Positions 1 to 64,000 of a DNA stretch of 64,000 nt are shown in pieces. The position numbers and the translations under genes were made by a program. Every line of letters starts with the position of its first letter. Positions within the stretch are counted from its first letter, which is position 1. The notes below the pieces were generated by a model. The model was not told the DNA's origin. It worked only from the letters and a program-made list of their open reading frames with translations, and did no database searches. The stretch spans positions 64,001 through 128,000 of the forward strand of contig JBFMAF010000034.1 in assembly GCA_040755995.1 (NCBI GenBank), given 5' to 3'. Source of the DNA: Acidobacteriota bacterium. GTDB lineage: Bacteria > Acidobacteriota > CAIWXX01.

Positions 1-1
1 T

Positions 2-886
2 CCGTTCAACCTGGGCATGAAGCAGGTGCCGGCCATTCGAATACCTCATCCCAGTGCGTGGCCGCGTCGCTTCGTGATGGATCGCAAGGCCTGCCCGGCA
101 GATTGCAAGGCCTGCGTGGATGCGTGCAAGTACAACGCGATCGACCTGAATGCGTCGCCGCTGGAGGAGACGGTCGAGGTCTCCGCCGTCGTGATCGCAA
201 CGGGGTGGCATCCTTACCCGATCGAGAAGCTCACGGAGCTCGGAGGCGGAACCCTGCCCGACGTGATCGCGAATGTCCAGATGGAGCGGCTGGTGTCGCC
301 GGCGGGCCCTACAGCCGGCAAGATCCAGCGGCCGTCCGACGGCCGGACGCCCAAGCGCGTCGCTTTCGTACAGTGCGCAGGCTCGAGGGACGTGAACCAC
401 CTCCCGTACTGCTCCGCTGTCTGCTGCCTGGCATCACTGAAGCAGGCGCTGTACGTCCACGACCAACTGCCCGAGACCGAGGTCACCATCTATTACATCG
501 ATCGCCGTGCGCCGGGCCGCAACGAAGATGTCCTGACTCGCGTGGCGGCGACATCCGGCGTGAAGCTCGTCAAGGGCAAGGTCGGCAAGATCGAGCGCGG
601 GTCGGGCGGCGCTTTGAAGTTGAGCGTGGAGGACGTGGAGTCCGGGCGGCTGGCCGACGCCCAGGCCGACCTAGTCGTGCTCGCCACCGGAATGGTGCCC
701 AACGTGCGCACCGACCAGCTCCCATTCGGTCTCACCAATGACGATGATGGATTCGGGCTGGACAACATGGAGAGGCGGGTCGTCGTCGCGGGCGTTTCGC
801 GGCGCCCGGAAGATGTGGCTGCGTCTGTCAGAGACGCCACCGGGGCCGCTGCGAAGGCCATGGTCGCGGCCGGAAGGAGAGCATAG
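2..886 (+). CDS. qmoA: QmoA, HdrA-like flavoprotein (5' part lies outside the window)
   Basis: HdrA-type motifs VAFVQCAGSRD, LPYCSAVCCLASLKQ and DLVVLATGMVP; frame is open to the window edge; directly upstream of qmoB. Confidence 0.9.
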   Translation, partial: PFNLGMKQVPAIRIPHPSAWPRRFVMDRKACPADCKACVDACKYNAIDLNASPLEETVEVSAVVIATGWHPYPIEKLTELGGGTLPDVIANVQMERLVSPAGPTAGKIQRPSDGRTPKRVAFVQCAGSRDVNHLPYCSAVCCLASLKQALYVHDQLPETEVTIYYIDRRAPGRNEDVLTRVAATSGVKLVKGKVGKIERGSGGALKLSVEDVESGRLADAQADLVVLATGMVPNVRTDQLPFGLTNDDDGFGLDNMERRVVVAGVSRRPEDVAASVRDATGAAAKAMVAAGRRA

Positions 887-3133
887 ATGCAGAAGTTCGG
901 CGTTTTCATTTGCACCGGTTGCGGCATCGGCGAGGCGATCAAGGTCGATCCACTCGCCGCCAAGGCGAAGAAGGCCGGCGCAGTTGTCTGCACGACCCAT
1001 CCGTGCTTGTGTGCGCCGGAGGGCGTCGCGGCGATACGATCGACGCTCCAGGGCGGAGCGGCTGAAGGGGTACTGCTTGCCGCGTGCTCGATCCGAGCGA
1101 AGTCCGAGGAGTTCAGGTTCGATCCGGCGCAGGCGGCGGTAGAGCGGGTCAGCCTGCGGGAACAGTGCGTCTGGTCGCACCCGGCAGGTGACGAGAATAC
1201 GCAGATGCTGGCCGAAGACCTCATGGCCATGGGCCTTGCCAAGATCGCCAAGATCAGCGTCCCCAAACCACTAACGGAGACTATCGAGCACACGGTGTTG
1301 GTGGTCGGAGGCGGGATCGCCGGACTGGAGGCCGCCAGGGCGGCTGCGGGTGTAGGCCACCCAGTGGTCCTCGTCGAGGCGAAGGACAAGGTTGGAGGTC
1401 ACCTGGCGAGTATCAAGGACATGGTGCCGGAGCATCCCCCGTACGACGTCGTTCACCCCAATCGAGTCACTGAGCTGGCCGCCCAGGTGAGCGCCCACCC
1501 TCAGATCCGCATCCTGACGTCGGCGAAGATCCGGAGCATCGCGGGCCAGCCCGGTCAGTTCCAGGTCGAGGTCGATACGCCGATCGGAGCCCTGTCGTTC
1601 ACAGCCGGCGCGATCGTCCAGGCCACGGGCGCGCGACCATACGACGCGCGCAAGCTCGCGCACCTCGGATACAGCCAGTCCCCCAACGTGGTCACGTCGC
1701 AGGAGCTCGATGGGATGCTCGGCGCCGGTAAGCTCGCCCGCCCCTCTGACGGCAAGTTGCCCGAGCACATCGTCTTTGTCCAGTGCGCGGGCTCGCGCGA
1801 TCCGCAGCACCTCCCGTACTGCTCCTCCGAGTGCTGCGGGAACACGCTCAGGCAGGTTGCGGCGATCCACCGCGACTACCCGAAGGTCGAGACCGCCGTG
1901 GTCTACCGCGACATGAGAACACCGGGGCAGCTCGAAAGATTCTACCTCGCTGTTCAGTCGCAGCCCAACGGTATGTTCACACGGGGCGAGGTCGAGAAGG
2001 TCGAGGGCAACGGTCACCTGAAGGTCTATCTGCGCGAGAGCCTGCTCGGCGACGGCGTCGCGCTTGACGCCGACCTGGTCGTTCTCGCCGTGGGCATGGT
2101 GCCGAACACGGCAGACGGCGAAGCTGTCCGCACGCTGCACGACGCGCAGAAGCGCGCCGCCACGGGAGACTCGGAGGTGCAGAAGGCCGAGGCCGCGAAG
2201 TTGGCCGCCTCTCTCATCCATCATGGGGGCACTGAGATCCTGAACCTTGGCTACCGCCAGGGCCCGGACCTCCCTATCCTCAAGTACATGTTCCACGACT
2301 CGCACTTCATCTGTTTCCCGTACGAGACACGCCGTACCGGCGTTTACGTGGCTGGATCGGCGCATGCCCCGATGGATGCTGCACAGGCGGCAGAAGACGG
2401 ATGGGGCGCGGCGATGAAGGCCGTACAGTGCATCGCGGCGGCGTGGCGAGGCGAGGCCGTTCACCCGCGCGCGGGTGACATCACGATCCCCGACTTCTTC
2501 CTGCAGCGCTGCACGCAGTGCAAGCGATGCACCGAAGAGTGCCCGTTCGGCACGCTGAACGAGGATGTGAAGGGCACGCCGCAGCCTAATCCTTTGCGCT
2601 GCCGACGGTGCGGTATCTGCATGGGCGCGTGTCCCGAGCGGATTGTCTCGTTTGCCGACTACTCGGTTGATGCCATCTCCTCGATGATCAAGGCGATGGA
2701 GGTGCCGGAGGAGGACGAGGAGAAGCCGCGCATAGTCGCTTTCCTGTGCGAGAACGATGCGGTGCCCGCCCTGGACGTGGCGGCCAGCCAGCGCCGGAGC
2801 TGGAACCCGTGGGTCCGGGTGATCCCGTTGAGGTGCCTCGGGTCCATGAACATCGTCTGGATCGCGGATGCGCTGTCGAGGGGCATCGACGGAGTCATTC
2901 TCATCGGCTGCAAACGTGGGGATGACTACCAGTGCCACTTCGTCAAGGGCTCCGAGCTGGCCAACACGAGGCTCAGCAACGTTCAGGAGACCCTCCAGCG
3001 CCTCCAGCTCGAGAAGGAGCGCATCCAGGTGGTCGAGCTGGCGCATGACGAGTACCACAGAATCACGGACGTTCTCGATGAGTTCGCCGGTGTCATCGAG
3101 AAGGTCGGCCCGAATCCGATGAAGGGATTCTGA
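887..3133 (+). CDS. qmoB: QmoB, HdrA-like FAD/FeS protein with C-terminal MvhD-like domain
   Basis: VLVVGGGIAG FAD motif, QCAGSRD, two ferredoxin motifs (CTQCKRCTEECP, CRRCGICMGACP), MvhD-like RCLGS...GCKRGDDYQCHF, ends GPNPMKGF. Confidence 0.95.
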   Translation: MQKFGVFICTGCGIGEAIKVDPLAAKAKKAGAVVCTTHPCLCAPEGVAAIRSTLQGGAAEGVLLAACSIRAKSEEFRFDPAQAAVERVSLREQCVWSHPAGDENTQMLAEDLMAMGLAKIAKISVPKPLTETIEHTVLVVGGGIAGLEAARAAAGVGHPVVLVEAKDKVGGHLASIKDMVPEHPPYDVVHPNRVTELAAQVSAHPQIRILTSAKIRSIAGQPGQFQVEVDTPIGALSFTAGAIVQATGARPYDARKLAHLGYSQSPNVVTSQELDGMLGAGKLARPSDGKLPEHIVFVQCAGSRDPQHLPYCSSECCGNTLRQVAAIHRDYPKVETAVVYRDMRTPGQLERFYLAVQSQPNGMFTRGEVEKVEGNGHLKVYLRESLLGDGVALDADLVVLAVGMVPNTADGEAVRTLHDAQKRAATGDSEVQKAEAAKLAASLIHHGGTEILNLGYRQGPDLPILKYMFHDSHFICFPYETRRTGVYVAGSAHAPMDAAQAAEDGWGAAMKAVQCIAAAWRGEAVHPRAGDITIPDFFLQRCTQCKRCTEECPFGTLNEDVKGTPQPNPLRCRRCGICMGACPERIVSFADYSVDAISSMIKAMEVPEEDEEKPRIVAFLCENDAVPALDVAASQRRSWNPWVRVIPLRCLGSMNIVWIADALSRGIDGVILIGCKRGDDYQCHFVKGSELANTRLSNVQETLQRLQLEKERIQVVELAHDEYHRITDVLDEFAGVIEKVGPNPMKGF

Positions 3134-3139
3134 TGAAGT

Positions 3140-4294
3140 TTGGAGGTTAAGGGAGACATGGCATCTGTTCCAGTGTTCGCTCCATCCTCGACATTCCGTG
3201 ACGAGCTGCGGCGCCGGGGAGGCGAGACGGCGCTCCGGTGCTACCAGTGTGCGACATGTTCGAGCGTCTGCGAGCTGGCCCCCGCCGAAGCTCCATTTCC
3301 GCGTCGCCAGATGCTTTGGGCGCAGTGGGGACTGGCGGACCGGATAGCGGCGGACCCGTCGGTCTGGCTTTGTCACCAGTGCAACGATTGTACTCAGCGA
3401 TGCCCGCGAGACGCGAAACCTGGTGACGTGCTTTCCGTGGTTCGCGCGCTGACCATCGAGAAGCTGGCGTTCCCGCGGTTCGTGGGGAGCCTTGTCGGGA
3501 AGGTCCGTGTGACGTGGCCGTTGGTTCTCGGCATCCCCATCCTGTTCTGGGTCCTCCTGCTCATGGCGGTGAACGGCCTGCAGGTGCCGCAGGACTTCCG
3601 GGCGTACGAGCAGTTCGTGCCGCACTGGTTGCTGTACGCGGTCTATTTTCCCGTGGTGGGCTGGGTGGTATTGGCGAGCTGGGTGAGCGGCCGCCGATTC
3701 TGGTCGCTGCTTGGACTGGGGGCCTCGCGCAACGGATCCTTCCTGGGGCATCTATGGCCGGCGCTGATGGAGGTCGGCACGCACAAGCGCTTCGGCAACT
3801 GCACCGCTGCGCGTCCGCGCAAGATCGCCCACCTTGCGCTGCTGTGGGGCTTCGTCGGCGCGGCAGTGACATCGGGGCTTCTGATCATGGCGATCTACGT
3901 CCAGGGCATGACGCTCGACAACGGGCAGATGCCGCTCTCTCTGTGGCACCCGTACAAGATCCTCGGCAACATCTCGGCGGTATTGCTCGTTGTCGGTGGG
4001 GTGCTGCTGGTGGCGAACCGGTTGCAAGACGGAGTCCGCTCCGGTGCCTCGACAGCATTCGACTCGTTCTTCCTGACTGTTGTGGGACTCGTGATCGTGA
4101 CGGGCGTACTCACCGAAGCAGGGCGATTCGGATTTACTCCGGAGCTGGCATGCGCGCTCTACGTGGTGCACCTGGGTGTGGTACTCTGCCTGTTCGTCAC
4201 GTTCCCCTATTCCAAGTTCGCGCACATGCTCTACCGTACGCTGGCAATGGTTCACGCCAGGATGGCGGGCATCGTCTCACCGCGCGCCAAGTAG
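3140..4294 (+). CDS. qmoC: QmoC, FeS plus membrane subunit (start may be ATG 3158)
   Basis: CYQCATCSSVC and CHQCNDCTQRCP, several transmembrane segments, C-terminal PYSKFAHMLYR. Confidence 0.93.
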   Translation: MEVKGDMASVPVFAPSSTFRDELRRRGGETALRCYQCATCSSVCELAPAEAPFPRRQMLWAQWGLADRIAADPSVWLCHQCNDCTQRCPRDAKPGDVLSVVRALTIEKLAFPRFVGSLVGKVRVTWPLVLGIPILFWVLLLMAVNGLQVPQDFRAYEQFVPHWLLYAVYFPVVGWVVLASWVSGRRFWSLLGLGASRNGSFLGHLWPALMEVGTHKRFGNCTAARPRKIAHLALLWGFVGAAVTSGLLIMAIYVQGMTLDNGQMPLSLWHPYKILGNISAVLLVVGGVLLVANRLQDGVRSGASTAFDSFFLTVVGLVIVTGVLTEAGRFGFTPELACALYVVHLGVVLCLFVTFPYSKFAHMLYRTLAMVHARMAGIVSPRAK

Positions 4295-4368
4295 AGCGCT
4301 GCCCAGGTGACGACGCGACAATGCAATGAATCTCGCGAGATAATCTCAACGTAAAAGGAGGAGTACTC

Positions 4369-5637
4369 ATGAGTAAACTCGTACAACCGCATGGGAGTGC
4401 GGATCTGAAGGCTCTTCTGCTTCAGGGGAAGGAAGCGGAGGAGGAGAAGAAGAAGGCTGAGACGCTCAAGAAGGTCCCCATGACCAGCCGGGAAACCTCG
4501 GACTTGATCATGATGGCCATCGGAGCTTTCACGCCGCTGCCGGGGTTCATGGGCCGGGACGATTGGAAGGGCTGCTGCGAGAACTACCAGCTGCCGTCCA
4601 TGAAGAACCTGTTCTGGCCCATCCCGATCACGCTGTCGGCCGAGCAGGCGCTTGCCGATTCGATCAAGATCGGCGAGGAAGTCGGGCTCTGGGACACGGA
4701 GACCGAGGCCTATGTCGGGACGATGAAGGTCACCGAGAAGTACGGGATCGACAAGGATTACGAGTGCAAGCAGGTGTTCCGGACCACCGACAAGGCGCAC
4801 CCGGGCGTGCAGAAGGTCATGGAGCAGGCACCCGTCAACCTGGCCGGCCCGATCCGGCCGTTCTCGGAGTCCTACTACCCCGAGATGTTCTCCACCATCT
4901 ATCAGCGGCCTGCCGAAGCGAGGAAGGCCTTCGAGGAGCGCGGGTGGAGCACCGTGGCGGCGCTGCAGCTCCGCAACCCGATGCACGGCTCGCATGCATA
5001 CCTGGCGTGGATCGCCATCGAAGTGTGCGACGGCGTCTACATTCACCAGCTCGTCGGCAAGCTGAAGCCGGGAGACATACCGGCCGAGGTGCGCGTGAAG
5101 GCAATCGATGCGCTCGTGAACAAGTACTTCCGCAAGGAGCGCGTGATCCAGGGCGGGTACCCGATGGAGATGCGCTATGCCGGACCGCGTGAGGCGCTGT
5201 TGCACGCCGTGTTCCGCCAGAACTACGGCTGCAGCCACCTGATCGTCGGCCGCGACCATGCAGGTGTCGGCGACTACTACGGCCCGTTCGATGCGCAGAA
5301 GATCTTCCTGGAGATCCCGCACGGAGCGCTCGAGCTCAAGCCGCTGCCGCTCGACTGGACCTTCTACTGCTACGAGTGCAAGGGCATGGCGTCGATGAAG
5401 ACCTGCCCGCACGAGAGCAAGGCCGTGATCGACGAGAACGGCAACTACAAGGGCGGCGCCAGGCTCCTGCTCTCCGGCACGCTGCTCCGGAAGCTGATGA
5501 GCGAAGGGAAGCCCGTGCCCGAGGAGTTCAGCAAGCCCGAGGTCATCGCGATCCTGAACGACTACTACAACAGCCTCGAGAAGAAGGTGGAGATCAAGCT
5601 GCACGGATTCGCCACCGGCGAAGCCGGCAAGAAGTAA
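4369..5637 (+). CDS. sat: Sulfate adenylyltransferase, copy 1
   Basis: [40 protein letters not shown] motifs; RBS AGGAGG. Confidence 0.97.
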
Positions 5638-5668
5638 TTACCCCCTTTACCCTCGCCTAACCTTCACC

Positions 5669-5700
5669 AACCGGGGCCTCCAGGCCCCGGTTTTTCTTTT
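5669..5700 (+). terminator. Intrinsic terminator after sat copy 1
   Basis: AACCGGGGCCT-CC-AGGCCCCGGTT hairpin followed by TTTCTTTT. Confidence 0.85.
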
Positions 5701-5880
5701 CGGCGGGGCCGTCCCAACCCTCGCATGCAGCTCTTCCACCGTGGCCCAGGATGGGCTGCACTCGCCCCCTCCCGACCCCTGCGCGAAATTTGACAGGCGA
5801 CGTGCGCCCTGCTACGCTTCGCCCATGTTTCGCTTCCTTCATGTGCATTCTCAAACGCTGCAGGCCCGGATAGGTCGGGG

Positions 5881-6183
5881 AGGGACCTGGCCGATGACGG
5901 CCTGGACTCCCTGTAGTCACGTCTTCTTGCTGCCGGTGGCCACAGCGACGTCGATGGCCGCATCGACCACTCGAAGCCCGGGCCGACGATGACCACGGCC
6001 TGCATCAACGCATCGAAGGGGCGGTTCGTTCACCACGCGGCCCCGTTCCAATGCTTCACCGACACCCTTGGCTTCCAGGCTGGCGTGATGGCCAGGGGTG
6101 TGCAGGTCGGGAACGCGGTGCCCAGACTTCTCGGCGAGGTGGTGTCGAGGGTGACGAACGCAGCCGTGACAGCAGTAGGGTGA
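5881..6183 (+). pseudogene. 3' relic of a C5-cytosine DNA methyltransferase
   Basis: HSDVDGRIDHSKPGPTMTTACINASKGRFVH...QVGNAVPRLL aligns by eye with FSDVYGRMAWDAVAPTITTGCVNPSKGRFLH...LIGNAFPPEL of the intact MTase at 12445-13500; in-frame TAG at 5914; no N-terminal motifs. Confidence 0.8.
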
Positions 6184-6207
6184 TCAGATCTGACGACGGG
6201 TGGTCGG

Positions 6208-7422
6208 ATGGCGCAATGTCACTTCGAGGACATACTGGCGCGCTGTGCCCGAGAAAGAGACGAAAGCGCATTCTCTGATCTGATCGCCTTCTCCAAGGAG
6301 CGTCAGCTGTCCGTGGATCAGATCAGCCGTTTGGCCACGGTTCTTGCCGACTCGGGGGACAGGTTCAGCTCTCCACATCAGTGGCAGACTGCTGATATTG
6401 CCTCGACCGGTGGGCCAACATCTCTCTCCACAATCATGTCTCCACTTCATCTGCGCTGCCTTGGCTCTCATGTGATCTCATTGGGGGTCCCTGGGCGCCC
6501 GGCTGGCGCGGTAGACGTCCTCGCCCAGATTCCCCGCTACAAGGTGCACCTCTCAAGAGGTGACGCACAGGCGGTTCTGGCAGAGTGCGGCTACGTTCAT
6601 CTTGTTGCCGACAGTACTTTTGCCCCTTTGGACGCCGCCTTGTTTAGTTTCCGGCGCCGAACAAAGGCGCCGCCGGTAGGTGCCATCGCCGTTGCGAGTC
6701 TGCTGTCGAAGAAGCTAGCAGTGGGAGTTCGCAGTGTCGGGCTGGATGTTCGCGTGGGCCATCATGGGAACTTCGGTGCCACGCTGCCGGAAGGCAGGGA
6801 GAACTCGATCACTTTTTGCCGCACGGCTCGCAACCTTGGCATCCATGCGACCTGCTTCTTGACTGATGGAACGATGGCCTACCAGCCCTATGTCGGCAGA
6901 TCCGAAGCACTTCTTGCGATAAGGGCCTTGATCGACGGCACTGCCTCACAATGGCTCCTAGAGCACAACCATCTATGTCGGCAAATGGCCTTGACGCTGC
7001 GCGGGGGTTCAGAGCCAACGAGTGCACTCTCTCTCCGAGACGCCTTTACCGCCAACCTGGAAGCACAGGGGTCCAACTACACCAACTTCCTTGCGCAGGC
7101 AGGTCGCGTGGAAGCGGCACCTCGTTTTCCGATCCGAGCGCCGTTGAACGGCTTCGTGAGGATCGATTTGGGCACCCTCAGGCTCTTGCTGGGTAAGTGG
7201 CAGTCAGGCGGGGATTGCAGTGCATCCGAGTACCCAGACGCTTGTGGCGTGACGTTGGTTCGACAATACGACGAGTTCGTGCACACGGGGGACGTGATAG
7301 CCCTGGTACGATGCCCGCATGAGGCTGCTGCACAGGCCACCGAAGACCTCGCGCGTGCATTCGGGATATCCGACGTGCCACTGCGAGCCGCTACAACCGA
7401 GATCATCGAGTCAGTCGGATGA
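6208..7422 (+). CDS. Divergent thymidine/pyrimidine-nucleoside phosphorylase (NP-II family)-like protein
   Basis: DIASTGG (canonical DKHSTGG), FAPLDAALFSFRR, ASLLSKKLA, LDVRVG, QPYVGRSEAL; stop overlaps the next ATG (ATGA). Confidence 0.8.
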   Translation: MAQCHFEDILARCARERDESAFSDLIAFSKERQLSVDQISRLATVLADSGDRFSSPHQWQTADIASTGGPTSLSTIMSPLHLRCLGSHVISLGVPGRPAGAVDVLAQIPRYKVHLSRGDAQAVLAECGYVHLVADSTFAPLDAALFSFRRRTKAPPVGAIAVASLLSKKLAVGVRSVGLDVRVGHHGNFGATLPEGRENSITFCRTARNLGIHATCFLTDGTMAYQPYVGRSEALLAIRALIDGTASQWLLEHNHLCRQMALTLRGGSEPTSALSLRDAFTANLEAQGSNYTNFLAQAGRVEAAPRFPIRAPLNGFVRIDLGTLRLLLGKWQSGGDCSASEYPDACGVTLVRQYDEFVHTGDVIALVRCPHEAAAQATEDLARAFGISDVPLRAATTEIIESVG

Positions 7423-10400
7423 ACCAACCAGGAGGCACCATGCTCAGGCAAGAGTACGCATGTTTTCTTCATCCGCGCAGCAAGGGCCAGAGCCTGGACG
7501 AGAAGTGCTCCGAGTGCGGTCTTCCATTCAGCTTTCCTCTGAGTAATGCCCCCGTAGAGATTGCTGGGCGGACCATCCGCCGAGGCATAAGCCGTGGCTT
7601 CTACGGCGCTGTATACGAGGCAGAGCATCGCACCATCAGGAACCGCACGTCCGCTATCAAGGTGATACCATTCGCCATCTACGCACCGGTTGAATCGGGA
7701 GGATACGGTAAGGACTTCTCGGCAGAGCTGCAACTTCATCAAGAGCTCTCGGCGATCGACTTGGTCGCAAGGCTTCTGGACGCCGGCGAATTCGAACTCT
7801 CCTTCAACAACGTCCGCATCCCTTGCCATTGGCTGGAGATGGAGTATGTTCGCGGCCCTACATTGAGGGATCTTATCGAAGCGGGTCCAGAGAACCCCCG
7901 CATCATTGCTCAGGTGGCATCCGATCTCTTCGACCTTGTGGAGCAGCTCCAGCAGCGCGGCAAGTTCCACAACGACCTCCATTCCGAGAATGTAAAGATT
8001 GTTCCCCTTGATCGCGGCCTGTGGCGAAGCAGTGCCATTGCCAAGAATGTTCAGACGAAGGTCCTTGATCTCGGCTCGGTCGCAGACGCATCGAAGTCCG
8101 CGCCAGCCCGGTGGGGGGATATCCATCAGGTCGCCAGCCACATCCTTTCACTCACGGAGGCTTACGAGCGGGCCATTCCGTCAGTGGAGCCGGGCGATCA
8201 GAGGATCGTCTCAAGACTGAGGCAGGCGGCTCAACACTGGTGCGCTGCGGATTGTGACTCGCGGCGCGCGCGCCCACATGACCTAAAGGCGAGCATCGCA
8301 GCCGCGTGCAGCTATGGCGCAGAGTGGTGGATGGAGTCTCACCGCCTTGATGCAATTGGTGCTCACATCAACGCTGTCACCATGCCCTCCCATAGGGCTC
8401 ATGCGCTCTTTTGCGGGCCAGCGGGATGGCGCGATGTAATGCTGGAATCGGGCACCACGTTGCTCACGGGAATGCGCGGCTGCGGCAAGACGATGCTGCT
8501 CCGTTCGATCCACTGGCAGGCCAGGGTATTTCAATACGATGGAGAGACAGAAGAGGAGGTCCGAGAGAGGGTCAACACCGACCGGTTTCTCGGTCTGTTT
8601 GTTTCCTGCGCAACGTTGCTTCGAGGCCCCCGGCCGACTCACATCCCGGAACTGGTGATGCATCGCCTGTTCCTTGCCTTCGCCCTCGAGGCAGTCCACT
8701 TCATCGAGACGTGTGACTTGCGGAAGATAGGATCGTTCGACGGCCATGGGTCTGCCAGGCTCTCAGACCTTGCAGCGCGTATCGCACCCTGGTACATAGC
8801 CCCGCAGGAACCAGCCGACCTCTACGCTTTGGAGGCGTCTATTCTCAGCGCGCTCAACAACGTCCCTTCGGAAAGTGGAGGGATAGCAGAGCTCAACCCG
8901 CGGGAGGCGTTCGAGGACCTCACCGCAGTGCTCCGATCCTGGGGCGATGTCGTCGGCAGCAAGAGATTGCTGTTCTTGTTGGACGATGTGTCGGTTCGCT
9001 ACATGTCCCGCGAGAATGTTGAGACTATCCTGAAGCAACTATGCTTCCAGAGCGGCATGTTCAGCTTCAAGCTCTCGACAGAAACACAGACACTGGCCCT
9101 GCATGCCCCAGGGGAGAAGCTTGCACAGGTTGGGCGAGACTATCAAGTCTTCGACCTTGGGGAGGAGGTATTCGCGATACTTCGGGACCGCAAGCAGAGT
9201 TGCGAGTTCTTTAAAGACATCCTGATGAAGAGGGCTGTCTCAACGACGAACCTGTCAGCCGCCCAGAGAGGTATGCCGGACATCCTCTTGGGACGGCTCT
9301 CTCTCACCGACATAGCAAGAGGCATTCGCGGGGAGTTCGGGAAGGGCAAGAAAGGCGAGAAGTTCCTTTACTGGAGCCTGGATGGACTTGTTGCGCTGTG
9401 CGTCGGCGATCTCGGCGACATCATCACCCTCTATGAGAGAATGGTCCAGCATGTAGCTCCCGAGCGACCCAGCGTGGCCCCCAACGTCCAGCACAAAGAA
9501 CTGATTGACTTTGCTGAAGCGCGGCTACGCGCACTCGCGGTGAGAGATCCCTGGCTGTACTCGCATGCAGTGGCTTTTGCCCAGGCAAGCAACCGGGAGC
9601 TGTTGGGCAGCACGCCGCAGCGGCTAAGGCAATATGCAGAGGTGGACGTGACCATCGGAATTGAGGCCGCGAACGAGCTCTTCCCCTTGGTCATGAAGCT
9701 TGTTGATGAAGGCGTCTTTGTGGCAACCGGCGCAACCTCCCGCATGAAATCGCGGGACGTGCTGCAGTTCAAACTCGCATTCCGAAAGATACTCGGGCTG
9801 ACCCACAGGATTCCCTTGAGCATGAGGGACCGCTTTGAGCTCCAGAATGCACGGCTCTCCTCATGGCTGAAATCGCCGAGCAGTGCCGTTCTGGAGAGCA
9901 GCCGTGCCGCTGATGAGACGGAGCCCGATGCAGAGCAGGAGCCGGAGCCTTCGGCGGTTGAGTTGCAGGCAGCTGAGCAGCAGCTGTCGCTCGCTTTCGA
10001 CGGGGAGAGCATGACCCGAGGGGATGCCCGAAAGCCCGATGAAGCACCTTCCATCGCGAGGGTGCTCCCTACTCCCCGTCTCCTTCACGACGTGACATCA
10101 CGACGGATACCACCCTCGCGCTGGGGTGCAGCACTGGCCAACTGCACTGTGGTTGCCGCCATCGGCTTTGAGGATAGGTCGATTGGGGCCTGGAAGAACC
10201 TGCTTGTCCGCACAGTCCCTAGACGTGCGGTCTTGCTGCGCTATCCTGACCCGGGTCTCATGAATGCAGCAAACGAGAGGATCCTGACATCGATGCTGAG
10301 GGAATCGACAGTTGACACCGTGATCGTCGACACCGGCAGTCTACCGTCGGATGATCTGGCGCTTTGCGTCGCGGCAGATGTCACGGGGTTGCTGGTCATA

Positions 10401-11120
10401 GATGTTACGTCGATGACAAAGGCGATTATCTTCGACTTGGTTCGGAAGGGATTGGTTGAAAGGCATCGCTTGGCGCTCTTGCATACGTGCGCCGATCAGT
10501 ATTTCCCAAGGGAGTCGGAGTTGTCAGACATCGCGGAGCAACTGACGATCAGCCTTGACAAGGTGCGCTCACCCAAGGGCCTAAAGGAGACCTTCGACGA
10601 GCTGGACAGGAGAGTCACCGGCACAAAGGGGCCATACGAATGCAATCAGATAGGAGAGACACACGCGGACCCCAGTCAACCCGTATTTCTTGCCGCGCTC
10701 ATTTCGCTCAAGCATGAACCTATCAGAGCGATACTCGAACAGGGCGCCGTCGAGCGAAGTGCGATGATCTATCCTGTCCACTCTGCGGGTAGGAGGGCGC
10801 GCCGTTCGGTGGTGGCGGAGCAACTGGCTCATTTCCTGGGCCAGATGTACCACGGAGATGCGATTCCCGCGAAATCTCTGGATCACGTAGCAGTGTATCG
10901 CGAACTGAAGGCGCTCCATCAAAGGTGGAGTCTCAGCTCGTCATACAATTTCGAGGTGGCATTGGCGGGGACCAAGATGCACACGGTTGGGGCGGCGATG
11001 TTCGCTGCGACAGCAGTGCCGTCGTCAGTGTACTATGCCAAGACGAAGGGGTTCGATGTCTCTGCATTCACGCAGGGCACGGGAGAGACACAGGCGCATG
11101 TACTGGAGCGGACGGAATGA
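7419..11120 (+). CDS. Multidomain protein: Zn-ribbon, Ser/Thr kinase-like domain, P-loop ATPase (ORC/CDC6-like) and C-terminal Rossmann/CARF-like region
   Basis: CFLH..CSEC; kinase motifs SRGFYGAVY, AIKV, MEYVRG, HNDLHSEN, DLG; Walker A GMRGCGKT; Walker B LLFLLDD; the C-terminal assignment (GFEDRS, IDVTSMTK, GTKMH) is tentative. Confidence 0.75.
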   Translation: MNQPGGTMLRQEYACFLHPRSKGQSLDEKCSECGLPFSFPLSNAPVEIAGRTIRRGISRGFYGAVYEAEHRTIRNRTSAIKVIPFAIYAPVESGGYGKDFSAELQLHQELSAIDLVARLLDAGEFELSFNNVRIPCHWLEMEYVRGPTLRDLIEAGPENPRIIAQVASDLFDLVEQLQQRGKFHNDLHSENVKIVPLDRGLWRSSAIAKNVQTKVLDLGSVADASKSAPARWGDIHQVASHILSLTEAYERAIPSVEPGDQRIVSRLRQAAQHWCAADCDSRRARPHDLKASIAAACSYGAEWWMESHRLDAIGAHINAVTMPSHRAHALFCGPAGWRDVMLESGTTLLTGMRGCGKTMLLRSIHWQARVFQYDGETEEEVRERVNTDRFLGLFVSCATLLRGPRPTHIPELVMHRLFLAFALEAVHFIETCDLRKIGSFDGHGSARLSDLAARIAPWYIAPQEPADLYALEASILSALNNVPSESGGIAELNPREAFEDLTAVLRSWGDVVGSKRLLFLLDDVSVRYMSRENVETILKQLCFQSGMFSFKLSTETQTLALHAPGEKLAQVGRDYQVFDLGEEVFAILRDRKQSCEFFKDILMKRAVSTTNLSAAQRGMPDILLGRLSLTDIARGIRGEFGKGKKGEKFLYWSLDGLVALCVGDLGDIITLYERMVQHVAPERPSVAPNVQHKELIDFAEARLRALAVRDPWLYSHAVAFAQASNRELLGSTPQRLRQYAEVDVTIGIEAANELFPLVMKLVDEGVFVATGATSRMKSRDVLQFKLAFRKILGLTHRIPLSMRDRFELQNARLSSWLKSPSSAVLESSRAADETEPDAEQEPEPSAVELQAAEQQLSLAFDGESMTRGDARKPDEAPSIARVLPTPRLLHDVTSRRIPPSRWGAALANCTVVAAIGFEDRSIGAWKNLLVRTVPRRAVLLRYPDPGLMNAANERILTSMLRESTVDTVIVDTGSLPSDDLALCVAADVTGLLVIDVTSMTKAIIFDLVRKGLVERHRLALLHTCADQYFPRESELSDIAEQLTISLDKVRSPKGLKETFDELDRRVTGTKGPYECNQIGETHADPSQPVFLAALISLKHEPIRAILEQGAVERSAMIYPVHSAGRRARRSVVAEQLAHFLGQMYHGDAIPAKSLDHVAVYRELKALHQRWSLSSSYNFEVALAGTKMHTVGAAMFAATAVPSSVYYAKTKGFDVSAFTQGTGETQAHVLERTE

Positions 11121-11147
11121 TGCGGCGGGCAAGTCTGAGGGGTAGTC

Positions 11148-11564
11148 ATGCCTGATGTCTTCGATAGGCAGAAGCGATCCGAGATTATGCGCAAGATCGG
11201 GCCCAAGGACTCGGCACCGGAGATGCGCGTCCGCTCGATCGTTCACCGCCTGGGCTACCGGTTCCGACTCCATGGTCGTGATCTCCCAGGCACCCCCGAC
11301 ATCGTGCTGCCCGGGCACCGCAAGGTCATCTTCATGCACTCCTGCTTCTTCCACGGCCATAGGGACTGCCCGAGGGCGACAATTCCGGCGACGCGCTCGG
11401 GGTTCTGGGAGGTCAAGATCGAGGGCAACGCCAGGCGTGACCGCGCGAGCCGCCGTAGGCTTAGGCGCCTCGCATGGGAGTGCCTGGTCATCTGGCAGTG
11501 CGAGATACGAAAAGGTACCGAAGAGCGGCTTCGGGCGAAGATCCGCAGGTTCCTGGAGGGGTGA
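11148..11564 (+). CDS. vsr: Very-short-patch repair endonuclease
   Basis: DVFDRQKRSEIMRKI, DLPGTPDIV, FMHSCFFHGH, FWEVKIEGNARRD, VIWQCE. Confidence 0.95.
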   Translation: MPDVFDRQKRSEIMRKIGPKDSAPEMRVRSIVHRLGYRFRLHGRDLPGTPDIVLPGHRKVIFMHSCFFHGHRDCPRATIPATRSGFWEVKIEGNARRDRASRRRLRRLAWECLVIWQCEIRKGTEERLRAKIRRFLEG

Positions 11565-11750
11565 AGGATGGGGAAGGGCATCTTCACGCCGGGCGCAACC
11601 GCCGCATGACGACATCCCATAGATCCGCTACCGCTTGACCGCAACGAACCCAACAAGTCCCGAGAGGAGGAGCGGCGACCGGATGTCCCGCTTCGCGGAT
11701 GCGGGGGGTGAGTCCATCTTTCGCGACATGCTCGCCGATCGCAGAGTCCG

Positions 11751-12380
11751 TGTGGCATACGGCTCAGACAAATTGACCCACTTTGCTCAGATAAACTGAC
11801 CCACCTAACGGACGGCCTTTTTTGTTTCCAAGCAGCAACATCTGGGTCGAGTCTGGTGAGTGGTATATGTGTGGACGAATCCGGGTGGTCCGCATGCAGG
11901 GTGGGCGGAGGGGGACGGCGCACTTAGCGGATTGTTGACCGGGGATCTCGGAAGCAGATGACCGGGGGTTTGGGGAAACGTGACTGCGGGCGGTCACTTG
12001 GGGGCGAGACGGCGGTCAACAGTTGCGCAAACGCGTTGGGGGCCGCGTGGGACAGGGCGGTCATGCTCCCAGCTTTGAAGGAGGGAAAGGAATGAAGGCA
12101 TGGCAAGAAAGCGGCCATCCATCCGCCATGCACGAGACATTCTGCCACTGAGGCGCGAAGTCCCGGCTGGGTGTTCGAGAGACCGCCCGCAGCCAGCGCG
12201 AGGGTCGCGGCAAGCTCGTCAAGTACCTGCGCTGGCGCAGGCAGCGGAGGGTAGGGTGGTCGCTGCCGGAGGTGATCGCCCACGCCCAGCTGCAGCAGTT
12301 GCTCTCTTCCGCCCAGAAGCCTCCGCCGGTGGCCCCCGCCCGGGGGAGAGACTGGACGCTATTCAGGAAAAGCAACCCCG
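11751..12380 (+). mobile_element. Decayed IS21-family remnant(s): terminal repeats plus a frameshifted istA 5' end
   Basis: TG-initiated end with two 23-bp-period repeats GCTCAGAYAAAYTGACCCACYT (11762-11806); from 12100 MARKRPSIRHARDIL..VKYL..WSLPEVIAHAQLQQLL..DW, resembling the IstA N-terminus across broken frames. Confidence 0.65.
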
Positions 12381-12444
12381 CGTTGTGGAGCATAGAGCGG
12401 GGGCCACGCTCCGGACCACCATCGATTCAGCAGAGGAGCCCTGG

Positions 12445-13500
12445 TCACGCATCGCGAAAGGCACTGCTCTCCTTCAAGAAGCGCGCCACCGCCGCAGCAT
12501 GCCATTTAGCGAGCTCGGGAGGGAAGGCGTTGCCGATGAGCGCAGCCGCCGGGAACTTGCCCCGGCACAATTGGAAACGATAGCCGCGGCTGAACGATTG
12601 AAGGAGTGCGGCCTCACGCAAGGTCACGCATCGGTCCTCCTGCGGGTGTAGAAACCGCCCTTTGGAGGGATTCACACAACCAGTCGTGATGGTCGGCGCA
12701 ACAGCGTCCCATGCCATACGCCCGTATACATCCGAAAACCCGCGGCATCGTTTGTGACACGGTAAACGAGCCTCCCGGCCGAGATCACTCATGCTTCCGC
12801 CGTCCTTCGGGATGCTGCCAATCAGCCTCCTGGTACGGCTGGTTCTGTTCTCCGGTAGGTCGTGGACCTCATCTCCGCTGTCGCCTGGTCGAGGCAAACA
12901 GCCGATTGCGTCACGTACGGTGCGACGGACAGTCAAGGGATCCGGGTATGGGATCCTTGCGGCGCGTGCTGCGAGGAGGATGACTCTTTCGCGCCGTTGT
13001 GGCACTCCGTAGGCGGCCGCGTCGACTTCGCGATAGTCGGCGGCATATCCCAACTGCTCCAGGTCACGATGAAACCGATGGAATTCGGTCCGTCGCAGCA
13101 GCCCGGGCACATTCTCGAACATCACTGCCTTGGGCAGCATGCCAACTACGAACCGGAGGAAGTCACGTATGAGTCGATTCCTTGGATCGGGAATCGTCCG
13201 AGAGCCGTTCAGCGTCCGAAGGCGCGAGAACCCCTGACAGGGCGGACACCCAGCCAACAGATCCAGGTCTCCCTCCTGCAGGCCTAATTCATCCATGACT
13301 TCCTCGGTTGACAGTGCGCGGATGTCCGTGCGCCAGATCCTGACCTCGGGATGATTGAGGGCGTAGGTATCGGCGGCGAGACGGTCGATTTCGATCGCGG
13401 CCAGGACCCTGAAACCCGCCGCCTTTAGTCCCGCCGTCAATCCACCGCAGCCGGAAAAGAGATCGATCGCGGAATAGCGGGCTTCTTCAACGACCACCAT
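12445..13500 (-). CDS. dcm: C5-cytosine DNA methyltransferase
   Basis: DLFSGCGG, GCPPCQGFS, ENVPG, YGVPQRRER, IGNAFPP. Confidence 0.95.
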   Translation of the reverse strand: MVVVEEARYSAIDLFSGCGGLTAGLKAAGFRVLAAIEIDRLAADTYALNHPEVRIWRTDIRALSTEEVMDELGLQEGDLDLLAGCPPCQGFSRLRTLNGSRTIPDPRNRLIRDFLRFVVGMLPKAVMFENVPGLLRRTEFHRFHRDLEQLGYAADYREVDAAAYGVPQRRERVILLAARAARIPYPDPLTVRRTVRDAIGCLPRPGDSGDEVHDLPENRTSRTRRLIGSIPKDGGSMSDLGREARLPCHKRCRGFSDVYGRMAWDAVAPTITTGCVNPSKGRFLHPQEDRCVTLREAALLQSFSRGYRFQLCRGKFPAAALIGNAFPPELAKWHAAAVARFLKESSAFRDA

Positions 13501-13524
13501 TGTCCCTCGGAATCCACTCTCTGG

Positions 13525-15195
13525 CTACGAGGATCGAGCGCTTTCTGCCAGCTCGCTGATCATCGCCTCGCTACGAGCTGTAGCAGCTGCCTCCTGACTG
13601 TGCGACCAACGCTCCGCCGCCTCAAGGAAGTTCTCGTCGCCTATGGCCGCGATCTCCAACTCTTTGTCGTGCTCCACCTGGATGATGAGCGGGAATCGGA
13701 CGGCTTGGCCGCTGATGATCCCCTGGCCCGGTCCGAATCCCGGGAGTAGACGGCTGTCGTCCTTGCTCAAATTCTCCATGACCTTCTCGACGAAACTCTG
13801 GTCACGCGGGTTCACCAAACGAAAAATCATGAACGTGTTGCACTGAGAAAGGGCCGTCTCGTCCAGGCGGCTTGGACGTTGGCTGACCAGCAGTAGGCCT
13901 GTGCCGAATTTGCGTCCCTCCGTGATCACCTTCCTGATGATCTCGAGCGAGGGGGTGTCCGCCTGCCCTTCGCTGTGCGATGGAATGAAGTTGTGGGCCT
14001 CTTCCACGACTGCCAGGAAGGGAGGGATCGCGTTCGACATGGAGGCGCGATGTTCGAATAGTTGTTTCAGCACGATCGACACTATGGTTGACTGCGTGAG
14101 GTGGTCGTAGCCGCCCAGGTACAGCACGCTCGCTTGGTTCGGCCGCACGAACCCGGCGGGATTCGTTAGGGGATCGGGCATGGGTTCAAAGGGAAACTGT
14201 TGGAGTGACGCCTGCTGCCGCAGTCTCTCATTGGATTTCCCCATTTGCTGTATGTAGCCACGCACAATTCGCAGTCCGCGTTTCACCGCGGGAACCGTAC
14301 CGGGGTGGCTCCCTTTCGGCAATTCATCGAGTTTCTGAACCAATAGTTGAAGGAAATCGTCAAGCCCGACTTCGGAACGGAGTTCCACCTTCTCGAGCGC
14401 CTCGTCGTATCTGTCCCTTTGTGCGTCTGAAAACCCCTGGGTCATTTGTGACACCAGGTATCCCACGAGATCGCGGTTTTCGGACTTCACACGAAGGTTC
14501 GGGTAATAGAGACGCACAGTTCGACTGGGGAATAAGTCTCGCCTCGTGTAGAGGCCTAGGTAGTCGCCATGGGGATCCAGAATCAGGAGGGGATATCCCA
14601 GCGTCAACAACTCCCGAATGATTCTCCGCGCTGCTACCGTCTTCCCTCCGCCCGTCATCGCAAGGATCGCCATGTGACGAGCCACGATCGGACTCGTCTT
14701 GATCCTCACTTCGACATTAGAACGGCCGATCAACGTGCCCAATTTCAGGCGTGGAGCATCTTCGTCGCCCGTCAGGATGGTCTTCACCGACTCGGCTGGA
14801 GGCAACAGCACCTCGCCTCCCGGACTGACAGGATAGTTGAGTGGGCGCATACGCTTGAAGTCACCCATAGGCGTCGCCCCGAGAACCAGCACTTTTCCCT
14901 CGACCTGGTCCCGCGACAGCGAGAGCACGGTGTCGCGGAGTTCGAGTCGCTCCTCGGCGAGCTCTTGGCCTGCCTCTGCCGGGAGAAAGGGGTTGAATCG
15001 GCCGAGTTCTACGATCCTCCCCCAAACCGCCACTCTTTCTTTCGTCAACGCCTCGCGATCGGACCCGGCAGGGCTGGGAACGTCCATCTCAGTGTACACG
15101 AGGTCCCCGAGTTTCGCCGCGTAGTTGCGCATGAAGAAACGGTACTCCTGAGGTGTCGTGTTGCCCACAACGGTGCCCACATGAATGCCAACCAT
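13525..15195 (-). CDS. herA: HerA/FtsK-family ATPase
   Basis: N-terminal HAS-barrel-like region, RHMAILAMTGGGKT, ILDPHGDY, VVEEAHNF, EGRKFG, SQRPSRLD, SQCNT. Confidence 0.9.
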   Translation of the reverse strand: MVGIHVGTVVGNTTPQEYRFFMRNYAAKLGDLVYTEMDVPSPAGSDREALTKERVAVWGRIVELGRFNPFLPAEAGQELAEERLELRDTVLSLSRDQVEGKVLVLGATPMGDFKRMRPLNYPVSPGGEVLLPPAESVKTILTGDEDAPRLKLGTLIGRSNVEVRIKTSPIVARHMAILAMTGGGKTVAARRIIRELLTLGYPLLILDPHGDYLGLYTRRDLFPSRTVRLYYPNLRVKSENRDLVGYLVSQMTQGFSDAQRDRYDEALEKVELRSEVGLDDFLQLLVQKLDELPKGSHPGTVPAVKRGLRIVRGYIQQMGKSNERLRQQASLQQFPFEPMPDPLTNPAGFVRPNQASVLYLGGYDHLTQSTIVSIVLKQLFEHRASMSNAIPPFLAVVEEAHNFIPSHSEGQADTPSLEIIRKVITEGRKFGTGLLLVSQRPSRLDETALSQCNTFMIFRLVNPRDQSFVEKVMENLSKDDSRLLPGFGPGQGIISGQAVRFPLIIQVEHDKELEIAAIGDENFLEAAERWSHSQEAAATARSEAMISELAESARSS

Positions 15196-15214
15196 AAGAC
15201 GTCCCTCCTCAATG

Positions 15215-17011
15215 CTACTGAGCCTTGGGTCTGAAGAAGAAGTCGCGCGGGCCCCTCGCCAGTAACAGTCTGACCTGGCTGACCAGGCGCGGGTCCCCTG
15301 TGTTCATCGCTCGACGCAGCATCCCCGCTGACAGGCTCGCGGATACGCCGCGCGACAGCCAATCCGGTACCTTGGCGTACTTGTCGACGATGTCAAGTCC
15401 GACGGGGAACGCATAGCGCGGCAGCAACCTGGCGGTGTGGTAGAGGAATCGCGCAATGAAACCTGAGACCTCGGCGGCGGCTCGATTCATCTCCACCCTA
15501 AACGGGAAGTTACTTTCCTCACTCTTGACGAGCATCGCCGACGGGCGGGGATACTGCGCCACCACGGGCTTCCAGCGATCACGGGCCCGCACCTCCAAGT
15601 TCTTGTCGACTTCTATGGGAGTGAGGTACTCGCCCTCCTTGAGAATGCAACCGAAAAGGAAATCGTCCGTGATGTCATACTGCTCGATTTTCTCGATCGC
15701 TGCCTCCTTATACGCTGCGGTAAAGACACGCTCCCGCTCCAAGCGGTCCATGACCGCCGTGGTGACCGCCCTGCCGACGGGGCGCTCCACGACTCCCACG
15801 ACGGGGATGGTGCATTCGTCGATCAGCTGCATCAAGTAGGCGTAAATCGCCATGAACTGATTCCACATGGACGGTTCGCCTGGAATGTGCTGGACCTTGT
15901 TCGAAACCTTCCCTTCGTCGATTCCGATCTTGTTGAGGAATCCCGGCGCCAGGAACGGCACGTAATTCGGTGGGCCTTCGTCATACTGCTGGAAGGCGTT
16001 CACGAGGGGCCCGTGGATCAGAAGGGCCCGCGTCTCCGGATGCTCTCTCAGATGCAGCAGAGCCGTGAGAGCCTCCAGGGTGTACCGCGCCGCCTCCTGC
16101 AGACGCTTCGGGTCGGCGCGTTCAGGAAGGCGTCGACCTCCGTCCAGGAGGTCTCCGATGACGTAGGGGTGCATGGACCACTGCTCCCGGTGCTCTGGTT
16201 CTTCCACCCCGGGGCGAACCGAATATACGCCGACTCGCAACGCCAGCGGTTCGATGCCCGGGAGCGAAGCAATACGAGCCACGCCCCCGTCAACGAATGC
16301 GAACCGCTCTCCCTCCACCTCAGACCACATATCTAGATGGGACTTGCGTATCTGTCCGATCCGGATCTTGGAGCCGGCGGTCTCCAAGGAGGCGCGCAAT
16401 TGCTCGGCGAGTTTCTTGACGACTATCGGAAAGTGGATGTTTTCCTCCGTCCTCATCGAGAACAGGTGCGAAAAGAGCGCGGTCAGGATGTGCGGTGCGT
16501 CCAGGAAGCGCGCGGCGTGCAATGCGAACAGGTCGGGATCCTTTGCACTCGCCTCACGGTATAGGGCCTCGACAATATGCGGCGCTTCAACAACGGTCGC
16601 CTTCGTAGGTGGGATGTCGTATGATTGGAACCGCAATGCGGGTTCGATCGATTCGAGTCTGGACAGAAACTCGGGTTCCCACACGTCCACCACGCATCGC
16701 GCCTCGCTCTCGCTGCCTTCAATGAAGAAGGCGACGATCTTTCCGTGCAAGTCCGCAAGCTGCAAGTGCCTGCAGAGCCCCTCACACTTGACGTAGAAAG
16801 CCTCCTTGAACACCTGTATCCTGGCAGAGCCCTCTGCGACAATAGTCCCGGGTGTATGGTCCTTGAACTTGATCAAGAGGCAGCAGCCGTCACGCAGATG
16901 GCCCGCGGCAGGTCCAACCGGACAGAGGGCGTGTTCGGCGATCCGTCTGGCGTTCTGTTCGCCGCCGAGCAACCAGCCACCGTCGACGAGGATGAACAAG
17001 TTCCGATGCAC
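15215..17011 (-). CDS. nurA: NurA-like nuclease with an extra ~200-aa N-terminal region (GTG start)
   Basis: FAFVDGG, LLIHGPL, VVGVVER, YAFPVGLDIVDKYAKV match NurA motif order; immediately upstream of herA. Confidence 0.75.
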   Translation of the reverse strand: MHRNLFILVDGGWLLGGEQNARRIAEHALCPVGPAAGHLRDGCCLLIKFKDHTPGTIVAEGSARIQVFKEAFYVKCEGLCRHLQLADLHGKIVAFFIEGSESEARCVVDVWEPEFLSRLESIEPALRFQSYDIPPTKATVVEAPHIVEALYREASAKDPDLFALHAARFLDAPHILTALFSHLFSMRTEENIHFPIVVKKLAEQLRASLETAGSKIRIGQIRKSHLDMWSEVEGERFAFVDGGVARIASLPGIEPLALRVGVYSVRPGVEEPEHREQWSMHPYVIGDLLDGGRRLPERADPKRLQEAARYTLEALTALLHLREHPETRALLIHGPLVNAFQQYDEGPPNYVPFLAPGFLNKIGIDEGKVSNKVQHIPGEPSMWNQFMAIYAYLMQLIDECTIPVVGVVERPVGRAVTTAVMDRLERERVFTAAYKEAAIEKIEQYDITDDFLFGCILKEGEYLTPIEVDKNLEVRARDRWKPVVAQYPRPSAMLVKSEESNFPFRVEMNRAAAEVSGFIARFLYHTARLLPRYAFPVGLDIVDKYAKVPDWLSRGVSASLSAGMLRRAMNTGDPRLVSQVRLLLARGPRDFFFRPKAQ

Positions 17012-17051
17012 GATGTCCTCCCTTCAGCGAGTCTCCTGACGGCCTCCTGAC

Positions 17052-17080
17052 AAAGTATGCCTGAGGCGCATTGATGTCAA
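17052..17080 (-). promoter_or_regulatory. Possible sigma70 promoter for nurA-herA-dcm
   Basis: TTGACA-N17-TACTTT on the minus strand about 40 bp upstream of the start. Confidence 0.4.
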
Positions 17081-17389
17081 GCGGCATCGGAAAGCATCCC
17101 TGCAATTCAGACGCTGGGGAGAGGATTCGGCGATCCAGCGGGCGCGGCAGCTACGGCAGGGGCACTTACCTACGTTGGAAGGCGGGGGACCGGGGGGGGC
17201 CGGCGGTGCTGCGGTGTGAATCGAGATGTGGCATCACTGGAGAAGGCGGGAATGCCCACGCAGATCACGCCATCTGGTCTGAAGAAGCCAAGTGGAATCC
17301 GTTGAGACTCACGCGAGCAAGGGTGAGACCGGTCCGGAGCTTCTAGTAGAGCCAGAGGGGGAGCGGTGGAGGTGTCAGTGCCCTCGACG

Positions 17390-19048
17390 TTAAGGTGCTC
17401 TTGGGTTGGCCAGGAGGCTGTAGATTTCGCGCTTGAGGGACTGGACCTTCTTGAGGAGTTTTCTCCGGGGTTCGCCATCCGGGAGAAGCAGGAGTATCTC
17501 AGCGAACTCCGGGAGTGAGATCAAGCAGAACTTGTGTTGGTAGTAGAGCGCGACGACGTCGATTGCGGGTCCAAGGCGGCGGAGGAATTGGACCCTCGTT
17601 CCGCGGGTGAGTTCCCTTCGCTGGCGGAGGAGGTGGACTTGGAGCAGCGTGTAGGTGAGCAGGACGAAGAGGACGTGAGCGAGAACCAGGGAGAATGCGC
17701 GGGACGTGACCCTCATGAGATCCCAGAAGCACTTGTACTGGCGGTGCCGTTCCTCGATGGTGGGGCGGAGCTCATAGGTGGAGCGGATCTGTGCGGCGCT
17801 CCAGTCTCGCGCCGTGGTGACGATCACCCACTCTTCAACCTGTCCATGAACATCGATTTCGCGGCTGATGACAGCGGTCAGTGGCACGGGGCAGCTACTC
17901 CAGCTTGAGAGATCACGAACGATTCCGATGAGGGTGAGTGCTGGGACCATGGGCGGGGGCGGAGGGAGTCCTTTTCGCGCGGCCAGGGTCTGTTGTCTCT
18001 TTGCCTCGCGCTTGATGATTGTCGGATGTTTGGGCCGATCCGTTTGATCTCGCCGTGTTGCCACAGGACGTAGGAAGATCTCCCACGCGAAGTCCTTCAT
18101 CGCGGCCAACGCCTGAACATCTATGAAGGCGTCCATGTTTTTCCTAAGAGGCATCACCGTATCGATCTGGTGAATCTGCTTGAGCCGCCCGATCGCCTCC
18201 CCGTCGATGAATCCACGATCCAGAATGAGCACACGCATCCAGCCGCGGCCAACTGCCTTCACAAACTCCTCGACCATTTCATAGAGAATCGCAGACTCGT
18301 GCTCGTTACCAGGAACGAGTCGCGCAGCGACCACAAAGAAGAAATCCATATTTCGATTGATATGGATCAGGTTGACCAGCTTGTAGCATCGCCTCCACTG
18401 GTAGCGCGTGTCTTTCAAGTCGACTTCTTCGTCGTTGACCGGATGGTTATGTTCGTCGAATAGCAGCCTGACCGACCCCTCGTACCATTCATTGTCCGGG
18501 ACGAACACATAGGAGGCGTCCCCGATGTAGACCCCCTCGGCATCCAGGAGCTTGCTCCCGCGTAGCGCCCGGGGCACCTCTCGATTGAACCAGGCATGGA
18601 GCAGGCCAGAATCCGTATCACGGCCTAACTTGCGGAGGAAGTCCTGATCGCAGGGCGTCTGCCGGCCATTCGTGTTCTTGTCATTGAACCCCGTGCAGGC
18701 GAGCGACACGTCCCCTGAATCCGGATGAACCACCTTTCGTCCCACTTCCGGCCCCAGCGCGCTGATCAAGCCTCCTGAGCGGATGACGTAGGGAAAGGCC
18801 CGGTAGCTACCCGTCCCATGCAACCGCAGGCTCATCTGACTCGCGATGTAGACCCAAACCGGGACCTCCTCCTTCTTGCGCGGGGTCGGGTAGGTCTCCA
18901 CCAGTCGATCCATTATCGGGCGCGCAAGAATGTGCCGGAAGAAATCGGCCTCGGCCGCCTCCGTCACCGGTTCAAGATAGTCCAGATTCCCCGCGCGGAG
19001 CGCGTCTAAAACAAACTCCCGATCATGCTCGAACGTAATAAGGTTCAT
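17390..19048 (-). CDS. DDE transposase
   Basis: IGDAS (D), ILDRGF (D), YELRPTIEERHRQYK (Y-R-E-K signature). Confidence 0.88.
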   Translation of the reverse strand: MNLITFEHDREFVLDALRAGNLDYLEPVTEAAEADFFRHILARPIMDRLVETYPTPRKKEEVPVWVYIASQMSLRLHGTGSYRAFPYVIRSGGLISALGPEVGRKVVHPDSGDVSLACTGFNDKNTNGRQTPCDQDFLRKLGRDTDSGLLHAWFNREVPRALRGSKLLDAEGVYIGDASYVFVPDNEWYEGSVRLLFDEHNHPVNDEEVDLKDTRYQWRRCYKLVNLIHINRNMDFFFVVAARLVPGNEHESAILYEMVEEFVKAVGRGWMRVLILDRGFIDGEAIGRLKQIHQIDTVMPLRKNMDAFIDVQALAAMKDFAWEIFLRPVATRRDQTDRPKHPTIIKREAKRQQTLAARKGLPPPPPMVPALTLIGIVRDLSSWSSCPVPLTAVISREIDVHGQVEEWVIVTTARDWSAAQIRSTYELRPTIEERHRQYKCFWDLMRVTSRAFSLVLAHVLFVLLTYTLLQVHLLRQRRELTRGTRVQFLRRLGPAIDVVALYYQHKFCLISLPEFAEILLLLPDGEPRRKLLKKVQSLKREIYSLLANPRAP

Positions 19049-19467
19049 TGCTTCTTCTCCCGATTCCTCCGAAGCCGACGAGGCGGCGGTGGTGGCAGCC
19101 GCAATGCCTTCTCCAGCCGGTCCACTGCCGCAAGAATCTCACTCTGAATCCGCACGAGAGTCGCCCGAGCCCGGCGGAAATCCCGATAGCGCAGCGTGAG
19201 CCGTTGAACCCGGAGACTGTCGGCAGGGGACACCGACCGCAAGCGCGTCTTGCCCTCCTCACTCCAGGTGATAACGTCGCTGACGTGTCGCGCCTCCTCA
19301 GACCTGGCGCAATGGCAGCCGGCCTTCCCGCACCGCGTGCGCAGCTTGTAGAGCGTCCCCTTGATCAACTCACGGGGTCGCAACAACGCCTCGATCAGGC
19401 GGCGATGCCGCTCGATCAGGTCGTGGAGCGTCTGCCTTTGACGGCTCGCATGTACCAAATCGGCCAT
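19045..19467 (-). CDS. IS-associated small Cys-rich protein (DUF6788-like)
   Basis: GTL...RCGKAGCHCA motif; stop overlaps the transposase start. Confidence 0.7.
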   Translation of the reverse strand: MADLVHASRQRQTLHDLIERHRRLIEALLRPRELIKGTLYKLRTRCGKAGCHCARSEEARHVSDVITWSEEGKTRLRSVSPADSLRVQRLTLRYRDFRRARATLVRIQSEILAAVDRLEKALRLPPPPPRRLRRNREKKQ

Positions 19468-19857
19468 TCTGGACCTCAGCCTTTATTCGCATTCTAGTAA
19501 TAACATAAAGATTCAACCAAGGCAACAAGAAAAATGTGAGTTCCGACGAATAACCCTCCCTAACTCGGCCGACTAGCCGCCAGGGAGCCTACCCCTCGGA
19601 AAACCGGCCCATCGCCGCATGTGGCCGCTGGGCGGCCCGCCCTCCGAGGTTCACGGCAGGATCGTGGAGCCGGCGACAGGAGCCCGGGTGACGCCACACC
19701 CTACTGTCTGAATCGCAGGGAAAGCATCCGAGAAAGGGAGAATGGACGGCCAATGCCGTCCAGCTGCCGAGCCTTCCTTGTTCCCATGTGTAATCCCTAG
19801 TTGGCGCCGCCCCTGGGGAACCTGGTACCGATCGATGATGTGCCAGCCTTCCTGTGG

Positions 19858-20098
19858 CGGCGTTCGACACGTTCTTCCTGACGGTGGTCGCGCTGGTGAT
19901 CCTGACAGGTGTCCTCACGGAGGGGGGCGACTTGCATTCACACCGGAGCTGGCCTGTGTGCTCTACGTGGTGCACCTGGGCGTGGTGCTCTGCCTCTTCA
20001 TCACGTTCCCCTACTCCAAGTTCGCGCATATGCTCTACCGTACGCTGGCCATGGTTCACGCCAGAATGGCGGGCATCGCGTCACCGCGCGCCAGGTAG
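19858..20098 (+). pseudogene. qmoC: Diverged, frameshifted 3' fragment of qmoC
   Basis: AFDTFFLTVV..LTE then FTPELAC..PYSKFAHMLYR in a different frame; many third-position differences versus 4055-4294. Confidence 0.9.
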
Positions 20099-20166
20099 AG
20101 CGCTGCTGAGGATGGGACAATCCAACAAGTCTCGCGAGATAATTTCAACGAAAGGGAGGAGTACTC

Positions 20167-21435
20167 ATGAGTAAACTCGTATCGCCGCATGGGAGTGCGG
20201 ATCTGAAGGCTCTTCTGCTTCAAGGCAAGGAAGCGGAGGAGGAGAAGAAGAAGGCTGAGACGCTCAAGAAGGTGCCCATGACCAGCCGGGAAACCTCGGA
20301 CCTGATCATGATGGCCATCGGAGCTTTCACGCCGCTGCCGGGGTTCATGGGCCGGGACGATTGGAAGGGCTGCTGCGAGAGCTACCAGCTGCCGTCCATG
20401 AAGAACCTGTTCTGGCCCATCCCGATCACGCTGTCGGCCGAGCAGGCGCTTGCCGATTCGATCAAGATCGGTGAGGAAGTCGGGCTCTGGGACACGGAGA
20501 CCGAGGCCTACGTCGGGACTATGAAGGTCACCGAGAAGTACGGGATCGACAAGGAGTACGAGTGCAAGCAGGTGTTCCGGACCAACGACAAGGCGCATCC
20601 GGGCGTGCAGAAGGTCATGGAGCAGGCACCCGTCAACCTGGCCGGTCCGATCCGGCCGTTCTCGGAGTCCTACTACCCCGAGATGTTCTCCACCATCTAT
20701 CAGCGCCCCGCGGATGCGAGGAAGCTGTTCCAGGAGCGCGGGTGGAGCACCGTGGCGGCGCTGCAGCTGCGCAACCCGATGCACGGCTCGCACGCATACC
20801 TGGCGTGGATCGCCATCGAAGTCTGCGACGGCGTCTACATCCACCAGCTCGTCGGCAAGCTGAAGCCGGGAGACATACCGGCCGAGGTGCGCGTGAAGGC
20901 GATCGATGCGCTCGTGAACAAGTACTTCCGCAAGGAGCGCGTGATTCAGGGCGGGTACCCGATGGAGATGCGCTATGCCGGACCGCGTGAGGCGCTGTTG
21001 CACGCCGTGTTCCGCCAGAACTACGGCTGCAGCCACCTGATCGTCGGCCGCGACCACGCAGGTGTCGGCGACTACTACGGCCCGTTCGATGCGCAGAAGA
21101 TCTTCCTGGAGATCCCGCACGACGCACTCGAGCTGAAGCCGCTGCCGCTCGACTGGACCTTCTACTGCTACGAGTGCAAAGGCATGGCGTCGATGAAGAC
21201 CTGCCCGCACGAAAGCAAGGCCGTGATCGATGAGAACGGCAACTACAAGGGCGGCGCCAGGCTCCTGCTCTCCGGTACGCTACTTCGCAAGCTGATGAGC
21301 GAAGGCAAGCCGGTGCCCGAGGAGTTCAGCAAGCCCGAGGTCATCGCGATCCTCAACGACTACTACAACAGCCTCGAGAAGAAGGTGGAGATCAAGCTGC
21401 ACGGATTCGCCACCGGCGAAGCCGGCAAGAAGTAA
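20167..21435 (+). CDS. sat: Sulfate adenylyltransferase, copy 2 (full-length, intact)
   Basis: 422 aa, nearly identical to copy 1 with a few substitutions. Confidence 0.95.
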
Positions 21436-21466
21436 TTACCCCCTTTACCCTCGCCTAACTTTCACC

Positions 21467-21498
21467 AACCGGGGCCTCCAGGCCCCGGTTTTTCTTTT
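21467..21498 (+). terminator. Intrinsic terminator after sat copy 2
   Basis: Same hairpin and T-tract as 5669-5700. Confidence 0.85.
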
Positions 21499-21689
21499 CG
21501 GCTCATGAGGTGCCTGACCACAATAGGTCGTGCCCGATGTGTTCAGTGGTCTGGATGCGCTTCTTCTTTCCCCGCCGCATGACGCCCGTGCCTTGCTCGA
21601 GGGAAACGGCGAGGCGGTGAGGGGGAGACGCGGAGAACCGAACACCACCTCTTCACCGCGTGTCCGCGTCGCTGCGACTCCCTCTCTCT

Positions 21690-21826
21690 TCGTTCGTATC
21701 GAAGCTCCGGGAAGGCCGTCTCGCTCGCGGTACCGGGTGCTGAAGCCTGCCGCCTCCAAGCAAGCAGCAAGCTGCTGGGCCAAACCGGAATCCTCTTCAA
21801 CGTGACTCGTGAAAACGTCTGGCATC
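21690..21826 (-). pseudogene. Truncated TIR-domain gene (start of a third cassette)
   Basis: MPDVFTSHVEEDSGLAQQLAACLEAAGFSTRYRERDGLPG resembles the TIR_2 N-terminus; similarity is lost afterwards. Confidence 0.65.
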
Positions 21827-21851
21827 GGATATATCCCGCCGCTCGTTGTAC

Positions 21852-21914
21852 GCCCAACGCCGAGCATCAGCGGCACGAGGTCTTATCCGTGTCCGCTGGA
21901 CGCTCTTGTTCGGC
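21852..21914 (-). repeat. Integron attC site
   Basis: Minus strand GCCGAAC-aagagcgtccagcggac...ccgctgatgctcggc-GTTGGGC; 63-bp imperfect palindrome at a gene 3' end. Confidence 0.85.
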
Positions 21915-22109
21915 ACGTCTTGCCCTGGCGGTCGTGGCTCGGCGGCTTATCTCCTCGATTGTGAGATCCTCGTCGAGGCCCTCTCGCCACTTTGTTTGGT
22001 CAAATGGTTCTCGCTGAATCAGCGCTACGAAACGCTCGGCTTCAATGTCGCCAAGATACCTAGCTAGGACCTGTAGCCCCTTCATACGGATCTCAGTGTC
22101 AGTAATCAT
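21867..22109 (-). CDS. Small antitoxin-like partner of PIN toxin
   Basis: MITDTEIRMKGLQVL..EAERFVALIQREPFD; ATGA-coupled to the PIN gene; reads into attC. Confidence 0.65.
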   Translation of the reverse strand: MITDTEIRMKGLQVLARYLGDIEAERFVALIQREPFDQTKWREGLDEDLTIEEISRRATTARARRAEQERPADTDKTSCR

Positions 22110-22562
22110 AGCCTGCGCTCCTTGATAAACAGTATCGGGTCCGCGATGTTGATTGCCGTCACCCGAGGCTTGCATTTCAATATTCTGTCATCGGTTGTGA
22201 TGAAGTACTCGCATCCAGCGGCGATTGCGCAGGCCAGGTGCAAGGAATCGATCTTCGGAAGGCCCTCTTCATGCAGACTGCTCGCGTTCGCGAGCAGCTC
22301 GGGGCTCTCCTGGACCTCCAATTCAGCGCAGGCCCTCCAGACGCTAATCCGGCTCTTGCGTTCCGGATACGGGTTCCTGTCGTTCTCGTAATCCAGAATA
22401 TAAGACCAAACCCGGGATGCTTGTGACAAGCTGGTAATCCTTGCTGTGTTTATCCCACCAGTCCCGCGTCCATTTCGTGCGCGCGGCCATTTCCGGTTCG
22501 CTGCGGGTCTCGTAGTAGAAGCTCGGTATCGTCGTTTCGATGTAGACAAGCTGCTTCAGCAC
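22106..22562 (-). pseudogene. Broken, probably chimeric PIN-domain toxin
   Basis: 5' part VYIETTIPSFYYE in one frame; 3' part WSYILDYEN..DSLHLACAI..FITTDD in another. Confidence 0.7.
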
Positions 22563-22716
22563 AAATCAGCCGCTGGCATTGAAAATCCGGTCAATCCGTC
22601 ACGCAACACTCGGGTGATACGGTTCGGCTCTTCTGCTTCCACCATAGCACCTCCTCTTGCGATGTAGTACATCCCGCGGTTTCATCGATGTCATGCTCTG
22701 CAAGTCAACCGGCCCG

Positions 22717-22780
22717 GCCCAACACCCCAGATCAGCGGCGGGCCGCGCAGCGGACCGTCCGCTGCAACCGGTTGTTAGGC
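22717..22780 (-). repeat. Integron attC site
   Basis: Minus strand GCCTAAC-aaccggttgcagcggac...ccgctgatctggggt-GTTGGGC; the upstream gene's TAA lies inside GCCTAAC. Confidence 0.9.
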
Positions 22781-23453
22781 CGGAGGCTCCTCGCGCTCGA
22801 ACCTCGCGAGTTCGGCGAGGTGCCCGGCCGCCGATCGCAGTGCCCGACCCGAGAGGGCGTCCACCAACCGGCGGGCCCGTGGCCCGAGGTCAGGGCGCTC
22901 GACGTACCTGCGCGACAACAGGTGCCCGAGCGCGAGGAACGCCAGCCCGAAGACGACGTTCGCGATGAGCCAGGCAAGATCGATGCGGGCGAGCGCATCA
23001 ACGCCGGTCAGCGCCTCGAACAGAACCAGACCTGCGGGGAGCCAGGCTACCACGCCTCCGATCACTGCCCACTTGAGTGCACGGTACTCCACGAGCCTAG
23101 TGTGCTCGAGCTCGCGCTGGATCTCCATTACCGGTGCGCCGTAGTCGAGCTTGAGGCTGTTGACCAACAGGTAGGTGCACAGCGCGGTGATCGCGCCGGT
23201 GAGCACGGCAAGCGCGCCACCCACGATGGCGTAGCGCGGCTCGGTTACGTGAGCGGCGAGGACCGACATCGCGACGACGAGCATGGTGATGCCGAGCGCC
23301 ACCTCCAGCGCCCTCCACAGGACGTAGGGCGCGAGGGCGAAGCGGACCTTGCGCAGCAGCGCTTCGCGCAGAAGCCGCTGGTCGATGGCGACGCTCCGCT
23401 CCAGCATGGTGCCGTGCGCGGCCCAGGCTTCTTTCAAATCATCGAACTGCATG
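22775..23453 (-). CDS. Membrane protein, putative anti-sigma factor
   Basis: MQFDDLKEAW N-terminus, about 4 transmembrane segments, overlaps the ECF sigma gene. Confidence 0.7.
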
Positions 23454-23957
23454 TGATCCTCCCGTGTTGCTCGCGCGCTGGTCCAACGCGACGCGCAGCT
23501 TGTTTTTGATGCGCAATAGTTTCGTGCCGACGTTTGACACGGAGATGCCGAGCACTTCCGCGATCGACGCGTGGTCGGTCCCGTCGAGGTAGAGAAGGAC
23601 GAGCGCCTTATCGAGCGCGCCCAGATCGTCGATGCAGCGCAAGAGGAGTTGGACATCCTCGTTGGGCTCGACGCAAGCTGCCGCGATGGTGATCGCGTGG
23701 GCGTCGAGCGACAGGTGCCCCTCCCGATGCCGCCGTCCACGGCGGTAAAACGAGATCGCGACGTTGAGCGCGATGCGATAGACCCACGTCGTCTCCTTGT
23801 AGCGCTCGTCGTACCGGTGGCGGTAGCGCCAAAGTTGCAGGGCGACCTCCTGAAAGACGTCCTCGCGGTCCGTCACGTCCCGGCAATAGGCGTAGGCGAT
23901 CTTGTGGATCAGCCGGGCGTGCCGCCGGATCAGGTCGGTGAACTCTTGGGCTTCCAT
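23439..23957 (-). CDS. ECF sigma-70 factor
   Basis: EDVFQEVALQLW, TWVYRIALNVA, IAEVLGISVSNVGTKLLR. Confidence 0.92.
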   Translation of the reverse strand: MEAQEFTDLIRRHARLIHKIAYAYCRDVTDREDVFQEVALQLWRYRHRYDERYKETTWVYRIALNVAISFYRRGRRHREGHLSLDAHAITIAAACVEPNEDVQLLLRCIDDLGALDKALVLLYLDGTDHASIAEVLGISVSNVGTKLLRIKNKLRVALDQRASNTGGSHAVR

Positions 23958-24100
23958 CGGGGGTATTATTCGCAGGCGCCCCTCGCCAGATCACAGGCTC
24001 AGTCGTTCTTTCTTCCGGCGCCCCGACGCAGGGGGCTGCTGAGCCCCGCCGCCTCCACGGACGGCCTGAAGAGAGCCCGCCTGCGCCGATCCCGCTATCG

Positions 24101-24135
24101 GCCTAACAATAATTAGACTGATCCGCATAAGATGC
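24101..24135 (-). other. Probable integron attI site
   Basis: Minus strand CTTATGCGGATCAGTCTAATTATT-GTTAGGC at the head of the array; AT-rich; no attC hairpin. Confidence 0.6.
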
Positions 24136-24675
24136 GGAACTACGCTTCCCTGCCTTGATAGCGCGTCGCTGATTCATCCGGCAGAATCGCGATAAGTCCT
24201 TCTGTTTCAGTCATTTGTGCCCCATGCTTTGGAATATCCTCCGTTCTTATGCGGATCGGCATAAGAACCTCCTCGTTGCCTCAAAGTCCGTCAACCGGGC
24301 TGCGTAGGCCCCTGAGTTCCCCGTCACGCGGGGTGGCCGCTTCCTGGGGCGCCCGCCCGGGTTGCGCCGCGCGATGGCCCACCGAGTTCACCGGACGAAG
24401 CGAAGGGGCCACCTCAACCGGTTCGCCAGTGACGACGTCGACCGGGCATCCCCTCGGTGTCCGGCACTGTACGATGCTTCTCTTCGGGATGCCAGCGCCG
24501 ATCAGGGGTAGTCTTGATCTTCGCCACTCGTTGCGGCTCATATGGCACGATCACTCTCAACCGCCCCCTGCGTCCTGGATCAACTACTACAGCGCTAATC
24601 GCTGCGAACTCCCTCCATTCTGAACCGAGACGACGAATGTGTCAACAAGGCTTGCGCGTGCGCGTGCGCGCACCC

Positions 24676-25035
24676 ACCACGGCCCGTTCGATTCGCAGAA
24701 GATCTTCCTCGTGATCCGGCACGGCGCTCGAGCTCAAGCCGCTGCCACTGGACTGCACATTCTACTGCTACGAGTGCAAGGGCATGGCGGCGAGGAAGAC
24801 CTGCCCGCACGAGAGCAACGCGGTGATCGACGAGAACGGCAACTACAAGGGCGGCGCCAGACTCCTGCTCTCCGGCACGCTGCTCCGCAAGCTGATGAGC
24901 GAAGGCAAGCCGGTGCCCGAGGAGTTCAGTAAGCCCGAGGTCATCGCGATCCTGAACGACTACTACGACAGCATCGAGAAGAAGGTGGAGATCAAGCTCC
25001 ACGGTCACGCCACAGGCGCCGCCGAGAAGAAATAG
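24676..25035 (+). pseudogene. sat: sat 3' fragment, copy 3 (frameshifted)
   Basis: Matches copy 1 from about 5276 to the stop, with indels and substitutions. Confidence 0.92.
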
Positions 25036-25065
25036 CCACCCTCTATACCCTTGCTACGCTTCACC

Positions 25066-25098
25066 AACCGGGGCCTCCGGGCGCCGGTTTTTCCTTTC
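25066..25098 (+). terminator. Degenerate copy of the sat terminator
   Basis: AACCGGGGCCTCCGGGCGCCGGTTTTTCCTTT. Confidence 0.7.
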
Positions 25099-25111
25099 GG
25101 TAGCAAAGTTC

Positions 25112-25157
25112 TTGACATCATACCCATTATGGGGTGTATCATTCCCAATATGGGAAT
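25112..25157 (+). promoter_or_regulatory. Promoter with palindromic operators for the MNT-HEPN pair
   Basis: TTGACA at 25112, TATCAT at 25137 (19-bp spacer); palindromes CCCATTATGGG and ATTCCCAATATGGGAAT. Confidence 0.55.
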
Positions 25158-25755
25158 GAGCAGGTCATCGGTGGGGATCGCTGACGCATTGTTCACCAAG
25201 GTGCAGCAGCGTGTGCTTGGGGTTCTCTTGGGAAATCCTGGCCGGACTTTCTACGCCAACGAGATCATCGCGCTCGCCGGGTGCGGCACCGGCGCGGTCC
25301 AGCGGGAGCTGGCCCGCCTTGCAGCGGCGAAGCTGGTGACGGTCACCCGCGTTGGCAATCAGAAGCACTACCAGGCAAACGCTGCCGCGCCTGTCTTCGA
25401 GGAGTTGCGCGGCCTGGTGCTGAAGACCTCCGGGCTAGCTGATGTGCTTGGTGCTGCGTTGGCACCGCTGGCGACGCAGATCAGTGCTGCTTTCGTCTAC
25501 GGCTCGGTGGCCAAGGGGCAGGACACGGCAGTGAGCGACATCGATCTGATGGTGCTGAGCGACACTTTGGCCTACGCCGATCTCTTTGTCGCCCTCGAAG
25601 GGGCCGCGAAACGGCTCTGTCGCCAGGTGAATCCGACGGTGTACTCTCGGCAAGAACTCGGCAATCGGATTCAACAGGGCAATTCCTTTGTCACACGGGT
25701 CCTGGCGCAACCCAGGCTCTGGTTGATCGGTGGGGAACGTGATCTCGGCGCTTGA
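25150..25755 (+). CDS. HTH-fused minimal nucleotidyltransferase (MNT) antitoxin
   Basis: N-terminal wHTH (GAVQRELARL), YGSVAKG..SDIDLMV. Confidence 0.85.
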   Translation: MGMSRSSVGIADALFTKVQQRVLGVLLGNPGRTFYANEIIALAGCGTGAVQRELARLAAAKLVTVTRVGNQKHYQANAAAPVFEELRGLVLKTSGLADVLGAALAPLATQISAAFVYGSVAKGQDTAVSDIDLMVLSDTLAYADLFVALEGAAKRLCRQVNPTVYSRQELGNRIQQGNSFVTRVLAQPRLWLIGGERDLGA

Positions 25756-26167
25756 GAACCTGTGCGGCCCAGGGAAACCGCTCAAGAAGGAACCGCCTGA
25801 TACCCAGGAATATCAGGGCCTGAGGCGGTCCGGATTGGTACGGCTTGCCGACGCCGGCAACACCGCCAACTCGCTCGAGAGCCGCTTCGACCTGGGCTAC
25901 AACGCGGCGCATTCCCTATGCTTGGCGGCGTTGCGCCGTCACGGCTATCGGGCGGTCAACCGATACGTCGTCTTTCAGGTGTTGCCGCACACTCTGGGCC
26001 TGGGGCCGGAGGTATGGCGCGTCCTGGCCAAGTGCCATGACCTCCGGAATCTCGGCGAGTACGAGGGCGACCTCGGGGTCGATGGGCGAATCGTAACCGG
26101 CCTGATCGCCGCCTGTCAGGCAGTGGCCGCCAGGCTGGACGCGCTGGGACCGCCGAGCCAACCGTGA
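25730..26167 (+). CDS. HEPN-like toxin
   Basis: RFDLGYNAAH, HDLRNLGEYEG; overlaps the MNT gene. Confidence 0.75.
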   Translation: MGNVISALENLCGPGKPLKKEPPDTQEYQGLRRSGLVRLADAGNTANSLESRFDLGYNAAHSLCLAALRRHGYRAVNRYVVFQVLPHTLGLGPEVWRVLAKCHDLRNLGEYEGDLGVDGRIVTGLIAACQAVAARLDALGPPSQP

Positions 26168-26425
26168 CCGCCGTTGGCCAGATCGAAATGCTGACGCAGC
26201 AGCGGGTGGTGGCGCTGTCAAGCGACTCGGCGGGCTAGGCAGATTCCTTGGGACTGTCTTGCCGCAACGGCGTCGCCGGGCCTGTCTTTGGGCCGTAGCA
26301 CTGCCGCCGCCCTTTATGCCGAGCTTCGCGAATAGATCTACGTGCGGTATCTCTGAGTACTGCGGCAGCAGGCCGCGCCCGCGGGCCTGATCGAGCATGG
26401 CGAGTATCTCGCCGAACTGCAGTTT

Positions 26426-27213
26426 CGATCCGGCCATTCTCGGAGCCCTACTACCCCGAGATGTTCGCGAGCATCTACCGGAGGCCTGCTGACGCGAGGA
26501 AACTCTTCCAGGAGCGCGGGTGGAGCACCGTGGCGCCCCTGCAGCTGCGCAACCCGATGCACGGCTCGCACGCATACCTGGCGTGGATCGCCATCGAAGT
26601 CTGCGACGGCGTCTACATTCAACAGCTCGTGGGCAAGCTGAAGCCGGGAGACATCCTGGCCGAAGTGCGCGTGAAGGCGATCGATGCGCTCGTGAACAAG
26701 TACCTCCGCAAGGAGCGCGTGATCCAGCGCGGGTACCCGATGGAGATGAGGTATGCCGGACCGCGTGAGGCGCTGGTGCACGCGGTGTTTCGCCAGAACT
26801 ACGGTTGCAGCCACCTGATCGTCGGCCGCGACCACGCGGGTGTCGGCGACTACTACGGCCCGTTCGATGCGCAGAAGATCTTCCTGGAGATCCCGCACGG
26901 CGCGCTCGAGCACAAGCCGCTGCCCCTCAATTGGACCTTCTACTGCTGCGAGTGCAAGGGTATGGCGTCGATGAAGACCTGCCCGCGCCAGAGCAAGGCC
27001 GTTATCGATGAGAACGGCAACTACAAGGGCGGCGCCAAGCTGCTGCTTTCCGGCACGTTGCTCCGGAAGCTCGTGAGCGAAGGGAAGCCGGTGCCCGAGG
27101 AGTTCAGCAAGCCCGAGGTCATCGCGATCCTGAACGACTACTACAACAGCATCGAGAAGAAGGTGGAGATCAAGCTGCACGGATTCGCCACCGGCGACGC
27201 CGGCAAGAAGTAA
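26426..27213 (+). pseudogene. sat: sat 3' fragment, copy 4
   Basis: Matches copy 1 from about 4850; lacks the first ~160 codons; missense changes at conserved sites (HQL>QQL, QGG>QRG, CPH>CPR). Confidence 0.92.
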
Positions 27214-27244
27214 CACCCCCTCATGCCCTAGCTACACATTCGCC

Positions 27245-27274
27245 AACCGGGGCCCCGGACCCCGGTTCTTTCTT
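27245..27274 (+). terminator. Degenerate copy of the sat terminator
   Basis: AACCGGGGCCCCGGACCCCGGTTCTTTCTT. Confidence 0.65.
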
Positions 27275-27324
27275 GGCCCTGCCGGATGGTCGACGCTTCG
27301 ATGGCGTGCACCTCTTCAGCGCGC

Positions 27325-27392
27325 GCCGGAACAAGATACTCCTAGCACGCAGGTCACTCACCCTGCCGCATAGCTGCATGGACGCGCTCGGC
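27325..27392 (-). repeat. Degenerate attC-like site
   Basis: Minus strand GCCGAGC-gcgtccatgcagc...tctt-GTTCCGGC just after the PemK gene stop. Confidence 0.4.
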
Positions 27393-27396
27393 CCAC

Positions 27397-27744
27397 TCAC
27401 TGAGGTTCGCATTTCGATTGGATGACGTGGCCGATCGCCTTCACGATTCTCCGAAAGGCTGGACTATCCAAGGTCCCCCTTGGACCGGAGGAGAAATCGA
27501 TCTGCTCTTTGTCGATGGAGAAAATGTTCTCGCACTGCGCCACGCAGTCCACTGTGAAACCAAACTCCCCCGGTTGGAATGGAACACAGCTCGGCAGTTT
27601 GCTCCTCGCGGGAAATCGGGAGGAGGTGCACGGTACCACGAATACGTAGCGGCCGCGGTTCAACTCCTCGCGGGATACGATGATCACTGGATGTGGACCC
27701 GCCGGGCCGAAGTCCGCGGTGTAGATCTGGCCGGGCCGGATCAC
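27397..27744 (-). CDS. PemK/MazF-family toxin
   Basis: GQIYTADF..HPVIIVSREELN..VVPCTS..AQCENIFSIDK. Confidence 0.85.
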   Translation of the reverse strand: MIRPGQIYTADFGPAGPHPVIIVSREELNRGRYVFVVPCTSSRFPARSKLPSCVPFQPGEFGFTVDCVAQCENIFSIDKEQIDFSSGPRGTLDSPAFRRIVKAIGHVIQSKCEPQ

Positions 27745-27959
27745 GGAATCTCATCCAGGCGACCCGCGGCGTTGCGCAAAGCAGTGGAATGGATGATCTG
27801 TTCGCGTCGTTCGTCCTCGAACAACGCCCGCATCGCCTCATACTCGTCCTCCGGAACAAGGACATAAGCAGTGTCAGTGCGGGGATCGACCACACGTTGG
27901 GGGTGCTTGTCCTCCCTGTCTAGTGCCTGCTGCTGGTCGGAAGTCAGTGTGATACTCAT
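27741..27959 (-). CDS. Putative antitoxin
   Basis: 72 aa, coupled upstream of the toxin, YVLVPEDEYE. Confidence 0.7.
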   Translation of the reverse strand: MSITLTSDQQQALDREDKHPQRVVDPRTDTAYVLVPEDEYEAMRALFEDERREQIIHSTALRNAAGRLDEIP

Positions 27960-28022
27960 CGCGTATCAAACCTTCGTGCACATTCTACCATCGCGCGATG
28001 GGGTCGGCCATAAAATAGAATC

Positions 28023-28655
28023 TCATCGTTTCTGGAATTCCCTCTCGCACTTCTTCCCTTCGAATTTCCAGGTCTTCGCTATCTCGTCACGAATACTGCA
28101 ACTCGTCTCGTATGTCTCTGGTGAGGCACACAGCGTTATTTCACATATGGAGCCGCCATTGTCTATTGCAATGATGCTGTCTTCCCAGAACAACGTACCC
28201 GTGTCATTACACCTGTACAGGACCACCAGGTGCTTAGCTTTGAGGTCTCCAAGTACGGTGTCCGCAACATCCTTCTTGAGCACTGATGCATTCTCTTCTT
28301 CCAACCACCGAAGGCGCAGAGCCACGACCTGGTTAAGGGAACCGGGGATGTCTTGCGGGTCATCAAGTATTGCTCCGTAGTCGCCCTGAACCAACAGGTA
28401 GTCTGTACCCGCCTCGTTGGGTAATATGGCTCCAAAGCCATGATGAGACGAGGACCGCGAACTATCCCTGCCGAGAACCCCGTTCGGAATCGTGACAGAA
28501 GAGCAGTGATCCGGATGAAAATAGTATCCTGAAAAGATCACTTGGTTGTCACTCAGGAAGCCTGCAACGAAGCCCGACCGGTCACAATCTCCTGCAATAG
28601 ACGGCACTGCACATGCAAGGATCGAGACCGCGGTCAGGAAGGTTTTCCTCTTCAT
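28023..28655 (-). CDS. Hypothetical secreted protein
   Basis: RBS GGAGG, signal peptide MKRKTFLTAVSILACAVPSIA, Cys-rich, lower GC. Confidence 0.6.
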   Translation of the reverse strand: MKRKTFLTAVSILACAVPSIAGDCDRSGFVAGFLSDNQVIFSGYYFHPDHCSSVTIPNGVLGRDSSRSSSHHGFGAILPNEAGTDYLLVQGDYGAILDDPQDIPGSLNQVVALRLRWLEEENASVLKKDVADTVLGDLKAKHLVVLYRCNDTGTLFWEDSIIAIDNGGSICEITLCASPETYETSCSIRDEIAKTWKFEGKKCEREFQKR

Positions 28656-28727
28656 GGCACGTCCTCCCCATCGACGAGGTAGATCTAGGGCAGAACCAGC
28701 CGGGCGTAAAGGAGCGTCAGACGACAA

Positions 28728-28789
28728 GCCGGACGCTAGACATCGGTGGCGGCGCGCAACGGGGGCTCCGCTGCATGCGGATGTCCGGC
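28728..28789 (-). repeat. Degenerate attC-like site
   Basis: Minus strand GCCGGAC-atccgcatgcagcggag...ccaccgatgtctagc-GTCCGGC, 62 bp, same architecture as the other attCs. Confidence 0.55.
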
Positions 28790-28889
28790 GGCTTCTCCAG
28801 GATTCGCTCCGAGCTCCCATTCGTATACCCGCTCACCGTATCTACGTAGTTGCCACGTGCCTCAAGGCAATCCCTTGTGGGACCAGAAT

Positions 28890-28928
28890 GGCGGCGGCAT
28901 GGATCTCGAAGTGAATAACTCTGTTCAT
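28890..28928 (-). pseudogene. 5' stub of a VOC/glyoxalase-family gene
   Basis: RBS AAGGAGG then MNRVIHFEIHA, followed by unrelated sequence and a stop. Confidence 0.5.
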
Positions 28929-28964
28929 TCATTCCCTCCTTGATTGTCCATCGGCGCTGTTCAC

Positions 28965-30290
28965 TCAGTCGCTCTCATCCAACGCCGCCCTGACCTTGGC
29001 GGCCAGGTCCTGCGCCGAGAACGGTTCTTGAATGAATCTGCAGCCCTTATCCAGCACGCCCCGGTGCGCGATGATATCCGCCGTGTAACCCGACATGTAC
29101 AAGCATTTCACCTCGGGGCAAAGGGTCTTCATCCGTTCTGCCAATTCCCGTCCGTTCATTACGGGCAGCACCACATCGGTGACCAGCAGGGCGAGCTGGC
29201 CGGCATGGGCCGCAGCCGATCGCAGGGCTTCGGAAGGGGTTTGGGCCGTCAGGACCCTATAGTTGAGCCCGGAGAGAATCCTGTCGGCCAGCTTCAAGAT
29301 CGAGACCTCGTCCTCGACCACCAGCAACGTCTCGCCGAAGCCCTTTGCAGCTCTCCTAGCGGCCTGCTCGCGTTCTTCGGGGATATCCCCGATGTGCCTG
29401 GGCAGGTAGATCCTGAAAGTCGTGCCTTGACCTGGTTCGCTCGCAACGCTAATGAAGCCTTCGTTCTGCTTGACGATGCCGTAGACGGTGGCCAGGCCCA
29501 GGCCGGTCCCCTTGTACTTCTCTTTGGTGGTGAAGAAGGGCTCGAACAGGTGTTCGAGTATCTCCTTGTCCATGCCGCATCCGTCGTCGCTGAACGCCAT
29601 CAGCACATACTGGCCGGGAACGAGCTCGGCGTGGTCGGCGCAGTCTGCTTCATCGACCACTACGATTCCCGTCTCGATGGTGACCTTGCCTACTCCGGTG
29701 ATGGCGTCTCTGGCGTTGACCGCCAGGTTGGCCAGGATCTGGTCGATCTGGGAGGGATCCATCCTCACCATGCACCTTTCATGCGCCGGCCTCCAATCCA
29801 GATCGACATCCTCGCCGATGAGCCTGCGGAGCATCTTGAGGATACCCGATACGCTGTCGTTCAGATCGAGCACTCTCGGGCTTATGGGCTGCCTCCGCGC
29901 GAAGGCGGCAATTGGCGCGTGAGGTCCGCGGAGCGCTTCGCGGCGGACAGCACCTCCGTCAAACCTGTGGAGATCGGGCTCTCTGGAGGCAGGTCTGCGA
30001 GAGCGAGCTCGGTATTCCCCAGGATCACTCCCAGCATGTTGTTGAAATCGTGGGCTACTCCGCCTGCAAGTCTTCCCACGGCCTCCATCTTCTGGGCCTG
30101 TCTGAGTTGCTCCTCCAGGTTCCTGCGCTCCTCCTCCGCCTGCTTGCGCTCGGTGATGTCCTGGGCAGCGGTGAGGGTGAATCTCTCCTTTCCGATTTCC
30201 ACGGTATCTACGTTCACGTTGAAGACACGCACATCGCCGGACTTCGTCCGCAAGCGCAGCTCATAATCCCGTATCACACCACGCTTCTGA
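28965..30290 (-). pseudogene. 5'-truncated, frameshifted PAS-histidine kinase-receiver hybrid
   Basis: QAQKMEAVGRLAGGVAHDFNN, frameshift near 29910, NARDA, FFTTK, GTGLGL, receiver domain. Confidence 0.85.
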
Positions 30291-31014
30291 AACTCGGCCA
30301 GGTCAGGTCGAGACGCATCACAAGCCGGTCCGTGGCCCTCTCGGGTGAAATCCCGATGGACCTCGCCTGCTCTTGGAGCTTGGTGACGAACTCGCCACCG
30401 CCCTGCAGGTGAGGGTGTGGATGCCTGTCAACGATGCGGAATCCGAGCTTCTCCCAGAAAGTGTGCCCGGCGCTGCCCGTGACCTCGTAGATGAGGGGGA
30501 GGTCCTCAAATGACTCGGCCTCGATACATTCCCAGCCGTTTGTCTTGGCCCAATCAATCAGCGTCCTGACCATGCACGTGCCGACGCCCTTTCGCTGGTA
30601 AGCATTCTCCTTCTGCTGCGGCGAGCCTGCCATCAGGCAGTGAACTGCGAGCGTCCTGTCATCTATCTGCGCGGGGGCCGGGTAGCTGCTGTTGGCGAAA
30701 TCCTCAGCGGGGCCGAAGGGATAGTCCTGTTGAAGGCAAAGACCGCCGGCACCATCCATGCTGCATACAACCTTCGGGTAGAAACGAAGATGCCCCACGA
30801 TTTCCTTGCCGTCGCGCGCCACCATGGCGCACACGCCGTAGGTCCTGGTCAGCTTCCTCAGAAGCGGCAAGTTCCGATCGCGGAAGCGCTCCCACGGTAG
30901 TTCGCTGTCGGGCGGCCACCGGTCGATGATGTCGCGGGAAAGCGGTCCACAGTGGAGACAGCGCCACAGGATGAACTCCTCCGTCATCGGTTCAACCATG
31001 ACGTCTTCAATCAT
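30274..31014 (-). CDS. GNAT-family acetyltransferase-like protein
   Basis: YQRKGVGT acetyl-CoA motif, FWEKLGF. Confidence 0.7.
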   Translation of the reverse strand: MIEDVMVEPMTEEFILWRCLHCGPLSRDIIDRWPPDSELPWERFRDRNLPLLRKLTRTYGVCAMVARDGKEIVGHLRFYPKVVCSMDGAGGLCLQQDYPFGPAEDFANSSYPAPAQIDDRTLAVHCLMAGSPQQKENAYQRKGVGTCMVRTLIDWAKTNGWECIEAESFEDLPLIYEVTGSAGHTFWEKLGFRIVDRHPHPHLQGGGEFVTKLQEQARSIGISPERATDRLVMRLDLTWPSFRSVV

Positions 31015-31158
31015 GGCACGCTCAGTCCAGGCCACCGCTGATGCCCACGCGCGGGTATCGCCTCGACAGTGGGATCGCAACGTGGCTCAGCCGCACCGTG
31101 GTCATCCCCCAACCCTCCTTCTCCGTCGGCCGGTCGCCCAGCCGCTGCGCGCGGCGGC

Positions 31159-31470
31159 TCAGACCCGGGCTCTCCGCCTGGCGCTCCGTGCATGGCCGAC
31201 GCTGGCTTCCATGTAGGCCCTGAGCAGTGAGTTGATGCGCGTCTGATAACCCGGCCCTTGGGATCGGAACCACTCCAGGATGTCATCATCCAGGCGGACT
31301 GTGAGCAGCGACTTGCGCCGGATCGGTTTCAGGCCGCGCCTGACCAAAGCGCGGGCGAACATCTCCGGTGTGATTTCAGGACTGTCAGACAGGTCGATAT
31401 CCTCGTCTTTGGTTGCGTCCACACGTGCCCAATCAGTGCACGATTTGTTCGAAGTAGCTTTCTTCCTCAT
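31159..31470 (-). CDS. brnA: BrnA antitoxin
   Basis: TVRLDDDILEWFRSQGPGYQTRINSLLR. Confidence 0.9.
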   Translation of the reverse strand: MRKKATSNKSCTDWARVDATKDEDIDLSDSPEITPEMFARALVRRGLKPIRRKSLLTVRLDDDILEWFRSQGPGYQTRINSLLRAYMEASVGHARSARRRARV

Positions 31471-31708
31471 GTCTCATTGCCTTTCGGACCGAGATGATCC
31501 TGATCAGATCACCCTCCTCCGTGTGCGCGACCACGACGGGGCGCCCCTTGAGCAGGCCGACCGTCTGAAAGCGCCTCTCGTCATAGTCAAAGCGTGTGTC
31601 CTCGATTGTAGCCGTGATGCCCTCGAACACGTCCTCGATACCCACGAAATCAATCCCGTGCTTGCGGAGATTCGCCCGCCGCTTCTTCTCGTCCCATTCG
31701 AACCGCAC
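31433..31708 (-). CDS. brnT: BrnT toxin
   Basis: FEWDEKKRRANLRKHGIDF...IRIISVRKA. Confidence 0.92.
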   Translation of the reverse strand: MRFEWDEKKRRANLRKHGIDFVGIEDVFEGITATIEDTRFDYDERRFQTVGLLKGRPVVVAHTEEGDLIRIISVRKAMRHEEESYFEQIVH

Positions 31709-31714
31709 GCGATG

Positions 31715-31743
31715 ATTGTAACTACTGATCGTAATTACGTCAA
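31715..31743 (-). promoter_or_regulatory. sigma70 promoter of brnTA with GTAATTAC/GTAGTTAC operator-like sites
   Basis: TTGACG-N17-TACAAT, 6 nt before the GTG start. Confidence 0.7.
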
Positions 31744-31929
31744 CGTGGCGCTGTCGGCGCTGACTGTGGACATGAGGACACTCCCCCGGGTTTGGGGTTT
31801 GTGCAACTCATCGGTTCTGCAAGAGAGCGCATTTGCGCGGCGATGGGCGCTACGCTTGTGGCCGCGCCCAGGCCACCCACCATGATAGCCGAAAGAACGA
31901 GCGATGGATGTGAGCGGATTGCATGCTGG

Positions 31930-33723
31930 TCATGCACCGTGGGCCAGGGCCCGAAACTCGGCAGACCTCTGCATGAGCTCATCCCATGTACCGCTGATTT
32001 CAATCCGGCCGGCTCGCAGGAAGACGATACGATCACAGTACTGCACGGTCTGCATGCGGTGTGCGACCAGAAGTATGGTGGTGCGGCCGTGCAGGAAGCC
32101 TATGGCCTGCGCGACGGCCTGCTCGGTGCGGGTGTCCAGCGCGGAGGTGGCTTCATCGAATATGAGCAGCTCGGGGTCGCGATACACCGCCCGTGCAATC
32201 GCCACGCGCTGTCTTTCTCCGCCGGAGATCGTCACGCCGCGCTCGCCGAGCATCGTGTCCAGCCCTGCGGGGAGGCCGGCTACAAAATCCTCGAGCTGCG
32301 CCAGGCGGAGCGCCGCATTGACCTTTTCGTCCACGATGGAGCCATCCGGGACCCCGAACGCTATGTTTCGTCGCAGGGTATCGTGGGTAAGGTAGATGTT
32401 CTGGGGCACGTAGCCGATCTTCCGGCGCCAGGCCTCCGCCCTGTCGCTGATGTCCACGTCATCGACGGTAACTCGGCCCATGGAGGGCGGCAGCAGTCCG
32501 AGAATGATGTCGATGAGCGTGCTCTTGCCTGAACCCGTGGCGCCGACGATGGCAACCGATTCCCCCTTGGCCACGATGAGGTCCAGATCCTTCAAGACAG
32601 GTTCGGCCTCGGGTCCGTAAGCAAAGAAGACGCCCTCCACTGCAAGCCGGCGCTGAAAGGCGAGAGGCCTGTCGCGATCTGCTTCGCCGTGCGGGACGGC
32701 CACTGTGCCTATCAGGCGCATGTCTTCGTAGACCAGGTGGGCATCCGCCGCCCCGTACCGAATGTTGTTCCACTGGACGGCCATCCGGTTGAAAGAAGGA
32801 ATGGCCCGGAATCCTGCATAGGCGAACAGGCCCAGCAGCGGAAGCACTTTTTGCCCGCCGCCGGCTTCCGCGCAGGTCATACCGACAACCAGCAGAGGGA
32901 TGCAGACGAAAACCGTCTCGACTAGAAACCGTGGGGCAGCGTTGAGAGTGGCGTGCCACTTGCGTGTCTTCTCGAGGCGGAGCTGGAGCGACAAGAACAT
33001 GTCGTACCAGTGGCGCTCGCCATCCATGGCCTTCAGTTCCCGGATGCCGCCGAGCGCCTGCTGCAGGGCCTCCCGGGACTCTACCGAGAGCTGGTGCTGC
33101 TCGGCACCGAGGCGGTAGAACCGTCTGTGAGTCCCGTACAGCAACGCTCCGAGCACAAGGCCGATCGCGGCCAGCGACACGAGCGTTGTCACCGGCGAAG
33201 CGAGAATCAGCACGGCGGCCATGCCCGCCAGAACCAGTATTTCGGATATGCATGAAACCGCCGATTCCAGCACCCTCCGTACGGCATCCTCCGTGCTTCG
33301 CACGACCTTGTGCGTGAGGCCTGCGGAACTGCGGCGAGAATGGAACGGCAACGGGGCACTCAGATACTGCAACAGGAGACCGCTGGAGAGCGCGGCCACC
33401 GTCCTGCCTGTCACGGCGCTTCTGAGGTAGGTTGAACCGAGGAGGAAGAAGTTCTTGAATACGAAAAGACACGCGGCCGCGAGCGTGAACGAGAGGATGA
33501 GCCCGGTCGCGTCCCGGATGCCGAGCGCTGAGTACAGCATAGAGACGACGGGCATGCTGTAGGCGCTACTCGGGCTGTCCATGATCCTTATAAGAGCAAA
33601 GACGGCCGCGGCGCCCAGGCTTTCGAGCACGGCCTCGACAAGCGAAAGGGGGATGAGGCCGAACCACCCGAGCCGCATGCGCGGGCTCAGAAGGGACAGG
33701 AGCTTGCGTATACTTGCAAGCAT
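31930..33723 (-). CDS. ABC exporter, permease plus ATPase (PglK/MsbA-like, glycan-associated)
   Basis: N-terminal transmembrane domain, GATGSGKST, ISGGERQR, DEATSALD. Confidence 0.9.
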   Translation of the reverse strand: MLASIRKLLSLLSPRMRLGWFGLIPLSLVEAVLESLGAAAVFALIRIMDSPSSAYSMPVVSMLYSALGIRDATGLILSFTLAAACLFVFKNFFLLGSTYLRSAVTGRTVAALSSGLLLQYLSAPLPFHSRRSSAGLTHKVVRSTEDAVRRVLESAVSCISEILVLAGMAAVLILASPVTTLVSLAAIGLVLGALLYGTHRRFYRLGAEQHQLSVESREALQQALGGIRELKAMDGERHWYDMFLSLQLRLEKTRKWHATLNAAPRFLVETVFVCIPLLVVGMTCAEAGGGQKVLPLLGLFAYAGFRAIPSFNRMAVQWNNIRYGAADAHLVYEDMRLIGTVAVPHGEADRDRPLAFQRRLAVEGVFFAYGPEAEPVLKDLDLIVAKGESVAIVGATGSGKSTLIDIILGLLPPSMGRVTVDDVDISDRAEAWRRKIGYVPQNIYLTHDTLRRNIAFGVPDGSIVDEKVNAALRLAQLEDFVAGLPAGLDTMLGERGVTISGGERQRVAIARAVYRDPELLIFDEATSALDTRTEQAVAQAIGFLHGRTTILLVAHRMQTVQYCDRIVFLRAGRIEISGTWDELMQRSAEFRALAHGA

Positions 33724-34135
33724 TCTACTGCCTCCCCGGGATCAGGCTCTTGTGCACAGTCTCGGTCTTCTCTCCGAAAGCTGCCCGCGAAACAGCCGCT
33801 GCCAATTTGTACACCAGCAAGCCCAGAGCCTCGGATAGTGATGTTTCAACGGCAATGACGACGGGGTTGGCGCGGCACGGCGGCTGTCATGGGAACTCTT
33901 TCGCGAGACCGAATTCACTCATCCCGCATGCACTATAGGGCATCGTTGCACGTTCCGTCAACGTATGCGCAGACCCACCCGTCGAGCGTTCCGCACTTTG
34001 ACAACCGGCCTACCTCAACATATATTCTCGCGGTGCCATGTTCTCATCGGCTTCCGCGTGACGAAGGCCGGGCATGGTCGACGATGGAGTTGCCCTAGCC
34101 CTTCGAGCCTAGTCGTGGATATCTACAGGACTGGA

Positions 34136-35389
34136 ATGAATCCGGGAACCTTCAATCTCGTAAACGGATCATGCCATCGGCGCCAGGAGGAAATAGCCGC
34201 GGTCAAGAGATTCCTTGTCTCGAACAGATGGAGAGAGGAAGGCGGTGTCAATCAGGCGGACCTGGTCATATTCTTTGCCTGCGGTGCGATGCGTCTCAAT
34301 GTCGATGAAATGATGGTGAGCCTCACCGACGTCATTGGCAAGATGAAGAACGGCGCAGAGCTCGTCGTCGGCGGCTGTCTGCCCCGGACAGACAGCGAGA
34401 GGCTGAGCCAGGTCTTCACTGGAAAGACGATTACGTACGCCGATTACACCGCGCTCGACACGCTCCCCGGCGTCGAGAATCGGTTCGAGACACTGCCGAA
34501 GGTGTTCGGCAATGGCGCGTTCTGCCCGCCGCTCGTCAAGCCGGGCCTGCGCAAAGCGGGCGCTCTTCGCCTCGTCAGGCTCTCACTTGACCTCGCGCGT
34601 GTGTTGATGCGCCACCGGCCGACATCCATTCTGAGGAGAATCGCATCAAGGCTCAGGCAATACGAGCGCATGGTGATCAGCGTTGGGGCAGGCTGCTCTC
34701 GAACCTGCCCCTATTGTGCGAAGCGATTCGCCCTGGGCCCCGTGAGGAGCAAACCGGCAGAGAAAGTCATGCAGCGGATTGCGGCAGGGAGAATGCTGGG
34801 GTACCGGACCTTCGATCTCTTTGCCGATTCGATCGGAGACTACGGCCAGGATCTGGGCACCGACTTCGGAGCGCTCCTCGACAGCATCGCGGACTTCGAG
34901 GCAGCCGTCAGCGTCGGGATCTATGATCTACACCCCGAGGATTTCATCCGGTACTTCGACAGAATCCTCGGTTTGTGCAAAACGGACAGGTTGCATTACC
35001 TTTACGTAATCACGGAATCGGGAAACGCGCGGGTGCTGAGATCGATGCGTCGGGAGATCGACACCGTGGATCTCGCTCGAAAGCTTCAGGCAATTCGCGG
35101 CTACAAGAGCGTTTTCATGCAAACGGCGATCATTGTCGGCTATCCGGGCGAGACGGATGAGGAGTTCGACGACACGCTGGCGCTGCTCGGCGAAGTCAAT
35201 TTCGACAATGTGTACGTGCATTGTTATTGCGATATGCCGAACACAGAGTCATCCCGGCTCGACGGCAAGATCTCCAAGGAGACCGTGTCGAGACGATTGC
35301 GCAGGATAGCCGCTGCCGGCATCAGGCACAGCGTTAGCGAGGCCAGGCGCGAGTGCGATCACTCGTTCCCATGGGGCTCGTTGGGCTGA
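34136..35389 (+). CDS. Methylthiotransferase (MiaB/RimO/MtaB)-like radical SAM protein, paralog 1, no TRAM domain
   Basis: N-terminal Cys triad (SCHRR, FACG, GGCLP), CSRTCPYC, IIVGYPGETDEEFDDT. Confidence 0.85.
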   Translation: MNPGTFNLVNGSCHRRQEEIAAVKRFLVSNRWREEGGVNQADLVIFFACGAMRLNVDEMMVSLTDVIGKMKNGAELVVGGCLPRTDSERLSQVFTGKTITYADYTALDTLPGVENRFETLPKVFGNGAFCPPLVKPGLRKAGALRLVRLSLDLARVLMRHRPTSILRRIASRLRQYERMVISVGAGCSRTCPYCAKRFALGPVRSKPAEKVMQRIAAGRMLGYRTFDLFADSIGDYGQDLGTDFGALLDSIADFEAAVSVGIYDLHPEDFIRYFDRILGLCKTDRLHYLYVITESGNARVLRSMRREIDTVDLARKLQAIRGYKSVFMQTAIIVGYPGETDEEFDDTLALLGEVNFDNVYVHCYCDMPNTESSRLDGKISKETVSRRLRRIAAAGIRHSVSEARRECDHSFPWGSLG

Positions 35390-35446
35390 TGAGGGCGTGG
35401 CGTTGAGGCTGGCACCGCCGATTCAACTATCTGCATCTAGAATCGC

Positions 35447-36685
35447 GTGAGATCGTTTCACTTCGTCGACAATTCGTGCTATCGCCGGCAGGAAGAGGTG
35501 TCAATGGTGCGCAGGTTCTTCCTGTCGAACGGATGGACGGAGTCAGCGACGGTGGAGAATGCCGACTGCGTGATCCTGTTCACCTGCGCGGAGATGCGTT
35601 ACAAAGCGGCCAACATGATCGGAGAAGTGGAAAGGCTGTCGGCTCGGATCGGCCGTGATTCGGAGTTGATTGTGGGAAGCTGCCTGCCGAAGACCAACAA
35701 GGAAGCGCTGGCGAAGGTCTTCAGCGGGCGCACGATCACGCCGACCGATTTCAGCGCGCTCAACGCTCTTCCGCAGATCAAAGTCAAGATCGAGGACATG
35801 CCACCCGTCTTTGGTAGGAATGCGGCCTTCAGGCCGTTCCCTGCGCGGAATCGTTGGAGCAAGGGCAACGCCATTCCGTACGGGATATCACGTTGGGCTT
35901 CCAGGCTTATGCTTCGCCACCTTCCATTCGACGGTCTGAAGGGCCTCGCGATAAAGCTCGGAAGAACCAGGGCGATGCGAATCCATGTATCGGCGGGCTG
36001 TGCCAAGAACTGCTCTTACTGCGCGATTCATTTCGCGACCGGGCAGGTCAGGAGCAAACCGCTCGAAGTGATCATGCAGACTATCTCCGAGGGGCTCCGG
36101 CTGGGATACAGAACTTTCGATCTCATCTCCGACTCCATCGGCAGCTACGGCCTGGATCTCGGCACGGACCTGGGCGAGCTATTCGATCGTGTTCTGGGAC
36201 ATCCGGATCGCTTCACGATCGGCATCGACGATCTACATCCACACGAGTTCATCAGGTACTTCGACGGGGTCTTCTCCCTGTGCAGCGCGGGCAAGATGTC
36301 GTACCTCTACGTGCCGGTTCAATCAGGCAATGAGCGGATACTGGGATTGATGAATCGCCGGTGCAATGTGAAGGACCTGACGGACAAGCTCCTAATGATG
36401 AGGCACCTTGGAGATGTTTTCCTGGAGACGAGCGTCATCGTGGGATTTCCCGGGGAAACCGAGGCGGAATTCGACGACACGGTTCATTTCTTGAAGACGG
36501 TCGATTTCGACAACGTGTTCATACACTACTACTGCGACATGCCGAACACCACATCCTCGATCCTCCCCGACAAGACGGACAAGGCCACCATGGTGGAGCG
36601 ATTGAACCGGATCAATCGTTCAGGCATCAGGCACTCTGTGGCGGCCACCCGCCACGAGTGGGACTGCAATCTGGCGCTTCCATGA
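35447..36685 (+). CDS. MTTase-like radical SAM protein, paralog 2
   Basis: SCYRR, FTCA, GSCLP; CAKNCSYC; QSGN; VIVGFPGET. Confidence 0.85.
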   Translation: MRSFHFVDNSCYRRQEEVSMVRRFFLSNGWTESATVENADCVILFTCAEMRYKAANMIGEVERLSARIGRDSELIVGSCLPKTNKEALAKVFSGRTITPTDFSALNALPQIKVKIEDMPPVFGRNAAFRPFPARNRWSKGNAIPYGISRWASRLMLRHLPFDGLKGLAIKLGRTRAMRIHVSAGCAKNCSYCAIHFATGQVRSKPLEVIMQTISEGLRLGYRTFDLISDSIGSYGLDLGTDLGELFDRVLGHPDRFTIGIDDLHPHEFIRYFDGVFSLCSAGKMSYLYVPVQSGNERILGLMNRRCNVKDLTDKLLMMRHLGDVFLETSVIVGFPGETEAEFDDTVHFLKTVDFDNVFIHYYCDMPNTTSSILPDKTDKATMVERLNRINRSGIRHSVAATRHEWDCNLALP

Positions 36686-37947
36686 GCAAGAAGTTCCTCA
36701 TCATCGGCAAGTCGTGCAGTCGGCGGCAGGAAGAAGTGTCCATGGTGAGGAGGTTTCTCCTGTCGAACGACTGGAACGAAACCGGGCGACTGCAGAGAGC
36801 AGACCTGATTGTCTTCTTCGCCTGCGCCGGTGTCCGCTGCATCGTGAACGAGAACCTGGAGGAAATAGCAGAAACCCAGAAGAGAATGAAACCGGGCGCA
36901 GAGCTGATTGTCGGAAGCTGCCTGCCGAGAATGGACACCGAGAGTCTTCGAAGCGTCTTCAAAGGGAGAACCATCACCCCGACGGACTTCACGGCGTTGA
37001 ACGATCTCCCCAATGTCCGGCTGCCTTTCGAAGCCATGCCCGCCATGTGGGGCAGGGATGCTGCGTGCATCCAGTTGAAACACCCCGGATCGATCGCTGC
37101 CTCACGAATGTGGATCGAGGACGCAGCATTCCAGTGCGTCAAGTTCATCATCGAAAAGCGGCCGGCCCCCTTCTTGAAGCGGACGGCCTTCTGGCTGAAG
37201 AGGCGCAACATCGTGAGCTTCTCTGTCGCCGCAGGCTGCTCGAGGAAATGCGCCTACTGTGCCAGGCCGTTCGCGAGCGGAAAGGTACGGAGCAAGCCGA
37301 TCGAGGTGGTCGTGGAGAATATACGCAGAGGACTCAGCCTGGGCTACAGAAGCTACAACCTGTATGCCGACTCCATCGGCACCTACGGCTCTGATCTGGA
37401 CGTCAGTCTCGGGGATCTGTTGGAGCGGATTCTGGGCATAGACGGGCGTTTCACAATCGGCCTGTATGACGTACATGCGCAGGATTTCATCAGGTTCGTT
37501 CATCCGATCAAGCGCCTGTGTGAATCGGGAAAGCTCCATTACCTCTATGTGGGCGTCCAGTCTGGGAACGAGCGCATCTTGAAACTGATGAGGCGGCCGT
37601 GCGACGTGGAGGACCTGGCGGCGAAACTGGCCGACATACGGCGCTTCGAGCACGTGTTCATGCAGTCGGCGATCATCGCAGGATTCCCAGGGGAGACCGA
37701 CGACGAGTTCGAAGATACGCTTCGGCTGTTGAAGCGGGTCAACTTCGACAACGTCTTCGTTCATTGCTACTGCGACATGCCGAACACCGAAGCGTCCGGC
37801 ATGCCGGCCAAGGTCGACAAGGATGCAGTGCGCGGGCGGCTCACCCGTGTCACACGCGCAGGCATCCATCATGACGCAGCGGAGGCCCTGCAAGAGTGGG
37901 ACGGCAACCCCGCTATTCACGATTATTTCGGACATCAGGCCCGATGA
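36682..37947 (+). CDS. MTTase-like radical SAM protein, paralog 3
   Basis: SCSRR, FACA, GSCLP; CSRKCAYC; QSGN; ATGA-coupled to paralog 2. Confidence 0.85.
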   Translation: MSKKFLIIGKSCSRRQEEVSMVRRFLLSNDWNETGRLQRADLIVFFACAGVRCIVNENLEEIAETQKRMKPGAELIVGSCLPRMDTESLRSVFKGRTITPTDFTALNDLPNVRLPFEAMPAMWGRDAACIQLKHPGSIAASRMWIEDAAFQCVKFIIEKRPAPFLKRTAFWLKRRNIVSFSVAAGCSRKCAYCARPFASGKVRSKPIEVVVENIRRGLSLGYRSYNLYADSIGTYGSDLDVSLGDLLERILGIDGRFTIGLYDVHAQDFIRFVHPIKRLCESGKLHYLYVGVQSGNERILKLMRRPCDVEDLAAKLADIRRFEHVFMQSAIIAGFPGETDDEFEDTLRLLKRVNFDNVFVHCYCDMPNTEASGMPAKVDKDAVRGRLTRVTRAGIHHDAAEALQEWDGNPAIHDYFGHQAR

Positions 37948-39254
37948 GATCAATCAGGAGCAGGCCGGCACCGGCCGCGCCGATCTTGTCTGCTCCCGCT
38001 GATGCATCCACCCCTGTGAAGACCTTCACATTCGTCAACCAGTCGTGCCACCGGCGTCAGGAGGAAATCGCCATGGTCAGGCGGTTTCTTCTTCTCAACG
38101 GCCTTGCCGAGGACTCGGATCTGACGAGAGCGGACCTGGTAATCCTCTTCACCTGCGCGTTCTGCCAGAGCAAAATCGCGGACATGTTGAATGAGATAGC
38201 GCGCATTCGTTCCGTCATCAGGGAAGGATGCGAGCTTGTCGTCGGAAGCTGTTTGCCAAAGACAGACGGCGCCGGGCTGCGGAAGGTCTTCAGCGGAAAA
38301 ACGATCACGCCTACCGATTTCAGCGCGCTCAACCGGCTCCCCGGGATCACCTCCGGAATCGAGGAGATGCCGGAGGCGATCGGAAGGCAGGCTGCATGCG
38401 AGCCGCTCGTCATCCAACCACCCTCGAACACGGCCAGGGCTCGCTTGAAGGCACTTGCGCTGGGCGCTACCAGATCGCTGATGCGCACATGGCCGGCGCT
38501 GCCTCTCGAAAGAGTCGCTACCAGGCTCGAAACCGACCGGCGAATGGGAGTGTTTATCTCTTCAGGCTGCATGCGAAAGTGCTCGTATTGTGCGATCCGG
38601 TTCGCCACTGGGCAGCTCAGGAGTAAACCGCTGGACGTGGTCACTCGAGCGTTTTCCGAAGGGCTGGATCGGGGATATCGCAAGTTTGAGCTGTATGCCG
38701 ATTCAATCGGCGACTATGGGTTGGATATCGGCACGGACCTCGGCGAGCTGTTTGACTGGTTCTCGAAGAGCCATCGGGTCTTCAGCGTCGGAATCTATGA
38801 TCTCCACCCGCAAGCGTTTCTGAAGTTCTTTGGAAAGCTCTTCTCACTCTGCAGGGCGGGCAGGATTCACTATCTCTATGTTCCCCTGCAATCGGGCAAC
38901 GCAAGAATCTTGAAATTGATGAATCGCTCGTGCGATGTGAACGCTCTCTTGAGGAAGCTCCTGGAAGTGAGGAAACATCGTGGTGTGTTTCTTCAGACCA
39001 GCGTCATCGTGGGCTTCCCGACCGAAACAGACGCGGAATTCGAGGAGACGCTGGCTTTTCTAAGGGCAGTCCGGTTCAGCAATGTGTTTGTCCATTTCTA
39101 CAGCGACATGCCCAATACGGAATCATCGAAACTGGCCGACAAGATAGACAGGGCGACCATGCTGCTGCGGCTGAAGCGACTGGGGAGAGCCGGTATCAAT
39201 TATGACCCTGACATGGCCCGGCACGAGTGGGAAGCTACCCCCGCTCTTGGTTGA
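37944..39254 (+). CDS. MTTase-like radical SAM protein, paralog 4
   Basis: SCHRR, FTCA, GSCLP; CMRKCSYC; QSGN; ATGA-coupled to paralog 3. Confidence 0.85.
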   Translation: MRSIRSRPAPAAPILSAPADASTPVKTFTFVNQSCHRRQEEIAMVRRFLLLNGLAEDSDLTRADLVILFTCAFCQSKIADMLNEIARIRSVIREGCELVVGSCLPKTDGAGLRKVFSGKTITPTDFSALNRLPGITSGIEEMPEAIGRQAACEPLVIQPPSNTARARLKALALGATRSLMRTWPALPLERVATRLETDRRMGVFISSGCMRKCSYCAIRFATGQLRSKPLDVVTRAFSEGLDRGYRKFELYADSIGDYGLDIGTDLGELFDWFSKSHRVFSVGIYDLHPQAFLKFFGKLFSLCRAGRIHYLYVPLQSGNARILKLMNRSCDVNALLRKLLEVRKHRGVFLQTSVIVGFPTETDAEFEETLAFLRAVRFSNVFVHFYSDMPNTESSKLADKIDRATMLLRLKRLGRAGINYDPDMARHEWEATPALG

Positions 39255-39353
39255 CCATGCATCGTGATCTGCGCCCGAGCGCGGGAGTTGCGTCGTGAAG
39301 GCACCTGTCGCCGGCGAGCGACCTCTGCAACCAGGTCTGGCGCACGCACGCCA

Positions 39354-40532
39354 ATGAGCCGCGTTGGATTTCTCTGGGACTCGCTGAGCGCCAATACGGG
39401 TGACCAGGCCATCGGTCTGACCATGCTGCGCCTGGCGCGGCGCGCCGGGCTGCGCGGCCTCGATCCCGTGCGGATCGGCGAGCCGCTGGCCGGCCGCTAC
39501 GACATGCTGGTTGTCGGCGGCGGCGAGCTGCTCCACCCGCCGGGCCACGGCTTCTACGACCTCTTCCGCGTCCCGGGCGAGCACGTGCTCAGCACTGTGG
39601 GCACCTCCGGCGTCGTCGATGCCAGCCATCTCTCGTCCTACCGGCTGGTCACCGTGCGGTCATCGGCGGACCGCGACAACCTGCGCGGACTCTCGCGCGA
39701 GGTGAAGGTCGCTCCATGCCTCAGCGTGCTGTTCCCAGGGCTGGCCGAGGACCATCCGGCGGCCATGGAGCGGGACTCGATTCTGGTGCACCTGCACGCG
39801 GGAGCGTTCTTGCCGAGCACCGCCCCGACGATGGTGTCGATGCTGCGGCGGCTGGGCCGGCCGGTTGCGCTGCTTCCGTTTACACCCTACATCCGCGACG
39901 CCGACATACAGGCAGTCCTCGCCGCCGCCGCGGACATCGCTCCACCGCTCGCAGTCGCCGGCCCGGACCAGGTATTCGCCGCCATGCGCCGGGCTGGTGC
40001 AGTGGTCGTCGCGTCGCTACACGCCGCGATCTTCGCGTACATCGCCGGCGTGCCCTTCCTTGCAATTCCGTACGTGCCGAAGGTGAGGCACTTCATGGCA
40101 GAGCGCGGACTTGAGCACCGGCTGCTGCCGGACGTGCTGCGCCTCCCAGAGAGGCTGCATCTCCTCGCCGCCGATGGCGTCGACTGGCAGGCGACGGCCG
40201 CGGCAGATGTGGCGTCCGCAGGCGCGGTCGTGGATGAGATATTCGCCTTGGTCGAGGACGCCCTTGCGCGGTCCGGTGGAGGTCGGGCCTGGGGAGCCGC
40301 CTGGAGGGAGCCGGCCTGCCCCGAGCGGGCGCACGCCGAAACCATGGGCCGCATTGCTGAGTTCGGCCGCCGGCAGGCGCAGGTCACGGCCGACGTTCTC
40401 GCCGGCCGTCACAGATTGCGGCGACTGATCGCAACCGGCATTCGGACGGTGGTGAAGCATGTGCCGGCGATCCGCCGGCTGGGCTGGGCGCGAGCGGTGT
40501 GGGAGCGGTGGCTGGTGACTCATGGCTGCTGA
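39354..40532 (+). CDS. Polysaccharide pyruvyl transferase family protein
   Basis: NTGDQAI, VGGGELL, VTVRS, SLHAAIFA..GVP..IPYVPKV. Confidence 0.75.
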   Translation: MSRVGFLWDSLSANTGDQAIGLTMLRLARRAGLRGLDPVRIGEPLAGRYDMLVVGGGELLHPPGHGFYDLFRVPGEHVLSTVGTSGVVDASHLSSYRLVTVRSSADRDNLRGLSREVKVAPCLSVLFPGLAEDHPAAMERDSILVHLHAGAFLPSTAPTMVSMLRRLGRPVALLPFTPYIRDADIQAVLAAAADIAPPLAVAGPDQVFAAMRRAGAVVVASLHAAIFAYIAGVPFLAIPYVPKVRHFMAERGLEHRLLPDVLRLPERLHLLAADGVDWQATAAADVASAGAVVDEIFALVEDALARSGGGRAWGAAWREPACPERAHAETMGRIAEFGRRQAQVTADVLAGRHRLRRLIATGIRTVVKHVPAIRRLGWARAVWERWLVTHGC

Positions 40533-41445
40533 CGGCGGTCCCAGCGGCTCCACCGAGCCCCTGGTCTACGTGGTGGTGCTGAGCTGGAACCGCGCCGCCA
40601 CGACGCTCAGGTGTATCGAGTCAGTTGCCGGCAGCAGCTATCGGAACGCCCGCGTGGTTGTCGTCGACAATGCATCCGCCGACGATTCTGTGGCACGCAT
40701 TCGGGAGCGATTCCCTCAGGTTCCGCTCATTCAGAACCCAGCTAACCTGGGGTACGCCGAAGGCAACAACGTGGGGATACGGTACGCGATGGAGAGGGGA
40801 GCCGAGTTCGTGCTGGTGCTCAATGACGACGTCTTCATTGAACCGGACGCGCTGGGCCACATGGTGGCCGCGGCGGGCCCAGGGGTGGCGGCCGTCGGGT
40901 GCAAAGTGCGCCTCTTCGACGAGCCCGACCGGTTGTGGGCGGCCGGCGATCTCAATTTCCGGACGGCAGATGCACACCCGAAAGACGACGGCCGTTTCGA
41001 TGCGCCACGCGACCTGGACTACGCCGTGGGTTGTTGCATCCTCCTCCGCGCCGGCGTCCTCGATGAGATCGGGCGTTTCGATCCTTCATACTTCCTCGAG
41101 TTCGAGGAAGTCGACTGGTGTTCCCGCGCCCGGAAGGCGGGTCACAGGATCGTTTATGAGCCGAGAGCCGTGGTCTACCACAACCATTCGGTGTCTTTCA
41201 CCGACAGTTGTTCGCCGGCCTTCCACTATCTCTCCGCCCGCAACTGTCTTCTGTTCTGGAAGCGCAATGACGTCGTGCTTAGCGGACGCCCCCGCGCCCT
41301 CTACGGCCTGATTTCGTGGCTGGCCCAGCTTCGTCTCATTCTGCGCACAAGGGGTTCCAAGCTGCGACGGATCACTGCCGCTACGCTCGGGGTCGTCGAC
41401 TACTACCGCGGGCGCTTTGGCGCTCCACCTCCCAACCTCTACTGA
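40522..41445 (+). CDS. Glycosyltransferase family 2
   Basis: VVVDNAS, NLGYAEGNN, LNDD, FEEVDWC. Confidence 0.9.
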   Translation: MAADGGPSGSTEPLVYVVVLSWNRAATTLRCIESVAGSSYRNARVVVVDNASADDSVARIRERFPQVPLIQNPANLGYAEGNNVGIRYAMERGAEFVLVLNDDVFIEPDALGHMVAAAGPGVAAVGCKVRLFDEPDRLWAAGDLNFRTADAHPKDDGRFDAPRDLDYAVGCCILLRAGVLDEIGRFDPSYFLEFEEVDWCSRARKAGHRIVYEPRAVVYHNHSVSFTDSCSPAFHYLSARNCLLFWKRNDVVLSGRPRALYGLISWLAQLRLILRTRGSKLRRITAATLGVVDYYRGRFGAPPPNLY

Positions 41446-41461
41446 TCATGGGGGCGCGCGC

Positions 41462-42691
41462 GTGAAGATCCTGTACGCCGCCGGCGACTTCCCGGCAGAG
41501 CCTCTGAACGGGTGCCACTGGTTTGCGTACAACCTGATTAACTGCATGGCACGATCGCACGAGTGCCACCTGATCAGTCTTGCCATGCCGGGGCGAGCCG
41601 CGTGCGTCCGGGAATGGGAGCGGTGCCTGCCGGGCCTGCGCGTGCTGGATGTTCTCCCGGTGCGGCACCGTCAGCTGGTGCGTTGGTCGAAGGGGGCGAA
41701 TTACATCACGAACCTCCGGATCCCCCATCTCGTGCAATGGATGACACCGGGGTTCACTCGTGCACTTCGACGGGTGGTCCGCGAGACCTCCTACGACCTC
41801 GTCCACTTCACCGACATCACCCTGGTCTTCTATCGCAACCTTGTGCGTGGCTCCCCAGTCGTGATCTCCGGGCCCGATCCGGCCTCGCTCCATCTCCGGG
41901 GCAACATGCCGTTTGAACCTTCGTTCGCAAAGAGAGTGAAGTTGGCCACGACGGCCCGGGCGTACGGCAACATAGAACGGACCCATCTAAAGACGTTCTC
42001 AGCGGTCCACGTGGTGTCCGAGGCGGACGCCGAGCACTTGAGGCGCAGCGCCGGACTGAAAAACGTCACTGTGATTAACCATGCGGTGGACCCGAGATTC
42101 TTCGCCGTCCCCATTGAGGCCTGCGGCGACGAGGATGCAGTTACCATGTTCAGCTCGGGATCCTTCTCGGTGCCCTACATACGTACGCCGTTCATGAGCT
42201 TCTTCGAGAGGCACTGGGATGCGATCCGGCGATGCCGCCCCGCGGCACGCTGGGTTGTCGCGGGACCGGGAGCGCCAGCCGATGTGAAGAAACGGCTCAC
42301 GGCGGCGCCCGGTGTCGAATACCACGAGTGGATTCACGACTATGACGGCGCTCTCTTTCGATCCGACATCGCCGTTTTTCTGGATGGCAGCGGAACGGGC
42401 ATGAAGACAAGGGTGCTGCAGGCCATGGGCGCCGGAAAGGCAGTGGTCGGCACGCCTTTCGCCTTCACAGGGCTTGAGGTCAAACACGGAGTGCAGGGCT
42501 TCATCGCGGACGGGCACGATTCCTTGATGAGGGCCCTGGTCGCTCTGATCGAGTCGCCCCGGCTGCGGCGTGAAATCGGCGGGGCCGCGAGGGAACACGT
42601 CAGGGCGAGATTCACGCTGGAAATCACGGGCCGAAAGTGGGATGCCCTGTACGAGCGAATGTTGCGGCAGCATCGGGATACACGGCTGTGA
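41462..42691 (+). CDS. Glycosyltransferase family 4 (GT-B)
   Basis: VVSEADA, GTGMKTRVLQAMGAGKAVVGT. Confidence 0.85.
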   Translation: MKILYAAGDFPAEPLNGCHWFAYNLINCMARSHECHLISLAMPGRAACVREWERCLPGLRVLDVLPVRHRQLVRWSKGANYITNLRIPHLVQWMTPGFTRALRRVVRETSYDLVHFTDITLVFYRNLVRGSPVVISGPDPASLHLRGNMPFEPSFAKRVKLATTARAYGNIERTHLKTFSAVHVVSEADAEHLRRSAGLKNVTVINHAVDPRFFAVPIEACGDEDAVTMFSSGSFSVPYIRTPFMSFFERHWDAIRRCRPAARWVVAGPGAPADVKKRLTAAPGVEYHEWIHDYDGALFRSDIAVFLDGSGTGMKTRVLQAMGAGKAVVGTPFAFTGLEVKHGVQGFIADGHDSLMRALVALIESPRLRREIGGAAREHVRARFTLEITGRKWDALYERMLRQHRDTRL

Positions 42692-42818
42692 ACAGATGGG
42701 TTGCCGCCCGCCCGCCCGGTCGAGTCTTGCCTTGTCGAAGCCCTATCGATATACTCGGAGTTCGGTACCTCGGAGTCGGCGCTGGCGCGACTAGCTCGCC
42801 AAGAGGAGCTTTGTACCA

Positions 42819-43820
42819 ATGGAGATCAAGGGATTGCGCGTGCTCGTCACGGGCGGTTGCGGATTTCTCGGATCGTGGATTGTCGAGGACCTTGTGAAAA
42901 GAGGCGCCGACGTCACGGTCTACGATAACCTCAGCCGCGGGACTCAGGACAACCTGAAGGCGGTTGAGAAGGATGTCAGACTCTCCGTTGCGGACATACG
43001 CGATCAGCAGAAGGTCTACGAGGCTTGCCGGACGGCGGATGTCGTTTCTCACCATGCTGCTCAAATCGTGTCGTCGTTGGAAAGCTCGATCGAGACGATC
43101 GAGGTCAATCTGTCGGGCAGCGTGAAGGTATTCGAGGCCGCCGCCGCGGCCGGCGTCAAGAAGGTGATCTACGCCTCGTCCGAGACCGTGTACGGGCATG
43201 CCAACGCCCTTCCACAGGATGAAAACCATCCGACCAATCCGCTCTGGCCATACGGAGTCACCAAGCTGGCCGTGGAGAAGTTCGCCAGCATCTTCCACGC
43301 CTACTCCGGGATGAAGATGATCGGGTTGAGGTACAGCGACATATACGGGCCGAGGGAGTGGTACGGGCGCGCGTCGACGGTGTTGCTGCGAGGCGCGATG
43401 CGCGGCGAGCAGCCGGAAATGCCCGATGCCGATCAACTCAGGGACTACTGCTACGTCGCGGATGCCGTCGCGTTTCACAACCTCTGCATCGCTGAAGATG
43501 AGCTCGATGACGAGATCTTCAATGTCTCCACCGGAGTCGCGACGAGTACAGGGGAGCTGGCGGAGCTGATTGCGGACACCTGCCGCCTGGATTGGAGCAC
43601 TCCGCGGCTTGCCCACGGCGACGCAAGGCACGAAGACGTGCGGGCGAGCCACGTGCCGCATGCTGAGTGCAAGGCGATCGTGCTGGACAACTCGCGGGCG
43701 AGGCGCATCGGGTGGGTGCCCCACGTCATGCTGCCGGAGGGGATCAGGCACCAGCTGGAGTGGCTCCGTGCTCATCCTGCTGCATGGGACGGAGCGCGGG
43801 TTGCAGGAGAGGTTGGCTAG
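42819..43820 (+). CDS. NAD-dependent epimerase/dehydratase
   Basis: VTGGCGFLG, ASS, YGVTK. Confidence 0.9.
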   Translation: MEIKGLRVLVTGGCGFLGSWIVEDLVKRGADVTVYDNLSRGTQDNLKAVEKDVRLSVADIRDQQKVYEACRTADVVSHHAAQIVSSLESSIETIEVNLSGSVKVFEAAAAAGVKKVIYASSETVYGHANALPQDENHPTNPLWPYGVTKLAVEKFASIFHAYSGMKMIGLRYSDIYGPREWYGRASTVLLRGAMRGEQPEMPDADQLRDYCYVADAVAFHNLCIAEDELDDEIFNVSTGVATSTGELAELIADTCRLDWSTPRLAHGDARHEDVRASHVPHAECKAIVLDNSRARRIGWVPHVMLPEGIRHQLEWLRAHPAAWDGARVAGEVG

Positions 43821-44795
43821 GTGAAGAGACAACAGATGCTGTATCTGTCTCGCTCCGATGTCGAGAAGGTGGCATTGGATATGCCCACGATCATTGCCCT
43901 CCTCGAGGAGGCCTTCAGGGAGAAGGGGCATGGGCGCGTCGAGATGCCTCCGAAACCCGGCATCCACACACGCCCGGACGCGTTCATTCACGCGATGCCC
44001 GCTTACATCCCGGCGCTGCGGTCGGCGGGGATGAAGTGGGTGAGCGGCTATCCGGACAACCAGAAGCTCGGCCTCCCATACATCTCCGGCCTACTGATTC
44101 TGAACGACGCCGAGACGGGACTGCCGTACGCTGTCATGGATTGCAGCTGGATTACGGCCTACCGGACTGGAGCGGCCTCGGCGCTGTCAGCCAAGTATCT
44201 GGCGCGCCCATCAAGCGAGGTCGTCGGAGTGCTGGCGTGCGGTGTCCAGGGGCGCACAAACCTCATCGCCCTCGCGTCGGTGCTGCCGATCAAGCGCGCC
44301 TACGCCTTCGACATCTCCGCCGCGGTCCAGGAGCGCTTCGTCGACGAGATGCATTCCAGTCTTGGCATCGAGGTCATCGGGGTCGACGGGCCCCGCCGCG
44401 CGGTCGCCGAATGCGACGTCGTCGTCACCTCAGGACCGATTCTCAAGCATCCGGTGCCGGCCATCCAGAAGGACTGGCTGTGTCCCGGGGCCTTCGCAAG
44501 CGCGGTGGATTTCGACAGCTACTGGGCCGGCGAGGCTCTGGCGCAGTTCGACAAACTGGCCACCGACGACATTGCCCAGTTCGACTACTACCGGAGCGCC
44601 GGCTATTTCCAGGCGACTCCGCGGCCCTATGCGGACCTGGGCGAGCTGGTGGTCGGGTTCAAGCCCGGCCGCGAGCGAGACGACGAGCGAACCATGGCGA
44701 TGAACCTGGGGCTGGCGCTCGACGACATGGCGGTCGCGCCGGAGATCTATCGGAGGGCGCGGGAGAAGGGCATTGGGACGATGCTGGAGCTGTGA
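43821..44795 (+). CDS. Ornithine cyclodeaminase/mu-crystallin family protein
   Basis: HAMPA, GMKWVS, ITAYRTGAAS, GLALDDMA. Confidence 0.88.
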   Translation: MKRQQMLYLSRSDVEKVALDMPTIIALLEEAFREKGHGRVEMPPKPGIHTRPDAFIHAMPAYIPALRSAGMKWVSGYPDNQKLGLPYISGLLILNDAETGLPYAVMDCSWITAYRTGAASALSAKYLARPSSEVVGVLACGVQGRTNLIALASVLPIKRAYAFDISAAVQERFVDEMHSSLGIEVIGVDGPRRAVAECDVVVTSGPILKHPVPAIQKDWLCPGAFASAVDFDSYWAGEALAQFDKLATDDIAQFDYYRSAGYFQATPRPYADLGELVVGFKPGRERDDERTMAMNLGLALDDMAVAPEIYRRAREKGIGTMLEL

Positions 44796-44958
44796 GGTGT
44801 CTGTCTTCGTCCCGGAGGGCGCCCGATACCTCGCTCTCCCCATGAACCACGCCGTGCCGACAGGATGCAGTCCATTGCCAGGGTTCGCAGGGGGCCAGGC
44901 GGCTCCCCGTTGAATCTCTCAACTTGCGGGACCACGCTGGTCTGTGCAGAATGCCGAT

Positions 44959-45978
44959 ATGAAACGGCGTGAGTTCCTTGGGTCGGCCGCGACAGTTGCG
45001 GGTCTTGTGATGACTCCGAGCGGCGTCCTCAGCTCGGATGCGAAGAGCCGTGTCGTTCAAGTGTTCCACGCTGACGCCGTGCGCCCCGGCAGGCAGGTGG
45101 ATCAGGCTATCGTAGCGAAGATGCTTCGCAGCGGCCTCAGGGCGCTGGCCGGCGAGGGCCAGTCCATCGGCAAGTGGGTCCGCCCGGGCGATCGGGTCGG
45201 GCTCAAGATCAACACGCTGGGCCGCCCGCTTCTGTTCACGCATCGCGAGCTGATACTAGCCCTCGTCGAGGAGCTGAAAGAGACGGGGGTCAGCGAGAAC
45301 AACATCATTGTATGGGACCGGTTCGAGAACCATATGTTGGAGGCGCGATTCGTCATGAACAACTCGGATCGCGGCGTGCGCTACGTCGCGACGGAATCAG
45401 GCGGCGATGGGCCTGCCAGACTCGACGACAACGAGCCCTACCAGTCTGCGCATGACGATCCGCGCGATCGCCACAACGGCGACACCGCCTCGCGATTCTC
45501 CCGGATCTTCACTCGGGAATGCGACAAGATCATCAACATGCCGATCCTGAAGGATCACGGCCAGACGGGCGTGACCCTTTGCCTCAAGAACCTGGCCTTC
45601 GGTATCACGACGAACAACAACAGGTTTCATGGAGCCAGCCACGTCGGACCGTTCATATCCGATATATGCGCCCGGCCGCTAGTGAAGTCCAAGACCGTCC
45701 TGCATATTCTTGACGGCCTGGAAGGATGCTTCAACAATGGGCCGGCACCGCGACATCCGGGCTCGTTTTCGACGCCCCGCACAATCTGGCTCGGCTTCGA
45801 CCCCGTGGCCGTCGACGTGGTCGGGCGCAGGGTAATCGAAGAGCAAAGGCGCGCAGGTGGGTTGCCCTCGCTTGCGGCCATGAACAAGCCGGTCGACTAC
45901 ATAGAGATGGCGGCCCGAAAGGGAGTAGGGGAATGCAATCTCGATCGCATCTCCCTCGAAAAGATCTCCGCTGCCTGA
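44959..45978 (+). CDS. Tat-exported DUF362 (LarA-superfamily) protein
   Basis: MKRREFL, VGLKIN, INMPILKDH..GVTLCLKN, DPVAVD. Confidence 0.8.
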   Translation: MKRREFLGSAATVAGLVMTPSGVLSSDAKSRVVQVFHADAVRPGRQVDQAIVAKMLRSGLRALAGEGQSIGKWVRPGDRVGLKINTLGRPLLFTHRELILALVEELKETGVSENNIIVWDRFENHMLEARFVMNNSDRGVRYVATESGGDGPARLDDNEPYQSAHDDPRDRHNGDTASRFSRIFTRECDKIINMPILKDHGQTGVTLCLKNLAFGITTNNNRFHGASHVGPFISDICARPLVKSKTVLHILDGLEGCFNNGPAPRHPGSFSTPRTIWLGFDPVAVDVVGRRVIEEQRRAGGLPSLAAMNKPVDYIEMAARKGVGECNLDRISLEKISAA

Positions 45979-46037
45979 TTGGCCTTGCCAGGTTCGCGCA
46001 TCGCTAGACAGGGACTCCCTCGATGGGCGCCCCCCTA

Positions 46038-46934
46038 TCACACGAATGCATCCTTGTCGTACCCGATCTTGATGAGCTCGATCCTCTGTGGGTCCGCCGT
46101 GCCGAGATGGTACTTCGTGTCGGCGATGGCTATGTGCTTTGCGGGCGGGCTGAGCGGCCGGTCTTCTGCGAAGTAGTCGCGTCTGATGGCCTCGATTATC
46201 CGCAATCCGGTGGCATCCACTGCGACAGCATCGAACCCCAACAACAGCCCGTAGTACTTCCAGACATACTTGGGGCTGAAACTGTGGGGACCGAAGCTGT
46301 GGAATTGCGGCGTGAACATCACGAGCACGTTCAGCCGTGTCTTGCCCCTCACGATTGGCAGATCCCAGATTGACGCCAGATCCGCGCAGGAATCGCCATG
46401 AATGGAGCTCGGATCCGGCAAGAACATGATGTAGTTCTTGATCAACCCTCCGACCCCCGCCCAGTGGTGCGAGCGCATCGGACGGGCGTTGACGAGCGCC
46501 GTGGCCTTCTGGAAGATCGGATTCCTCAGGACGTTCAAGTCGTCGATGCTGATATTCGGTTCCTTGACGCCGGCCTGGACAATCCGCTTCTTCAGCGCAT
46601 TCTCGACCTCCGCTGTCGTCTTGAGATATGGCCACCTGTTATTCTTGATGCCGACGATGTCGTCCGGCTCGATGATCGTCTTCCAGGCGCTCTGCGGGTC
46701 GGGCTTGCCGGTCAGGGCCTTGATGCCCGTGTCCAGCATCTCCTGTACTACGGCCTGCTGAGGCATGCCGGTTTCGCCCAGGACGTTGAGATCGCGCACG
46801 AGCACGACCCGGCTCTTGTCGGACTTTGCGGCAGTCGTCTTCTCCGCTGCCGAGAGCAACAGGGGCGTAGCTATGGCGGCGGCCGAGGCGCTCTTGATGA
46901 ATTCCCGCCGGCTGATCGATTCGATCGACTTCAT
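46038..46934 (-). CDS. Tat-exported DUF362-like protein
   Basis: SRREFIK, VGIKNN, RSHHWAGVGGLIKN, DAVAVD. Confidence 0.75.
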   Translation of the reverse strand: MKSIESISRREFIKSASAAAIATPLLLSAAEKTTAAKSDKSRVVLVRDLNVLGETGMPQQAVVQEMLDTGIKALTGKPDPQSAWKTIIEPDDIVGIKNNRWPYLKTTAEVENALKKRIVQAGVKEPNISIDDLNVLRNPIFQKATALVNARPMRSHHWAGVGGLIKNYIMFLPDPSSIHGDSCADLASIWDLPIVRGKTRLNVLVMFTPQFHSFGPHSFSPKYVWKYYGLLLGFDAVAVDATGLRIIEAIRRDYFAEDRPLSPPAKHIAIADTKYHLGTADPQRIELIKIGYDKDAFV

Positions 46935-46947
46935 CGATACCTCCGTT

Positions 46948-47840
46948 TCATTCCCTGATCTTGGTCAAGATGTTCCTGACGGCCTGCGCATCCGGCGCGT
47001 TGAAAACGATACTCAGAAGCTCGCCCCGGCGTTGCAGCCCGGTCCACCGGCCGTCATCCATCACGCGAGTCATTTCCGTGCCGCCTCCGAGCACCTTCTG
47101 TCTGAATTGCTCGCCGGCCGCCTCCGCAAGCGCGGCATCCGGGTAGCGGACCACGAGCACGTAGCAGGTGGCGCCTTCCTGCCGGTACTTCCCCAAAGCC
47201 GCCGGCGTGTCGTTCCCGATATCGAGGACGTTCTCGGCGGATACGAATGAGAAGCTGTTCAGCCACACGTAGTGGTGGAAGTATTTGACGCTCTCGGGAA
47301 TCAGGTCTTCCGCGGGAAGCAGCGCTATGACAGGCGGCAGTGCGCCATCATTCTTGATCGCACCGGAAATCGCATCGGCAACTCTAAATACGACATCCCT
47401 CTTGGCCGGTGTTTCCGGAAAGGCAAGGATGGAGACGTAATATCGGTCCTTCCAAAACGTCAGCAGGCCACCGGCGTACTCGCTGCCCTGACCGAACCGG
47501 CTATCGATCGTTTCGCGAGAATGCGCGAAGGCTCCGAATGCGTCATACGAACTGCCCATGTCGAAGATATCGACGATAATCTCAGCATCGGCTGAATCCT
47601 TGTATTTCAGCGATATCGATCCCTCGAAGTTGTAGGACAGGAAGAGCTCGGCACCGCCGTCGATGTAGCTCGAAAGCGTCTCAGGCGTGAATCGATCGGG
47701 CGGTTCGCTCTTCGTCCATCCGTCGATCGATACCGGCAGTGATTGGTTGAAGTCGATCATGCTCTCCGACATGGCAGACGTCCTCATCAGGCTGACTAGC
47801 GATATGAATGCTCCTACCCCGACGGCAATCTCGCGCGGCA
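46948..47840 (-). CDS. Conserved hypothetical exported protein (DUF6599-like); start uncertain
   Basis: YIDGGAELFLSYNF, DIFDMG..AFG, FWKDRYYV. Confidence 0.6.
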
Positions 47841-48011
47841 TTACCCTGGACAAGCTCTCTCCTCCACAGGTTTCATGATGGTAGCAAAACAGAACCGTGA
47901 ATTCAAAGACAGGTGACGTCATTGATAAAGACCGGCCCTTTCCTTACAATGCGCCCTGATGATCACCATGAAGCCGCGTCCCGACGATTCGCGCGGGCAC
48001 AGGAGAGAGTA

Positions 48012-49691
48012 ATGAGAAAAGTCATCTGCTGGATCGTGACGGGCCTGATCGTGCTTCCAATCTTCTTCGGAAGCCTCGACGCTCAAGAACTGCAAGCTGG
48101 CTTGTCGCCGAGCGAAGAGATGGACAAGCTTTTCGATTTTTGGAACCGCCTGGACCAACCAGGATTTGCCGTGGTCGTGCTCAACGGGGGCCAGGTGGTC
48201 TATCAGAAGGTATTCGGCCTTGCCTGCCAGGAGCACGGCGTCCCTATCGCTCCCGATTCTGTCTTCAACACCTCGACGCTCGCTCAGCCTATCGTCGGCC
48301 AGGCAGTGGCGATGCTGGAGAAGGAGGGCAAGCTCTCGCTGGACGACGATGTTCGCAAGACCATCCCCGAGATTCCAGACTTCGGGACACCGATCAAGTT
48401 ACGCCACCTGGTATATCAAACCAGCGGGCTTCGTGACTGGCTTCCCGTGCAGCAGCTCACCGGACGCGAGATGGAGGAGCTCACATTCGAGCGGATGCTG
48501 AAGATCATCCAGGAACAGAAGAAACTCCTCTTCTCACCCGGAGATCGCTTTCAGTATTCCAATAGCAACTATGACCTGCTAGCGGAGGCGATCAAGCGGA
48601 CAACCGGGAGGACGTTTTCCGAATGGGCCTGGGAGAGCATCTTCAAGCCGTTGAAGATGACCAGGACGCTGTTTCGCGACAACTTCAGGTCGATGATTGA
48701 AAACGAGGCCTTCAGTTATGACTACACGCGCAGCGAATACCAGAGAGGAATCGATACTCTCTCAATGATTGGCTCGCATTCACTCCATACATCGATCACA
48801 GACCTGGCCAAGTGGCTGCAATACATCGATGCCGGAGCGGCCGGTGGGAGTGAGCTTCTCGCCAAGATGTTCGCAGCCGGCGTCCTGAACAACGGTCAGA
48901 GATCTGCGTACTGCTACGGATTCAATGTCGACGATGGCGCGGGAAGGAGGCAGGTAAGTCAAACAGGAACCTGGGCCGGATCCGGAGCAAACCTGGTCTA
49001 TTTGCCCGACCAGCGATTCGGATTCGCCGTCCTGTCCAATTGGGACTATGTTCCAGCCGATGCATTCGCGACGGACATAATCGGTATCTACCTGCCTGCT
49101 GAAGCCCCAGTGCCCGACACGGGCGGCACGGCGGCCGCGGATAAGAAGAGTGTGAAGGTCAACCGGGAAAAGCTCGATCAGTACGTCGGCGACTATCGCC
49201 TGCGGCCACGCCAGGTTTTCACCATCAGCCGCTCGGGCGATCAGCTTACACTCGACTTCTCCGGGCAGAAATTCCCGCTGACGGCCCTGTCGGAAACCGA
49301 TTTCTTCTTGGACGTCGCCGACGCGCGCATTACCTTTCAGAAGAATAGTGATGGGAAAGTCCTTCAATGTCTCTGGAAGGGTGGAAGCGAGATAATTGCG
49401 CCGAGGGTTGTTCTGGTCAAGCCCACGCCGGAAGAGCTGAATGAGTTTGCGGGAACCTATTTCAATGAAGAACTGGATCTACGCATCCGGCTCCTGCTGC
49501 GCGGCGATGCGCTCGTTGTTCAGAGTCCGGGGCAGGGCGACGTCCGCCTGGCGCCTGATGAACAAGATCGTTTCTCGTCGACTTCGATCGCCATGCCGAT
49601 GATCATCTTCCAGCGAGATGCAGGGAAGCTTGTGACCGGATTCACAATCGATACCGATGCTGTGCGTGATCTGGTCTTCAGGAAAGAATGA
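48012..49691 (+). CDS. Secreted beta-lactamase-fold serine hydrolase homolog with degenerate catalytic motif
   Basis: LSLDDDVRK, TSGLRD, PGDRFQYSNSNY, IFKPLKMT; SxxK position reads TLAQ. Confidence 0.8.
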   Translation: MRKVICWIVTGLIVLPIFFGSLDAQELQAGLSPSEEMDKLFDFWNRLDQPGFAVVVLNGGQVVYQKVFGLACQEHGVPIAPDSVFNTSTLAQPIVGQAVAMLEKEGKLSLDDDVRKTIPEIPDFGTPIKLRHLVYQTSGLRDWLPVQQLTGREMEELTFERMLKIIQEQKKLLFSPGDRFQYSNSNYDLLAEAIKRTTGRTFSEWAWESIFKPLKMTRTLFRDNFRSMIENEAFSYDYTRSEYQRGIDTLSMIGSHSLHTSITDLAKWLQYIDAGAAGGSELLAKMFAAGVLNNGQRSAYCYGFNVDDGAGRRQVSQTGTWAGSGANLVYLPDQRFGFAVLSNWDYVPADAFATDIIGIYLPAEAPVPDTGGTAAADKKSVKVNREKLDQYVGDYRLRPRQVFTISRSGDQLTLDFSGQKFPLTALSETDFFLDVADARITFQKNSDGKVLQCLWKGGSEIIAPRVVLVKPTPEELNEFAGTYFNEELDLRIRLLLRGDALVVQSPGQGDVRLAPDEQDRFSSTSIAMPMIIFQRDAGKLVTGFTIDTDAVRDLVFRKE

Positions 49692-49715
49692 TCCGCGCCG
49701 TCAGGCCACACGGGT

Positions 49716-51053
49716 TCACTCCATCCCGAGCAGCTTCAGCTTCTTCCAGAGCGTCTTGCGGCTGATGCCCAGGATCTCGGCGGCGCGCTTGCGCTGTCCG
49801 CCCACACTTTGGAGCACTTCCTGAAGATACCGCCGCTCCGCCTCGCGAATCGCAAGGTTCAACGGGTGCGCGGGGGCAGCCGGTTCTGCGGCTCTGTCCA
49901 TCCCTTCCACTGCGAAGTCCTCCTCGGTCAGAATGGAGTTCTTGGCCAGCGTCACGGCACGCTGCAGACTCGATTCCAGCTCGCGCACGTTCCCAGGCCA
50001 GTGGTAGGCCAACAGATAGCGGCATGCATCGGGGCTCAACCCCTGGATCGACTTTCCGGGCTGCTGGTACTTGGCGAGGAAGTGATTGGCGAGCGGGAGG
50101 ATGTCTTCGCGCCGGTCGCGCAGGGGCGGGAGTGAGACCGTGATGACCTTGAGGCGGTAGAAGAGGTCCTCGCGCATGCGTCCCGCGAGCACCTCGTCTT
50201 CCAACCGCTTTCGGCTGGCTGAGATGACGCGCACATCCACCTTGATGGTCCTGCTCCCGCCCACGCGCTCGAACTCTTTCTCCTGCAGCACCCGAAGGAG
50301 CTTGGCCTGGAGTGCCGGGCCGGGATCCGCCACCTCGTCGAGGAACAGGCTGCCGCCGTCGGCCATCTCGAAGCGACCCTTGCGGTCGCGGATTGCGCCG
50401 GTGAAGGCCCCCTTCTCGTGACCGAAGAGCTCCGCTTCGAGCAGTGTTTCCGGAATCGCAGCGCAGGCCACCTTGATGAGCGGTGCCGCCTTGCGCGCGC
50501 TCTGCTGGTGAATCGCCCGCGCCACCAGCTCCTTGCCGGTCCCCGTCTCGCCCTGGATCAGCACCGTCGCGTCGCTCTGGGCGACTGTTGCTATGAGGTC
50601 ACAGACGCGCGCCATCTTCTGGCTCACGTAGATGATGTCGCAGAACTGCTGCACGCCTTCGGGGCGCGCGTGACGCGTGTCGATATTGCCGCGCTGCGCG
50701 AGAAGCCCGCGCAACAGAATCAACAGGTCTTCCTGCGGGAATGGTTTCTGCAGGTAATCAGCCGCGCCGGCCTTCATCGCGGCCACTGCGGACTGGATCG
50801 TACCGTACGCGGTCATCATGATCCCCAGCCCCTCGGGGTTGACCGTCCGGTAGCCATCGAGCAGCGTCAGACCGTCGACTCGAGGCAGCTTCAGGTCCAG
50901 CAGCGCAACATCAAAAGGTTGGTTCTGGATGAGATCGAGCGCCTCGATACCGTCGGACGCGGCCACCACCTCGTATCCCTCCTCTGCGAGATCGTTTGCG
51001 AGCGTGAGGCGGAGAATCGGTTCGTCCTCGACCACCAGCACGCGATACCTCAT
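49716..51053 (-). CDS. Sigma54-dependent response regulator (NtrC/AtoC family)
   Basis: Receiver domain, GETGTGKE, GAFTGA, WPGNVREL, Fis-type HTH. Confidence 0.95.
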   Translation of the reverse strand: MRYRVLVVEDEPILRLTLANDLAEEGYEVVAASDGIEALDLIQNQPFDVALLDLKLPRVDGLTLLDGYRTVNPEGLGIMMTAYGTIQSAVAAMKAGAADYLQKPFPQEDLLILLRGLLAQRGNIDTRHARPEGVQQFCDIIYVSQKMARVCDLIATVAQSDATVLIQGETGTGKELVARAIHQQSARKAAPLIKVACAAIPETLLEAELFGHEKGAFTGAIRDRKGRFEMADGGSLFLDEVADPGPALQAKLLRVLQEKEFERVGGSRTIKVDVRVISASRKRLEDEVLAGRMREDLFYRLKVITVSLPPLRDRREDILPLANHFLAKYQQPGKSIQGLSPDACRYLLAYHWPGNVRELESSLQRAVTLAKNSILTEEDFAVEGMDRAAEPAAPAHPLNLAIREAERRYLQEVLQSVGGQRKRAAEILGISRKTLWKKLKLLGME

Positions 51054-51117
51054 CGCGCCCTCCTGCTGTTGGAGCAGCGGAGCGTCACTGTCCGGCCGCC
51101 TCGGCACTTCCAGCCTG

Positions 51118-52584
51118 TCATCCGGCCGTCCTTTCGGGGTTCAGCGGTAGTGTGATGATGAAAGTGCTCCCCTTGCCCACTTCGCTCCTCACGTCGATAG
51201 TGCCTCCGTGTGCGCGCACGAAGCCGTAGCCGACAGAAAGCCCGAGGCCCGTGCCCTTGCCGACCTCCTTGGTGGTGAAGAACGGGTCGAAAATCCTCGC
51301 CTGGTGCTCCGGCCGAATGCCGACACCGGTGTCCGAGACCTGCACCTGCACCACGGGCCCTGAGTCGCGCTCATGCGGCCCTACGCTCACCGTCAAGCTT
51401 CCGCCGTCCGGCATGGCCTCCATAGCGTTCCGCAGTACGTTCAAAAAGACCTGCTCCATCTGGTGCGGGTCGATGAACGCGTCCGGAAGGCGTGGATCCG
51501 CGGCAAGCGAGTAGCTAATGCGCCTGGGGGTAAGCTCGTGATCCAAGAGGGTGAGCACCCGCCGGAGCAGCGCGGCGACATTGGTCTGGGCGAGCTGTGG
51601 CTTGGCCTCGCGGGCGAAGTTCAGCAACTGCCCGACGGTACGCCCGATCCGGCCGAGGCCGTCCTGGAGCATGGTCAGGTACTGGACGCGTTGCCCCTCA
51701 TCCTTCAGCCCTTTCAGTAGTGTCCTGACGCAGTTCTGCATCCCGGCCAGTGGGTTGTTGATCTGGTGTGCGATGCCGGCGGCCATCTTGCCGAGCGACG
51801 CGAGGTTCTCGGCCCTGCGGATCTCTTCCTCATGCCGGTCCTCGAGCTGCCGCCGGGCGTCATACAGTCGGGTCACCATCGCGTTGAAGCTCCTTGCAAG
51901 TTGGCCGATCTCGTCGTTCTCGCGAGCGTCTATTCTTACGCTGAGGTCGCCGGCCTCCACCAGATTCATCGTGCGCGAGATCGTTTCGATCCTGCGGCCC
52001 ATCGCAAGCGAAAAGTACGCGGTGATCAACGCCCCGGTCAGCACGAGGCCGACAACCGCCGACAGGGCTACCCAGGTCAGGTATCCGTCCCAGTTCGCCT
52101 CGGCACGAGGCACGTTTACCAACACGTTCAACATGCCGAGCACTGCGCGGTCGGGCGGATGGCATCCCTGGCAGGCCCGAACGTTGAGGACGGGCCGGAA
52201 CACGCCGACGCGGCTCCCACCACCGCTCCACGCGAGCCCGCCGGTCGCCTCCCCGGCGGGCCTCTCGCCGGACGGTAGTCCGTGGCCGACCTCTTCGGGC
52301 CGGCTTGATCGCCGGATCACCCACGACGCATCGAGGACGCGAATGGTCTCAATCTGAGGTGACTCCCCCATGTGCGCCAGAATCGTCTGGACTTCCTTCG
52401 TCCTCCCCTGCCCCATCGCCTCTGCGATGGAGCGCTCGGCCACGTTGGCAATCACGTCGGCCTCGCGCCTGGCCGCATCTACCCGGTATAGCCCGTTGAT
52501 GCGATAGGTAATCAACGAGTAGACGGCGATCACCACGAGCAGGATCGCCCCTACACCGAATGCCATCTTGAACCGCAGCGCCAT
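51118..52584 (-). CDS. HAMP sensor histidine kinase with a periplasmic CxxCH
   Basis: Two transmembrane segments, CQGCH, AHQINNPL, FFTTKEVGKGTGLGL. Confidence 0.92.
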   Translation of the reverse strand: MALRFKMAFGVGAILLVVIAVYSLITYRINGLYRVDAARREADVIANVAERSIAEAMGQGRTKEVQTILAHMGESPQIETIRVLDASWVIRRSSRPEEVGHGLPSGERPAGEATGGLAWSGGGSRVGVFRPVLNVRACQGCHPPDRAVLGMLNVLVNVPRAEANWDGYLTWVALSAVVGLVLTGALITAYFSLAMGRRIETISRTMNLVEAGDLSVRIDARENDEIGQLARSFNAMVTRLYDARRQLEDRHEEEIRRAENLASLGKMAAGIAHQINNPLAGMQNCVRTLLKGLKDEGQRVQYLTMLQDGLGRIGRTVGQLLNFAREAKPQLAQTNVAALLRRVLTLLDHELTPRRISYSLAADPRLPDAFIDPHQMEQVFLNVLRNAMEAMPDGGSLTVSVGPHERDSGPVVQVQVSDTGVGIRPEHQARIFDPFFTTKEVGKGTGLGLSVGYGFVRAHGGTIDVRSEVGKGSTFIITLPLNPERTAG

Positions 52585-52747
52585 CCAACCACCAGTGTAT
52601 ACGTATACACTCAGGCCGGGTCTCGTTCAACTCCCGGCGCCGGAATTGGTTTGACCCGCCGGGATTGTTCCAGCTATGCTTTGGCAGTGCCACGCCCCCT
52701 GGCACTGATGTCGACCCGGTCAGGCCATGCTTCGTTGGAGATGTGAC

Positions 52748-55189
52748 ATGAAGAGCGCGACCGTAGCGGTCATCGCCTTCTTCACTTGTGCTGTCTCGTT
52801 CGCAATCGCTGGTGACAACCGTTGGACCTTCCTCGGTCCGGAAGGCGGCGGGATCGACTCCTTCACGTTCCATCCGCAGATCAAGGGAACGATCTACGCG
52901 AGCGGGAATGGCGTGTTCCGAAGCCGTGATTTCGGGTTGAGCTGGGAGCGCCTGCCGCTGGCCGGTGGTATCCTCAGGATCCACCCCAAGAACCCGGGTA
53001 CTATCGTGGCGGCCCTCTGGGATATGGTGTACGCTTCGACCAACAAGGGGAATACATGGCAGGTGATTTGCCCGGATGCCAAGACATCGGATGGCTTTTC
53101 CGATCTCGAATTCCACTCGGGAGACCCGCAGATCCTGTATGGCGTCACGCATTACACCGGAGTGTTCAAGAGCACTGATGGTGGGAAGAGCTGGACAAGG
53201 AGAAGCTCCGGGCTGAAGCTTGAACCCGCAGATCCCAACGGGCGCGCCGGAATTGAGGTGGATCCCACCGATGGCAATCGCGTGTATGCGTTGCTGGCGA
53301 GCAGCAGGGTATACAAGACGACCGACGGCGGGGAATCGTGGGTCGAGCTGAAGAAGGGGCTGGATATTCTGGATCGCACGATGGAGAGCATCGCGATCGA
53401 CGTGCGCGATCCGGAGACACTCTACGTTGCGGGCCAGACGCCCGCGGTGTACAAGTCCACCAGTGGCGGCAGCGACTGGTTCCTAACCGGTATGGGCGGA
53501 GAATGGTACGAGGTGGCAGTCGATCCGAAGAATTCGCGGGCAGTCTATGCGGGGTCGACCCAGGTGGGCAGGAGCACAGATGGCGGGGAATCGTGCTCGT
53601 ACGTCAGCATGCCCTGGCCGACGGTCATCTATGTCGAGGGGATCGGGATTCATCCGAGCAAGAACCTGGTATTCGCGGGCACTTCGAAGGTCGGGATATT
53701 CAGGTCCTCAAACAACGGCAAGACCTGGCGCCAAGCGAACCGCGGCCTGGACGCAATGTGGGTGTACGATCTGCAGGCTCCGGCACAGCAGGCGAATACC
53801 CTGTTCGCGTCCCCCCTCTTGGACCTCTATAGGAGTCTGAATGGTGGGACTAGCTGGGAAGTATGTGAAGGACTGGCGGAATTCGAGGTCGACGGCAAGA
53901 TCGCCATTCATCCCAAGGATCCCAATCTCATCGCCGTACCAGGAATAGGGCTATCGGGTGATGCTGATGCGATCGCGCTCAGCAGAGACGGAGGCACCAC
54001 ATGGGAGTTCAAGATCCCATGGCAGCCCGCGGGGCACTACCAGGCGTATGCAGTGGCCATGCATCCCACGAATCGGGACGTGATGTACGTGGCGCTTTCG
54101 CGCAGGGATACCTCGAACACCCCCCTCGGCTTGGTGAAGACCACTGACGGGGGCGAGACATGGAGGTTGGTTAGCAAGGGGCTGTCCGAGAAGCGCGTCG
54201 GGGTGATCGCCTTCGACGCGCGGGACAGCTCGACAATGTACGCCGGCACGTGGATGGGCCATCAAGGGACCGGGCGTGGCAGGGTCTTCAGGAGCACCGA
54301 CGGAGGAGAGTCGTGGAAGGAACGCAGCAAGGGGTTGGGGGAGCAGAACGTCCGCGACATCCTCGTCGACAAGGCAAATTCCAGCGTGATCTATGCGGCT
54401 ACCGGTGCAGCGACATACAAGAGCACCGATGCCGGCCGCAGCTGGGTGCTCAAGAACGGTACACCGACCTTCTGCCTGGCTCAGCATCCCTCGAACAAGC
54501 AGACGCTTGTTGCAGGCGGACAGTATGGTCTCTGGATTTCGACAGATGCAGGAGAGAACTGGAGTGCCTTCGATTCGACCGGACTCGGTCCGTTCCAGGT
54601 ATGGGACTTTCTCTTTGATCCGGCCGACGCAGAGAAGTTTCTGATCGGAACCACCGGTGGAGTCTACACCTACACGCGCAAGGTGTCCCCGGCCGCACCT
54701 GTGATCGAGCAGCTGCTGCCTGCCTCAGGGAAGGTCGGCGACACGATCTCGATCAAAGGCAAGGCGTTCGGTCAGGCGCAGTCCACCAGCAAGGTTCTCT
54801 TCGTCAACCTCGACGCCGGAGCCGCGCAGTCCTGGTCAGATACGAGCATCCAGGTCGCAGTCCCGGCGGGCGCTCGGACCGGCCCGGTGACAGTCACCGT
54901 CTTGGCGAAGAGGAGCAACCCCTACGAGTTCATCGTGCTACCGGCGACCGGCAACGTGGAGCCCACCAGCGGCCCGGCCGCGGGCGGGACGCGCGTCACG
55001 ATCATAGCTCCTTCCGGCACCTCCGGCACCCAGTTCAACGTCCTGTTCGGCTCGGCCGTGGCCCTGGGCGTCGGTTTCACACCGCCGAACATCATCACAT
55101 GCACCAGCCCCGCTGGATCGGGCACGGTCGATGTCAAAGTGACAAGCTCCGTCACTTCGACGACCGTCGGGACGTTCACGTACCAGTAG
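52748..55189 (+). CDS. Secreted BNR/Asp-box beta-propeller (VPS10/GH74-like) with C-terminal IPT/TIG domains
   Basis: Signal peptide, many S/TxDGGxSW repeats, PASGKVGDTISIKG and PTSGPAAGGTRVTI. Confidence 0.8.
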   Translation: MKSATVAVIAFFTCAVSFAIAGDNRWTFLGPEGGGIDSFTFHPQIKGTIYASGNGVFRSRDFGLSWERLPLAGGILRIHPKNPGTIVAALWDMVYASTNKGNTWQVICPDAKTSDGFSDLEFHSGDPQILYGVTHYTGVFKSTDGGKSWTRRSSGLKLEPADPNGRAGIEVDPTDGNRVYALLASSRVYKTTDGGESWVELKKGLDILDRTMESIAIDVRDPETLYVAGQTPAVYKSTSGGSDWFLTGMGGEWYEVAVDPKNSRAVYAGSTQVGRSTDGGESCSYVSMPWPTVIYVEGIGIHPSKNLVFAGTSKVGIFRSSNNGKTWRQANRGLDAMWVYDLQAPAQQANTLFASPLLDLYRSLNGGTSWEVCEGLAEFEVDGKIAIHPKDPNLIAVPGIGLSGDADAIALSRDGGTTWEFKIPWQPAGHYQAYAVAMHPTNRDVMYVALSRRDTSNTPLGLVKTTDGGETWRLVSKGLSEKRVGVIAFDARDSSTMYAGTWMGHQGTGRGRVFRSTDGGESWKERSKGLGEQNVRDILVDKANSSVIYAATGAATYKSTDAGRSWVLKNGTPTFCLAQHPSNKQTLVAGGQYGLWISTDAGENWSAFDSTGLGPFQVWDFLFDPADAEKFLIGTTGGVYTYTRKVSPAAPVIEQLLPASGKVGDTISIKGKAFGQAQSTSKVLFVNLDAGAAQSWSDTSIQVAVPAGARTGPVTVTVLAKRSNPYEFIVLPATGNVEPTSGPAAGGTRVTIIAPSGTSGTQFNVLFGSAVALGVGFTPPNIITCTSPAGSGTVDVKVTSSVTSTTVGTFTYQ

Positions 55190-55338
55190 GCGGATGACTG
55201 CTTCGCCAATCATCGGTCCGCCGAACAGTCTTCCACACTGCCCACCGCCCATACTGATGATGCCCTACCGCTCACTTCGCTAAGCAAGGTACATGCGACG
55301 CGACACGGGTCGCTGTGAGTATCTGATATAATGCCGCT

Positions 55339-56922
55339 GTGAGCCGATTCTTCAATCTGGAAGGGCCCGTGAGGCCCGAAGATCACTATTGTCTGCCCCC
55401 TCTCAGCAGGCTCGATATGTCCGAGGTCATGGACATGATCGACCGGAAACGCTATTTCGTCCTTCACGCGCCGCGCCAGACAGGTAAGACGAGCTGCCTG
55501 CTGGCACTCATGAAGCGCCTGAACGGCGAAGGGCGTTATCGGTGCCTGTACGTCAATGTTGAGGTTGCGCAATCGGCGCGTGAGGATGTGAAGCGTGGAA
55601 TGCGAGCCATTCTGACGGTGCTCGGCGCGAGGGCGCAGGAGGCGCTCGGGGACGCCTATCCCGAATCCATCGCGGCTGAGATGCTCGAGAAGGCAGGCGA
55701 AGACGCTGCTTTGGGGCGGGTTCTGAACCTGTGGTCGGCAACCTCTGCTAAACCACTCGTGGTTCTTTTTGACGAAGTGGATTCGCTCGTCGGCGACACA
55801 TTGATCGCCGTGCTGCGGCAGCTCCGCGAGGGCTACGACAAGCGCCCGGCCGCATTTCCTCAGAGCGTTGTTCTTTGTGGGGTGCGCGACGTCAGGGACT
55901 ACCGCATTCGCTCCTCGAAAGAGAATACGCAGATTGCCGGCGGCAGCGCGTTCAATGTGAAGGCCAAGTCGCTGCGGCTTGGTGATTTCTCCCACAGCGA
56001 AGTGACGGCACTGTACAAGCAGCACACCGAAGAGACCGGGCAGTCGTTCGAGGATGCTGCGCTGGAGCTGGCCTGGGAGCTGACCCGGGGCCAGCCTTGG
56101 CTCGCGAATGCGCTTGCATACGGCGCATGCTTCGAGATGAAAAGCGGCAGAGACCGCTCGATGCCGATCACGGCGGACATGATACTGGAAGCCAAGGAGA
56201 GGCTTATCCTGGATCGCGTGACCCATCTCGACCAGCTTGCCGACAAGCTGAGGGAACCCAGAGTGCGGCGAGTGATCGAGCCGCTGCTGGCAGGCGAGAC
56301 CAGCCCAGAGGCGCTATCTCCGAACGACATCTCCTACGTGCAGGATCTCGGCCTGATCCGCACGGACGGGCAGCTGTCAATCGCCAACCCGATCTACCAG
56401 GAGGTGATACCTCGCGAGCTCACGATCGCGACTCAGTACACGATCTCACATCAGCCTGCGTGGTACATCCTGGCCGACGGCCGTATCGACATGTCGAAGC
56501 TGATCGGCGCGTTCCAGGAGTTCTTCCGCGAAAACTCGGAGATCTGGATCGAACGGTTCGAGTACAAGGAGGCCGGGCCGCAGCTGCTCATGCAAGCTTT
56601 CTTGCAGCGCATAGTGAACGGGGGTGGGTACGTACAGCGCGAATACGGGCTGGGGCTCGGGCGTACAGACCTTCTGGCCGTGTGGCCTTATCCCGGCGGA
56701 GTTCAGAAGGCCGTGATCGAGTTGAAGATACTGCACAAGTCGGTCGAGCGCACGATCGCCGAAGGCCTGCGGCAGACGGCCGGGTATATGGATCGCTGCG
56801 GCGTCAGCGATGAGGGGCACCTGATCGTCTTCGACCGCACTCCAGGACGATCGTGGGACGAGAAGATCTTCAGGCGCGATGAGGCTGTGGCCCGCAGCAT
56901 CATCCACGTCTGGGGGATGTGA
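55339..56922 (+). CDS. AAA-type ATPase with C-terminal PD-(D/E)xK nuclease-like domain
   Basis: APRQTGKTS, VLFDEVD, REY..GRTDL..VIELK. Confidence 0.8.
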   Translation: MSRFFNLEGPVRPEDHYCLPPLSRLDMSEVMDMIDRKRYFVLHAPRQTGKTSCLLALMKRLNGEGRYRCLYVNVEVAQSAREDVKRGMRAILTVLGARAQEALGDAYPESIAAEMLEKAGEDAALGRVLNLWSATSAKPLVVLFDEVDSLVGDTLIAVLRQLREGYDKRPAAFPQSVVLCGVRDVRDYRIRSSKENTQIAGGSAFNVKAKSLRLGDFSHSEVTALYKQHTEETGQSFEDAALELAWELTRGQPWLANALAYGACFEMKSGRDRSMPITADMILEAKERLILDRVTHLDQLADKLREPRVRRVIEPLLAGETSPEALSPNDISYVQDLGLIRTDGQLSIANPIYQEVIPRELTIATQYTISHQPAWYILADGRIDMSKLIGAFQEFFRENSEIWIERFEYKEAGPQLLMQAFLQRIVNGGGYVQREYGLGLGRTDLLAVWPYPGGVQKAVIELKILHKSVERTIAEGLRQTAGYMDRCGVSDEGHLIVFDRTPGRSWDEKIFRRDEAVARSIIHVWGM

Positions 56923-57077
56923 GAAAAGCATCCCGGCTCGCCGTCGAGGGACAGACAGCAGGCTGTGAGGATGCTCCGGCCGGGCGGCACTGCTCGGGTG
57001 TGCAAGACACTGCGGCCGATCTCTCACGCGCTGAACAGGTACGCACCTGCTTCGCCGGTGCGTGCATGCGATGACTG

Positions 57078-59162
57078 TCAGTTCTCCAGCTGGCGAAGCA
57101 GCGCGTCCACATCCGAGACCGGCTCCTTGCAGGTGAAGTTGCGGCAGACGTAGACGAGAGGGCCGCTGTCTCCCGCTTGCTTGCTCTGGATCGCTGGCGC
57201 CTCGGCGGCGTCCAGCTCGCCGTCGGCTATGAGCACCACCGTGCGTGGTAGGAATCGCGACTGGACCGCATCGGTGAGGGCCCGTGTCCGCCCGTCGCTC
57301 CTCTCGCCGGCGATCACGATCTGCCGGCTCGGGCCGATGAAATGATCGTGCGCGATTGCGAGATAGGGCACCTGCGACGGGTGCTTGCGAAGAAGACCAG
57401 CATAAGCCCGCAGCGTCTCGGCAGCCTTCTGACGCAGCGCATCATCCGAGAAGATCTCTGCGAGCCGCACGAGGTTGAGCACCGCCACGGAGTTTCCCGC
57501 AGGCAGAGCCCCGTCGGTGATCTCCTTCTGGCGCGCAATCAGATCCGACCGCCCCGGAGCGGTGAAGAAGAAACCAGCACCGTCGGCATCGTAAAACAGC
57601 TCAATGCACTTCGTGTTGAGCTCCCGGGCGAGCCGCAGCCAGCGGGCTTCGTACGAGGTCTCGTAGAGATCCAGCAAGCCCTGGACGAATAGGGCGTAGT
57701 CGGCGAGCGTCCCGTCGTACTTCGCCTCGCCGAGACGGAAGCGTGAATGGAGCGATCCACCCCTGTAGAGGCTCGATGAGATGAACTCGGCCGCCCGCGT
57801 GGCCGCTGAGGCGAAGAGGGGTTCGCGCAGGGCGCGCGCTGCCGCGGCCATCCCGGAGATGGCCAGGCCGTTCCAGGATGTCAGGATCTTGTCATCGCGC
57901 AGCGGACGCGTGCGTTTCGATCGGGCTTCGAAGAGCATTCGTCTGGCGGCCTCTACGACCCGCGCAACTTCCTGGGCGTCCAGGTGCTCCAAACGCGCGA
58001 TCTGTTCAGGTGTGAACCTCACGTTTAGAATATTGAGCCCCGACGTTCGCGAATGAGGCTCCTCCCAGTTGCCCTCCTCCGTCACGTCGAGCGCGAGACC
58101 GAAGATGCGTGCGTCGCTTTCTCCGAGGAGGCTCTCGACCTCGGCGCGCGTCCAGACATAGAACTTCCCTTCGACACCTTCGCTGTCGGCGTCCTCGGCC
58201 GAGTAGAACCCGCCGTCCGGGTCCTGCATGTCGCGGAGCAGGTAGTCGGCGGTCTCTCGCACGACACGCTCGTAGGGGGCCCTGCCCGTGATCTGGTAGG
58301 CTTCTGCGTACAGGCGCAGGAGTTGAGCGTTGTCGTAGAGCATCTTTTCGAAGTGCGGCACCAGCCAGCGCGCGTCGGTAGAGTATCGAGCGAAGCCACC
58401 TCCGAGGTGGTCATAGATCCCGCCGTTTGCCATGTGCACGAGCTGCGATTCGACCATCTCGAGCGGCCTGGGGTCCTGCGTACGGGCGTGCAGCCGGAGG
58501 AGGAAGAGCGAGATCGACGGCTGGGGGAATTTCGGCGCGCCGCCGAAGGCGCCATGAGCCTCGTCGAAGCTGCGTTCGAAGTGCGGCAGGGCCTCCGACA
58601 GCAGGTCCTCATCGAGATCGCCTCGGGCGTCCCAGGCGCCGAGCCGCTGCACGGCATTCGTCACCTCATCCGCCTCGCGCGCGATCTCCTCGCCCTTTGT
58701 CTTCCAACTGGCGGCGAGCAGCTCGAGCACGCGGCGGAAGCCCGGCCGCCCCCAGTTGTCCTCGGGCGGGAAGTACGTCCCTCCGAAGAACGGCTTCAGA
58801 TCCGGTGTGAGCCACATCGACATCGGCCAGCCTCCGGGCTGCCCCAGCACCTGGGTCAGCGCCGTCATGTAGATGTCGTCGACATCGGGGCGCTCTTCGC
58901 GATCCACCTTCACCGGCACGAAATGCTCGTTGAGGACCGCTGCTGTCTCCTCGTCCTCGAAGCTCTCGCGCTCCATGACGTGGCACCAGTGGCAGGTCGA
59001 GTATCCGATGGACAGGAAGATGGGCTTGTTCTCTCGTTTTGCTTTGTCGAACGCCTCCTGTCCCCAGGGATACCAGTCGACGGGGTTGGTGGCGTGCTGC
59101 TGGAGGTAGGGGCTCTTCTCGTGAGCGAGCCGATTATTCGGCTTCTCCTGTTCGTGCAGCAC
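57078..59162 (-). CDS. Thioredoxin-domain DUF255 (YyaL/SSP411-like) protein
   Basis: [39 protein letters not shown]. Confidence 0.93.
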
Positions 59163-59557
59163 GAGGTCACCTCTACGTCGTCTGCGCGCCCGGCCCCTGA
59201 TGCCCGCAGCTACTGAAGATGCGCGGTGCGGAGGAGAAAGTCAAGGCTCGGGCGAGGTATATGAAGAGCAGCCAACGAGGTCAAGGAGGCGGGAGGCGAA
59301 GACGTGGTGACCTCGTCCGCGTCGCAGCTCAGCAGATACATCTCCGATCTGAGAGTGCGCATATCATTCAACGACAGGATCGCCTGCATGGTACGCCGAC
59401 GCCTGCTGGGCCGAGTGGCCTCTAAACCTCCGTGGCTCCGCCGCCCGAGCCTTGCGAGGACTTTGACAACTCAGCTTCGCAGCCCTATATTTGGACCATG
59501 ACTTGCTGCTCGCGCCCGCCAAAGGTCATTGCGACAGGCGAAGTTGCTTCTGCCGTG

Positions 59558-60850
59558 ATGAATAGGGTAATAGCATTGGCTGTTTTCCTAACCTTTTCTC
59601 ATCCCATTTGGATCGAGGGCAGCAATTTTGCGTGCTCGATCCAGAGCGATAGCGACGTTTTCGTCCGTGATGTCCTTGAAGTACCTAACGGGGGTTTCCT
59701 GTGCGCCGTGAACGCCGGCGATGGGGGCTTGGCCAAGCTGGATCGCAGCGGCAATATTGCATGGATTAGGCGGTACTCAGGCCCGGGCAATGGCCTCCTT
59801 GTGCTCGATCGGACAGTTGATGGCGGCTATATCCTGGGCGGGTTGCGAATGATGTACCCGGATCCGTATGATGCATGGATCATTCGAACCGACGCGAAGT
59901 GCAGAACCTTATGGGAGAAGGCATATGGCGGACGACGGACCGAGTGGGTAGACACTGTCAAACAGACGTCAGACGGCGGATACATAATGGGCGGGTTTAC
60001 CACATCCTTTGGCCATGGCAATGATGCATGGATAGTCAAACTAGATAGTACTGGCCATGTCACATGGGAAAGAGTCTTCGGCGCCAGAGAGCGCGAGTTC
60101 TGCGTCGCGACATGGGAGCATCCTGAAGGTGGCTACATCGCTGTGTCATTTGTCGGCTCGACCGGACATGGTGATGTCAACGTAATGAAGCTTGATACTG
60201 CAGGGAATGCGGTTTGGCAGAAGAATTACGGGAGCCCGAGGGCTGAGCGGCCTTGCTCAGCGGCTGCCACCTTCGACGGTGGGTGCATCATCTGTGGCGT
60301 GACCGCTGGCTATGGCAGCGAGAAGGATGCCTGGGTTTTCAAGCTCGGGCCCGACGGACAGATTGAGTGGCAGAAGAGGTATGGTGGAGCGGGAACGGAC
60401 TTGGCGGATTCCGTACGTCAGACGACAGACGGGGGATACGTAGTCTGCGGATCTACTCTTGGTGATAATGCTGCAGACTCCTCTGCATGGATGCTGAGGC
60501 TTGACAAGCAGGGTGAGATTGCGAGTCAGAAGAGCTTCGTATGTGCCGGGTACTACGGTAGATTGACGTTCATCATGGAAACGAGCCGACAAGGCATCAT
60601 TGCGGCCGGATATCTCGAAAGTCAGCTTCCCCCGTGGGGCTTCGACTCGCTTGTGCTTTCGCTTTCTGGGAATCTAACAATGCCGGCGATCGACTGTCCG
60701 TATTTGGCGAGCACGAGTGTTGTTGCCAAGGAGACAGAATCGATCTCTTCACCATCCACATGGATCCTCCGATCGACTCATTGCGAAGTCAATGAGACCA
60801 TGACTCCTGCGACTGAAACATCATTTGCGGTCATAGGATTCTGCCAATAA
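59558..60850 (+). CDS. Secreted repeat (beta-propeller-like) protein
   Basis: Signal peptide; about 54-aa repeats QTxDGGY..DAWxxKLDxxG..WEK. Confidence 0.7.
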   Translation: MNRVIALAVFLTFSHPIWIEGSNFACSIQSDSDVFVRDVLEVPNGGFLCAVNAGDGGLAKLDRSGNIAWIRRYSGPGNGLLVLDRTVDGGYILGGLRMMYPDPYDAWIIRTDAKCRTLWEKAYGGRRTEWVDTVKQTSDGGYIMGGFTTSFGHGNDAWIVKLDSTGHVTWERVFGAREREFCVATWEHPEGGYIAVSFVGSTGHGDVNVMKLDTAGNAVWQKNYGSPRAERPCSAAATFDGGCIICGVTAGYGSEKDAWVFKLGPDGQIEWQKRYGGAGTDLADSVRQTTDGGYVVCGSTLGDNAADSSAWMLRLDKQGEIASQKSFVCAGYYGRLTFIMETSRQGIIAAGYLESQLPPWGFDSLVLSLSGNLTMPAIDCPYLASTSVVAKETESISSPSTWILRSTHCEVNETMTPATETSFAVIGFCQ

Positions 60851-61050
60851 ACGCCATGACGGCCTTCGAATATTTGTATCTCGGGATACGGCGTTGATCA
60901 GCTTGTCCGGCAGGCATGCGTCGACCCCCGAACGAAGCGCAGTGGCATGGCCCCGATGTCCGCAGATACTGAAGATGCGCCGTAGGCAGGCGGAAGCCAA
61001 GACTCCGGGGCTGGCGCCAGCGGGTCGCAGCGCCGCTGGCCCGGCGCAGC

Positions 61051-61590
61051 TCAGTCGTCTCTCGCTGAGATGATCGCGGGCGGGGCCTCATCTGCCTGCA
61101 GCGGGACCGACGACAGCGCGGGAGCGGTTCGCTCCAGCGGTGTCGTCAGGCAGACCTCGGTGGCGGATCGCACGAATCCGGTCACGCGATGGATGTGGTT
61201 GATGAGCAGCTCCTGCAGGTGCCCCGTGTCACGCGCGCGGACCTTGACCCAGAGGTCGTACTCTCCGGTCACCACGTGGATCTCTTCCACTTCCGGAATC
61301 GCTCGCAGGTCCGCCACGGTCTTCTCCACGTTCTCCGCCAGCTCCGTTCGCAGATGAACGATTGCGGTGACGGTGTATCCGAGCAGTCGCGGATTGACGA
61401 GTATCGAGAATTTTTCGATGATCCCGTTCCGGCGAAGCTTGGTGACGCGTTCGTGGACGGTGGCCGTCGCCACGCCCACGCGCTGGGCGATCTCGGCGTA
61501 CGGCATACGACCGTCTTCGATCAGCGCTGTAAGTATCAACCGGTCGATCTCGTCGACCCGCACTGACTTCTCGCCCCGGTTCTGACCCAA
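61051..61590 (-). CDS. Lrp/AsnC transcriptional regulator
   Basis: DGRMPYAEIAQRVG..ERVTKL, VTGEYD. Confidence 0.92.
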   Translation of the reverse strand: MGQNRGEKSVRVDEIDRLILTALIEDGRMPYAEIAQRVGVATATVHERVTKLRRNGIIEKFSILVNPRLLGYTVTAIVHLRTELAENVEKTVADLRAIPEVEEIHVVTGEYDLWVKVRARDTGHLQELLINHIHRVTGFVRSATEVCLTTPLERTAPALSSVPLQADEAPPAIISARDD

Positions 61591-61657
61591 TGTCTCTTCT
61601 CCCCCGGACGAACCCGGAGGCGCGGAGATCGAGCTCGCCCGCGCCTCCTGGGTGCCG

Positions 61658-63085
61658 CTACTTCAAATGATTCAGAGCCTGGTCCAGGTCCGCCATGATG
61701 TCGTCGGGATGCTCAGCGCCGACGCACAGGCGAATGAGGTTGCCGGGAATGTGCGCGAGCTTCCGGCCCTCCTCGCCCTGCTGCTGGTGTGTAGAGATCG
61801 CCGGTATCGTGGCGACGCTCTTTATGCGCCCCAGGTCGGTTGCGCGCCAGATCCGCTTGAAGCCATCCATCGCCTTCCTGGCCTTCTCCGGACCCCCCTT
61901 CACGCAGAATGACATCAGATGGCCGTACCGGTTGACGCGCTTGCCGCCGTAGGCTTCATCGTGTTCGGAGTCGACGAGCCACATGTACTTGCTCGCCAGC
62001 TCGTGCAGAGGATGGTTCGGCAATCCCAGGTACTCCACCTTCTCCACGGCCGGATGCTTTTCCAGGAACATAGCGACCTTCATCGTGTTGCGGCTGAAGA
62101 GGTCCATCTTCGATCGCAGGGTCCGCATGTCGTTCAGCGAGAGGATTGCCTGCATCGGATGCAGGTTCGGCCCATAGTCCCTGTTAGGGAGGTACTTGAC
62201 GTAGAGCGCGAAGTCCTGCTTCAGCGCGTCGTTCGGAATACTCGTGACGAGATTCTTGCGCGCGATGACCGCACCGCAGATGCCGAACCCGCTGCTGGTG
62301 AGGGTCTTGCTCGCCGACTGGACTACGATGTCAGCGCCGTGACAGATGGGACGCATCAGGGCGGGTGTCGCAATGGTGTTGTCGACGATGAGCGGCAGGT
62401 TGTGGCTGTGCGCCAGGTCAGCAACCTTCTCGATATCAAAAAAACCCTGCGCGGGATTGCTCGGGAGCTCCCCGTACAGGAACCTCGTGTTCTCGTCGAT
62501 CTTGCTCGCCCACTCATCGAGATTCGTCGGATCGACGACCCACCGGCACTCGATGTCCCGCTCCTGCATCATCCGCACGCTGAACTGTTGAAAGGTGCCG
62601 CCGTAGCACTGCGCCGTCGCCACGAAGTTGCGCGACTCGTTCACATGATGATGGACGTGAACGAGGAACGGCTGCACCGCGGTCATGATGGCAGCCATGC
62701 CGGAGGAGGTCGAGCAGCAGGAGGTCTCACCTGCATAGCCGTACCCTTCGAGCAGCGCGAGCGCCCACTCGTAGTAGTAGGTCGACGGGTTCGCGATGCG
62801 CGAGTAGCACCACGTCGGGATGAGATACGCGAGCGCCGCAGCCATCTCGTCTGAATCGCGATAGGCCTGCGACGTGCTCATGAAGACCGGTTCGATGATC
62901 GACCCCTGGTAATCTTCGATCGCCTCTTCGACCGAGTACAACCCGTGCACCGCGATCGTGTCGAACTTCCAGCGTTTGACCACGTCGCGTATGTATGCAG
63001 TGCGGCGGGCGAGGTATGCGTTGTTCTTATCGATGTATTCCTGCATCCCGGGAGTGATCATCACATCTGGGTTGGGTGCGCTCAT
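61658..63085 (-). CDS. Cys/Met-metabolism PLP enzyme (O-acetylhomoserine sulfhydrylase or methionine gamma-lyase-like)
   Basis: YSRIANPS, SSGMAAI, YGGT, VDNT, SASK (PLP lysine), LIRLCVGAE. Confidence 0.88.
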   Translation of the reverse strand: MSAPNPDVMITPGMQEYIDKNNAYLARRTAYIRDVVKRWKFDTIAVHGLYSVEEAIEDYQGSIIEPVFMSTSQAYRDSDEMAAALAYLIPTWCYSRIANPSTYYYEWALALLEGYGYAGETSCCSTSSGMAAIMTAVQPFLVHVHHHVNESRNFVATAQCYGGTFQQFSVRMMQERDIECRWVVDPTNLDEWASKIDENTRFLYGELPSNPAQGFFDIEKVADLAHSHNLPLIVDNTIATPALMRPICHGADIVVQSASKTLTSSGFGICGAVIARKNLVTSIPNDALKQDFALYVKYLPNRDYGPNLHPMQAILSLNDMRTLRSKMDLFSRNTMKVAMFLEKHPAVEKVEYLGLPNHPLHELASKYMWLVDSEHDEAYGGKRVNRYGHLMSFCVKGGPEKARKAMDGFKRIWRATDLGRIKSVATIPAISTHQQQGEEGRKLAHIPGNLIRLCVGAEHPDDIMADLDQALNHLK

Positions 63086-63533
63086 TCCAGGCCTCCTGAC
63101 TCACGAGGGCTTGCCGGCAGGCTGCCGGCCATCCACCCCCGAATAAAGTGATTAGACATTACGACAGACCGCTATGAACTCGGTCATCCCTCCTCTGCTC
63201 GAACCGGAATCCATCGCGCAACAACCAACTGCGCTCGCCGGACTAGTGCACGCCCGAGCATCGAGCTTCGCAATGGTGAAGTCGATCGTCCAGTCCACGC
63301 CGGGAGCATAGATCAGGAAGGGGAGATAGTCAAGCGTTTTGTTCGGCCAAAGTGCTGTTTGTCCATCCATTCTACGGCAAGCGTTACTAATTACTGTGTG
63401 TTCTTTCGGCAAGCATGCTCGACTCCCGTACGTGACTGGCGGCCGTGGGAGACGGCTTCATGCGCGGGCGGATCACGATCCGGGCACGGGCGGATCACGA
63501 TCCGCCCTTGCTGCGACCCATGCCCGGCCTCGC

Positions 63534-64000
63534 TCAGTCGAACCAGGATGACAACTCGGTCACGTTGATCTCGTCAAGGCGACTGACGATCTTGTCGCAC
63601 CCGAGGAGTGCGCCGACGGGATGTGTGGCGGCTACTGCGATCACCTTCATCCCCGCGGCCCGGCCGGCCCGTATCCCCACCGGCGTGTCTTCGAACACGA
63701 CACATCGATGCGGAGGCATACCGATGCGCTTCGCAGAGAGCAAGAACACTTGGGGATTCGGCTTGCCGTCGCTGACGTCCTCTGCCGACACGATCGCATC
63801 GAAGTACTCTTCGAGACCGAGCAGCTCAAGAATGCTTGTGACATTCAGGCGGTGCGTCGACGATCCGATGACCCGGGGCACAGAGACTCGCTGGAGCTGC
63901 GCGAGCAGCTCCTTCACGCCCGGCAACGGCTCGATCCCGGTCTCTTGCACGACACGGCGGTACAGCGCCTCCTTCTTCAGAGAGAGTCGCGCGACCTCGG
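63534..64000 (-). CDS. HAD-superfamily phosphatase (beta-PGM-like), 5' part outside the window
   Basis: GKPNPQVF, VVFEDTPVGI. Confidence 0.88.
   Translation of the reverse strand, partial: EVARLSLKKEALYRRVVQETGIEPLPGVKELLAQLQRVSVPRVIGSSTHRLNVTSILELLGLEEYFDAIVSAEDVSDGKPNPQVFLLSAKRIGMPPHRCVVFEDTPVGIRAGRAAGMKVIAVAATHPVGALLGCDKIVSRLDEINVTELSSWFD

Follow-up and report, generated by a model that had tools for sequence, protein, structure and literature searches.

Four copies of a qmoC-sat gene end as candidate scars of repeated integrase-free DNA addition in an Acidobacteriota genome

Insertion with long target duplication was reportedly described by Nobusato et al. in 2000. As outlined in PMC2853133, such insertions place cargo, often defence genes, between long direct repeats of variable length, without mobile-element machinery; a start or stop codon often lies within the repeats, and the hosts are mostly naturally competent. 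In the E. coli experiments of PMC3240628, duplications were obtained in 56 of 60 clones (109-950 bp in the 14 sequenced) and were ascribed there to trimmed, recircularised DNA of a laboratory plasmid that entered by a single crossover, whereas homology-facilitated illegitimate recombination (HFIR), by the same account, generally gives insertion plus deletion. An intact gene trailed by 3' core fragments of varying length, with different genes behind each, is described for Rhs C-terminal displacement (PMC2935791) and for the Vibrio T6SS immunity arrays (PMC5361080); the models put forward for these arrays invoke a circle or HFIR, and PMC2935791 argues that a circle is necessary for displacement without deletion. 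Finally, variable cargo beside core genes, exchanged by homologous recombination, characterizes integrase-free hotspots and minimal mobile elements (PMC5635113, PMC3787668), and the majority of transfer hotspots, as stated in PMC5635113, have no integrases.

The analysed window, a stretch of 64,000 nt, contains four plus-strand copies of the qmoC-sat end that are 86-94% identical in self-BLAST, and no further copy of this stretch was found by BLAST in the rest of the 7.7-Mb genome. Intact qmoC (3140..4294, + strand; NCBIfam NF038018, 397.9 bits with a cut-off of 300), the last gene of qmoABC, lies upstream of the operon copy of sat (4369..5637, + strand), a gene central to sulfate respiration, which encodes a sulfate adenylyltransferase of 422 aa (Pfam PF01747 and PF14306; NF003166 above cut-off). 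The homology ends at a terminator-like hairpin with a T-tract (5669..5704, + strand), identical in sequence to the site called at 21467-21490. Copy 1 (4055..5704, + strand) is the portion common to the downstream copies in self-BLAST and comprises the 3' end of qmoC, sat, and the terminator. Copy 2 (19860..21502, + strand) is 94.2% identical to copy 1 over 1650 bp and includes a frameshifted 3' piece of qmoC, a complete open sat (20167-21435, 422 aa, 8 amino-acid changes), and the terminator. Copy 3 (24676..25100, + strand; 89.7% identical to 5276-5703 in copy 1) starts at sat codon 303, is frameshifted, and has a different natural C-terminus and 3' UTR. Copy 4 (26426..27274, + strand; 91.8% identical to 4850-5698 in copy 1) starts at sat codon 161 and has an open frame with radical substitutions and a diverged terminator.

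These results bear out the initial annotation in its claim of four same-strand, 3'-coterminal qmoC-sat ends, and refine two of its details. The 5' starts do vary (in qmoC and at sat codons 161 and 303), but copy 2 is cut only in qmoC and keeps sat whole; the homology, said to be lost just past the T-tract, extends 3-4 nt beyond it in the alignment of copies 1-3, the 3' boundaries of which agree within 1 nt, but stops inside the T-tract in copy 4. Neither pre-existing repeats at the sat joints nor, by eye, a junction motif shared among 27 pairs was seen. The repeat length at sat (425-1650 bp) exceeds the >30-bp direct repeats of the definition of Furuta 2010, and the spacing of successive copies (14.2, 3.2, and 1.3 kb) is in each case below its 20-kb insert limit. 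The layout, an intact gene followed by cargo and then by a same-strand partial copy of the cargo-facing end, is that of single-crossover insertion-duplication, and, as in PMC3240628, variable duplications of a gene 3' end flank foreign DNA.

The cargo is unlike after each of the four copies. Cargo 1 is headed by a decayed C-terminal remnant of a cytosine methyltransferase gene (5938..6144, + strand), which in blastp matches the window's own Dcm ORF (E 7e-7) and an ORF on contig C3 (E 6e-9); it continues with a thymidine-phosphorylase-like gene, a kinase-AAA-CARF protein (PADLOC CARF_STK_AAA, 698 bits), Vsr, Dcm, HerA, and NurA (6208..17011, unstranded). Cargo 2 (21503..24675, unstranded) contains a frameshifted PIN toxin with its partner, one attC-like site (22717-22780), an ECF sigma factor with a membrane partner, and an internally deleted intI remnant (24101-24665). 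Cargo 3 (25101..26425, + strand) consists of a nucleotidyltransferase and its partner (PADLOC PDC-M05A/B), and cargo 4 starts with a PemK/MazF-like toxin and a small partner ORF (27397..27959, - strand). Thus, of the defence, integron, or toxin-antitoxin cargo initially proposed, the change of cargo each time holds, and the integron part is reduced to the intI remnant and the single attC-like site. With respect to the R and M genes that define the insertions of Furuta 2010, Dcm and Vsr are present in cargo 1, no restriction enzyme was identified there, and cargos 2-3 have no R or M genes. Rfam and tRNA scans gave no finds.

An IS4-like element (DUF6788 and a DDE transposase with an open frame; 17097..19721, - strand; imperfect 28-bp terminal inverted repeats) lies within cargo 1 and was absent from the initial description. 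Its end falls 139 bp short of the copy-2 junction, and formation of that junction by the IS is not supported.

The dN/dS comparison proposed in the initial annotation gave values of 0.09-0.26 between the sat/qmoC copies, that is, purifying selection. Copies 1 and 2 of sat differ by a dS of 0.12 with a dN/dS of 0.09, the now useless qmoC piece of copy 2 has a dS of 0.47-0.50 and a dN/dS of 0.14, and copies 3 and 4 have dN/dS of 0.26 and 0.21, respectively. The 31 segments pooled from 24 genes of this genome that carry the same scar (described below) contain 782 silent and 496 replacement differences, or a pN/pS of 0.21-0.24, the expectation for one copy decaying in place being about 0.5. The dS among pairs reaches 0.58 with frames still open, and at all nine examined loci where homology ends before the stop codon both copies have a short C-terminal tail of their own. 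Judged by their sequences, the sat copies resemble alleles of related lineages and not duplicates made in place. This purifying divergence and the foreign alleles differ from the definition of Furuta 2010, in which the repeats are copies of the resident target, and make it quite improbable that repair of a break, or a template switch, duplicated the target in place upon insertion and that the working copy afterwards diverged or had its allele replaced. Such a course, which corresponds to the framing of long target duplications in PMC2853133, suits the youngest cases, such as the asnB copies, 99.4% identical around a methylase and an XhoI-family gene, and the WYL and SNF2 pairs have dN/dS near 1; the pooled pN/pS, the open frames at dS up to 0.58, the natural tails on both copies, and the alleles in common with the relative described below all argue against it.

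Silent-site-free tracts were detected in two of 16 pairs (metH, p 0.00075; GH94, p 0.0025) and are compatible with crossover or conversion within the duplicated part; no homogenised tract was significant in the three sat pairs, and none was even nominal in 12 of the 16 pairs. In copy 2 the qmoC part has diverged far more strongly than the sat part (Fisher p 1.4e-5), but an explanation by an edge gradient or by gene conversion was rejected, since the relative has the same qmo-versus-sat contrast and the truncation edge is more divergent than the middle in just 8 of 17 loci.

This relative, 7-13% different in qmo, is represented in one independent read run (X1, share 0.05), with read evidence lying outside 19500-28500. 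The depth, summed over contigs and possibly including contributions from other organisms, is ~8x over qmo, rises through 11x, 20x, and 33x to 54x along sat, and is about 0 beyond 5700. Of 38 listed variants, 19 occur in both X1 and copy 2; X1 also resembles copy 3 at the 3' end and carries other cargo. Among the loci fetched, 10 related sat proteins contain the LHGHATG motif of copy 3. Misassembly of strain variants, which might be suspected in a short-read-type assembly with 3% contamination, the more so as the X1 reads come from a relative and not from the exact strain, is nevertheless highly improbable, because no two sat copies match exactly over more than 110 bp, which is less than the 125-128-bp (~127-bp) overlaps at contig ends; in addition, decay is visible in copies 3 and 4, the sequence at every joint is unique, and X1 has the same step profile. 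The idea that sat is a general hotspot was rejected: among 160 related sat loci, 90 of them with at least 5 kb downstream, L176 is the only one with a 3' copy, a weak one (72%). Searches for a donor, a pre-insertion relative, or a syntenic close relative of the sat locus found none, and an exact 36-nt pattern had no match in JGI metagenomes.

Twenty-three further hand-picked genes, including metH, acsC, and asnB, carry the same scar, giving 24 genes with sat. This list was hand-pruned from 61 anchor rows of a 20-kb scan by dropping the transposase-like repeats of contig C55, Rhs-like arrays on C16 and C24, paralog pairs, and opposite-strand ORFs; LytTR was added separately. The raw counts do not give a clean geometry: 3' copies are located downstream of the anchor in 29 cases and upstream in 9, and 5' copies upstream in 10 and downstream in 11, five of these 11 coming from the repeated transposase-like pieces on C55. 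The genome-wide spread of the scar was absent from the initial annotation.

Three loci (on C14 and C52, and at GH94) have 5' ends together with upstream DNA copied upstream. Retro-copying of transcript 3' ends, initially kept as a less favoured option, is rejected because some scars are such upstream 5' copies. It should yield dispersed copies of a resident transcript that stop at the RNA 3' end, and we consider it extremely unlikely: the copies do end at a terminator, and two reverse transcriptases are encoded on other contigs, but all copies are in tandem with none dispersed, the homology runs 3-4 nt beyond the T-tract, and the alleles are foreign.

At acsC, the gene is followed by an AAA gene, a joint of 136 bp of the RACo 5' end with 208 bp of the acsC 3' end, and a defence island. 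The joint thus consists of pieces of both ancestral flanks placed head to tail, with 2 bp of microhomology, and in relative G002 acsC is directly followed by the RACo gene, which represents the empty site. The asnB locus (anchor on C41), with its methylase and XhoI-family gene, contains the R and M genes of Furuta 2010, and its joint includes 87-bp and 50-bp pieces that match another contig. The copies of MMPL, metH, gabT, and LytTR are patchworks of two or three collinear pieces, and a secondary deletion joint in LytTR has a 7-bp microhomology. The displaced copies were thus once longer, and their variable 5' ends are at least partly due to later deletion erosion; because such deletions reshaped the 5' ends, the original junctions may be gone. 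All present joints would be secondary deletions if a long donor/resident tandem arose first, by unequal crossover or from a large circle, and the redundant core between the cargos was then deleted. The patchworks and the LytTR microhomology speak for such a hybrid, the RACo|acsC joint is compatible with it, and transformation yields merodiploids in pneumococcus according to PMC3784515. It is nonetheless unlikely, given that the pneumococcal route requires pre-existing repeats, which were not seen at the sat joints; what separates it from a circle model is chiefly how large the initial event was.

The absence of an intact integrase at sat, noted initially, is confirmed: the sat contig (C34) has no tyrosine recombinase match and retains just the deleted intI remnant, and the genome yielded no large serine recombinase. 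An integrase-driven island or integron array has an intact integrase and a fixed attachment core, and the 5' ends here are variable. The element e14 at icd brings a replacement 3' end of its target gene. Accretion of similar site-specific elements that later lost their integrases would explain the precise 3' boundary of copies 1-3, and 20 tyrosine-recombinase matches occur elsewhere in the genome; still, we regard this origin as very unlikely, since, apart from the lack of matches on the sat contig, the hyuB island alone among the islands checked contains a recombinase (a broken integron integrase), no 5' core is shared, the 24 anchor genes are unrelated, and 5' ends occur among the copies.

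The favoured reading, to which we give an even chance, is that these are scars of repeated integrase-free additions, in which putatively circularised DNA of a relative, composed of a core-gene end and cargo, entered by one homologous crossover. At sat, the qmoC/sat end of a related microbe and its own downstream genes would have been closed into a circle, the putative intermediate, and would have entered the resident qmoC-sat by a single crossover. Each event would keep a working sat in the operon with new cargo behind it and shunt a second, 5'-cut sat copy with the old cargo downstream; this spare copy would then be trimmed by microhomology deletions and decay, copy 2 probably being the youngest and copies 3 and 4 older. 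The presence of ComEC and DprA genes (likewise matched in 10-11 of 14 control genomes) makes natural transformation a plausible way of DNA entry. A search for a Ku gene came up empty, which leaves the end-joining step without a named enzyme. Against circles stands the requirement that putative donors at a dS of up to 0.58 recombine despite MutS.

The sat-anchored additive island of the initial annotation stands in that the additions appear integrase-free, derived from relatives, and accompanied by a downstream shift of older ends, as the purifying selection, foreign alleles, and X1 steps suggest. Its linear HFIR route is not established, the duplication geometry matching the single crossover of PMC3240628. 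In that route, one end of the incoming linear DNA recombines in qmo/sat, and the other is joined illegitimately within the resident qmoC or sat, so that the old end comes to lie downstream; a microhomology of 3-10 bp would be expected at the joint. It gives the same final map and, as no donor or pre-insertion relative of sat is available, is not directly separable from a circle; ComEC and DprA, the short microhomologies at some joints (e.g., 2 bp at RACo|acsC), and its proposal for the Vibrio immunity-gene arrays in PMC5361080 keep it the main rival, though a doubtful one. However, HFIR appears in the clone counts of PMC3240628 as insertion plus deletion in the recipient (4 of 60 clones, against 56 duplications), and a duplication is seen at sat; moreover, the illegitimate joint must fall within the homologous stretch, and the acsC donor brought the downstream flank with it, a situation in which plain replacement should be favoured.

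Compared with the described systems, the sat array is a variant form both of insertion with long target duplication and of Rhs tip displacement, with a footprint known in outline; it is no new molecular machine. It differs from the insertions outlined in PMC2853133 in repeats that are four deep, 86-94% identical, and under purifying selection, in cargo beyond restriction systems, and in the involvement of 24 genes of one genome. The homology was identical in the experiments of PMC3240628, whereas here the natural donors would be up to ~17% divergent and the events repeated. In the Rhs and Vibrio arrays, as presented in PMC2935791 and PMC5361080, the swapped part is a toxin tip and the array itself the selected product; at sat, the anchor is a housekeeping enzyme with an unaltered product, and the fragments look like by-products. 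The systems of PMC5635113 and PMC3787668 are described as double-crossover replacement that leaves no duplicate, in contrast to the cumulative addition with scars at sat. Double-crossover replacement accounts for cargo exchange but not for pile-up, and the scars show the additive step in nature. Extra sat matches in metagenomes can be such scars. With the donor divergence readable from each spare copy, a simple genome scan can test how fast, from which donors, and by what mechanism islands grow without an integrase. We tentatively extend this reading to a lineage-wide mode of additive gene gain, possible rather than probable, that would use neither integrase nor Ku and in which end-joined circles from relatives up to ~15% divergent would enter almost any core gene by one crossover. 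If this is true, the genome would be a fossil record of the cross-species donors of its defence islands and would hold an entire foreign sat, since each event would leave a datable piece of a donor gene.

A segment comprising the end of qmoC, sat and its terminator (copy 1, 4055-5704) recurs at 19860-21502 (copy 2, 94.2% identity), and its 3' part at 24676-25100 (copy 3, 89.7%) and 26426-27274 (copy 4, 91.8%). Self-comparison of the whole genome (7.7 Mb in 56 contigs; the window is C34:64001-128000) gave no matches to the segment outside these four sites. Homology ends 3-4 nt beyond the T-tract in copies 1-3 and within it in copy 4, which upholds the initial annotation in describing the copies as 3'-coterminal and variably 5'-truncated. 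The sat frame is complete and open in copy 2 (8 amino-acid changes), frameshifted in copy 3, and open with radical changes in copy 4. The overlap at contig ends is 125-128 bp, consistent with a short-read assembly at long k; exact identity between any pair of sat copies reaches at most 110 bp, and the copies are therefore separable. The sat array is genuine: four copies deep, it illustrates with unusual clarity a known type of scar, i.e., a spare partial copy of a gene end left beside captured DNA. Another sat-like domain (37% identity, C30:60130-61275) lies within a 599-aa frame, and genome G002 also has one.

Different cargo follows each copy, as first reported. Cargo 1 comprises a Dcm remnant, a thymidine-phosphorylase-like gene, a kinase-AAA-CARF protein, Vsr, Dcm, HerA, NurA, and an IS4-like element; cargo 2, a broken PIN pair, one attC-like site, an ECF pair, and a deleted intI; cargo 3, a PDC-M05 pair; and a PemK pair follows copy 4. 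The divergent thymidine-phosphorylase-like gene overlaps that of the 1233-aa kinase-AAA-CARF protein (6208-11120; PADLOC CARF_STK_AAA, 698 bits), and the two form a candidate defence pair. Vsr faces a NurA-HerA-Dcm operon (11148-17011), the second, decayed Dcm lying at 5938-6144. Directly behind copy 2 is a dispersed non-coding repeat (21510-21686) with 71-78% matches on C15, C19, C36, and C55. The integron integrase remnant (24101-24665) has lost most of its middle; a similar short form (78%) occurs on C55 (234485-235093), and the only full-length intI match in the genome, on C36, has an internal stop. The reported lack of an intact integrase at the array also stands: none of the genome's 20 tyrosine recombinase matches is on C34, and a search of the genome gave no large serine recombinase.

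Between copies 1 and 2 of sat, dS is 0.12 and dN/dS 0.09; for the piece of qmoC, now useless, the corresponding values are 0.47-0.50 and 0.14; copies 3 and 4 have dS of about 0.2, with dN/dS of 0.26 and 0.21, respectively. Copy 2 is the youngest, and copies 3 and 4 are both older. A relative 7-13% different in qmo is present in an independent sequencing run, X1; among 40 listed X1 variants (442 further ones exist), 19 of 38 are common to copy 2, and the X1 3' end is copy-3-like. These shared features and the low dN/dS suggest that the copies are mostly natural alleles of related lineages, plus some later decay. Duplication in place is very improbable: the dN/dS comparison proposed in the initial annotation gave 0.09-0.26, against the roughly 0.5 that we would expect of a duplicate decaying in situ. 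X1 depth runs at 4.5-10x across qmo and 11x across the 5' part of sat, climbs through 19.7 and 32.9x to 53.7x as the end of sat is approached, and drops to no more than 0.12 past 5700. Such a profile is what a nested 3' array carrying different cargo produces, although the depths, being sums over contigs that may include other organisms, are support rather than a copy count.

The sat array belongs to a genome-wide pattern. Scanning 4197 genes, called only crudely, returned 61 anchor rows (3' piece downstream, 29; 3' upstream, 9; 5' upstream, 10; 5' downstream, 11; inverted, 2). Hand removal of transposase-like repeats, Rhs-like arrays, paralogs, and opposite-strand ORFs, with LytTR added separately, gave 24 anchor genes, sat included, among them metH, acsC, asnB, a class III aminotransferase, a Nuo51-family gene, MMPL, a hydantoinase B gene (three extra pieces), and a GH94 gene (pieces on both sides). 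Their cargo includes BrxL-containing, type I and type II restriction, TIR, and toxin-antitoxin genes. At all nine loci checked, each of the two copies ends in a short tail of its own. Differences pooled over 31 segments (782 silent, 496 replacement) give pN/pS of 0.21-0.24, with values near or above 0.5 in some short young pairs (WYL, SNF2, asnB). Retro-copying of transcript ends, the less favoured alternative in the initial annotation, is ruled out by tandem placement, foreign alleles, and the existence of 5'-end copies, even though a search found two reverse transcriptases, both located away from the array.

The youngest scar (C41:11242-17237) places 1224 bp of asnB 3' end (99.4%) around a methylase and an XhoI-family gene, and at its joint are an 87-bp piece (mutase gene) and a 50-bp piece that match C13. 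A second nested array (C36:314019-330724) has three downstream pieces of the hydantoinase B gene around a broken integron and toxin-antitoxin genes. A BrxL-containing island separates metH from its 1120-bp 3' copy (C33:74111-90400), the end of which overlaps a C_GCAxxG_C_C gene. A displaced GH94 fragment is fused in frame to a tricorn-type S41 protease (L033:609-5123; open frame of 1505 aa), possibly a gene fusion born from a scar. Long genes with core-fragment arrays and variable tips (C16:1-19200 and C24:188882-201400), labeled Rhs-like from their layout, represent the same displacement in its classic form.

The spare copies of MMPL, metH, gabT, and LytTR are patchworks of collinear pieces, with a 7-bp microhomology in LytTR; thus several started out longer and lost sequence to later deletions, and not all 5' ends are original. 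Of the 16 pairs examined, 2 contain clear silent-site-free tracts, neither of them a sat pair; an exact tract of 915 bp in asnB may stem from the assembly. In G002, the RACo gene directly follows acsC. Here the order is acsC, an AAA gene, 136 bp of RACo 5' end joined to 208 bp of acsC 3' end, and a defence island, the full RACo gene being on C53, which probably continues C39 via a split UvrD gene. This joint implies that the incoming piece bore both flanks and ended in tandem with the resident allele. With the inferred contig join, the island between acsC and RACo (locus L049 plus C53:1-22519) spans about 35 kb, including the head-to-tail RACo-acsC joint, and carries its own SNF2 3' scar.

We favour, with evenly balanced confidence, single-crossover insertion-duplication followed by erosion: circularised DNA from a relative would integrate by one crossover, duplicating the gene end, and deletions would afterwards erode the spare copy. 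Transformation is plausible, judging from the ComEC and DprA genes; MutS is also present, and Ku was not found in the genome. The linear homology-facilitated route of the initial annotation would leave the same final map but is doubtful, since such recombination generally gives insertion plus deletion, according to PMC3240628. That study reports lacZ 3' duplications in 56 of 60 clones (109-950 bp in the 14 sequenced), ascribed to trimmed, recircularised DNA. PMC2935791 likewise appeals to a circle in the case of Rhs arrays, on the same grounds. Collapse of a merodiploid is an improbable source of the array.

The site-specific element e14 at icd brings a replacement 3' end of its target gene. 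The sat array works like Rhs tip displacement, but its anchor is a housekeeping gene. Among named phenomena, insertion with long target duplication, reportedly described by Nobusato in 2000, comes closest. The sat array agrees with it, as outlined in PMC2853133, in repeat length and insert size and departs from it in the R-plus-M criterion; there the repeats copy the resident target, whereas those of the array do not. From replacement hotspots, as presented in PMC5635113 and PMC3787668, it differs by leaving duplicates. Our search, mainly of openly available literature, found no published account of scars of this kind spread across one genome and holding alleles from other species.

One fixed 20-kb test found 21 cargo-facing events in 7.73 Mb of the studied genome (19/406 tiles), plus 14 of other geometry, versus two cargo-facing events in 282 windows (4.28 Mb) of other genomes (p 0.004), a sample skewed to core regions and short contigs. 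One of the two came from 160 sat loci and one from 0.28 Mb of G001; the same test gave none in G004, G018, or 1.04 Mb of G002. Among related sat loci, a weak 3' copy was seen in 1 of 160. The scar trait is a property of the lineage, not of sat.

Follow-up and report, generated by a model that had tools for sequence, protein, structure and literature searches.

A tandem array of four TRAM-less, methylthiotransferase-like radical SAM proteins beside glycan biosynthesis genes in an Acidobacteriota genome

Methylthiotransferases (MTTases) are described as three-domain proteins, all with a TRAM domain, and their known substrates are only tRNA A37 and ribosomal protein S12 (PMC10702137, PMC5352715, PMC2952846). 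They number five families, with an N-terminal UPF0004 cysteine spacing given as CX35-36CX32-33C (PMC5352715). The e-MtaB/CDKAL1-type ms2t6A MTTases (TIGR01578) resemble the proteins described here in having UPF0004 and radical SAM domains and are sister to them in both of our trees. TIGR01578 is the best or near-best equivalog for the array proteins, at 124-154 bits, far below its cut-off of 314.7; unlike e-MtaB, the array proteins have no TRAM, carry an insertion of about 30 residues, lie in a glycan operon and occur as four types. MiaB (7MJV-7MJZ), MtaB (9A6D, TIGR01579) and RimO (4JC0, TIGR01125) have in common with the array the two-domain fold (Z 27-29, rmsd 3.0-3.4), two three-Cys cluster sites, QSG and GFPxET, whereas the array proteins are only 21-26% identical to them, lack TRAM and read CxRR in place of CxxN. 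The fifth family, MTL1, was reportedly described by Arragain et al. (2010) as MTTase-like, of uncharacterised function and confined to epsilon-proteobacteria; none of 80 titled loci is epsilon-proteobacterial. A literature search, made mostly without subscription papers, returned no report of TRAM-less or glycan-linked MTTases.

The window, by which we mean the whole 64,000-nucleotide stretch analysed, contains four such genes in tandem on the plus strand, all intact open reading frames: type A (P0001; 34136..35389, 417 aa), type B (P0002; 35447..36685, 412 aa), type C (P0003; 36682..37947, 421 aa) and type D (P0004; 37944..39254, 436 aa, with an alternative GTG start at 38016). The B/C and C/D gene pairs overlap by ATGA, C being coupled to B in this way, and pairwise identity among the four paralogs is 45-54%. 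All four have an N-terminal cysteine spacing of CX35CX31C, the second gap of 31 comparing with 30-33 in the genome's own MTTases and 28 in e-MtaB, and all four have CxxxCxxC (CX3CX2C) and G[FY]PxET. Radical_SAM (PF04055) scores above cut-off in each, and 96 of 96 homologs were positive for a radical SAM domain with CX3CX2C. UPF0004 (PF00919) gives 26, 31.2, 25.1 and 30.5 bits against a cut-off of 27, so that two of the four lie above it, with Pfam E values of 2e-5 to 2e-7.

An earlier note on this DNA had described four MTTase-like paralogs without TRAM that share the private motifs RRQEE, DMPNT and E[W/C], and this description was borne out, with all three motifs common to the four proteins. 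RRxEE was found in 57/96 close homologs and DMPxT in 92/96; because they are frequent there and nearly absent from the wider family (each in 1 of 133 proteins), we regard both as sub-clade markers. Six cysteines are invariant among the close homologs wherever they could be scored (77/77, 90/90, 95/95 and, for three of them, 96/96), as are the Ser of QSG, the Gly, Pro and Glu of GFPxE and a late Arg; the Gln of QSG is present in 95/96.

TRAM was sought by Pfam and found in none of the four paralogs, in none of 17 aligned relatives at E<=1 and in none of the 96 close homologs. The array proteins continue for 74-82 residues after G[FY]PxET, whereas the MiaB, MtaB and RimO of this genome run on for 127-135 after G[FY]PxE. 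Genome-wide, PF01938 matches just two genes: miaB, and a 372-codon ORF that is unrelated and on a different contig. The array therefore has no split TRAM gene beside it. Structure prediction, proposed in the earlier note as a check, agrees: the type B model (pLDDT 90.4) finishes in two helices, and a fold search with it returned MtaB 9a6d at the top (Z 28.8, rmsd 3.1, 341 residues aligned), with MiaB 7mjw at Z 28.4 and RimO 4jc0 at Z 28.2, in alignments that reach only residues 363-390 of chains of 421-451 and so stop short of TRAM. Truncated or split canonical MTTases are ruled out, close homologs having the same end point (tails mostly 73-85 residues) and no TRAM gene being adjacent, in a search that did not target fused or longer forms separately. 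Recent tandem duplication or an assembly artefact is likewise ruled out by the 45-54% identity among the paralogs, each of which is nearer to orthologs elsewhere (70-80%).

The earlier claim of a new subfamily is supported. The TRAM-less rows (20 of 38) form one side of a branch with SH-aLRT 100, sister to archaeal e-MtaB (support 92; FastTree 99), and the sequences thus support placing the array paralogs as a separate subfamily within a large TRAM-less clade. Whole-protein scores against TIGR00089, a model that spans TRAM positions, are 167, 183, 177 and 187 bits with a cut-off of 251, and the MiaB, MtaB, RimO and e-MtaB equivalog cut-offs of 315-357 are all missed at 108-154 bits. The host genome (G000) has a full canonical set of miaB, mtaB and rimO, to which the array genes are additional; in four other genomes (G403, G1066, G1456 and G1457) we found three weaker canonical-range matches and one strong match each. 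The distribution of these proteins is patchy, at 4/401, 4/401, 11/401, 1/251 and 6/201 genomes, where one of the 4/401 counts includes a protein with a 121-residue tail (G196), and a plasmid tblastn search gave a single match, at 25%. Full genes could not be recovered from 41 of 121 loci. Rows left out were two neighbours of L136 with ambiguous bases, the near-duplicates L222 and L233, L231 and L235 with long tails (L235 being e-MtaB), and L234 and L238, for which no anchor was called; the unpublished genome G025 enters only a tally of 41 genomes. The metagenome scan, run with the generic pattern GFPGET, yielded canonical MTTases for the most part, and these were reused as controls.

Judged by their sequences, the copies represent four anciently diverged orthologous types, A to D, conserved beyond this genome. 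Tree support is 99 for type B (30 rows), 99 for type C (19 rows), 100 for type D (27 rows) and 100 for type A (3 rows, with six further rows besides). Where two copies are inferred to lie on one contig, they belong to the same type in only 2 of 33 pairs; shuffling predicts 10.5, and none of 20,000 shuffles fell so low. Type-specific residues lie just past the second auxiliary Cys and just past CxxxCxxC: type A has C(G/A)(A/G)(F/M)R after the second Cys and CAKRF after the cluster motif, type B has TCAEMRY, type C has AC(A/S)G(V/L)R and CA(K/R)P(F/L/A)ASG, and type D has TCAFCQS, with an extra Cys three residues past the second ligand and motifs in common with solo relatives. The first reading had overlooked these conserved types.

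The neighbouring glycan genes that the earlier note had named are present. An ABC exporter of the MsbA/HepA/PglK type (31930..33723, minus strand; Pfam ABC_membrane and ABC_tran) is divergent from the array and is a candidate lipid-linked glycan flippase, with NCBIfam matches to MsbA (4e-79), HepA (2e-76) and PglK (1e-74) that are all below cut-off. Back-to-back sigma70-like promoter matches occupy 33932..34026 between them: TTGACA-17-TATATT on the plus strand (11/12, 33998-34026), which fits the 34136 start, and TTGACG-18-TATAGT on the minus strand (10/12, 33961-33932), from a consensus match alone that scored 4 sites against 2.5 +/- 1.7 in shuffles. Downstream, all on the plus strand, are a polysaccharide pyruvyltransferase-like gene (39354..40532; PF04230, E 1e-10), a GT2 glycosyltransferase (40522..41445; PF00535/PF13641), a GT4 glycosyltransferase (41462..42691; Pfam), an NAD-dependent nucleotide-sugar epimerase/dehydratase (42819..43820; PF01370, E 3e-45) and, abutting it, an ornithine cyclodeaminase/alanine dehydrogenase-like gene (43821..44795; PF02423, E 6e-60), at most a possible member of the pathway. 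A sulfur-cycling host, in line with the sulfide-rich lifestyle suggested in the earlier note, is also supported, by dsrA above cut-off on the same contig and sat and qmo-like genes within the window. Above-cut-off dsrA is present in G000, G001 and G027; it was not found in the array-free G002, which fits the explanation preferred below, nor in G401 and G403 (completeness not given), which counts against it.

A second, related genome, G001, retains types A, B and C without D at 70-71% identity to the window copies, beside a GT2 (77% identical), a GT4 (70%) and a pyruvyltransferase-like gene (68%). The GT2 there is half of a fusion with a sugar-O-methyltransferase (TIGR04371) next to type A, the 77% referring to the GT2 half; the exporter differs, Wzm/Wzt standing in place of the MsbA/HepA/PglK-like protein; and the locus also has a Kdo-hydroxylase-like gene. 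Homologs of the epimerase and the ornithine-cyclodeaminase-like gene were sought in 37 kb around the G001 array and neither was found. Three of five close homologs of the GT4 are on contigs inferred to carry the cassette. Seven cassette contigs (16768, 141326, 16616, 23449, 43852, 61566 and 20002 bases) gave no close GT4 match, and because only these 3/5 GT4 homologs match and the seven contigs have none, the sugar partners vary. The near-outgroup L157 has Wzx, pyruvyltransferase, GT2 and GT4 neighbours.

Because the array travels with sugar-polymer genes, a surface glycan is its likely target. The explanation that we prefer, giving it somewhat under an even chance, is that the types divide the work, each placing -SCH3 at its own position on a nucleotide- or lipid-linked sugar, or at its own stage of its assembly, ahead of export. 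These two-cluster radical SAM enzymes would put methylthio groups on a sugar building block, likely a nucleotide sugar or a lipid-linked repeat unit. By the chemistry of MiaB and RimO, a first SAM would methylate sulfide on the N-terminal cluster, and a second would yield a 5'-deoxyadenosyl radical that abstracts hydrogen from the substrate, whose radical would capture SCH3 (PMC10702137, PMC5352715). TRAM would be dispensable because the substrate is other than tRNA or S12. Types A-C have a basic, helical insertion of about 30 residues between domains (net charge +8 to +10; spacing 106 against a median of 74 in 98 canonical proteins), which may tether these enzymes to the membrane or provide a binding site for an anionic substrate; type D often lacks it (spacing 72-106, median 88). 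The host's own dissimilatory sulfur metabolism would supply the sulfide. A division of labour among the types would resemble that described for lipoate in Thermococcus kodakarensis, where two-cluster radical SAM proteins, LipS2 first and LipS1 second, each insert sulfur at one position (PMC9585515); both are annotated as biotin synthases and insert SH on an octanoyl chain, and they serve here as an analogy. Possible, though doubtful, is the extension in which a four-enzyme assembly line places several methylthio groups at defined repeat-unit carbons, giving sulfur-cycling anaerobes a poly-S-methylated capsule or O-polysaccharide; these would then be the first methylthiotransferases to act on carbohydrates, and the wider TRAM-less clade would supply small-molecule methylthiotransferases more generally.

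The same glycan linkage would accommodate tailoring by other chemistry, which we think unlikely: insertion of a thiol or thioether with no methylation step, C-methylation, or radical dehydration or epimerisation, with the auxiliary cluster serving in substrate binding or redox. Three residues after the first Cys, 15 of 15 parsed canonical sequences have Asn, whereas all 77 close homologs scored have Arg, and this replacement could change cluster chemistry. Further conserved cysteines, close to the auxiliary site for type D (21/26, and 14/19 solo relatives) and at position 363 for types A-C, point the same way, as does the fold in common with the sugar-acting radical SAM enzyme AprD4 (Z 20.2). 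Against these, sequence, tree and fold alike give methylthiotransferases as the closest kin, and the SAM-binding motifs are retained. A B12-binding domain is also missing: Pfam found no PF02310 in the four paralogs, whose N-terminus is UPF0004, and one match among 17 relatives (E 0.097), and the B12 radical SAM protein MgmA scores lower in the fold search (Z 22.8).

The wider clade bears on another reading, also improbable, in which the methylthio group goes to something other than a glycan, be it a lipid, a peptide or a small molecule (for instance a cofactor, prenyl lipid or acyl substituent), the glycan genes being incidental neighbours or serving only to carry the product. The glycan linkage claimed in the earlier note holds for this cassette, in the window, in G001 and on the three inferred cassette contigs with a GT4 ortholog, but across the wider clade it is an enrichment and not a rule, with a glycan gene within three genes at 13 of 57 loci and none at 44. 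Glycan genes lie within 6 kb at 13/53 TRAM-less and 5/112 canonical loci, and at 11/35 and 1/44 where at least 8 kb of flank is available, the canonical control seeds having been drawn from TRAM-less loci and related genomes occurring in both sets. Many loci are instead beside B12-radical SAM clusters, SAM methyltransferases, prenyl synthases, AMP-binding enzymes, YcaO, PqqD or housekeeping genes, and the closest solo relative (L141) has hrpB on one side and pgpA/NAD kinase on the other. Methylthio-F430 (PMC10702137) and a gut methylthio-hydroxyquinoline (PMC13389010) are small molecules whose methylthiolation has no known enzyme. What favours a sugar target over this reading is that GT2, GT4 and the pyruvyltransferase-like gene are co-inherited with the cassette at matching identity despite the change of exporter.

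That tRNA or protein is still the substrate, the basic insertion replacing TRAM, we consider very unlikely. The sister position of e-MtaB, a tRNA enzyme, and the charge of the insertion would suit it, as would substrate discrimination in YmcB/YqeV, which maps outside TRAM (PMC2952846), and the few distant members near translation genes (trm1 for L128; prfA/prmC for L220, L223 and L225). The canonical set is already complete, however, the distribution is patchy, and four divergent types lie within a glycan operon, one of them often without the insertion. Least probable is one obligate complex making a single modification, for which same-contig copies that nearly always differ in type and the translational coupling of B/C and C/D would speak, but every type keeps all six cysteines, subsets vary as in G001, and solo relatives exist.

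If the preferred reading is true, a sugar-acting TRAM-less branch would add a third MTTase substrate class and a route to C-S bonds at unactivated sugar carbons. Against that reading, the only methylthio sugar found in passages of a glycan review is mycobacterial 5-methylthio-xylofuranose, with SCH3 NMR signals near 2.1/17 ppm (PMC9912281). The four natural paralogs, with their type-specific active-site residues, also offer a comparison set for site choice in MTTases. Clade members carry MiaB or CDKAL1 labels in metagenome databases, and such labels hide TRAM-less proteins as false tRNA enzymes.

Four intact, co-oriented forward-strand ORFs make up the array: type A at 34136-35389, type B at 35447-36685, type C at 36682-37947 and type D at 37944-39254, with ATGA overlaps joining B to C and C to D. 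A strong match to a predicted sigma70-like promoter lies just upstream, back to back with that of a divergent ABC exporter, and 3' of the array are a pyruvyltransferase-like gene, GT2, GT4, an epimerase and a cyclodeaminase-like gene. The four proteins (45-54% pairwise identity; Pfam UPF0004 and Radical_SAM) all carry the three-Cys, CxxxCxxC and G[FY]PxET patterns that the earlier note had described, the first of them spaced CX35CX31C. The note's claim that they lack the C-terminal TRAM domain of canonical methylthiotransferases (MTTases) also held: no Pfam match to TRAM was found in any of the four, and structural alignments of the type B protein, as modeled by AlphaFold2 (pLDDT 90.4), with MtaB, MiaB and RimO (Z 27.3-28.8, rmsd 3.0-3.4, about 340 residues) stop at chain residues 363-390 of 421-451, ahead of TRAM.

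The host genome carries its own MiaB (457 bits) and RimO (434 bits), both over cut-off, and an MtaB just under it (349 bits; cut-off 357), all with full tails and all separate from the four paralogs, which fall below every cut-off (family model 167-187 bits vs 251 required). We searched 1.84 billion representatives with a profile and took the best 150 matches; the 143 of these that could be measured and the four query proteins have a tail of 48-115 residues (median 69) after GFPxE, vs about 120-148 in canonical proteins, and none of 96 close homologs matched the TRAM Pfam. A FastTree built from 136 rows, of which 102 are TRAM-less, groups 101 of the latter in a single clade (93) with e-MtaB as its sister (99); the one outside it, locus L027, scores as a true e-MtaB. 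In an IQ-TREE of 38 rows, the 20 TRAM-less rows lie on one side of a branch with SH-aLRT 100, sister to e-MtaB at 92; because rows were picked by similarity to the query, these trees define a clade and not the membership of every TRAM-less MTTase. The missed cut-offs and this clade bear out a subfamily apart from the canonical tRNA/S12 enzymes. Its members, labelled MiaB or CDKAL1 by sources, occur in Planctomycetota, Thermodesulfobacteriota, Chloroflexota, Thermoplasmatales, Bathyarchaeia and others, and patchily: in 4/401 genomes of the window's own phylum and in 4/401, 11/401, 1/251 and 6/201 genomes of four other samples.

Types A-D are MTTase-like by architecture, yet they lack the TRAM domain and miss the score cut-offs of the described MTTase families; they may overlap with MTL1, reportedly a further MTTase family. 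A literature search lacking two key papers returned no description of TRAM-less or glycan-linked MTTases.

In a tree of close homologs, four types are resolved, A (3 rows, support 100), B (30 rows, 99), C (19 rows, 99) and D (27 rows, 100), as well as basal proteins that occur singly, and each window gene belongs to a different type. Six further type A proteins came from another search. Proteins were assigned to a common contig by an identical 'longest contig' value (18 sets), which was checked for G001, a related genome with an A-B-C array (contig of 49,958 bases). Same-type pairs within sets number 2 of 33; shuffling 20,000 times gave 10.5 on average and never so low a count, a result that is less than a true probability since related genomes are included. 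The B-C-D combination recurs in three sets, and type A joins sets on contigs of 9752, 43852 and 61566 bases. The four-type cassette is the new element contributed by the window.

All six cysteines are kept in every type. The second auxiliary cysteine begins CGAFR in A, CAEMRY in B, C(A/S)G(V/L)R in C and CAFCQS, with an extra cysteine, in D and the solo proteins; directly past CxxxCxxC are AKRF in A, AIRF in B and D, and A(K/R)PF in C. Given their closeness to the cluster ligands, these type-specific segments may face the substrate. From the third cysteine to the cluster motif, types A-C have 106 residues, whereas the median over 98 canonical proteins is 74. The added stretch, often absent from type D, forms two helices in the model; its net charge is +8 to +10 and its hydrophobic moment about 0.6.

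G001 belongs to the same family, and its type B protein carries the source label Acidobacteria. Its A-B-C array has a sugar-O-methyltransferase-GT2 fusion on one side, and on the other side are GT2, GT4, Wzm, Wzt, pyruvyltransferase-like and Kdo-hydroxylase-like genes. Identity to the window is 77% for GT2, 70% for GT4, 68% for the pyruvyltransferase and 70-71% for the radical SAM orthologs; the kind of exporter differs. Three of five close GT4 homologs are on contigs of the same size as cassette contigs. Locus L157, just outside the cassette clade, has Wzx, pyruvyltransferase, GT2 and GT4, and L141, a solo gene inside it, has housekeeping neighbours. The Kdo-hydroxylase (PF11004)-like gene (L015:6284-7720, after the pyruvyltransferase in G001) is an odd companion for oxygen-sensitive radical SAM genes, known Kdo hydroxylase being oxygen-dependent. 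In the window, two convergent DUF362 proteins with twin-arginine-like N-termini (44944-46934) directly follow the glycan operon.

Across the wider TRAM-less clade, a Pfam glycan gene lies within three genes of a member at 10/38, 2/14 and 1/5 loci in three sets. In a local search excluding each seed's own locus, glycan genes were within 6 kb at 13/53 TRAM-less vs 5/112 canonical loci (long-flank loci alone, 11/35 vs 1/44), an enrichment whose size is overstated because seeds came from TRAM-less loci and kin are in both sets. The linkage to glycan genes that the earlier note expected of homologs therefore stands as enrichment and fails as a rule, since most wider-clade loci have no glycan gene within three genes; by our count it is partial. 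Remaining loci have B12-radical SAM clusters, SAM methyltransferases, prenyl synthases, FemAB/GNAT, YcaO, PqqD or housekeeping genes.

Stand-alone PqqD-family genes adjoin members at L019:4312-4626 and L224:7618-7896, one of these loci being within a GT56/GT2 cluster. Wider-clade proteins include a fusion of MurB-like, UPF0004 and two radical SAM stretches (P0023), one with two radical SAM domains (P0084) and one with an N-terminal extension of 300 residues (P0119). In two Bacteroidota-type loci (L020, L172) the conserved unit that contains the TRAM-less gene also encodes a SAM methyltransferase, an FtsX-like permease and a class A beta-lactamase-like protein. Seven matches come from a single Thermoplasmatales genome (G404; L159, L232-L235): besides an e-MtaB there are several TRAM-less copies, of which three lie in tandem and adjoin B12-radical SAM genes and a methyltransferase. 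A very divergent member is directly 3' of trm1 in a Methanosarcinales genome (L128:9343-10644); the enzyme for methylthio-F430 is still not known, according to PMC10702137.

In known MTTases, as described in PMC10702137 and PMC5352715, one SAM methylates sulfide on the auxiliary cluster and a second makes a substrate radical, which takes SCH3. Parts for both half-reactions are conserved in types A-D, making methylthio transfer the default chemistry: a cluster-bound sulfide would be methylated by SAM, and a substrate radical would then accept SCH3. That the substrate is a sugar precursor is suggested by TRAM loss, extra-copy status and the glycan genes inherited with the array. The stability of the four types hints at different positions or steps, for which LipS1/LipS2 (PMC9585515) offer an analogy. 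We thus tentatively favor, with slightly less than even confidence, methylthiolation of a sugar precursor, each type acting at its own position or step. The only methylthio sugar named in the available part of a glycan review is mycobacterial 5-methylthio-xylofuranose (PMC9912281). Glycan tailoring by other chemistry would share the glycan neighbours and sets aside the conserved half-reaction parts; it is unlikely. Equally improbable is a non-glycan small molecule or lipid, to which the prenyl synthase and B12-radical SAM neighbourhoods could correspond and the co-inherited glycan genes do not. Modification of RNA or protein, the work of the canonical relatives, is very doubtful given TRAM loss and the host's own MiaB, RimO and MtaB. 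One obligate complex, which gene overlaps and recurring sets could suggest and a solo relative does not, is hardly credible.

The contig also holds a dissimilatory sulfur cluster: dsrA, over cut-off, about 9 kb before the window (G000:C34:54090-56315), and Qmo-like genes (HdrA-FlpD fusion, Fe-S protein) next to sat (window 887-4294). dsrA is also present in G001 and G027 and was not found in searches of G002, G401 and G403. sat (ATP sulfurylase) occurs as two full genes (98% amino acid identity) and two 3' fragments (91%), at 4055-5704, 19860-21502, 24676-25100 and 26426-27274. No integrase was found among the long ORFs scanned. Every copy or fragment ends in the same terminator-like tail, followed by different cargo (methylase, HerA and transposase genes; toxin-antitoxin-like pairs), which looks like cassettes stacked at the sat 3' end.
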